Below are positions 1-33,408 of a DNA stretch of 33,408 nt, one piece after another. The stretch is taken from contig JBDRFQ010000213.1 in NCBI GenBank assembly GCA_043818685.1, forward strand, positions 1 to 33,408, written 5' to 3'. How positions within the stretch are numbered: position 1 is the first letter of the stretch; every line of letters starts with the position of its first letter. A program made the translations under genes and the position numbers. Origin of the DNA: Candidatus Eiseniibacteriota bacterium. GTDB lineage: Bacteria > Orphanbacterota > Orphanbacteria > Orphanbacterales > Orphanbacteraceae. The notes beneath the pieces are model-generated. The model worked only from the letters and a program-made list of their open reading frames with translations. It was not told the DNA's origin and made no database searches.

Positions 1-538
1 CGGACGCCGGCGCGCGGATCACCGAGTCGATCGGGCGGTTCCCCCGGATCTTCCCCTCCTTGATCAGGGCGAGCCGTTCGCCCGCGAGATCCCTCTCCAC
101 CGAGACCTCCTCGAGCGCCTTGCGCGCGGCGTCGTATTCGCCCTGCGAGATGAACCCGCTCTCGAGGAGGGAGGCCCTCCGGTCGTGCTCGAGCTCCGTG
201 CGGCTGTATGCGATCTCGGCGAGCTGCACGTTCCGCTCCGCCTCGGTCAGCTCGAGCGGGGTCGGATTCGGAGCGATCTCGATGAGCCTCTCTCCCTCCC
301 GCACCTCGTCCCCCACGTCGACATAGCACGTCCGCACGATGCCGGAGATCTGCGACTTCACCCGGATCTCCTCGCGGGGGACGATCTGGCCGGTCGCGAG
401 CGCCTTGTCGACGATCGTGCCCCTCTCCACGCGCACGACGGTCCCCTCCCCGCCCCTCCCGCCCGATCCCCGCGTGCCGTAGACCACTCCGGCCGCGATG
501 AGGACGAGCACGATTCCGGCGATGACGATCTTCTTCAT
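1..538 (-). CDS. Efflux-pump periplasmic adaptor (membrane-fusion protein, HlyD/MacA type), N-terminal ~179 codons. The gene continues past the left edge.
   Basis: It is absent from the ORF track because it leaves the window. Reverse-strand translation from ATG (536-538) reads MKKIVIAGIVLVLIAAGVVYGTRGSGG..VVRVERGTIVDKALATGQIVPREEIRVKSQISGIVRTCYVDVGDEVREGERLIEIAPNPTPLELTEAERNVQLAEIAYSRTELEHDR... This shows a TM anchor, a lipoyl-like hairpin and the start of a coiled coil, as is typical of MFPs. GGAGGA lies 8 nt upstream of the ATG. Confidence 0.75.
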   Translation of the reverse strand, partial: MKKIVIAGIVLVLIAAGVVYGTRGSGGRGGEGTVVRVERGTIVDKALATGQIVPREEIRVKSQISGIVRTCYVDVGDEVREGERLIEIAPNPTPLELTEAERNVQLAEIAYSRTELEHDRRASLLESGFISQGEYDAARKALEEVSVERDLAGERLALIKEGKIRGNRPIDSVIRAPAS

Positions 539-966
539 CTTCTCGCTCCTCCGGCGGACAAGCTCATGCCCTGAAACGGATTACGGGAGCCGCGCAGGCC
601 GTGGTGAAGCGCGGGGCCCGCCGCGGCGCCGGTCGATGGGTACACCGAATAAGACTCCTCCTCTGCGGCGTTTGTTCATTCGGAAGCGGCGCGCCGGCCC
701 CGACGTCGAGCCCGGCCGCCACCCCGGCCCCGGCTGCGCCGGTTCGCGCGGCCGCCCCTTCTTCCCCGTCCGGCCTCTCTACGTCGGGCCCCTTCTTCTT
801 GTTTCCGGAGGGCGCGATCGGCGCCGCATCCCCTGCCCTGTTCACGGGAGACGGAGGAGGGGGCGCCGCTGCAACTGTTCCCGATCGGCAAGGGGGGACG
901 CCGGCCGATAAGGGGAAGGGAGACACGCGCGGACGGCGCGGGACGTCTCGGAAAGGAGCGGAAGAG

Positions 967-1308
967 ATGCCGCGATCGGAGCTCGAGTTCCCGAGACGCG
1001 ATGCCCGGCTCTCACGCCTCGGAGGCGAGGAACCGCCCGCACGGGAGCGCGCGGAGAACTCCCCCGCAGAGGAGAACCACTCGTCACGGCAGGAGACCCC
1101 AATCGGGTGGGGTTTCGGGACGGCCTGGGGCCGTTTCGGAGGGGGAGGACGATCCCCCGGCTTCCGGCGCGGCTGGGCGTGGGCCGGCGGCTTCGGAATG
1201 AGCCGGGACTGCTGTTCTCTCGGTGAGGGGGCCCCGCGCCCCGCACCGCCGGTCGGCCGGGAGGCGGCGACCGAGGACGTCGTCTCCCCCCGGCGAGAAA
1301 CAGAATGA
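967..1308 (+). CDS. Hypothetical Gly/Trp/Arg-rich protein (113 aa); doubtful
   Basis: AAGGAG (954-959) lies 7 nt upstream of the ATG. GC3 is about 78% by my count, against about 85% in the confident genes. The product (..GWGFGTAWGRFGGGGRSPGFRRGWAWAGGFG..) matches no family I recognise and is low in K/I/N/Y. It may be a GC-artefact ORF. Confidence 0.25.
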   Translation: MPRSELEFPRRDARLSRLGGEEPPARERAENSPAEENHSSRQETPIGWGFGTAWGRFGGGGRSPGFRRGWAWAGGFGMSRDCCSLGEGAPRPAPPVGREAATEDVVSPRRETE

Positions 1309-1416
1309 GGATCAACTCGGCGACCGGCGAGGGGAGACTCCGCGGCCGCCGCCGAAGCAGCCGCCTCTCGGCGCGCTGCGCCCGCCTTCTCACGGTTCGG
1401 ATCGGGTGATTCGGAT

Positions 1417-1493
1417 TGGGGTGAGCGACGGGGATCGAACCCGCGACAACCAGATCCACAGTCTGGGGCTCTACCAGCTGAGCTACGCCCACC
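1417..1493 (-). tRNA. tRNA-His (GTG)
   Basis: The reverse complement GGTGGGCGTAGCTCAGCTGGTAGAGCCCCAGACTGTGGATCTGGTTGTCGCGGGTTCGATCCCCGTCGCTCACCCCA folds as a cloverleaf. The anticodon loop is CTGTGGA. An encoded G-1 sits opposite discriminator C. CCA is encoded. Confidence 0.95.
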
Positions 1494-1556
1494 ACCGCCC
1501 GGAGGCGCTTTTCAATACTAGGCGAAAGCCCGCGCTCCGGCAAGAGAGAGACGGAG

Positions 1557-1630
1557 CGCGCCCGGCAGGATTCGAACCTGCGACCTGCGGATTAGAAGTC
1601 CGCTGCTCTGTCCTGCTGAGCTACGGGCGC
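1557..1630 (-). tRNA. tRNA-Arg (TCT)
   Basis: The reverse complement is GCGCCCGTAGCTCAGCAGGACAGAGCAGCGGACTTCTAATCCGCAGGTCGCAGGTTCGAATCCTGCCGGGCGCG. It has a 7-bp acceptor stem, anticodon loop CTTCTAA and T-loop TTCGAAT. CCA is not encoded. Confidence 0.95.
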
Positions 1631-1655
1631 GGAAGTCGATCGCGAGCGAAAAACA

Positions 1656-1729
<74 letters not shown>

Positions 1730-1839
1730 TCGGCATCCCGCCGCTCCCCTCCTTCGGCGTTCGGACCGGATCACCGAAGCTCCTCGCTTCACGAGGCGGA
1801 AGAGCCGGGCCCCCGGCTCGCGTTCCGCGGGGAGCCCGA

Positions 1840-2448
1840 TCAGGATAGCGCCTCGGCAATGCGGGCCTCAAGCATGCCCTTGATCCGCCTCATCGCGGCG
1901 GCTCGATGGCTGACGAGGTTCTTCTCCTCGATGGTGAGCTCCGCGAACGTCTTTCCCGAGGGAGCATGGAGAAAGACCGGGTCGTACCCGAACCCCCCTT
2001 CCCCGCGCGGCTCACGGAGGATGGTCCCCTCGCAACGCCCCTCGGCGCTCCCGACGACGCCCCCGGGGTCGGCGAGGACCGCCACACAGATGAAGCAGGC
2101 GCCCCGCTCCGCGTCCGGGAGGCCGGCCATCCGGGCGAGGAGCTTTCTCCAGTTGTCCTCGTAGCTGACGCCTTCCCCCGCGTAACGCGAAGAGCGAACG
2201 CCCGGCTCGCCCCCGAGCGACGGGACGACCAGCCCCGTGTCGTCGGCGAGCGAGAGGAGTCCCGAGTGCATCGCCACGGTAAGCGCCTTCTTCGCCGCGT
2301 TCTCCTCGAAGGTCTCTCCGTCCTCCTCCACCTCCGGAACCCCGGGAAACTCGTCGGGCGTCCTGAGGCGGACAGGGAGGTCTCCGAGAATCCGCGCGAT
2401 CTCGCGCACCTTGTCCCGGTTCCGCGTGGCGAGAAGAAGCTCCTTCAT
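1840..2448 (-). CDS. rdgB: Non-canonical purine NTP pyrophosphatase (dITP/XTP pyrophosphatase, RdgB/HAM1 family), 202 aa
   Basis: The product [21 protein letters not shown]...[24 protein letters not shown]...FGYDPVF...[20 protein letters not shown] carries the family hallmarks. Its ATG overlaps the rph stop (ATGA at 2445-2448). The longer track ORF 1840..3231 is an upstream extension that runs through rph. Confidence 0.9.
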
Positions 2449-3176
2449 GCGGTCTCCTCCCGGCCGAGCGCCTCCTTCTGGATCTCGGTCACCCGCTCGA
2501 TTCCGCCGCGCCCGAGCCCCAGCATCGCCTCCAGCGACTCGCCGCGGAAGGGGTTCCCTTCCGCGGTCCCCTGAACCTCGACGAAGAGCCCGCTCCCGGT
2601 CATCACGAGGTTCATGTCGACATCGGCCCGGACATCCTCCTCGTAGTCGAGGTCGAGAAGAACCTCGCCGTCGACCACCCCGACGCTCACCGCGGCGACC
2701 GAGTCGAGCAGAGGCGACTCGAGCAGAACTCCTTGCTTCATCAACATGCGGACCGCGTCGACGAGGGCGACGTACGCTCCCGAGATCGCCGCTGTCCGGG
2801 TACCGCCGTCCGCCTGGACGACGTCGCAATCGACCAGGATCGTGCGCGGGCCGAGCTTCCCCAGATCGGTGACGGCGCGGAGCGACCGCCCGACGAGGCG
2901 CTGAATCTCGAACGTGCGCCCCTGCAGGCCCCTCGCCCCGACCTCGCGGCGGATCCGGACCGCCGAGGACCGCGGGATCATCCCGTACTCCGCGGTGACC
3001 CAACCGCCGGTCGAATTCCGGCGGAACGGCGGGACCTTCTCCTCCACCGTCGCCGAGCAGATCACCCGCGTCTGGCCCGTTTCGATCATGACGCTTCCTT
3101 CGGCGTGGCGAAGATACCCGCGCCGGATTCTCGTCTTCCGGATCTCGTCCGGCCGTCTCCCATCCGCTCGCTGCAT
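2445..3176 (-). CDS. rph: Ribonuclease PH
   Basis: The product [51 protein letters not shown]...[13 protein letters not shown]...[22 protein letters not shown] is full-length RNase PH. I prefer the ATG at 3174-3176. The track start at 3188 is a GTG four codons upstream. Confidence 0.93.
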
Positions 3177-3178
3177 GA

Positions 3179-3994
3179 TTACCGACACATCTCCTCCAGC
3201 CGCTCGGCTTCCACCCTCTCGACCCTTTCAATCGGCGCGCCGAGGAACATCTCCGCCTCCTCGCGGAAGCGGTGCGGCACGTCGCTCACGAGAAACCGGT
3301 GAACCGGCGGTCTCCCGCCGGCGCCTTCTTCCCGCGGCAGGGCCTCGCGGAGCGCGAGGGCGGTCTCCCTTGCCGCGTCCACGACGACGACCCCCTCGCC
3401 GGCGGCCTTCTCGATCACCCCGGTCAGCACGGGGAAGTGCGTGCATCCGAGGATCAGCGTGTCGATCGACCTGCGAAGGAGCGGGTCGAGGTACTCCCTG
3501 ACGACCTGTTCGGTCACGGGGTGGTCCGTCCACCCCTCTTCCACGAGCGGAACGAGAAGCGGGCAGGCCGCCGAAACGACGCGAAGCGAGGGATCGATCG
3601 CCCGGAGTGCGCGCTCGTAAGCGCCGCTCGCCACGGTTCCGCGCGTCCCGATCACGCCGATCACGCCCGACCGCGTCTCCCGGGCCGCGGCCCGCGCCCC
3701 CGGCGCGATCACCCCGACGACCGGAACCGGCGACTCCCTTACCAGAGCCGGACGCGCCGTCGAGGAGGCGGTGTTGCACGCCACGACCACGCAGCGCACG
3801 CCCTCCGAGAGAAGGAAGCGGGCGATCTGGCGCGAGAAGCGCGTGACGGTCTCCGCGGACTTCGGGCCGTACGGCAGACGGGCCGTGTCCCCGAAGAAGA
3901 GAACGGGCTCGTCGGGGATGAGGCGGAAGATCTCCCGCACCACCGTCAGCCCTCCGATCCCCGAGTCGAACACTCCGATCGGACCCACGATCAC
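3179..3994 (-). CDS. murI: Glutamate racemase
   Basis: The product contains [22 protein letters not shown]...[14 protein letters not shown]...VVACNTASS...LGCTHFPVL. The GTG at 3992-3994 overlaps the TGA of the upstream gene (GTGA) and sits inside GGAGGTGA. An alternative GTG is at 3988. The 525-aa track ORF is an artefactual 5' extension. Confidence 0.88.
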
Positions 3995-4587
3995 CTCCAA
4001 TCCGCCGCCTCGAAGGGGTGCGTTGCGTCCACGTGGCCGCCGAGCGTCTCGACGCCGTTTCCGTCCACGAGAAACCCGACCCGGGCCACCTCCGGGAACG
4101 AATCGGACAGGGTGCGGACGATACTTCGTATCGCAAGAATTTCCGACGAGGTCCCCCACGACCAGTCCCTGAGGCTCTCTCCGTCGAAATCCACGTAGAG
4201 CTCCCCCATATCGTCGAAGAAGACCCCCCGGATGAGGGTTCCCGGCGGAAGCGTCGCGTAGCTCCCCTCCGTCAGGGGATCTCTCGCCAGCTCCGAAACG
4301 AGACGGATCGCGAACTCCTCCCTGCCGTGGCCTCTGAGGAGAAGCTCCCGCCGTTCGGGCGCGAGCGACTCGCCGTCGCCGGCCGCGTAGTAGAGAAGCG
4401 CGGAGCGTGAGTAGGTCGCCTCCTCCTCCCTCACCGCCTCCCCCCCGATGCCGCCCGGCTCGCTCCCCCGCTCCCGAATCAGAAACACGACGACGAGGAC
4501 GACGAGGAGGAGGGCGAGCAGCGGCCAGAGCGCGCCCCGTTTCTTGGGCGCTCCCCCGCTCTTCGACGATCTCCGGTTCTCGTTCAT
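3991..4587 (-). CDS. GerMN-domain protein (GerM-like, membrane anchored)
   Basis: It has an N-terminal basic segment plus a TM helix (WPLLALLLVVLVVVFLI). A GerMN-like domain follows (LLYYAAGDG..LAPERREL..., LPPGTLIRGVFFDDMGELYVDFD, ILAIRSIVRTL, FLVDG). Its ATG overlaps the amidase stop (ATGA at 4584-4587). Confidence 0.7.
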   Translation of the reverse strand: MNENRRSSKSGGAPKKRGALWPLLALLLVVLVVVFLIRERGSEPGGIGGEAVREEEATYSRSALLYYAAGDGESLAPERRELLLRGHGREEFAIRLVSELARDPLTEGSYATLPPGTLIRGVFFDDMGELYVDFDGESLRDWSWGTSSEILAIRSIVRTLSDSFPEVARVGFLVDGNGVETLGGHVDATHPFEAADWR

Positions 4588-6206
4588 CGATCCACCCCCA
4601 GGAAACGCGCGATCGACCGCGCGAGCGCCTCGGCAAGCCGCGTCCTCTCCTCTTCGCGGGAGAGAAGAGCGCCCTCACCGGGACTCGTGCCGAACCCGAC
4701 CTCGACGAGCACCGCCGGCATGTCGGCGCCGGTGAGAACCGCGACCGGAGCCTCACGGGCCTCCTCCCGCTCGATCCCCTCCACCCCGAGAAGCTCGCCG
4801 GCGATCAGGCGGGCGGCCTCGCGGCTTCTTCTCTGGTGAAGGTCCTGAACCGCCTCCCAGGGGACGAAGCGGATCTCCCCGCTCAGTGCCCCCCCGAGTG
4901 GTGCCTCCCCGTAGACCGAGGCCGCCTCCGCGATCGCTTTCCGGATCCGTTCCTCCGCCGCCCGGCCGTGCGTGTGCACGTAGGTCTCGGCTCCCGATCG
5001 CGCCGCCGCGGGCGAGCCGTTCACGTGCAGACTGAGGAAGAAATCCCCTCGCGCCCGGTTCGCCGACTCCGCGCGGGCGCGGATCCCCAGTGCGGCATCC
5101 TCCTCCCTTGTGAGAAGCACGCGAATGCCGCCGGTCCCCTCCAGCTCCTCGCGAAGGCGAAGGGCAAGGTCAAGCACGATCGCCTTCTCGGAGGCTCCGC
5201 CCGGAAGCACGCAGCCGGTGTCCGAACCCCCGTGGCCCGGATCGATCACCACGATCCTCCCCCCTCCCCGCCGCTCCCCCTTCGGCCGGGTGAGCACCTC
5301 GATCGCCTCGGAGACCGCCCCGGAGAAGTCGACGATCGGGGCGGCGGCCAGGCGGACCCGGACCCCCTCCGGACGGACCCGCCGCCCGACCCGATGCTCG
5401 ACATAGGCGCTTCCGGGTAGAAGGTGAAGGAGGACCGAGTCCGCCCGCACCTCCCACGCCCATCCGACCAGGAGATTCCCCCCCGGCGGGGGCGGCAGCG
5501 AGTCCTCGGCCAGATCGAGCGAAGGAAAGCGGATCACGATCCCTCCCCCCTCGCTCCGTCCCTCCTCGTACTCCGGGTCTCCCGAGGTGAGAATCGTCGC
5601 ATCGAGCCCGTCGGGACGCTCTTCGAGGCGGACGCCGAGAATCCGCTTCCCGATCGACCCGATGAAGAGCCGGCCCGCCTCGGCGTCCCAGCGGACGGGG
5701 ACGGGGGCGAGTCCGGCCAGCACGCGGACCACGAGGTCGAGCGGGAGGAGGAGGTTGCCGTTCCGGTAGATCACCGGAGAGAGAAGATGAAGGACCGCTC
5801 CGTCGACGACGACGTTCGGGTTCTCCGCGGTGACCTTCACGCGGTGGTCCCCGACTCGAAGGGTCATCTTGAGGAGATCCGGCCTCCAGTGGAGGGACGC
5901 CCCGTAGAGCAGGGAAACGTCGGGAGCCTGCACGTACTTCTCCCCGCCGTGCGTCTCGAGCGGAAGGCGGCTCGTCCGGCCGTCCGCGTGGCGCACCACG
6001 AGATCCTCGGCGAGCGAGCCGCCCGCGGACGCGAGAAGCAGGGCCGCGAGGATTGCCAGACGGCTCGCCTGGATGATGCACGCGTTTTCGTCGCGAGGGT
6101 GCGGAGCGCGAGCCGAGAGGCCGACCTGGACGAGGCGCTCCCGGAAACGTAGTCTCGGCCTCCCCCCCGGCGCGCTAAGACTTGTCCCTCCTAGCCGTCG
6201 CGACAA
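4584..6206 (-). CDS. N-acetylmuramoyl-L-alanine amidase (Amidase_3, AmiC-like) with N-terminal accessory domains; start uncertain
   Basis: The C-terminal catalytic domain reads VVIDPGHGGSDTG...EKAIVLDLALRL...FLSLHVNG...GAETYV...VLVEVGF. A signal peptide ASRLAILAALLLASAGGSLA is present. TTG at 6206 is the only canonical in-frame start upstream of the signal peptide; the next in-frame GTG lies after it. See the inverted-repeat finding. Confidence 0.85.
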   Translation of the reverse strand: MSRRLGGTSLSAPGGRPRLRFRERLVQVGLSARAPHPRDENACIIQASRLAILAALLLASAGGSLAEDLVVRHADGRTSRLPLETHGGEKYVQAPDVSLLYGASLHWRPDLLKMTLRVGDHRVKVTAENPNVVVDGAVLHLLSPVIYRNGNLLLPLDLVVRVLAGLAPVPVRWDAEAGRLFIGSIGKRILGVRLEERPDGLDATILTSGDPEYEEGRSEGGGIVIRFPSLDLAEDSLPPPPGGNLLVGWAWEVRADSVLLHLLPGSAYVEHRVGRRVRPEGVRVRLAAAPIVDFSGAVSEAIEVLTRPKGERRGGGRIVVIDPGHGGSDTGCVLPGGASEKAIVLDLALRLREELEGTGGIRVLLTREEDAALGIRARAESANRARGDFFLSLHVNGSPAAARSGAETYVHTHGRAAEERIRKAIAEAASVYGEAPLGGALSGEIRFVPWEAVQDLHQRRSREAARLIAGELLGVEGIEREEAREAPVAVLTGADMPAVLVEVGFGTSPGEGALLSREEERTRLAEALARSIARFLGVDR

Positions 6207-6310
6207 GATCCAAGCGCGCCACGGGTCCCTGTTGAGGAAGTGGCGACGGAAGGGAGGCCTCGCAGGCCGAGATCCGCAGCCGCAGCAGGAAACGCGTGCA
6301 TCATCCAGGC
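6067..6310. repeat. Perfect 21-bp inverted repeat (GCCTGGATGATGCACGCGTTT at 6067-6087; its complement at 6290-6310) bracketing 202 bp
   Basis: Both arms were read directly from the sequence. The right arm abuts the smpB stop codon. The left arm lies in the 5' part of the amidase ORF. Confidence 0.9.
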
Positions 6311-6312
6311 TA
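6268..6312 (-). repeat. Copy A of a 45-nt stop-codon-abutting intergenic element
   Basis: The minus strand reads TAGCCTGGATGATGCACGCGTTTCCTGCTGCGGCTGCGGATCTCG. It is 37/45 identical to copy B at 18956-19000. The leading TAG is the smpB stop codon. Confidence 0.8.
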
Positions 6313-6768
6313 ACGATGACGGGCCTCCTTCCTCGCCCGATCCATCTCCCGGGCCGCGTCCCGCGCGGCGATCGCCGCGCGCTTGTCGTACGCTCTCTTC
6401 CCCACGGCCACGGCGATCTCCACCTTAGCCCAGCATCCGCGGAAGTACATGCGAAGAGGAACCAGCGTCGCCCCCTTCGCCTCGACGTTCCTAGTCAGCT
6501 TCCGGATCTCCGACTCGCCGAGGAGGAGCTTCCGCTTGCGGGTCGGTTCATGGTTGAAGCGCCCCGCCTTCTCGTAGGGACGGATGTTCGCGCCGATGAG
6601 GAACACCTCCCCGTCTTCGATCCGCGCGTAGCTCTCCTGCAGGCTCGCGTGCCCCGCCCGCAGCGACTTCACCTCGGAACCGGTGAGCACCAATCCGGCC
6701 TCAACGGTATCGAGAATCCGATACTCATGGCGCGCCTTCCGATTTGTGCAGATCGTCTTGATCTCCAT
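6310..6768 (-). CDS. smpB: SsrA-binding protein SmpB
   Basis: The product MEIKTICTNRKARHEYRILDTVEAGLVLTGSEVKSLRAGHASLQESYARIEDGEVFLIGANIRPYEKAGRFNHEPTRKRKLLL...LVPLRMYF..GWAKVEIAVAVGKRAYDKR is full-length canonical SmpB. Confidence 0.95.
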   Translation of the reverse strand: MEIKTICTNRKARHEYRILDTVEAGLVLTGSEVKSLRAGHASLQESYARIEDGEVFLIGANIRPYEKAGRFNHEPTRKRKLLLGESEIRKLTRNVEAKGATLVPLRMYFRGCWAKVEIAVAVGKRAYDKRAAIAARDAAREMDRARKEARHR

Positions 6769-6844
6769 GAGAATCGCCCGAAGGGATAGGGAGGCCGATC
6801 ACCCGGTTCGGAAACCGCCCGGCGGCAGAGAGCCGCGCCTCCCA

Positions 6845-6874
6845 AGTAAACCAGCGCCGGACGGGGTGTGACAA
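6845..6874 (-). promoter_or_regulatory. Candidate sigma70 promoter for smpB (TTGTCA-N18-TTTACT)
   Basis: The -35 TTGTCA is at 6869-6874 and the -10 TTTACT at 6845-6850 (minus strand), about 75 nt upstream of the smpB ATG. Confidence 0.4.
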
Positions 6875-6899
6875 GGGAAAAGGGGGGCGGGGTTTTCGC

Positions 6900-6929
6900 T
6901 TGCCCTGGCCGCTCGCCGGCGCCTAGACT
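6900..6929 (+). promoter_or_regulatory. Candidate sigma70 promoter for tRNA-Leu (TTGCCC-N18-TAGACT)
   Basis: The -10 TAGACT ends 13 nt before the first base of the mature tRNA. The same -10 hexamer occurs in the ppdK promoter candidate. Confidence 0.45.
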
Positions 6930-6942
6930 CCAGGATCGGCAG

Positions 6943-7029
6943 GCCGAAGTGGCGGAACTGGTAGACGCGCATGATTCAGGGTCATGTGGGCGAACGCCTG
7001 TGGGGGTTCGAATCCCCCCTTCGGCACCA
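6943..7029 (+). tRNA. tRNA-Leu (CAG)
   Basis: The sequence is GCCGAAGTGGCGGAACTGGTAGACGCGCATGATTCAGGGTCATGTGGGCGAACGCCTGTGGGGGTTCGAATCCCCCCTTCGGCACCA. The anticodon loop is TTCAGGG. It has a long variable arm, and CCA is encoded. Confidence 0.95.
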
Positions 7030-7136
7030 TCCCCTCTTCTCTCCCCGTCGCCCGGGCGCCTCGAACGGCCGGTCTTGTGCTAGATTTCTATCGGACCCAC
7101 GCTCGGGGGACTCGGTCGTACCACTGAGGAGGGAGC

Positions 7137-7370
7137 ATGAGCGAGGAGAAGATCCGCCGCCGGCCGTACGGGCCCCCGCACCCGGACGGCTTTCCCGACG
7201 GAGAGGAAGACACGGTCGCTTACTGTCCGCGGGAGAAGAAGAAGAAGACGCCGGCCGAGCACCGCGCCTGCGACCACCACCTGGAGGGTGAGGTTTCTCC
7301 AGAGGAGATCCGGGAAGCCGCGCCTTGCGGCTATGAGGAGACGGAAGAGGAAGGAGAGGGGGAGCGCTGA
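7137..7370 (+). CDS. Hypothetical small acidic Cys/His-containing protein (77 aa)
   Basis: There is a strong SD (GAGGAGGGAGC then ATG). The ORF has a plausible GC3 bias. The product is MSEEKIRRRPYGPPHPDGFPDGEEDTVAYCPREKKKKTPAEHRACDHHLEGEVSPEEIREAAPCGYEETEEEGEGER. I recognise no family. Confidence 0.45.
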   Translation: MSEEKIRRRPYGPPHPDGFPDGEEDTVAYCPREKKKKTPAEHRACDHHLEGEVSPEEIREAAPCGYEETEEEGEGER

Positions 7371-7776
7371 CCCCCCCAGAGGGAGCGGGATCCCGCCATC
7401 CCGCCTCCGGCGGCCGCCCGCCTGCCCGCGCCTTCCATCCCGCCGCCCCGGCCCGCACACGAAACAGCGGGCCTCCGAAGATGAACCGGGTGCCTCGCCC
7501 GCAAATCCCCCCGTTTATCGCTTGCCAAGGCGAAACATTGTTCCCGGCCCATCCCTGGAGACCCGCCGTTCAACCCGGCCCCGCCGCCGGCCTGCCGGAG
7601 GAGTTCGGTCTTTCGGCTCCGGGAGCGCCTGTCTCTCTCCCCTAAGTCTATGCCCCGCCGCTCGATTTGCAAATTCATTTTCCTTATGGAACACGATAAT
7701 TAGGGTTAATGATTCGGATAGGGTCGGCGGCCGGCGGCTCCCGCGTCCGGGGGGGGGAGTCCCCGGGTGCTTCCCC

Positions 7777-8556
7777 TCATCGGAACGCAAAGAAGAGAAC
7801 ACCGTCGAACCGAAACGCCCCCGAGGAGGGTTGGAGATAGGCGAGAAGAGGAACCTCGACGACCCTTCCCGCCCCGGCCGATGCGTGGTGGAGGGTACGG
7901 CGCCCGAGCAGGAGCCCCTCGTGCGAGACGAGAAAACCGTTCCGGACGTTCTTCTCGGCGACGAAGGCGACCCCGCACGCGGGGGGAAGGCGATCGAGGA
8001 CCTCTTCGTTCAGGAGTTCGCACGGGAGATACCGGACGATCATCTCCCTCTCCCAGGGGATCGGGAGGAGCGGCTCGCCGTTCTCCTTCCGGTTGAGAAA
8101 GACCCGGACCGCCTGGAGAAGCGAGTCCGGCCCCGCTCGAGAGGTGATCTCCTCGAAGAAGGGAGAGGAGCTGATCCGGTCGGTCGTGAAGTGGTAGCGC
8201 GCCGCGTAGGAGGGGGTTCCGTCCCTGTAGTGGATCCGCCGGATCGCGGTTCTTGCGTCATCGAGAGAGCGCGCGTGGACGAGGGCGGCGTCCGTCACCA
8301 CCAGAACCGTGCAGTCCGCCCGGTCGAGCCTGAAGAGCGGATCCGTGTCCGGCTCCGCCTCTTCGCCGAGGCAGCCGAGCGCGTAGAGAGTCCCGACGCG
8401 GAGCGGCGCGAGCGCGAGCAGCTTCTCCTCCGTGGTCAGCGCCGCCCATCGCTCCCCGCGGAGGAGCGAATCGATCGCGGCGGGATCCGGTCGATCGAGA
8501 AGCGGAGAGGCCTCGCGCGTCAAGGCGAGAGAGAGAAGGAGGAGCGCTCCGATCAT
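7777..8556 (-). CDS. Secreted DUF1460-like (AmiA-like / papain-fold-like) protein, 259 aa
   Basis: It has a signal peptide MIGALLLLSLALT. The motif YALGCLGEEAEPDTDPLFRLDRADCTVLVVTDAALVHA resembles what I remember of the DUF1460 family; the functional call is tentative. Its ATG overlaps the stop of the upstream gene (ATGA at 8553-8556). The 656-aa track ORF is a spurious extension. Confidence 0.6.
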   Translation of the reverse strand: MIGALLLLSLALTREASPLLDRPDPAAIDSLLRGERWAALTTEEKLLALAPLRVGTLYALGCLGEEAEPDTDPLFRLDRADCTVLVVTDAALVHARSLDDARTAIRRIHYRDGTPSYAARYHFTTDRISSSPFFEEITSRAGPDSLLQAVRVFLNRKENGEPLLPIPWEREMIVRYLPCELLNEEVLDRLPPACGVAFVAEKNVRNGFLVSHEGLLLGRRTLHHASAGAGRVVEVPLLAYLQPSSGAFRFDGVLFFAFR

Positions 8557-10315
8557 CGTTCCCCTCCGTGCCGCCGCAGGCTGTCGGCGGGCGCGCGGTC
8601 CCGCGCTTCTTCCCCCTTCTCCCCGCGCTCGAGGAGAAGGCGCGCCAGGTTCCTGCGGGCGCTTTCGAGATTCGGATCGAGCCTCGCCGCCTCGCGGAGA
8701 AGGAGAAGCGCCTCCTCCTCTCTCCCCTCGCCGAGGAGCAGGAGGGCGAGGTCGTTGCGGAGCCCCGCGTCGCGCGGAAGCCCGCGGAGCGCAACCTCCA
8801 TCTCCAGAAGGGCCTCCTTCTCCCTCCCCTCCTCGAGCAGAAGATACGCGAGCCGCTTCCGAATCGCGGGGCGCTCCGGGACGAGGCGGAGCGCCTCCCG
8901 GTACTCCTCGATCGCCCGGACTCTCTCCCCTTCCTCGGCGAAGAGCATCGCTCGGTTTACATGTAGAGGCAGGTAGCCCTCCCGTCTCGGATCGAAATCG
9001 ATCGGCCGGGCGGCGAAGACGATGATGGCCGCGCCGGCGAGGATTCCGGCGATCCCCGCCGCGCGGGCCCAGCGGCGCGAACGGAGGGTCGAGACGGTTG
9101 CGCGGACCCCCTCGGCGGCGAAGAGGATGAGGAACGGGACCGCGGGCAGCCGGTACCGCGAGAAGACATAGAAGGCGACGAGCGCGGCGAACACCGACAG
9201 CGCCCCCGCGTAGAGGAGGAAGAGGGACCGGAGTCGCCGGAGAGAAAGGACCATTCCGAGGAGAGCGAAGACCGCCACCGGGCCGAACGTGAGAGGAAAG
9301 AGGCGGAGGGCGAGAAAACGATCCCTCATGTAGTAGAAGTTCTCGTTGTCGGGAAGCTCGAGCGCGCTCCAGAAGAGAAGAGCCTTCCTCCCGAGAAGCG
9401 CGGCGGCCTCCCGGGGACGAGCGCGCATCCACCGGAGCCCCTCGCCGTACCAGTAGCGGGAGACCGCCCCCGCGGGGATCTCCCTTCCGAGACGGCGCAC
9501 CGCCTCCGCGCGGAAGTCCTCCTCCTCGTAGCGTGGATCGGGGCGGACAAAGGGGAGGCTCGTGTAGGTCCCCTCGGCGCGCTCGTTGTTTCCGATGTAG
9601 AAGTTCTGTCCCCCCTGCGAGGTCACGAGAATCCACTCTCCGGAGACCGCGTGGTTTCGAAGCGCGACCGGAGCGACCGCGCACGCCCCTCCGAGAAGGA
9701 CGAGAAGGGCCCTGCGACGGCTGCCGCTCCCGGGCATCCTCCCCCACGCGACCCCGCGGCCGCGGCGAGGAGCAGGACCAGGGCGTTTTCCCGCACGAGG
9801 GACGCGAGGCCGAGAAGGAGCCCCGCCGCGAGGGCGGACCTCCCCCCCCTCCCCGCGAGAAGGGAGAAGACCCCGGCGAGGACGAGAAAGACTCCGAGCG
9901 AGGTCTTCATGATCTGCGCCTCGAAGAACGGGAAGGGGGCGTGGAGCGCGGCCGCCGCCCCGGCCAGCAGGCCCGCCGGGAACCCGAGAAGAAGGGTCCC
10001 GATGCGCGCGATCAGGACGACCGAGACGCATCCGAGGAGGATCTGAAGGAACCTGGCCGAGTCGAGGTCGCGCCCGGCGACCGCGTACACCCCCGCGAGA
10101 AAGTAGGAGTAGAGGGGGGCCTGGTAGAACGCGCGTCCCGGCGCGGGGCTCTCCCCCTCGAGAATCGCGGCGGCCTTTCGATCATAGGATCCCGGGTCGA
10201 GAAGCAGACGGTTCGAGAATTCATAGTCCTTGAGGTCAAAAAGATAAAGAAGGCGCAGCGCGACCGCGAGAAGAAAGAGCGCGACGAGAAGAGAGCGCTG
10301 ACGCGTATTCCACAC
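8553..10315 (-). pseudogene. GT39/ArnT-like membrane glycosyltransferase with C-terminal TPR repeats, split by an apparent 1-nt frameshift near 9735-9775
   Basis: The N-terminal part is in frame 9623..10315, with a GTG start (..YQAPLYSYFLAGVYAVAG..LVRENALVLLLAAAA). It continues in another frame, 8553..~9740 (..RRRALLVLLGGACAVAPVALRNHAVSGEWILVTSQGGQNFYIGNN..FWSALELPDNENFYY.., more TM helices, then TPR-like repeats EEYREALRL.., LLEMEVALR.., LLLLREAARLDP). As far as I recall, these two halves form one polypeptide in this family. G/C homopolymer runs at 9741-9745 and 9752-9755 lie at the junction. Confidence 0.6.
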
Positions 10316-10381
10316 GGCGGGCCCGGCCCGTCCTTCCCGGCCTGCGGCAGTCTGTTGCGGCCCTGGCGGCGCTCCGCCCGC

Positions 10382-11740
10382 TCAAGCTAGCACGGCGTCC
10401 CGGCGCTCCGCAAGAAGCCTCCGGAAGAGCGTTCTCATCTCCCCCGCGAGATAGAGAGACCCGGTAATGACGAGCGGCCGCCCCCCCTGCCGGGCGAGTG
10501 CGGTCCGCAGGGCTTCCCCGGCGTCCCGAACAACGAGGCAGGGGATGCGGGCGTCCACCTTCCGGAGGATCGAGAGGAGCTCGTCGGCGGGGCGGCGCCT
10601 CGGATGGGCGGACTCGGTGAGAACGACCTCCGCGGCGCCCGGAAGAAGACGGCGAAAGATGACCGCGTGTTCCTTCCCCTTGGTCCCGCCGAAGACGAGC
10701 AGGCACCTCCGCCCCGGATAGAGATCCGCCGTGAGACGCGCGAGCGCATCGGCGGAATGCCCGTTGTGGGCCCCGTCGAGAAGGACCGGGGGATCCGCGC
10801 GGAGCAGCTCGCCGCGCCCCGCCCATCGCGCGCCCCGGAGCGCCTGCCGCGCCGCCCCCTCGTCGATCGCGGGGAGAAGAAGGGAGAGAGCCTGGATCGC
10901 GGAGGCAGCGTTGGCCGCCTGGTGCTCGCCGAGAAGACCGAGTCGAATCCCCCGCCAGACCGCGCCCTTCCCCTCGTAGTCGAACCGTGTCCCTCCCTCA
11001 TCGACCGCGAGGAAACGGGACCGGAAGTCGACGCCGTGGAGGCGGACGCGCGCCCCGATCTCCCGCGCCCTTCCGAGGAAGAACCTCTCGACCCGAGGAG
11101 ACTGTTTTCCGATCACGACCGCGCCGTTCGCGCGCACGATCCCCGCTTTTTCCGCGGCGATCGCCAGGACGTTCCGGCCGAGCGCGCGCATGTGGTCCCG
11201 GCTCACCGGGGTGAGGACCGACACTTCCGGCTCCGCCGTGTTCGTCGCGTCGAGCCGCCCCCCGAGACCGACCTCGAGCACCGCCCAGTCGACCTTCTCT
11301 TCGGCGAAGTAGAGGAACGCGGCGGCGGTCAGCGTTTCGAAGTAGGTCCGCGACCGTCCGACCTCGCGGAAGTAGGGGAGAGATGCTTCGAGCCTCTCGA
11401 TCCTCTCGGCGAAGGCCGCGCGCGGAATCGGAACCTCGTTCAGGCGGATCCTCTCGCGGACGTCGGAGAGGTGCGGCGATGTGTAGAGCCCGACCTTGTG
11501 GCCGTGGGCCCTTAGGAGACGTGCCAAGAGATACGAGGTCGAGCCCTTCCCCTTGGTTCCGGCGACAAGGACCGTCGGATAGCGGAGCTGGGGATCCCCG
11601 AGGCCGGCCAGGCTTTCGCGGAAGAGGTCGAGCCGGATCGACTCGGAGGTGAAGGCGAGGCCCGCCTCCCTTTCCCAGTTCACCAGGCGGTCGAGGAAGG
11701 CGAGGGCCCGGCGGTAGCGTGTCCCGGCCGCCCCTACCAC
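10382..11740 (-). CDS. folC: Bifunctional folylpolyglutamate synthase / dihydrofolate synthase
   Basis: The product contains [18 protein letters not shown] (P-loop), [27 protein letters not shown] and [10 protein letters not shown]. The GTG start at 11738-11740 overlaps the end of the upstream gene. Confidence 0.9.
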
Positions 11741-12426
11741 GTCTCCCCTTCCACTTCGAAGACCTCGGTCCCCTCCGGCGGCTCGAACCGGAAGACCGAC
11801 TCATCGATGCGGGGGTTTCGGGCATACCGGGAGAAGGCGAACCACGAGTGATCGCCCGAGACCTCCCAAAAATCGGTGCGCACGGGGAGCGCGTCCGCCC
11901 GGCGCACGACGACGCGGATCTCACGGACCTCTTCCGCGAGCACGCTTCCCTCCTTCGGGTGCAGGACGAGGACATCGGTCGCCGCCCCTGTCGAGTCCTC
12001 GTCCCGCATTCCGAGCACGTCGAAGTTTCGCTCGAGGCCGGCCAGCGTCCCGCGGATGGCGAGGAAAAGGCCGGGAAGCGTCGATTCCGGATCGATGTCG
12101 TAGCGGTGCGCCTGCCGGAGGCTCGGGTAGTAGAGCCAGACATGGCCCTCCCCGATCACGACGAGATTCGAGTCCGGATCCGCGTACTGGAGGAGAAGCC
12201 GGTCGGGGGCGCGGAAGAACAGCTCGCCGGAAGAGAGGATCTTCTCATCGAAGAGGGGCACGTCCCTTCCGTGAACGAACGAGGCGCGGAGGTCGACGAG
12301 GTCCGCGTTCACCGCCCGGAGGCGCGCGAGGATCTCCTCGGCCCCTCCGAACGCGGGAGCGTGGCCGAGCGCGAGAAGAGCCGCGGCGAGAACACACGGC
12401 GCGGCCGCACCTCTCCGGAGAGACAC
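11734..12426 (-). CDS. LolA-like outer-membrane lipoprotein carrier family protein, 230 aa
   Basis: The GTG at 12424-12426 lies 7 nt after GGGAGG. The signal peptide is [23 protein letters not shown]. The body ([66 protein letters not shown]) fits the LolA fold pattern. The 451-aa track ORF is a spurious extension. Confidence 0.7.
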
Positions 12427-12485
12427 AAGCAAACCTCCCGAGGACGCAATCCGTTCCGGGGAAAGGAGACCGAAGAAACGCGCGG

Positions 12486-13052
12486 CTACTGCTTCTTCCT
12501 CGCCGCCTCCCGCTCGATCTCCACGAGCGCCTCCTCCGCAAAGAAACGGACGAGATCGTCCGCGTCCCCCTTTGCCCGCTCGAGCGCGGGCCGCGCCCGC
12601 GGATCCCCGATCAGGCCGAGCGAGTAGGCGGCGGACTGGCGGATCGAAGCGATCGCGTCCGAAAGAGCGGCGATGAGCGGGTCCACTGCATCCTTGCTCC
12701 TCTGCCGTCCGAGCGCCTCGGCGGCCGCGGTCCGGACGGGGACCTCGGGGTCGGACGCGAAGAGCGCGAGGAGCGGTCCCGCGACGCGGGGGTCTTCGAA
12801 GAAGCCGAGCGTGAAGGCGACATACCGCCGTGCGTCCGGCGATTCGTGTTCGAGCGCCGCCAGAAGAGGAGCGACGGAATCGTCGCCGAGCACGCGAAGC
12901 TTGATGAACATCCGATTGCGCATCGGATCGTTCTTTTCGGCGATCGCGGTGATCATCGTCTGCAGATAGCGATTCGCTTCCTCCTCCGGGGTCTCGGCCA
13001 TCACCGAGACCGCCAGGAAGAGCGCGAAGACAGCGATCAAAGGACGATTCAT
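12486..13052 (-). CDS. Secreted HEAT-repeat protein
   Basis: It has a signal peptide [26 protein letters not shown]-lyase-like units repeat through the body ([72 protein letters not shown]). Confidence 0.8.
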
Positions 13053-13110
13053 GTCGCCTCGACTCCCGAGCCCCTCGGAGAGGGCTCAAGCCTGGAAACC
13101 CCCTTCCGTC

Positions 13111-13308
13111 CTAGCCGTGCGGCAGGAGCCGCTTCATCTTCTTCTCGTCCCCCCTCGCGAGAATGGAGGACTTGCGCAAACGCCGCTTCCTTTTCGGGGA
13201 CTTCCCCGACAGCAGATGGCTGGCGAACGCGTGGTTGTAGCGGAGCTTCCCCGTGCCGGTCTTGCGGAAGCGCTTGGCCGCGCTCCGATTCGTCTTCATC
13301 TTCGGCAT
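13111..13308 (-). CDS. rpmI: 50S ribosomal protein L35
   Basis: [65 protein letters not shown] is canonical bL35. The true ATG is at 13306-13308; the track ORF starts further upstream. Confidence 0.93.
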
Positions 13309-13316
13309 GCTGGTTC

Positions 13317-13514
13317 CTACCTCTGTTGCCTTTCGCGAAGCTTCGCGCAGCACGCGACCGCATCGCCTTCCGTTTGATGGGACATGCCGCATACCTTGCA
13401 CCGGTGTCTCCCACCGACGCGCCCTTCCTTCTGAGCCTTCTGAAACAGGATGTCAAACGTGCTGTTGGGGCTCGCTTTGATGAGAACAGACGAACTCTCG
13501 CGATTCCTTCGCAC
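13317..13514 (-). CDS. Hypothetical small CxxC...CC protein (65 aa)
   Basis: AGGAGG (13523-13528) lies 8 nt upstream of GTG 13512-13514. The product is ..[45 protein letters not shown]. The region has lower GC than its surroundings. I recognise no family. It is in the same frame as rpsU (see finding). Confidence 0.4.
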
Positions 13515-13601
13515 CGCAAGTTCCTCCTCTTCGTCAAGAGCGGTCTTGCCAGCTTGTTTGAACGAAACGGGTATCGGGTATCTGCGGCTTTCTTGTCCTC
13601 C

Positions 13602-13799
13602 TTAGCGAGTAGCCTTGAGAGCCTCGGTCCGGCGCCTCTTCTCCGCCTTCAGTGCCTTCTTGCGGCGCCGTTCGCTCGGCTTGAGGAAGCGAGCCTTCTT
13701 CCGCATGTCCTGGACGATCCCGTCCTTCTCGCATTTCTTCTTGAAACGCCGGATCGCCTTGTCGATCGGCTCGCCGTCTTTGACCTTCACCCGAGACAT
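13602..13799 (-). CDS. rpsU: 30S ribosomal protein S21
   Basis: [65 protein letters not shown] is canonical bS21. The true ATG is at 13797-13799. Confidence 0.93.
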
Positions 13800-14181
13800 T
13801 CTGGCATCACAACCTTTCGTCGATGGCCGGCAGGGATCCTGCCGAGAACAGACCAGGGGGGGGCCCATGCGGCGCAAAGCCCACATACTACCCGAGGTTA
13901 TCGGCAAATGTATCATAGACTTCCGGGCTGTCAAGCGAAAAAGGGCCGCGCGGACGGGGCCCGGCCGCGCCCCCGGCGGCGGAACGCGCCGTCCGGAGCC
14001 CCCCCGCACGCGCCTCCATACGGCGGCCCCGCAGGGCCTCCCCCCCGAGAAACGGTGAACCGCCTCCGGGAGAGGGACGCTCGCTTCTCCGACAAAGCGG
14101 CCAAGCCAAAAAGGCATGACTCGTGTCGAGATGGCCGTCCGCCGGGCGTCCCGGGGAACCGCGGTTCCCACGGCCCCGTTC

Positions 14182-14210
14182 TTGACCTGCCGAAGTTCAC
14201 GTGCTATAAA
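14182..14210 (+). promoter_or_regulatory. Sigma70-type promoter of the enhancer-binding-protein gene (TTGACC-N17-TATAAA)
   Basis: The -35 is at 14182-14187 and the -10 at 14205-14210. The ATG at 14226 is only ~9 nt from the predicted start site, so the leader is very short. Confidence 0.6.
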
Positions 14211-14225
14211 AGGTTCGGGGATCCG

Positions 14226-15725
<1,500 letters not shown>

Positions 15726-15807
15726 GACCGCCCCGCACTCGTCCGGGGGGCTCGGTCGCGGAGGCCGGCTCCCCTCGTTCTCGCGGCTGATGATTCATGG
15801 ATCAAGC

Positions 15808-15839
15808 ACGAGCGGGGGAGCTCCCGCCCCCCCGCTCGT
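15808..15839. terminator. GC-rich hairpin between the convergent bEBP and ppdK genes (possible bidirectional terminator)
   Basis: The 10-11 bp stem is ACGAGCGGGG(G) / (C)CCCCGCTCGT. There is no clear U-tract on either side. Confidence 0.35.
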
Positions 15840-15865
15840 TCGGGCGGCGCCGCGCGGGTCCGGCG

Positions 15866-18703
15866 TTACCGGCGCGCGGCTTTCCTCTTGGCGGTCTTCT
15901 TCGCCGCCTTCTTGGGCGCCTTGCTGGAGGCCTTCTTGCCCCCCTTCACCCAAGCCGGAGCCGCCGGGCCCCCCTTCTCCTCGAGCGCGGCGTGCGCGGC
16001 GGCGAGCCTGGCGATCGGCACGCGGAACGGCGAGCAGCTCACGTAGTCGAGCCCGATCCGATGACAGAAGGCGACGGACGAGGGCTCCCCCCCGTGCTCG
16101 CCGCAGATCCCGATCTTGAGGCCGGGCTTCGCCTTTCTCCCCTTCTCCACGCCGATCCGCATGAGAAGCCCCACCCCCGTCTGGTCGACCATCGCGAACG
16201 GATCCGCGGGTAGGATCCCGTGCTCGACGTAGAAGGGAAGGAAGCGTCCCGCGTCGTCCCGGGAGAGGCCGAAGGTCGTCTGGGTGAGGTCGTTCGTCCC
16301 GAACGAGAAGAACTCCGCCTCCTCCGCGATCTCGTCCGCGGTGAGCGCCGCCCGGGGAAGCTCGATCATCGTGCCGACGAGGTAGGGGACCTTCACCCCC
16401 CGCTCGGCCATCACCTCGCGGGCGACCCGGTCGACGATCTTCCTCTGGAGCTCGAGCTCCTTCTTCGTCGCCACGAGCGGGATCATCACCTCGGGAAGGA
16501 CCTTGCGCCCCTCCTTCTTCACGATGCAGGCGGCCTCCATGATCGCTCGCGCCTGCATCTCGGTGATCTCCTCGAACACGATGCCGAGACGGCATCCCCG
16601 ATGCCCGAGCATCGGGTTCATCTCATGCAGGCTCTCGACGATCTCCTGCAGAAGTTTCGGTTTGACGCCCATCTTCCCGGCGAGGTCGCGGATCTCCTTC
16701 GGGGTGTGGGGAAGAAACTCGTGCAGAGGCGGGTCCAGCGTGCGGACCGTTACCGGCTTCCCCTCCATCACGCGGAAGATCTCGACGAAGTCCCGCCTTT
16801 GCAGCGGGAGAAGGCTCGCGAGCGCTTTCTTCCGCCCCTCGCGGTCGCGGGCAAGGATCATCTCGCGCACCGCGTCGATCCTGTCCCCCTCGAAGAACAT
16901 GTGCTCGGTCCGCGCGAGGCCGATCCCCTCCGCCCCGAACCGAACCGCACGGAAGGCGTCGACCGGCGTCTCCGCGTTCGTGCGGACCCCGAGCCTGCGA
17001 ATTCCGTCCGCCCAGGACATCACTTTTTCGAAGAGAAGGTAGAGCGAAGACTGCTCGCGCTTCTTCTGGCCGAGAAGAACTTGATTCACCTCGGAGTCGA
17101 CGACGGGGACCTGTCCGAGCATTACCTCGCCGGTGGAGCCGTCCAGGGAGATCCAGTCGCCGCGCCGGACCGTTGCTCCCGTCGCGTGGAAGAGCCCCTT
17201 CTTTCGATCGACGTGAATGCCGCTGCAGCCCGCGACGCAGCACTTCCCGATCCCGCGCGCCACCACGGCCGCGTGCGATGTCATTCCGCCGCGCGAGGTG
17301 AGAATCCCCTGCGCGACCGCCATCCCGTGGATGTCTTCGGGCGAGGTTTCGGTCCGGACGAGGATCACTCTGGCCTTCGGGTCCTTCTTGGTCTCGCCGA
17401 CCGCCTCGTCGGCCGAGAAGACCACGCGCCCCGAAGCCGCTCCCGGCGAAGCGTTGAGGCCCTTCGCAACCACCTTCCTCTCCGCCTTCGGATCGAACAT
17501 CGGGTGCAGGAGCTGATCGAGCTGCCCCGGGTCGACCCGCTTGACCGCCTCTTCCTTGCTGATGAGCCCCTCATCGACCATCTCGACGGCGATACGGATC
17601 GCGGCGACCGCCGTCCGCTTCCCCGAGCGGGTCTGCAGCATCCAAAGCTTCCCCTGCTGCACGGTGAACTCGATGTCCGCCATCTCGCGGTAGTGTTTCT
17701 CGATCTTCTTGTAGTTCTCAACGAGTTCCGCGTAGACCTCCGGCATCTCCTCCTCGAGAGAGATCAGCTCGCTCTCCCCCTTCGCCGCGAGGTTGATCGG
17801 ATGGGGCGTACGGATGCCGGCGACCACGTCCTCTCCCTGTGCGTTGGTGAGGTACTCGCCGTAGAACACTCTCTCGCCTGTTGCCGGGTCGCGCGTGAAG
17901 GCGACGCCCGTCGCGCTCGTCTCGCCGAGGTTTCCGAAGACCATCGCCTGGACGTTCGCGGCGGTTCCCCAATCGTTCGGGATCCTGTGGAGCCGCCGGT
18001 ACTCGACCGCGCGCTTCCCGTCCCAGGAACCGAACACGGCTCCCACGGCTCCCCAGAGCTGCTCGATGGGATCCTCGGGGAAGGGCTTCCCAGTCTCCTC
18101 CCGCACGATCTGCTTGAACTCGGCCACCAGCTCCTTCAGGGCCTCCGCGGGGAGGTCCTTGTCGAGTCGGACGCGGCGCCTCCTCTTCTTCCTCTCGAGC
18201 AGCTCCTCGAGCCTCTCGCCGTCCACCGAGAGGACCACGTCCCCGTACATCTGGACGAAGCGGCGGTAGCAGTCGTAGGCGGCCCGCGGGTCGCCCATCC
18301 GCTCGATGAGGCCTCGGATCGTGTCGTCGTTCAGGCCGATGTTGAGGACGGTGTCCATCATGCCGGGCATCGAGACCCGAGCCCCGGAGCGAACGGAGAG
18401 AAGCAAGGGGTTCTTCGGATCGCCGAACCGGGCGTCCATCATCTTCTCGACACGCTTCAGGTGCTCCTTCGCCTCTTCCTTCAGTCCGGACGGGAACTTC
18501 TTGCCGAGATTCTGGTACTCCGTGCACACCTCGGTCGTGATCGTGAATCCGGCGGGCACCCGAATCCCGATTCGGTTCATCTCCGCCAGGTCGGCCCCTT
18601 TGCCGCCGAGGAGGCCCCGCAGCTTCGCGTGGCCCTCCGCGCGTCCGGCGCCGAACGAATAGACTCGCTTCCTCCGCTTGCTCTTCTGGGTGCTCATCTG
18701 CAT
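15866..18703 (-). CDS. ppdK: Pyruvate, phosphate dikinase with a Lys/Ala-rich C-terminal extension
   Basis: The PPDK match is full-length: KRVYSFG..GKGADLAEM, the phosphohistidine region GGMTSHAAVVARG, and the PEP/pyruvate domain ..GICGEHGGEPSSV..SCSPFRVPIARLAAA. ATG 18701-18703 (MQMSTQ) or 18695-18697 follows GGAAGGAG. The track start at 18724 is less likely. Confidence 0.93.
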   Translation of the reverse strand: MQMSTQKSKRRKRVYSFGAGRAEGHAKLRGLLGGKGADLAEMNRIGIRVPAGFTITTEVCTEYQNLGKKFPSGLKEEAKEHLKRVEKMMDARFGDPKNPLLLSVRSGARVSMPGMMDTVLNIGLNDDTIRGLIERMGDPRAAYDCYRRFVQMYGDVVLSVDGERLEELLERKKRRRRVRLDKDLPAEALKELVAEFKQIVREETGKPFPEDPIEQLWGAVGAVFGSWDGKRAVEYRRLHRIPNDWGTAANVQAMVFGNLGETSATGVAFTRDPATGERVFYGEYLTNAQGEDVVAGIRTPHPINLAAKGESELISLEEEMPEVYAELVENYKKIEKHYREMADIEFTVQQGKLWMLQTRSGKRTAVAAIRIAVEMVDEGLISKEEAVKRVDPGQLDQLLHPMFDPKAERKVVAKGLNASPGAASGRVVFSADEAVGETKKDPKARVILVRTETSPEDIHGMAVAQGILTSRGGMTSHAAVVARGIGKCCVAGCSGIHVDRKKGLFHATGATVRRGDWISLDGSTGEVMLGQVPVVDSEVNQVLLGQKKREQSSLYLLFEKVMSWADGIRRLGVRTNAETPVDAFRAVRFGAEGIGLARTEHMFFEGDRIDAVREMILARDREGRKKALASLLPLQRRDFVEIFRVMEGKPVTVRTLDPPLHEFLPHTPKEIRDLAGKMGVKPKLLQEIVESLHEMNPMLGHRGCRLGIVFEEITEMQARAIMEAACIVKKEGRKVLPEVMIPLVATKKELELQRKIVDRVAREVMAERGVKVPYLVGTMIELPRAALTADEIAEEAEFFSFGTNDLTQTTFGLSRDDAGRFLPFYVEHGILPADPFAMVDQTGVGLLMRIGVEKGRKAKPGLKIGICGEHGGEPSSVAFCHRIGLDYVSCSPFRVPIARLAAAHAALEEKGGPAAPAWVKGGKKASSKAPKKAAKKTAKRKAARR

Positions 18704-18841
18704 GTCGCTCCTTCCGGCAGACATCTCTCGCGCGCGGGGTCACCGTGGACGCCGCTCGAACCCCCCAAGGACAGGACAGAAACGCCTCGCCGCGGCGGTC
18801 GCCTACCGGCCCGGGAGAGGCTGTTGAAACGCAGTCACTGC

Positions 18842-18870
18842 AGTCTAACACAGGGAGAAATCGGCCGCAA
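18842..18870 (-). promoter_or_regulatory. Candidate sigma70 promoter for ppdK (TTGCGG-N17-TAGACT)
   Basis: The -35 is at 18865-18870 and the -10 at 18842-18847 (minus strand). The leader is ~130 nt. Confidence 0.45.
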
Positions 18871-18940
18871 CGAATCGGGGCGAGGACGATCCGTTCGGGA
18901 CACGGCACCAGGGTCCCCCGCCCGCGGAGCGTCGGCGCCC

Positions 18941-18967
18941 CCGCGGATCACCAGGCGAGATCCGCGG
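18941..18967 (-). terminator. 9-bp hairpin (CCGCGGATC / GATCCGCGG, 9-nt loop) after the TPR-lipoprotein gene
   Basis: It was read directly from the sequence. It overlaps the 3' end of repeat copy B. There is no U-tract, so terminator function is uncertain. Confidence 0.3.
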
Positions 18968-19000
18968 CAGCGGCAGGGAACGAGCGCACAATCCAGGCTA
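18956..19000 (-). repeat. Copy B of the 45-nt stop-codon-abutting intergenic element
   Basis: The minus strand reads TAGCCTGGATTGTGCGCTCGTTCCCTGCCGCTGCCGCGGATCTCG. The leading TAG is the stop codon of the TPR-like lipoprotein gene. Confidence 0.8.
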
Positions 19001-19615
19001 GTAGATCACGAGATCCGCCGTCAGGTCCTCGATCGCGGCGATCAGCTCCGAGACGAAGGTCGCCGAGTGCGGGTTGATCCGGATCGAGGAGTCGACGACC
19101 ATGATCTGTCCGAGCGCCTCCTCGTATTCGCCGAGCGCGAGGTACGACTGGGCCATCGCCAGCCGGACATCGCGGACATCGATCGTCGGATCCGCCTCGA
19201 GCTCGAAGAGCGGGTCGATTTCGAGAACGGCGCCCCCGGCGAAGACCGCCTGCCGGTACTCGTCGATCCGGTTCAGGATGAGGCACCGCCCCGCCTGGGC
19301 GCCCGCCTCGGTGAACCCCTTCGCGACGGCCGCCTGGAACTCCGCCAGGGCGATGTCGAGCGAGTCGAGCCGGAGATAGCACCAGCCGAGGCCGTTGTGA
19401 CCGTCGCCGAGGCTCCCATCGCTCCGAACCGCATCTTCGAACTTCTCGATCGCACCGGCGTAGTCGGCGTCCGCGAACCGATCCCACCCCGCGGCGAGAA
19501 GCGAAACCACCGGCGGCTCGGTCACGCCTCCCTCGTCTCCACACCCGGAGACGAGGAGAACGACGACGATTCCGGCGAGCGAACACGCCCCCCAGCTGAA
19601 CAATCGTTGCGACAT
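18998..19615 (-). CDS. TPR-like lipoprotein, 205 aa
   Basis: ATG 19613-19615 follows GGGGAGGAAAGGG. The signal peptide has a good lipobox (IVVVLLVSGCG). The body is helical and TPR-like (YAGAIEKFEDAVRSD..., LDIALAEFQAAVAKG, LAMAQSYLALGEYEEALGQI). It lies 34 nt downstream of the giant gene and is probably co-transcribed with it. Confidence 0.8.
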   Translation of the reverse strand: MSQRLFSWGACSLAGIVVVLLVSGCGDEGGVTEPPVVSLLAAGWDRFADADYAGAIEKFEDAVRSDGSLGDGHNGLGWCYLRLDSLDIALAEFQAAVAKGFTEAGAQAGRCLILNRIDEYRQAVFAGGAVLEIDPLFELEADPTIDVRDVRLAMAQSYLALGEYEEALGQIMVVDSSIRINPHSATFVSELIAAIEDLTADLVIY

Positions 19616-19649
19616 GGTTCCCTTTCCTCCCCGGTCGGCCAACACCGGG

Positions 19650-22600
19650 CTAGCGAACCAGAGTCATCTTCCGAGTGGCCGAATGCTCGCCGGCCACGAC
19701 ACGGTAGAAGTAAACGCCGGAGCCGGCGCGCCGTCCCGCGTTGTCGGCCCCGTCCCATGAGTACTCGTAGCGCCCCGGCGGCAGCGTCTTGCTCACCAGG
19801 GTCCGGACTTCCCGCCCCCTCACGTCGAAGATCCGCAGACTCACGTCTTCGCGAGTCGGAAGGTCGAAGGCGATGCGGGTGGCCGGGTTGAACGGGTTCG
19901 GCTTGTTGCCGTGAAGCGCGAACGCCCGAGGCGGGACCTCCTCGCTCTTCACGCCCGAGGAGTAGAACACGGCGTAGGTTCCGCTCTCCTGAATTCCGGC
20001 GACCATCTCGTTGCGGTCCGGATCGATCCGCGACTCGATGTGCGCCCAGCCCTCCGGCCCCCACCGATAGAGGGCGACCCCGGACTTCGCCTTCGCCTCG
20101 AGATCGAGGCCATCGAGTCCCATCGAAACGGCGAGAGGGGCGACCGGGCGGATCTGCGAAACGAGCAGGCGGTACGGGCCGGCGAGCGGCGGTTCCGTGC
20201 TCGCGAACGACTCGGCGTCCAGACCCTCCGTGATCACGACCCCGCTCGCCGCGAACGACCCGGCCGGGGCGTCGAGCCTCAGCCTCCGGTCGACGCTCCA
20301 CATCTTCCCCGGCGTCCCGCGCACGAACTGTCCCGAAGAGAAGTTCCGCCGGACTGTCCCGACCCGGCCGCACAGATCGACCGCGCGGGCTTGGACGATC
20401 AACGTGTCGGCGGTCCGAAGCTCGATGTTCCCGCTCCGGTAGATGGAGAGCCCCGGATCGCCCAGCCCCAGATCGACCTCCGTCGAGTCGAAGCGATACA
20501 CGGTCACCTCGATGATGTTGTCGCCCACGATGATCGACTCGATCTTCGCGTCCGCGTACATCAAGAGGAGCTGCACGGAGTCCCTGGCGATCGCCTCGCT
20601 CGGCACGACGAAGAGGTTCGCCACGTTGGGAATCGTCGAATGCATGACGAACCCAACGCTGAGAACCGGCCTCACGGTGTCCGCGCAAGTCGGATCCAGA
20701 AGCGACGCCACCCCGATGTGTGCGTCGAGCGATGAAAGCGTGTCGCTCCCAGCGTAGAGGAGAGGCGAACACTCCTGATAGCGGAAGAAGTCCGGACTGG
20801 TCCTCTGCAGCGTGGTCACGTCGACCCGCGTCCTGGTGTTGCAGAACTGCGGGTTCTCATGAATGTCCCCGTCCCCCGGATCGAGATTGAGATAGTTGCC
20901 GGCCGTGTTCGCCCACACGTCGTTGTGAGAGAGGATCGGCTTCCCGATCCCCTCGAAAACGGGGGCAAGCGCGATCCCGTGGCCGCCGTTCGACACGACG
21001 GCGTTGTTCCGGATCACCAGATCCCCCTGCGACTCCGACACGGAGACCGCGCCCGCGGAGTTCTGGAAGAAGACGTTGTTGTCGATGGATCCCCCGCCCC
21101 GCGTCCCCTCGACACGGATGCCGCCGTATAACTTCGCGCCGTTCGCCGAGAAGATGTTGCCGCGAACCACCGGATCGAAGGTCTCGAAAAGATACAATCC
21201 TCCGCCGATCCCCGCGGCGTTTCGATAGAAGTAGTTGTCGTAGATCCGCGGCGAGTTCGCCCTCTCCACCGCGATCGCCCCGCCCCAGTTCTTCGAACGG
21301 TTTTCCTCGAACACGTTGTTCCGGATCATCGGCGCCGCTCCGTTCACGCACCGGATCGCGCCGCCGTTCCTGAGAACGGCGGTCCCGTTCATGAACGTGA
21401 ATCCGGAGATCAGCGCGGTCGAATCGATGACGAGCGATGGATCCGTGGCGGCGGCCGAGTCCTGCCTGACCGTCAGGATCGGGCCCACCGCGGAGGGGAG
21501 GAGCACGGACCAGAGGTTGGCCGAGTCCGGGAACGGCTCCTCCAGGACGAACCCCGGATCGAACCCGCCCCGCAGGACGATCGGCTTGGTCAGGACGTAG
21601 TTCCCCTCGTAGCGGGCGCCGGTGGGGAGCGCGCTCCCCGCAACATCGACGGTGTCGCCCGGATTCACGCGGCCGAGGACGCTCGCCAACATTCTCGCCG
21701 AATTGGCCGCGCAGACATACGGGAAGACCGGTGTCCGAATGCGGTTCGGATCGGAAAACACCAGGAAGCGGTGGCCGGGGCGCGTGCACCCCACCCCCTC
21801 CGAACCCCAAACGGTCAGCGCGCAGAGATCGCGAATCGCGCTCTCTCCCGCGTTGATCTTGTCGGCGTCATACAGGATTCCGAAAAGATCCGCACCCGAA
21901 TCGCAGAAGTCGGGCCGAGCGATGAGATGGGTCCCGGGGGTGAGATGAGCGGGGAGGCTGTCCCCTCCAACGTTGCCGTAAAAGAGGTTGTTGCGGACGG
22001 TCGGGTTGGTCTGTCCCTCGTGGAAGAGGCCGCCGCCGCCGCTGGAGTACGCGACGATGCTGTTCTGGAACCTCGGGTTGGCGTCCTCGAGGTGAACCAC
22101 GACCGCCGTATCGACCGAGGCATGGTTGAAGACGTACGTATTCGACCTCAACAACATGAGGTTCGAGTTGAACCCCTCCCGGCCCCTCACGTAGATGCCC
22201 GCGCCGGCTTCCGCCGTGTCCCGCACCATCAGGTTCAGCTCGATCGTCGGCAGCGCGCCCTCATCAACGAAGATCCCTCCCCCGAGGATCGCCATGCAGT
22301 CGCGGATCTTGTTGTCGCGGATGGTGGGCCTCCCGTCCTTCCCGACCCGAATGCCGCCCCCCTCCTCCCCACCTCCCCCCGAGATGGTGAAGCCCTCGAT
22401 CGTGGTCTGCACGAGTCCGACCCCGACCACGCCCGAATCGATCCCGACGGTCGTTCCGGACCCGTCTCCGCGGATCTCGGTTGTGTTGCCGTCGACGTCG
22501 CGCGTGGCGAAATCGGCGGAGTACCCCCCGAGAAGGCGCACGTTCGTCGGCATGCGAATCGCGCCGTCGTAGACGCCGCCCGCGACCCTCACCTCATCGA

Positions 22601-25600
22601 TCGAGTCCGCCGGGTTGGAAAGACCGGCGAGCAGCGCCACGTCCAGCGCGTCCTGAACTCGATGCGCCGCGGCCTCGCGAGTCGCATACGGATAGGAATT
22701 CGATCCGTCGGCGCTCACGTAGTGGACCGGGGTGCTGCAGCCGACCCCCCGCGCCCCGATTCTCCCTCCGTTTCGGCCCGCGAAGACCACGGGGGAGTGA
22801 TCGAAGAGAGTGAAGACGCGACGGCCGCGATCGCAATAGAGCGGGTTCAAAGAGACGTTGCTCAACCCCGTCGTGTCGACGATCCGGAGAAAGTCCTCGT
22901 CGTAGTCGACGTTGTGGCGGAACACGTTGTTGTGGTCGAAGACCGTTCCTGCGATCGCCGCAGAGTCCCCGACGGCGTACAGCCCGTTGCTGTTCCAGGT
23001 GATCAAGTTGTTGTAGATGACCGGGGCGCAGTCCTCGATGAAGATCGCCCACGCGCCGCCGCGGTTGTCGGTGATCGTGTTGCCCGCGATCAGTCCGCCC
23101 GCGCCGGCAAGATGGATGATCCCGCCCTCGTCGTCCGCCGAGTTGATCTGGATCATGTTCCCAACGAGGGACGGGCGGGACTCGTCCAGCGAGAGAAGGA
23201 TGCCGCCCGTCCTGTCTCCCCGGCTCTCCTGGAAGACGTTGTTCGAGAAGAGGGGCGATGCGTCTCCGCGGAGGAGAACCACCGCGCCGGAGTCCGCCCT
23301 TCCGCCGGCGAAGGTGAAGCCGTCGATCAGCGTGGTGCTGTCGACGCCGGCGTCCGCGCGCATGATTCGGGCGGCGGAGTTGGCCGTGACGCGTGACGCG
23401 CCCCTCCCGCGCTCCGCCTCGTTGTAGTTGTTCACGTTGTAGCCGCCCTTGTAGACGACCCCGCCGACCAGATCGAACCTGTCGTTGACCGTGCCGACCG
23501 ACACCTTCACCGTGTCTCCCGCCGACAGGTAGGGGGTGACCCGGGAGATCGTCCTCGAGGCGTTCTGACGAGAGCGGAAGGGGAATCCCGGGGTCGGCGC
23601 GAGAGGATTGACGAGAAACACCTCGTTCTCGCAGACGCACTCTTCGGAGATGGGAAGCGCCCCGATGACCGTGTCGCCCGTCGCGCCCTTGATCGCCGGC
23701 GAGCACGTGCTCAGCGCCCATTCCCCCGAGGCCGGGTCGCAGAAGATCGGATCGGCCTGGCGGTTTCCAGCGGGAAGCGGAGCGCCGGCAAGAACCGCGA
23801 TGTTAGCCGACGCGCCTTCCGCATCGAGGTTCGCGTAGACGTAATTCGTGTCCAGGTCGCGGTCGTTTTCGTTCACCACGAGACCCGCCCGAGCTCCCGA
23901 ATTGTAGGCCACGATGTTCCTGCGGAACCTCATCCGGTCCGTGCTGCCGTACCCCGCGTTCTCCATGTATACACCAGAGGCCGCGGTCGAGGCGGCCGTT
24001 GCCCCGTCCACGCGATTCCCCACGATCGTGTTGTTCACGAGGAACCCCACCGCCTGGATCGTCGCGCTCGTCCCCTTGACGACGACACCGGCGGCCGGGT
24101 GTTCCGGGTGCGCCGCGAAATCGACGCGGTTGTCGCGGATCAAGCAGTTTCGGATCGCGGGACGAGAGCCCTCGCCGACGACCAAGCCGGGGCCGTCCAC
24201 GCCTTCCGAATGCTTTAACACGAAACCGTTCAAACCTCCGGCCGTGGAGAACTGCGGATACCGGCCCCCGGTCCTCACCGTGGGCTCGCCTGCGGCGACC
24301 CCGGAGAGGATGGACGGATAGAGGAAAGGATCTCTTGTGGAGAACGATTCCCCCTCCCAACCGCCCTCGAGGTACTCGCCGCCGGTCAAGACCAGGTTCG
24401 TTTCGTAGAGCCCCTCTGCGAAGCGAACCGTGTCCCCGCGCTCGGCGAGGTCCAGCACCGCCTGGATGTCGGAGGTGGCGTGCTCGGGAGTCTCATAGGG
24501 GAAGACGCCGGCCCCGGAATCCGGGTGAACGTAGTGAGCGAAGTAGTAGCACCCAACGGAGAGCGCCCCGAACGGACGGAGGCCGGGGGCGGCCTCGCCG
24601 AGCCCGCCTTCCTGGTAGACCCTGAAATCGCCGTTCTCGGGGTCGCAGAAGAACGGGTACTTGTGCGTCGTGTCGCTCACGGCCGCCGCGCAGCCCGGGG
24701 CGAACTCGAGATCGTTCAGGTAGAAGTTGGAGCTCTCAACGGAGATGGACCCGTTTCCCTCGCAATCGAAGACAGGAAGTCCCTCGTTGTGCGCGAACAT
24801 CCCGTACCGAACGCTGATCTCGCCGCCGTCGCCGGCGCGAATAAGGGACCCGAAGACCTCGGGGGTCTTGTTCTCGAGAACCGAGAGATGCCGGATCTCG
24901 ACCCGCCCCGAGTCGACATCGAGAAGCGCGCCGTCGCCGCTGACCGCGCCGGTCAGCACGAGGAACGAGACCCGGGTCGTATCGGAGCCGCCCGAGGAGA
25001 AGCGAAGAGCCGGGCTGTCCGTGTCTTCCGGGGCGAACACGGTTCCGTATGCGACCTGGGCCGTCTTCCCCCAGGGCGAGGAAATGAAGAGGTTGTCCCA
25101 CCCGCCCTCGAGCACGATGCCGGGGACCATCTCGATGTTCTGGCGGTACGTCCCGGTCGACAAGCGAATCGTGTCCCCCCGAGAGGCGATGGCGAGGACG
25201 GAGTCGAGAGAGCGCGCGGCGCGGGCCGGCCTGTCGTAAGGGAATACCTCGTTGCCGCTCGCGGAAACGTACTTCGTCCCGGCTCGGCACCCGATTCCCC
25301 ACGCTCCCGGTATCGAGCCGTCGGAAGCAAGACCCTGAATGGGGCTCTCCTGATAGATCCGGTAGTCCGCGTTCAGGATGTCGCAGAAGACCGGGTTCCT
25401 CCCGAAGTAGTTCACGCCGCCCGCGGCACATCCGTTGATATCGCTCCCCACGTTCTCGAAGAAGATGTTGTGCGAGACGACCGGCGCCCCGGCGCTGTCG
25501 CTGCAGGCGATGCCGAAACCCACTGCCGTGGAGTAGATGATGTTGTCGCGAATGATCGGGCTTCCGCCGGCGATGTGGATCGAGCCGCCCCAGGGGGCGG

Positions 25601-26297
25601 ACAGCGTGAGAGCGATCGTGTTGTGCTCGACGCGCGGCGAACCGTTGCCGAGGAAGATCGCGCCACCCCGGCCGGTGGCCCGGCTGTCGACGATGAGGTT
25701 GTATCGGATGGACGGAGATCCGGATCGTAGGAAGAGGGCGCTCCCCTCCCCCGTGGTGTTGTTCGAGCCTCGGACAACGAACCCGGAGAAGACCGTGGCC
25801 GAATCCGGCCCGATGAGTACCCACGAGCTGTCGATCACGGGCGATCCCCCGACATCGGTCGTGTCGTACACCTTCGTGGAATCAACCCTGAACGCGACCG
25901 CCACGCCGGCCTCGAGCGGGGCGATCGTCGTCCAGAGGCTGTCGACGGCGAAGACCCTCTGATTCACCGAAGGAGACCCCGCCGCGGCGGCCCTGTAGTC
26001 CCAGCCGCCCAGAAGCACCACGCCGCGAGGAATCCGGATCCTCTCGACATAGGACCATCCGGACTCGATCACCCGCTCCGCCGGGATGCCGGCCACGAGC
26101 ACCGTGTCTCCGGCCTGTGCGACTCCGAGCGCATCTTGGATCAGGTTGGCCGGCCTCAGGAGGTCCGTGTATGGGGCGGCGGGATTCGTGCCGAAGTATG
26201 AAGCGAGGGCCACATACCGCACCGCGCTCTCGGAGGAGAGGGGAACAAGCAGCATGAGGCCCGCCAAGAAGAAACCGAATCGGTTTCGGCCGTTCAT
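19650..26297 (-). CDS. Giant secreted protein (2215 aa): six tandem right-handed beta-helix units, a beta-sandwich region and a T9SS C-terminal sorting domain
   Basis: ATG 26295-26297 has an AGGAG 11 nt upstream. The signal peptide is MNGRNRFGFFLAGLMLLVPLSSESA. Each of the six units has a cap (e.g. YVSASGNEVFPYDRPARAARSLDSVLAIASRGDTIRLSTGTYRQNI..LEGGW), PbH1-like coils (..IRDNIIY.., ..IRNCLIRDNRV.., ..IRDNKIRD.., ..MIRNNVFEEN..) and a closing P.FCD...(Y/F)R...SP...GC motif. The C-terminus NKPNPFNPATRIAFDLPTREDVSLRIFDVRGREV...WDGADNAGRRAGSGVYFYRVVAGEHSATRKMTLVR is a T9SS type-A-like CTD. Confidence 0.9.
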   Translation of the reverse strand: MNGRNRFGFFLAGLMLLVPLSSESAVRYVALASYFGTNPAAPYTDLLRPANLIQDALGVAQAGDTVLVAGIPAERVIESGWSYVERIRIPRGVVLLGGWDYRAAAAGSPSVNQRVFAVDSLWTTIAPLEAGVAVAFRVDSTKVYDTTDVGGSPVIDSSWVLIGPDSATVFSGFVVRGSNNTTGEGSALFLRSGSPSIRYNLIVDSRATGRGGAIFLGNGSPRVEHNTIALTLSAPWGGSIHIAGGSPIIRDNIIYSTAVGFGIACSDSAGAPVVSHNIFFENVGSDINGCAAGGVNYFGRNPVFCDILNADYRIYQESPIQGLASDGSIPGAWGIGCRAGTKYVSASGNEVFPYDRPARAARSLDSVLAIASRGDTIRLSTGTYRQNIEMVPGIVLEGGWDNLFISSPWGKTAQVAYGTVFAPEDTDSPALRFSSGGSDTTRVSFLVLTGAVSGDGALLDVDSGRVEIRHLSVLENKTPEVFGSLIRAGDGGEISVRYGMFAHNEGLPVFDCEGNGSISVESSNFYLNDLEFAPGCAAAVSDTTHKYPFFCDPENGDFRVYQEGGLGEAAPGLRPFGALSVGCYYFAHYVHPDSGAGVFPYETPEHATSDIQAVLDLAERGDTVRFAEGLYETNLVLTGGEYLEGGWEGESFSTRDPFLYPSILSGVAAGEPTVRTGGRYPQFSTAGGLNGFVLKHSEGVDGPGLVVGEGSRPAIRNCLIRDNRVDFAAHPEHPAAGVVVKGTSATIQAVGFLVNNTIVGNRVDGATAASTAASGVYMENAGYGSTDRMRFRRNIVAYNSGARAGLVVNENDRDLDTNYVYANLDAEGASANIAVLAGAPLPAGNRQADPIFCDPASGEWALSTCSPAIKGATGDTVIGALPISEECVCENEVFLVNPLAPTPGFPFRSRQNASRTISRVTPYLSAGDTVKVSVGTVNDRFDLVGGVVYKGGYNVNNYNEAERGRGASRVTANSAARIMRADAGVDSTTLIDGFTFAGGRADSGAVVLLRGDASPLFSNNVFQESRGDRTGGILLSLDESRPSLVGNMIQINSADDEGGIIHLAGAGGLIAGNTITDNRGGAWAIFIEDCAPVIYNNLITWNSNGLYAVGDSAAIAGTVFDHNNVFRHNVDYDEDFLRIVDTTGLSNVSLNPLYCDRGRRVFTLFDHSPVVFAGRNGGRIGARGVGCSTPVHYVSADGSNSYPYATREAAAHRVQDALDVALLAGLSNPADSIDEVRVAGGVYDGAIRMPTNVRLLGGYSADFATRDVDGNTTEIRGDGSGTTVGIDSGVVGVGLVQTTIEGFTISGGGGEEGGGIRVGKDGRPTIRDNKIRDCMAILGGGIFVDEGALPTIELNLMVRDTAEAGAGIYVRGREGFNSNLMLLRSNTYVFNHASVDTAVVVHLEDANPRFQNSIVAYSSGGGGLFHEGQTNPTVRNNLFYGNVGGDSLPAHLTPGTHLIARPDFCDSGADLFGILYDADKINAGESAIRDLCALTVWGSEGVGCTRPGHRFLVFSDPNRIRTPVFPYVCAANSARMLASVLGRVNPGDTVDVAGSALPTGARYEGNYVLTKPIVLRGGFDPGFVLEEPFPDSANLWSVLLPSAVGPILTVRQDSAAATDPSLVIDSTALISGFTFMNGTAVLRNGGAIRCVNGAAPMIRNNVFEENRSKNWGGAIAVERANSPRIYDNYFYRNAAGIGGGLYLFETFDPVVRGNIFSANGAKLYGGIRVEGTRGGGSIDNNVFFQNSAGAVSVSESQGDLVIRNNAVVSNGGHGIALAPVFEGIGKPILSHNDVWANTAGNYLNLDPGDGDIHENPQFCNTRTRVDVTTLQRTSPDFFRYQECSPLLYAGSDTLSSLDAHIGVASLLDPTCADTVRPVLSVGFVMHSTIPNVANLFVVPSEAIARDSVQLLLMYADAKIESIIVGDNIIEVTVYRFDSTEVDLGLGDPGLSIYRSGNIELRTADTLIVQARAVDLCGRVGTVRRNFSSGQFVRGTPGKMWSVDRRLRLDAPAGSFAASGVVITEGLDAESFASTEPPLAGPYRLLVSQIRPVAPLAVSMGLDGLDLEAKAKSGVALYRWGPEGWAHIESRIDPDRNEMVAGIQESGTYAVFYSSGVKSEEVPPRAFALHGNKPNPFNPATRIAFDLPTREDVSLRIFDVRGREVRTLVSKTLPPGRYEYSWDGADNAGRRAGSGVYFYRVVAGEHSATRKMTLVR

Positions 26298-26568
26298 CGG
26301 ACTGAAAGCTCCTTTCTCCCATCCGGAGGCGGGAATTCCTCCGCAAGAGACAGCCACGGAGTGAAATCCGCGAGGCCTCCCATCGCCTGGACCATGCACC
26401 CGGTCTCGCAGCCGAAGGCTGGAGCGGCCCCGGAGGCCGAACCGGACGGGCGGTTCCCGGAGACGCCTTCTCGCGGCGGCGCTCCCGGAAGCCCGGCGGA
26501 AGGAAGCCTCGTGGACCGCGACATGCGGTTGCCGAGAGCGAGCGCACGGCCCGGGTTGTCGCCGGCAA

Positions 26569-26597
26569 CTTTACCGAGCACTTGGGATATCGTCAAT
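26569..26597 (-). promoter_or_regulatory. Sigma70-type promoter upstream of the giant gene (TTGACG-N17-TAAAGT)
   Basis: The -35 is at 26592-26597 and the -10 at 26569-26574 (minus strand). This predicts a ~265-nt 5' leader. Confidence 0.5.
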
Positions 26598-26640
26598 CGA
26601 GCCTCCTCCGCACGCGCTCCGCGACGCTCCGGGTCGAGCC

Positions 26641-26668
26641 GCGGACGGGCGTCCGCGGACGCCGTCCG
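26641..26668. promoter_or_regulatory. Tandem palindromes built from CGGACG/CGTCCG half-sites (operator-like), ~45-75 bp upstream of the -35 of the giant-gene promoter
   Basis: The sequence GCGGACG-GG-CGTCCGCGGACG-C-CGTCCG carries four alternating half-sites. It includes a perfect 16-nt palindrome, GGCGTCCGCGGACGCC, at 26648-26663. Confidence 0.3.
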
Positions 26669-26905
26669 AACCGGTCGAGCGCGCCGGCCGGGAGCCTCGC
26701 GCTCCGCCCATGTCGGGAGAGGAGATCACCTGAATCGGCTTCGCCGAGATGCGGCCGGATCCCGCGCGTTCCGCGCCGGCGGCGGTCGGGAGGGACCTTT
26801 CGTTGCCTCCCGCGGCCGCAACACGTCGGCGCCGCGGTCCCACCGCCGCCGCGCCCCGGAACGCACAAGCCGGGATGCGGGTTGCCCGGCGCGTCTCTCG
26901 ACCCG

Positions 26906-28336
26906 CTAGCGGACGATGATGAACTTGCCGACCTTCTCTCCCCCCGCCGCCGATCTCACATGGAAGACGTAGACGCCGCTGACGACCAGATCCCCGTCCG
27001 CGTTCCTCATGTCCCAGTTCGAGTTGCCGCCGCCCGACGCCTCAAAATGCTCCCACTCGCGCACCAGGTCCCCGCCGACCGTGAAGACCTTCAGGATCGC
27101 CCGCTGCGGCAGATTGGTGAATTGGATCCTCTCCGACCCCTCTTCCCACGCGGCGTTCCGCTTGTAGGGATTGGGCACGACCGCGACTCTCGAGAGGTCC
27201 TCGGTCCCTTGCGTTCTCGGAAAGACCCGGTCGCTCCGGAGGGAGTCGGTGCTCTCGGAGTGGGTCAGCGTGTCGAAAGCCGTAACGTAGTACACGTACG
27301 GAAAGCCGTTGTGGACTCCTTCCCGGTCGAGATAGCGAATCGGGTCGGCGTGGAGAAAGTCCACGTCGCGGGGATCGCAGAACTCGAACTTGCGCAGAAG
27401 AACGAACCGTAGGGGATTGCTGATCTCGCTCCGATAAACCCGGTAGCCGTCGATCTTCCTCCAGAGAGCGGAGACGACGCCGAGCGTGTCCCCGCCCGTC
27501 GGAACGCTTCCGAGGATCTCCCCGCTCTCCGCCGTGTCCACGGTGATCGTGACCGAGAGACCGAAGCGGAAGGGGACCGTGAACCCGGGGCGGCAGACGG
27601 TGAGCTCCTGCTCGCCTGGGTCCGACGAGGAGACCCGCTCCGTCTCCTCGTCCCCGGTCAGGATGTAGTCCCATGCGAGCTGGATGTCCCGCGACCTCGC
27701 CGGAACCGCGCACTCGTCTTCCTGATTGATCTTCCCCGGCTGGAACCCCACCCAGACCCCCCTCGTGACCAGGATCGTGTCGATTCCCGCCTGGAAATCA
27801 GCGGGAACGAGCAGCGTGTCGACGTCGGGAATGTCTCGCCACTCGAGGGCGAGAGGAAGTCCGGAGACGTTGCCGCTCTCGGTGAGGGAGTCGGTGCCGA
27901 GCGCGATGATCTGTATGCTGTGATCCTCACAGATGTCCGGCTCCCCGCCGGCGTAGGGAATCGCGTTTCCGGTCCAGTAGTTGGGCCGCATCGGGTTGAC
28001 GTTTTGGTGGAGAACAGCGTCCACGAAGGGACCGGTGAACACGGCGGCCGAGTTGGTCGTCCGGAAACGGAGATCCATGTCGCAGTTGCCGATGTATTCG
28101 CCGAGCACCTCCAGAGTGGCGGTCCCCCCCCAGCTCGAATCGACGACCACGAGTCTCGAGATCACGGAATCCGCCGGGTGGTCCCACTCCAGAAGGACCT
28201 CGCCGTCCCCCGGGCGAACAACCACCGGAATCGGAGGAGTCTGGACAACCTGGGCGAACAGGAGGCCTCTCTCCACGAGCAGAAGGAGAGAGAAGGCGAG
28301 AAGAACCGATCGCGATGAAGACCGCCGGCCGCTCAT
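26906..28336 (-). CDS. Secreted protein with FN3-like segments and a T9SS C-terminal sorting domain, 476 aa
   Basis: ATG 28334-28336 gives the signal peptide MSGRRSSSRSVLLAFSLLLLVERGLLFAQ. An FN3-like signature is present (IDGYRVYRSE...VHNGFPYVYYVTAFD). The CTD is VVPNPYKRNAAWEEGSERIQFTNLPQRAILKVFTVGGDLV...DGDLVVSGVYVFHVRSAAGGEKVGKFIIVR. The track start at 28477 (GTG) adds 47 non-signal residues and is rejected. Confidence 0.85.
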   Translation of the reverse strand: MSGRRSSSRSVLLAFSLLLLVERGLLFAQVVQTPPIPVVVRPGDGEVLLEWDHPADSVISRLVVVDSSWGGTATLEVLGEYIGNCDMDLRFRTTNSAAVFTGPFVDAVLHQNVNPMRPNYWTGNAIPYAGGEPDICEDHSIQIIALGTDSLTESGNVSGLPLALEWRDIPDVDTLLVPADFQAGIDTILVTRGVWVGFQPGKINQEDECAVPARSRDIQLAWDYILTGDEETERVSSSDPGEQELTVCRPGFTVPFRFGLSVTITVDTAESGEILGSVPTGGDTLGVVSALWRKIDGYRVYRSEISNPLRFVLLRKFEFCDPRDVDFLHADPIRYLDREGVHNGFPYVYYVTAFDTLTHSESTDSLRSDRVFPRTQGTEDLSRVAVVPNPYKRNAAWEEGSERIQFTNLPQRAILKVFTVGGDLVREWEHFEASGGGNSNWDMRNADGDLVVSGVYVFHVRSAAGGEKVGKFIIVR

Positions 28337-28395
28337 CGGCACGCCCGTCCGCCGCGCCGGCCGCCGCACGGCAACATGACTCCAGATTGACACAT
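28333..28395 (-). CDS. Possible 20-codon upstream ORF (MCQSGVMLPCGGRRGGRACR) translationally coupled to the 476-aa gene
   Basis: AGGAGGG (28407-28413) lies 11 nt upstream of ATG 28393-28395. Its TGA overlaps the downstream ATG (ATGA at 28333-28336). The downstream gene has no good SD of its own. Confidence 0.3.
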   Translation of the reverse strand: MCQSGVMLPCGGRRGGRACR

Positions 28396-28430
28396 AGCGT
28401 TCCAATCCCTCCTGCAAACCGATCCAGGGT

Positions 28431-28439
28431 ATTGTACCA
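28431..28439 (-). promoter_or_regulatory. Extended -10 promoter candidate (TGGTACAAT) for the 476-aa T9SS-cargo gene
   Basis: TG-N-TACAAT is present on the minus strand with no convincing -35. It sits ~10 nt upstream of the AGGAGGG of the uORF. Confidence 0.35.
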
Positions 28440-28624
28440 CGAGCCCGGAACGCGCACCCGCTCCCTTCCGCGGGCACGTTTCGACGCCTGCGAGGCGATC
28501 CTCTCCGATCCGGCCTCGCCTCACGCGCTACGCATCCTCGCGTCGGGACCGCACGCGGTCTGTCCCGGCGGGCACGGCGGGCCGTCCGACTGGGTGCGTG
28601 GGGACGGACGGAAAACCACGGGCC

Positions 28625-30676
28625 CTACTCCCTCATCGTCTCCTTCATATACGTCGTCAAGAGGGTCTCGATCAGCCTCTTTGTTTCACCGGGCTTGAAG
28701 AAGTAATCCGGCATCCCCATGTAAACGACATTACCGCGCACTCCGTCCGAAGGAATGTAGATCGCGACCGCCCGCTTGTTCATCTCCGGTTCGACCGTCA
28801 GCGGCGTCGCCGTGCGACTGAACCCGTAGAGCGGGATCACGCCCATGTCGTCCCGGTACGTGATCCGCTCGCACTTCCAGAGGCCCTTCTTGATTCCCGG
28901 GGAGAGGAAGTTCGTGAAGTTCTTCGACCGGAGAGAGTCCACATGGAGATCGGGGAGCCCGCTGACGAGGGCCTTCGCCCCCCACATGTAGTCGGCGGTC
29001 TCGTCGAGCCACGTGGTTTCGACCGCGCAGTACTCATAGAGAGGATGCGGGAGGGAGTCCTGCAGGAGCGGGTGATACCAGATCAGGGCGCTCCCGCAGC
29101 TCTTCGGGCTGGAATACCGGAAGCATGGGTCCGCCTCGGGGACATACCCCGTGTCGATGAAGTCGTTGTCCGGGAGGAAGTTCCAGTCCGGGAAGAACCC
29201 GCAGATGAGGAGGTTGCCGCCGGCGTCGACGTACGACCAGATCGGGTTGGTCCGGTTGTCGTGCCACTGGGCGACGATCGGGTGCTGGCCGCTCTCTCCC
29301 TCCCAGTCGTCGGTCGGGAGAATGATCGTGGTTGAACGGCTCATCAGCCGGATCGGAGGGTCGTTGACGCGCTCGGTCCTCGCGTCGTAGAAGTCGTGAT
29401 TGAAGTTGATGAGCAGCGTGTCGGTCCAAAAGGACTCGTACTTCTCCGGCTTCGGGTAGAACTCTCCGCGGGCGCTCTCGATGTGGAAGTTGCTGAGCAC
29501 GAGAACCGAGGTCGTGTCGAGATTCCTCGGCCCGGCATAGACCTCAAACGGGAAAGAAGCGGAGACGACCTCCCCCGCCTCGTCCCTCACCCTGGCGTAG
29601 AACGTGTGCGGCCCCCGGAGCGGGACGAAATCCCCCTGGCGCGGGTACCGTGTGTCCAGCAGATCCCAGGCCGTCCAGAGGGGATTGTCGTAGGTGTGAC
29701 CGTAGCCTGTGGGAACGCCGTCGTAGCTCCCGAGGTTCGCCCGCCAGGAGAAGAAAACCCGCGTTCCCTCGAAGATCTGCCCGACGTGCGCGCTCCCCGT
29801 GGTGGCGGTCCCCATCACGTTCGAACGGATGACCACCACTCCGGTCGTCGTGTCCGCCGCCCCCCACTCGCGGTAGTTCACCCCCTCGACCGGGATCTGC
29901 TCGACGGCCCCCGCGTCGTCGATCGATCGGATGAAGAAGAGGTGGCGATTCGCCCCGTCCGCCCCGAACCCGGTTTCCAGGTTCCGGAGCACGACGGCCG
30001 TCGTGTCGGCCCCGACACGGATCCAGCCGAGCCGGTTCCAGATCCTGCGGGTCATCGAGCCGTCCACGTAGCCGTACCTCTCCCGAAGCACCCCCTTGGT
30101 CACGTGGAAGTACTCGTAGGCGGCGACCGCGTTGTCCGGAGCATCCGGATCCGCCCCCTCCCAGTGGATGCTGACCGCCCTTCCGCTCGACGAGTTCATC
30201 CCAGGCCCGCGCGTGATGCGGCTGAAAGGAGCAACGGTGGTGGAGTTGAACGTGAGGTAGGCCGGGCTCGGATCCTTGGCCCCCCGATTGTCCACGGCCC
30301 GCACGAAGAACGTGTGATAGCGGAAGAACCGCTCGACGATCGAGTCCTGCCCGGCCGCTGCCAGGAGCGTATCGAAGAGACAGCACGTGTCGCTCGAGAC
30401 AACGTACGTGGATTCCGTCAGAACCGTGTTGAACCACTCGGCGGTGTCGTCCCACGCGAACTCGTAGGATTCGACAGATCCGTCCACGTCCTCCCCGTAC
30501 CAATTCAGCTTCACGAGATAGACATTCTGGTCGAACGGCTCCGGGCCGCCGGAGATCGTGGTCACGGGGGGAACGTTCGTGTCGGGCGCCGTCGAGTCGA
30601 CGTCGTCGCACGCGCTTCCGGCAAGGAGCAACGCGAGAAGCGCGACCATCAGAACCGTGAATCGAACCGCTTTCAT
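28625..30676 (-). CDS. Exported (probable lipo)protein, 683 aa: three Ig-like modules and a ~300-aa C-terminal domain of unknown function
   Basis: The signal peptide MKAVRFTVLMVALLALLLAGSAC ends in Cys. The N-terminal module PPVTTISGGP..VYLVKLNWYGEDVDGSVESYEFAWDDT..YHTFFVRAVDNRGAKDPSPAYLTF is homologous to the N-terminal module of the upstream gene. The gene starts 22 nt after that gene ends, so the two are probably co-transcribed. Confidence 0.85.
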   Translation of the reverse strand: MKAVRFTVLMVALLALLLAGSACDDVDSTAPDTNVPPVTTISGGPEPFDQNVYLVKLNWYGEDVDGSVESYEFAWDDTAEWFNTVLTESTYVVSSDTCCLFDTLLAAAGQDSIVERFFRYHTFFVRAVDNRGAKDPSPAYLTFNSTTVAPFSRITRGPGMNSSSGRAVSIHWEGADPDAPDNAVAAYEYFHVTKGVLRERYGYVDGSMTRRIWNRLGWIRVGADTTAVVLRNLETGFGADGANRHLFFIRSIDDAGAVEQIPVEGVNYREWGAADTTTGVVVIRSNVMGTATTGSAHVGQIFEGTRVFFSWRANLGSYDGVPTGYGHTYDNPLWTAWDLLDTRYPRQGDFVPLRGPHTFYARVRDEAGEVVSASFPFEVYAGPRNLDTTSVLVLSNFHIESARGEFYPKPEKYESFWTDTLLINFNHDFYDARTERVNDPPIRLMSRSTTIILPTDDWEGESGQHPIVAQWHDNRTNPIWSYVDAGGNLLICGFFPDWNFLPDNDFIDTGYVPEADPCFRYSSPKSCGSALIWYHPLLQDSLPHPLYEYCAVETTWLDETADYMWGAKALVSGLPDLHVDSLRSKNFTNFLSPGIKKGLWKCERITYRDDMGVIPLYGFSRTATPLTVEPEMNKRAVAIYIPSDGVRGNVVYMGMPDYFFKPGETKRLIETLLTTYMKETMRE

Positions 30677-30698
30677 GGGAAGACCCCCGCAATCTGCG

Positions 30699-33020
30699 CT
30701 AGTAGTTCACGAAGAACTGCAGCGTTCTCTGTGGTCCGACCTTGCCGCGCCCGTTTCGATCGATCGGGAGGACCTCGAGGACAACCCGTCCCCTCTTCCC
30801 GTAGGTGGGCAGCCGGACTTCCATGACTCCCTCCGGGGTGCCGTAGAGACCGGAGAGGCTGCGATCATCCGCGAGGAACTCGTTGTCGGCCGTTCGGAAC
30901 TCGTACTCGTAAACCAGCTGGGCCGCGGGGCCGTCCCGATCGACCCCCTGAAACCGTACGGTGACGCTGTCCCGGGCGATCACGGTCTGGTTCACCTCGG
31001 GGAAGAGGAACCGAACGTCCGGGGGATAGTTGATCCGAAACGGGAATCTCGCCCCGCGGCTCTCCCGCCTGCCGTACGAATCGATCCCTCCCACCTCGAG
31101 CACGTAGCCGCTGATGGTCGAGACGAGCGGGCCCGCGACATCGGTGAGCAGGAGGATCTCCTCGAGGCTGTCGGGGGAGACCGCCACGCCGCTGACGCTC
31201 CACCACGACCCGACGACCCGGTCTCCCTGGACCGTGTCTCTGTCGGTGTGGCTCCAACTGAAACTGAGATAAGTCGAATCGGGGAGCAGCGTGTCCCTTG
31301 CGGTCAAGGGGATCGGGCCGGCGTCCGTGTAGGGCCCGGTCACCCAGATGCTGTCCAGGATCGTCTCCGGGTCGAAATTGACCGTGAAGCGGCGCTCGGC
31401 CGTCCCCTCGCCCGCGCTCCAGAGACCGGTCTCGTCCTTCGTTTCGACGGAGAAAACGTACTCGTCCTCGGGAGGAAGATCCCGATAGAAGACGGTGACG
31501 GAGTCAGGGGACACGACCACCGACTGATCGTTGATCCCCTGCAGCTGATAGCGATAGGCCACCACGTACCCCCCGGGGGAGACGCCCTCCCAGCAGAACT
31601 TCACCGAGGAGAACGCCAGCAGCGTCTCCCCCTCGGCCGGGCTCTGCGGGCAGAGGACGACGGACGAGCTCGGGATCACACCGAGCGTCTCCGGATCGGA
31701 GATGTCGAGAAAGGAGACCCCGCGATCGCCGTTGCAGACAAGGAGCGTGTCCTCGCCGCCCACCGCGATTCCCGTCACGATTCCCGAGTATCCGACATGA
31801 TCCTCGAGCACCGGATCGTCCGGGTCCGACACGTCGATCACCCATACCCCGTTGAAGCCGTTGGCGACGTAGAGATGCCGACCCTCCTTGAGGATCTGCT
31901 TCGCGTTCCCCTCGAGAGCGAGCCTCTTCCCCTCGACGACCGAACCGTCCGCGTTGATTCGGAGAACGAGAAGCCCCGCGCCCCCCTCGGCGATGTAGGC
32001 GCGCCCCTCCTCCGGGAAGACCGCGTTGAACGGATCGAAGGTCCGGAACGTGGCCGGGTCTCCCTCGGGAAGTGGCAGGAGAATAGGCTTTTCCCCGTTC
32101 GGGCGGAAGCGAAGCACGGTGAGACCACGCGTGCCCGCGACACCGTAGACGAGGTCTTCGTGGATCGACACGCCGACGAAGTAAAGGCTCGAACGAGGCC
32201 TGTAGCGGGCGAAGAAGACAGGGTCTTCCGGAACGCTCATGTCGAGGACCAGGATGCCGTTCGCTCCGTCCGCGACGAACAGGTAGGGATCCTGGAAGGC
32301 CAGCGCGGCCGCGGCGAACCCGAGGGTCGTGTAGGTCGCGGCGATCATCGGCGAGGCCGGAGAGGAAACATCCAAGACGGTGATCCCCTCGGGTCCGTCG
32401 GCGAGGTAGACGTAGTCGCCGTCCAGCACGATGTCGGAAGCGACCCCCCCGGTAAACGCCGAACCGATTCGCCTGACGTCGGCCGGGTTGCCGATGTCGA
32501 AGACATCAAGACCGTTCACGCCTCCCGCGACATACGCCAGAGATCCCCGCGCGACCACTCGGTTCACCGTGCCGGCGAGAAGGATGGACCGGGGCTGGGC
32601 CTCGGTCTGCGCGAAGAACTCGATCTCCGCGGGACTCGGGTCCTCCTTTCCCTGATTGTCGATCGCCCGAACGAAGAAACGATGATAGCGGCGCTGGACC
32701 TGCGATTGCTCGGTGGCCGTGTTGAACACGAAGACGGAGTCGGTTCGGGTGGTGAAGACCCACATCTCCTCGCGAGAGGTGTCGTCCACCGCGTACTCGA
32801 AGCCCTGGATCACGCCGTCCTCGTCGAAGCCCTTCCAAAAGAGATGGACCCGGTAGAAGGCCGCGGCGCTGTCCACCGGCGCCCCGGTGAGAGCGGTCTC
32901 CGGCTCCTTGTTCTTGTCGGGCTCCGGAATCTCGATCCCCTCGCACCCGAGATGGAGGAGATAAGCGGTCGCGAGAACGAGGGAAAGCACCGTCCAGGAG
33001 AAAACTCGCCTCTTCGTCAT
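30699..33020 (-). CDS. Exported (probable lipo)protein, 773 aa: Ig-like module, LVIVD-repeat beta-propeller and three further Ig-like modules
   Basis: The signal peptide is MTKRRVFSWTVLSLVLATAYLLHLGC. About seven LVIVD-type blades are present (GSLAYVAGGVNGLDVFDIGNPADV, GDYVYLADGPEGITVLDVSSPASP, DPYLFVADGANGILVLDMSVPEDP, GRHLYVANGFNGVWVIDVSDPDDP, EDTLLVCNGDRGVSFLDISDPETL, and others). The C-terminal modules carry a Y_Y_Y-like signature (VVAYRYQLQG..YVFSVETKDETGLWS). Confidence 0.88.
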   Translation of the reverse strand: MTKRRVFSWTVLSLVLATAYLLHLGCEGIEIPEPDKNKEPETALTGAPVDSAAAFYRVHLFWKGFDEDGVIQGFEYAVDDTSREEMWVFTTRTDSVFVFNTATEQSQVQRRYHRFFVRAIDNQGKEDPSPAEIEFFAQTEAQPRSILLAGTVNRVVARGSLAYVAGGVNGLDVFDIGNPADVRRIGSAFTGGVASDIVLDGDYVYLADGPEGITVLDVSSPASPMIAATYTTLGFAAAALAFQDPYLFVADGANGILVLDMSVPEDPVFFARYRPRSSLYFVGVSIHEDLVYGVAGTRGLTVLRFRPNGEKPILLPLPEGDPATFRTFDPFNAVFPEEGRAYIAEGGAGLLVLRINADGSVVEGKRLALEGNAKQILKEGRHLYVANGFNGVWVIDVSDPDDPVLEDHVGYSGIVTGIAVGGEDTLLVCNGDRGVSFLDISDPETLGVIPSSSVVLCPQSPAEGETLLAFSSVKFCWEGVSPGGYVVAYRYQLQGINDQSVVVSPDSVTVFYRDLPPEDEYVFSVETKDETGLWSAGEGTAERRFTVNFDPETILDSIWVTGPYTDAGPIPLTARDTLLPDSTYLSFSWSHTDRDTVQGDRVVGSWWSVSGVAVSPDSLEEILLLTDVAGPLVSTISGYVLEVGGIDSYGRRESRGARFPFRINYPPDVRFLFPEVNQTVIARDSVTVRFQGVDRDGPAAQLVYEYEFRTADNEFLADDRSLSGLYGTPEGVMEVRLPTYGKRGRVVLEVLPIDRNGRGKVGPQRTLQFFVNY

Positions 33021-33096
33021 GCCAGGGACTCCGATCGTGTAACCTCAAGGGAAAATCGAGGTTATACCGTACCCGCCGCCCGATCTACGTGCCGCG

Positions 33097-33126
33097 ACTA
33101 TACCAAACGGTTTCCGGGAGTGTCAA
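33097..33126 (-). promoter_or_regulatory. Strong sigma70 promoter with extended -10 (TTGACA-N18-TGgTATAGT) for the two-lipoprotein operon
   Basis: A perfect -35 TTGACA is at 33121-33126, the -10 TATAGT is at 33097-33102, and the TG motif is at 33104-33105 (minus strand). The leader is ~70 nt and contains the hairpin at 33040-33064. Confidence 0.6.
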
Positions 33127-33187
33127 CCCAAATGGCCGGCCGGCGTGCGGCTCGAACCTCAAGCGGGGCAATCGGATGCGGGGAGCT

Positions 33188-33229
33188 GAAAGAAGAGAAG
33201 ATCGCCGGGGCCCGAGAGCCCCGGCGATC
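33188..33229 (-). terminator. Intrinsic terminator of the upstream T9SS-cargo gene
   Basis: The minus strand reads GATCGCCGGGGC-TCTCGG-GCCCCGGCGATC, a 12-bp perfect stem. It is followed by TTCTCTTCTTTC and starts 33 nt after the stop codon. Confidence 0.65.
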
Positions 33230-33261
33230 CGTGATGAAGCGGAAGCTGTCCGGCGCACGAG

Positions 33262-33408
33262 CTACCGGAGCAGCACCATCTTCTTCGTGGCGGTGTCCTT
33301 CTCCGCGTCGAGGCGGTAGAAGTACACGCCGCTGGCCGCGTCGCGTCCGGCGTTGTCCTTGCCGTTCCACGTCGCGCTGTGCGCTCCCTCGTCCAGAACG
33401 CCGTCCAC
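33262..33408 (-). CDS. C-terminal 48 codons of another T9SS cargo protein. The gene starts beyond the right edge.
   Basis: Reverse-strand translation reads VDGVLDEGAHSATWNGKDNAGRDAASGVYFYRLDAEKDTATKKMVLLR-TAG. This is the same CTD signature (WxGxDxxGxxxxSGVYFYR...K(M)xLxR) as the giant protein. Confidence 0.8.
   Translation of the reverse strand: MDGVLDEGAHSATWNGKDNAGRDAASGVYFYRLDAEKDTATKKMVLLR

Follow-up and report, generated by a model that had tools for sequence, protein, structure and literature searches.

What do six adjacent genes for exported proteins do when none of their products matches a characterized enzyme family? The window analyzed here (33,408 nucleotides of contig JBDRFQ010000213.1, from a Candidatus Eiseniibacteriota genome) carries at positions 18998 to 33408, on the minus strand, five complete exported-protein genes (g1 to g5) and the C-terminal tail of a sixth (g0), the gene content that the initial annotation had described. 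Three encode lipoproteins (g1, g2, and g5) and three encode signal-peptide proteins with a C-terminal sorting domain (CTD; g0, g3, and g4); the g1 to g5 products are all acidic (pI 4.1 to 5.1). Comparisons with Pfam, NCBIfam, PDB, and Foldseek gave no characterized enzyme family, as the annotation had anticipated, and no confident match of any cluster protein to an enzyme family or solved structure beyond generic folds. Literature searches found no publication describing the cluster. The features are as follows.

33262 to 33408, minus strand: g0, the last 48 codons and stop of a ~1,160-aa secreted protein with a type-A T9SS/FlgD_ig-like CTD; the remainder lies outside the window.
33199 to 33230, minus strand: intrinsic terminator of g0, a 14-bp stem, of whose pairs 10 are G-C, and then a T-rich tail; the stem is kept in L007.
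33097 to 33126, minus strand: sigma-70-type promoter of a g1-g2 (possibly longer) transcription unit, TTGACA-18-TATAGT, 11/12 matches, with a TG extended -10.
30699 to 33020, minus strand: g1, 773-aa lipoprotein whose LVIVD beta-propeller lies between an FN3-like domain at the N terminus and Ig-like domains at the C terminus.
28625 to 30676, minus strand: g2, 683-aa lipoprotein with tandem FN3/Ig-like beta-sandwiches (residues ~35 to 385) and an alpha/beta domain (~385 to 683).
26906 to 28336, minus strand: g3, 476-aa secreted all-beta protein with a type-I signal peptide, ending in an FN3-like domain and a PorZ/PorU-class CTD.
26298 to 26905, minus strand: G+C-rich g3-g4 intergenic spacer of 608 nt, with a weak promoter-like site at 26596 to 26568 (9/12) and the g4 ribosome-binding site AAGGAG.
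19650 to 26297, minus strand: g4, 2,215-aa secreted protein that combines a type-A T9SS CTD and an Ig-like region with six diverged right-handed beta-helix modules.
18998 to 19615, minus strand: g5, 205-aa small TPR lipoprotein (lipobox LVSGC), beginning 34 nt after g4.
15866 to 18724, minus strand: ppdk, for pyruvate phosphate dikinase, which flanks the cluster and is conserved.

The gene order is kept across the uncultured Candidatus Eisenbacteria lineage, in at least eight MAGs (L001, L003, L005, L007, L008, L010, L011, and L012) at 30 to 82% identity, and is not due to chance; this is the conservation on which the initial annotation had staked its proposal. Its term "island," by contrast, does not fit, as the cluster is not mobile but forms a vertically conserved neighborhood adjoining ppdk. 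No integrase, transposase, or flanking tRNA was found (the tRNAs of the window lie at 1.4 to 1.7 kb and 6.9 kb), and the G+C content of the cluster (0.64 to 0.67) is slightly below that of the left half of the window (0.66 to 0.70). The ppdk gene, whose L003 orthologue has PPDK Pfam domains, does not belong functionally to the cluster; it is a flank at which the downstream edge lies in several phyla.

The terminator and promoter once taken as the boundary of the island are both genuine, and both are kept in the closest relative, where their flanks have diverged; a block of ~40 nt in the promoter region is identical in L007 amid diverged intergenic DNA. Upstream of the window, however, L001, L005, and L007 share conserved genes for a PMT_2/DUF8201 protein and a PD40 lipoprotein, and because the conserved block runs past the window, the terminator/promoter pair (33.1 to 33.2 kb) is an internal operon boundary. 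The internal promoters postulated before the 476-aa and giant genes are at chance level (two promoter-like sites versus 1.3 expected, with 9/12 matches for the giant-gene site), and the 608-nt spacer matches no Rfam family.

A looser core in the order CTD protein, lipoprotein, lipoprotein, CTD protein adjoins ppdk in Krumholzibacteriota, Latescibacterota, and Fibrobacteraceae-labelled MAGs, such that g0-, g1-, g2-, and g3-like genes lie beside ppdk in three other candidate lineages. The order in L021 is recO-glyQ-glyS-lipoprotein-lipoprotein-propeller/CTD protein-ppdk; a g0-type CTD protein precedes the first lipoprotein in L033, L042, L066, and L082, the last with an aldehyde dehydrogenase ORF before ppdk; and 15 further genome loci have a PPDK match within 9 kb of a g2-like gene. 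The g1 to g3 core occurs without g4 in other phyla, with g4 and g5 added specifically in Eisenbacteria. Of 78 genome loci, 53 encode a g3-like FN3+CTD protein no more than 7 kb from the g2-like gene and on its strand, and CTD proteins and lipoproteins alternate in arrays in L019, L024, L025, L031, and L069. Across genomes, FN3-type lipoproteins (g1/g2-like) are thus recurrently paired with PorZ-type-CTD proteins (g3-like). The earlier suggestion had the lipoproteins scaffold or anchor a beta-helix fiber, but their recurrent partner is g3-like and not the giant.

Both large lipoproteins have the architecture first assigned to them. The g1 signal peptide ends in LHLGC, with the following Cys kept in orthologues, and the propeller matches LVIVD at 89.2 bits (cutoff 20.2; 1e-25; 3 stretches), accompanied by a weak Y_Y_Y match. 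Orthologues of g1 are 40 to 78% identical in 7 loci, and those of L005 and L012 have no propeller. Residues 1 to 150 of g1 share 32 to 39% identity with the N termini of g2 orthologues, indicating that the N-terminal FN3-like domains of g1 and g2 are paralogous. The g2 signal peptide ends in LLAGSAC, Cys23 being invariant among 19 homologues. (In enterobacteria, Asp at +2/+3 after the lipoprotein Cys leads to inner-membrane retention.) The g2 sequence has no match in Pfam or NCBIfam; in Foldseek searches, only FN3/Ig arrays were matched (AF2 model, mean pLDDT 78). A profile of its C-terminal domain retrieved 520 proteins at E ≤ 1e-3, and two remote members, P0226 and P0232, have weak DUF4159 matches on the aligned stretch, which also matches ABC_transp_aux in P0226 and GLMA_2nd in P0232. 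By this transitive and weak route, the g2 head probably has a class-I glutamine-amidotransferase-like (DUF4159/GldG-like) fold. It bears no recognizable catalytic signature; in remote relatives, the domain occurs in fusions with peptidases (M28 and C25).

The signal peptide and T9SS CTD noted for g3 are both present, but the CTD is not of the class that g0 and g4 carry: theirs are cargo-type (type A), whereas that of g3 belongs to a class seen beside PorV/PorQ barrels. The only NCBIfam match of g3 is PorZ, local to the last ~100 aa that form the CTD (E = 4.4e-10; 38.6 bits versus a cutoff of 260), and among PDB profiles it matched only two CTDs, that of PorZ (5m11, E = 0.005) and that of PorU (6za2, E = 0.013). 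This CTD is 36 to 41% identical (E = 1e-18 to 1e-22) to those of seven ~600- to 760-aa proteins and 32% identical (E = 1e-4) to that of g4. Four of these seven proteins were looked up, and the gene for each has a TonB-dependent-receptor-like gene on one side and a PorV/PorQ gene on the other; in L088, a g3 paralogue also lies beside ExbB/ExbD/TonB. An Eisenbacteria MAG with a g3 orthologue also carries a PorV_fam match of 196.8 bits (cutoff 90). No beta-propeller was detected in g3 (AF2 model, mean pLDDT 85.5), and since it thus lacks the propellers of PorZ and of its ~700- to 850-aa relatives, its likeness to component-type proteins is limited to the FN3+CTD part.

The window-edge gene is, as proposed, the tail of a CTD protein: it is 67% identical to the C terminus of an orthologue in L001 (3385 to 6882; 1,165 aa) that passes the cutoffs of Por_Secre_tail (32.5 versus 27) and TIGR04183 (38.4 versus 23). 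The tail itself scores under the cutoffs of FlgD_ig (25.6 bits) and CHU_C (23.1 bits) because it is truncated. The matching CTD models, together with the PorV/PorQ-family gene in a related MAG, make it plausible that the cluster depends on T9SS.

The reading of g4 as a six-unit beta-helix protein with a T9SS CTD stands. It matches Beta_helix at 137 bits (5.6e-40) in 4 stretches, FlgD_ig at 40.4 bits (cutoff 27; 3e-10), and TIGR04183 at 25.3 bits (cutoff 23); NosD and DUF1565 also exceed their Pfam cutoffs, Disaggr_assoc is at cutoff, and DUF5123 is above cutoff without a significant stretch. As in other right-handed beta-helix (pectate-lyase-fold, CASH/NosD-type) surface proteins, each module is closed by the usual Cys-containing cap, here P.[FY]C[DN] at residues 302, 548, 850, 1152, 1462, and 1816, positions kept in orthologues of 30 to 44% identity. 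Unlike those proteins, g4 strings six diverged modules together in a single chain that also bears a T9SS CTD, and its modules have no significant self-BLAST matches and no sequence relative in the PDB. The TPR lipoprotein g5 is likewise upheld by TPR_2 (33.2 bits, cutoff 27) and TPR_19 (30.9 bits, cutoff 25), and its orthologues directly follow g4 in L003, L005, L007, L008, L010, and L011. Gliding Bacteroidota have comparable cassettes of a cargo and its cognate partner, such as SprB with SprF/PorP-like proteins, in which a giant, repetitive T9SS-secreted surface protein recurs beside a smaller envelope protein. Here, in contrast, a lipoprotein (with FN3 domains and an amidotransferase-like head, or with TPRs) takes the place of the PorP/SprF beta-barrel, none of the CTDs is type B (they are type-A/FlgD_ig-like or PorZ-like), and nothing points to motility genes.

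Polysaccharide lyases and hydrolases often have beta-helix folds, so the modules of g4 may have lyase or hydrolase activity. It is possible, though we consider it unlikely, that the cluster is a polymer-degrading locus, a functional analogue of a PUL in which the six g4 modules would be lyase/hydrolase domains and the lipoproteins and g3 would bind substrate for a TonB-dependent transporter encoded elsewhere. The g4 matches to pectate-lyase-fold families (Beta_helix, DUF5123, Disaggr_assoc, and DUF1565) agree with this, as do the TonB-linked neighborhoods of g3 paralogues, the peptidase fusions of the g2 head, and the g2/g3-like tandem arrays, which are multicopy in Krumholzibacteriia, as is typical of nutrient-capture families. 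Moreover, g3-like proteins of other phyla have BNR/Sortilin propellers and a subthreshold match to "F510_1955 family glycosylhydrolase" (80 bits versus a cutoff of 175). Bacteroidota PULs similarly cluster Ig-domain surface lipoproteins (SusE/F) with secreted carbohydrate-enzyme-like folds. However, Pfam and NCBIfam searches detected no CAZyme, peptidase, or TonB-receptor family in any window protein, no catalytic motif was identified, and the cluster contains no SusC/SusD pair, recognizable CAZyme family, or regulator. Surface delivery here would use CTDs and not lipoprotein export alone, and the Eisenbacteria cluster is single, strongly syntenic, and located beside housekeeping genes, as opposed to variable, regulator-linked PULs.

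Less likely still, g4 (with g0) could form an abundant, S-layer-like coat delivered by T9SS, with the lipoproteins as anchors and possible glycosylation by the divergent PMT_2-like membrane glycosyltransferase encoded just upstream. T9SS-delivered S-layers are known in Tannerella; g4 keeps its length and six-module architecture down to 30% identity, there is one copy per genome locus beside core genes, and the PMT_2/DUF8201 and PD40 lipoprotein genes are conserved. Against this, no similarity to a known S-layer protein was detected, except for a generic Foldseek match of g3 to 7ptp (TM 0.15), and the core persists without g4 in other phyla.

It is improbable that g1 to g3, instead of being cargo, are lineage-specific secretion or attachment machinery with functions like those of PorZ/PorQ-associated factors, despite the PorZ/PorU class of the g3 CTD and the conservation of the core beside housekeeping genes in several phyla. 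The Porphyromonas gingivalis attachment complex (PorU-PorV-PorQ-PorZ) resembles the cluster in that its PorZ and PorU CTDs are the best matches to the g3 beta-sandwich CTD and in that proteins with a g3-type FN3+CTD are encoded beside PorV/PorQ-family barrels. But g3 has neither a detected propeller nor a C25 peptidase domain, its matches to the PorZ and PorU models are only local and far under the cutoffs, the FN3-type lipoprotein partners have no counterpart in that complex, and the window has no PorV/PorQ gene; multicopy tandem arrays are also unlike machinery genes. Finally, that unrelated exported proteins came together by chance, or that a genomic island was recently acquired, is an idea to which only the slightly lower G+C content points; it is refuted by synteny in the eight or more MAGs and the looser core elsewhere, and runs counter to the conserved promoter and terminator and the lack of mobility genes.

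The cluster is real; among these readings, we tentatively prefer that this vertically inherited, operon-like unit builds a cell-surface assembly that depends on a type IX-like pathway of secretion. In such an assembly, g1 and g2 would have lipid anchors in the outer membrane, and FN3-type stalks would hold a propeller (g1) and a noncatalytic amidotransferase-like head (g2) off the membrane. The g3 protein would be exported, keep its PorZ-like CTD uncleaved, stay docked by it on a barrel of the PorV/PorQ family, and pair with its neighboring lipoprotein; PorZ itself retains its CTD and is surface anchored via an outer-membrane barrel of the attachment complex (PMC8545088). Both g0 and the six-module g4 would be ordinary T9SS cargo that this platform retains, and g5 would serve as a TPR adaptor. 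New here are the looser core beside ppdk, the alternating g2/g3-like arrays, the CTD class of g3, and, probably, the fold of the g2 head. On the best reading of these sequences, with its mechanism inferred, the cluster would encode a T9SS-linked surface binding or scaffold assembly that binds an extracellular polymer or surface, and whose beta-helix modules may cut the polymer.

Every long open reading frame with a coding-type bias in G+C at the third codon position between positions 33408 and 18998 lies on the minus strand. These frames are the consecutive exported-protein genes that the initial annotation had described across 18998-33408; all are present, their export signals can be read, and ppdk, the gene for pyruvate phosphate dikinase, is next:

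33262-33408, minus strand: g0, final 48 codons, the tail of a larger protein with a type IX secretion system (T9SS) C-terminal sorting domain (CTD)
33230-33199: terminator between g0 and g1, with a 14-bp stem
33126-33097: near-consensus promoter between g0 and g1, with an extended -10
30699-33020, minus strand: g1, propeller lipoprotein, 773 aa; LVIVD repeats (PF08309) in three stretches, 89.2 bits against a gathering cutoff of 20.2, and a weak Y_Y_Y match
28625-30676, minus strand: g2, FN3 lipoprotein, 683 aa, without a family match
26906-28336, minus strand: g3, 476 aa; its sole match is local, the last ~100 residues against the PorZ CTD (E 4.4e-10)
19650-26297, minus strand: g4, beta-helix giant, 2215 aa; Beta_helix (PF13229) in four stretches, 137 bits (cutoff 25.9), NosD, DUF5123, FlgD_ig 40.4 bits (cutoff 27), TIGR04183 25.3 bits (cutoff 23)
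18998-19615, minus strand: g5, TPR lipoprotein, 205 aa; TPR families above cutoff
15866-18724: ppdk, next after g5

All five products of g1 to g5 are acidic (pI 4.1-5.1). The left half of the window (overall G+C, ~67%) is occupied by housekeeping genes (tRNA-His/Arg/Pro, Ham1, amidase, SmpB, tRNA-Leu, Mur ligase, and LolA). Of these, the gene for the LolA-domain protein (outer-membrane lipoprotein carrier; 11734-13089, minus strand) lies among cell-wall genes (Mur ligase, amidases) at a distance of ~6 kb from the cluster. The ppdk product (952 aa, pI 9.3) ends in a Lys/Ala-rich, histone-H1-like tail of ~35 residues (15866-15970, minus strand; …KGGKKASSKAPKKAAKKTAKRKAARR) that is absent from the PPDK genes of two related loci, L021 and L082. 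An exact-sequence look-up with g1 matched no record.

Three of the proteins are predicted lipoproteins, with signal peptides that read as ending in a lipobox cysteine: LHLGC in g1, AGSAC in g2, and the canonical LVSGC in g5. The g1 lipobox (HLGC) is noncanonical at -3, but its cysteine nevertheless recurs in orthologues, as does that of g5, and Cys23 of g2 is invariant across 19 sequences. Acidic residues stand directly behind this cysteine in g2 (CDD, 30605-30610, conserved among Eisenbacteria-type orthologues), g5 (CGDE, 19537-19545), and g1 (CEG, 32934-32942). Such residues resemble the surface-export signal of Bacteroidota lipoproteins; under the enterobacterial +2 rule they would mean retention in the inner membrane.

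The AlphaFold2 (AF2) model of g2 (mean pLDDT, 78) runs from a lipid anchor through tandem beta-sandwiches to an alpha/beta domain at residues ~385-683, with beta-alpha-beta secondary structure. Only 25 relatives of g2 are detectable among 5.8 billion clustered proteins, and those with names are all hypothetical proteins from Eisenbacteria, "Latescibacterota," or "Gemmatimonadetes" metagenome-assembled genomes (MAGs); a profile of the head domain reaches 520 representatives among 1.84 billion (E ≤ 1e-3). Pfam at E ≤ 1 gave no consistent match over 19 family members, and none led directly to DUF4159, ABC_transp_aux, or GLMA_2nd. Against the PDB, g2 matched 2gk3 weakly (E 0.58), a match that disappears with the domain-only profile, which returned noise (E > 1). 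In two remote relatives, P0226 and P0232, the stretch aligned to the g2 head has weak DUF4159 matches (1e-6 to 5e-8), together with ABC_transp_aux in P0226 (6e-5) and GLMA_2nd in P0232 (2e-6). Through this weak, transitive route, the head may be a noncatalytic domain of the class-I glutamine-amidotransferase-like fold. Among relatives, it is fused in one case to an M28 peptidase with fn3 and Por_Secre_tail and in another to a C25 peptidase.

The proteins predicted to use type IX export fall into two CTD classes. The signal peptides of g3 and g4 are type-I-like, and g3, g4, and the g0 orthologues each have a hydrophobic N terminus with an Ala-rich cleavage region. The initial annotation had counted three T9SS cargo proteins, and this holds for two of them: g4, whose TIGR04183 match exceeds the cutoff (PF18962 reaches just 17.2 bits; cutoff, 27), and the g0 orthologue (TIGR04183, 38.4; PF18962, 32.5) are putative cargo with a type-A sorting domain, and the CTDs of g4 and g0 orthologues share 44 to 55% identity. 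The domain scan proposed with that annotation thus recovered PF08309 in g1 and both PF13229 and TIGR04183 in g4, but g3 matched neither TIGR04183 nor PF18962, and its CTD is of the PorZ class. Along the right-handed beta-helix of g4, a P.[FY]C[DN]...GC motif marks the end of each of six modules (residues 302, 548, 850, 1152, 1462, and 1816), and orthologues at 30 to 44% identity retain these positions; the six modules are defined by these motifs and the Pfam stretches only, and a self-BLAST of g4 gave no significant module-versus-module match. The PDB yielded no relative for the g0 orthologue, g1, or g4.

The AF2 model of g3 is all-beta (mean pLDDT, 85.5), and in a profile search of the PDB it matched two CTDs and nothing else, those of PorZ (5m11, E 0.005) and PorU (6za2, E 0.013). 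In Foldseek, these same CTDs appear amid generic FN3/Ig arrays, and whole g2 retrieved such arrays only. Whole-chain Foldseek was rejected as a guide to the function of g2 and g3: insulin receptor, contactins, and RTX adhesins dominate, and generic FN3/Ig matches with TM-scores of 0.10 to 0.17 are therefore uninformative. In Porphyromonas gingivalis, PorZ retains its CTD and belongs to the PorU-PorV-PorQ-PorZ attachment complex, in which an outer-membrane barrel anchors it at the cell surface (PMC8545088). PorZ comprises two seven-bladed beta-propellers and an uncleaved CTD, whereas g3 has no detected propeller and covers only positions 664 to 757 of the PorZ model NF052228 (38.6 bits; cutoff, 260). 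Thus, g3 is not a PorZ but may act in a PorZ-like manner through CTD anchoring. Ten g3-like proteins of ~500 to 760 aa likewise matched NCBIfam models at the CTD only.

The CTD of g3 is closer to those of seven proteins of ~600 to 760 aa from other lineages (36 to 41% identity, E 1e-18 to 1e-22) than to that of g4 (32%, E 1e-4). All four of the genes looked up among these seven have a TonB-dependent-receptor-like gene (CarboxypepD_reg) on one side and a PorV/PorQ-family gene on the other, suggesting that the CTD class of g3 is the one associated with PorV/PorQ-type barrels. One of the four loci belongs to an Eisenbacteria MAG in which a g3 orthologue occurs as well (ABIK65_03345, ABIK65_10010). 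The PorV_fam match of this locus (NF033709; cutoff, 90) reaches 196.8 bits, so at least one T9SS-type barrel is present in the lineage. The window itself encodes no T9SS machinery (SprA/Sov, PorK/L/M/N, PorV, PorU), as was first reported for the cluster.

The triad of a CarboxypepD_reg TonB-dependent-receptor-like protein, a ~700-aa FN3/PorZ-class-CTD protein, and a PorV/PorQ-family barrel occurs in four separate assemblies (L085, 6800-13379; L086, 7302-13171; L087, 7155-13028; L088, 7260-17616). In the Eisenbacteria MAG (L088), it is followed by GWxTD, ExbB, two ExbD, and TonB genes. The triad looks like an undescribed uptake device, in which a T9SS-anchored binding protein would replace SusD.

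The gene order, whose conservation the initial annotation had left to be established, is shared by related MAGs. Contigs with g2 relatives at 58%, 50%, and 34% identity all carry a ~1160-aa CTD protein, g1, g2, g3, g4, and g5 in that order, and in one of them (L003) the block runs on into ppdk. With one genome taken for each species, a scan gave 78 loci, and tblastn of all window proteins against these found g1 to g4 in order in L007, L008, L010, L011, and L012, with g5 behind g4 in the first four (L012 stops within g4). In the closest relative, L007, g2 is 82% identical, and the terminator and promoter between g0 and g1 are both kept within a diverged spacer. These signals had been taken as the edge of the cluster; they exist, but in L001, L005, and L007 the block reaches upstream of g0, beyond the span of the window, and the pair is therefore an internal operon boundary. 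The upstream genes (L001, 1-2964; L005, 493-4522; L007, 219-3800) encode a PD40/TolB-like lipoprotein with CGDD after its lipobox and, divergently, a PMT_2/DUF8201 (GT-C-type) membrane glycosyltransferase-like protein.

Individual loci vary around this order. In L001 (10001-14333; Eisenbacteria MAG GCA_016930695.1), g2 is a tandem duplicate (678 and 682 aa), of which the second copy shares 44% identity with g2 of the window. In L003, an inserted 1026-aa MFS plus spermine-synthase plus TPR gene, which runs on the other strand, separates g0 from g1 (4366-7446). In the most distant orthologous locus, L005, g1 is 467 aa (8601-10004) and lacks the LVIVD propeller, and an Asparaginase_II gene (13556-14575) is inserted ahead of the giant gene. 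The cluster is a vertically inherited neighborhood; its synteny with housekeeping genes and its lack of mobility genes led to the rejection of a mobile island.

The signals proposed within the cluster fared less well, with the internal promoters before g3 and g4 being at chance level. The unusually long, G+C-rich g3-g4 spacer (26298-26905, 608 nt) has no convincing promoter, and an Rfam scan of the whole window gave four tRNAs only, with no match in this spacer. A sigma-54-dependent activator with a receiver-like N terminus, a GAFTGA motif, and a C-terminal Fis-type helix-turn-helix is encoded convergently with ppdk (~14200-15725, plus strand); -24/-12 sites were therefore sought, and three were found against 4.2 expected, none in the intergenic regions of the cluster.

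A looser version of the order extends to loci labeled Krumholzibacteriota, Latescibacterota/Latescibacteria, and "uncultured Fibrobacteraceae": an optional type-A CTD protein, g1-like and g2-like lipoproteins, a g3-type FN3+CTD protein, and ppdk. L021, for example, reads recO, glyQ, glyS, a 743-aa lipoprotein, an 809-aa lipoprotein, a propeller/CTD protein (~800 to 900 aa; BNR/Sortilin propeller, PorZ-like CTD), ppdk, and DUF4388. A g3-like FN3+CTD gene lies within 7 kb of the g2-like gene on the same strand in 53 of the 78 loci, and ppdk within 9 kb in 15. The g4 orthologue occurs in only five of the 78, plus L001, L003, and L005, which makes g4 and g5 an addition specific to the lineage, placed between g3 and ppdk.

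CTD-protein and lipoprotein genes alternate in tandem in Krumholzibacteriia loci, where ~60 to 90 nt separate a CTD gene from the lipoprotein gene behind it. In the arrays of Krumholzibacteriia and other MAGs (L019, L024, L025, L031, L069; at about 6-17 kb in each), CTD proteins of ~850 aa with BNR/Sortilin propellers alternate with FN3 lipoproteins of ~760 aa, and a Latescibacterota chromosome has four consecutive g2-like lipoprotein genes (L070, 5947-17351). A g2-g3 fusion (Rosetta stone) was considered and rejected, the widely spaced matches in some loci being separate alternating genes. The putative functional link is best supported by this recurrent lipoprotein/CTD-protein pairing. Of the proposal that lipoproteins scaffold a beta-helix fiber, the partnership of lipoprotein and CTD protein survives, but the partner is apparently g3-like and not the beta-helix giant.

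Given the observed export signals, domain folds, synteny, cassette recurrence, and two CTD classes, a surface binding assembly is the most likely mechanism, although as a whole we propose it tentatively. The lipoproteins g1 and g2 would sit in the outer membrane, with FN3 stalks that bear a head of the propeller or the amidotransferase-like type; g3, once exported, would stay docked on a PorV/PorQ-type barrel via its uncleaved CTD, with an adjacent lipoprotein as its partner; g0 and g4 would be cargo held at this platform, and g5 a TPR adaptor. The whole might bind, and possibly cut, an external polymer or surface.

A degradative locus resembling a polysaccharide utilization locus (PUL), with catalytic beta-helix modules in g4, is unlikely, if the best placed of the alternatives. 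The families that g4 matches are fold-level ones only, and its beta-helix fold may permit enzymatic activity. The initial annotation saw no nameable hydrolase, lyase, or protease and had reckoned that a confident match to a characterized family would undo its case; no such enzyme family was found in the cluster proteins. TonB_dep_Rec, Plug, and SusD are likewise absent from the cluster proteins and from the scanned neighbors, and with neither a SusC/SusD pair nor a CAZyme family, the cluster is not a PUL. An S-layer-like coat is less probable still; the conserved PMT_2/DUF8201 gene hints that the surface proteins are glycosylated, possibly by this upstream PMT_2-like enzyme. We give even less weight to a T9SS accessory module specific to the lineage. 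The likeness of the cluster to the T9SS attachment complex extends only to the CTD class of g3 and the PorV/PorQ neighborhood of its paralogues. Chance adjacency of g0 to g5 is effectively refuted by the synteny.

Alongside the surface binding assembly, a broader reading is conceivable but doubtful in its entirety. The g1/g2-family lipoproteins and g3-family proteins would be the two components of a surface-display cassette, so far unrecognized and widespread in candidate phyla of the FCB type (Eisenbacteria, Krumholzibacteriota, Latescibacterota, Fibrobacterota-like). A T9SS-exported protein would remain attached by its uncleaved CTD, and the lipoprotein would be its cognate anchor or receptor. 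T9SS substrates are otherwise retained by A-LPS attachment or by PorP/SprF partners; this would be a third mode, and the triad of TonB receptor, CTD protein, and PorV would be a SusC/SusD-like uptake device. SprB/SprF-type cassettes pair a cargo with a PorP-like barrel; the cluster has a similar cargo-partner logic, but its partner is a lipoprotein.

The component folds (FN3/Ig, beta-propeller, beta-helix, TPR, CTD) are ordinary, and surface proteins of the T9SS type are already known to occur in clusters. What is new is the conserved architecture of the cluster, its spread beside ppdk across several candidate phyla, the cassette of alternating lipoprotein and CTD-protein genes, and the placement of g3 in the PorV-neighbor CTD class; a description of the cluster was not found in literature on Eisenbacteria and T9SS or secretion, on LVIVD, or on T9SS in sister phyla. 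Should the pairing prove unreal, the cluster would join the other conserved surface-protein clusters of MAG lineages that have no assigned function. If it is real, it would show how type IX-secreted proteins are organized at the surface outside Bacteroidota, and it would allow a name and a role open to testing to be given to each of two "hypothetical" families, the g2 head domain (with its 520 cluster representatives) and the FN3 plus PorZ-class-CTD family common to g3. The ppdk-adjacent locus would then be a conserved, easily recognized marker of envelope biology for several uncultured phyla.
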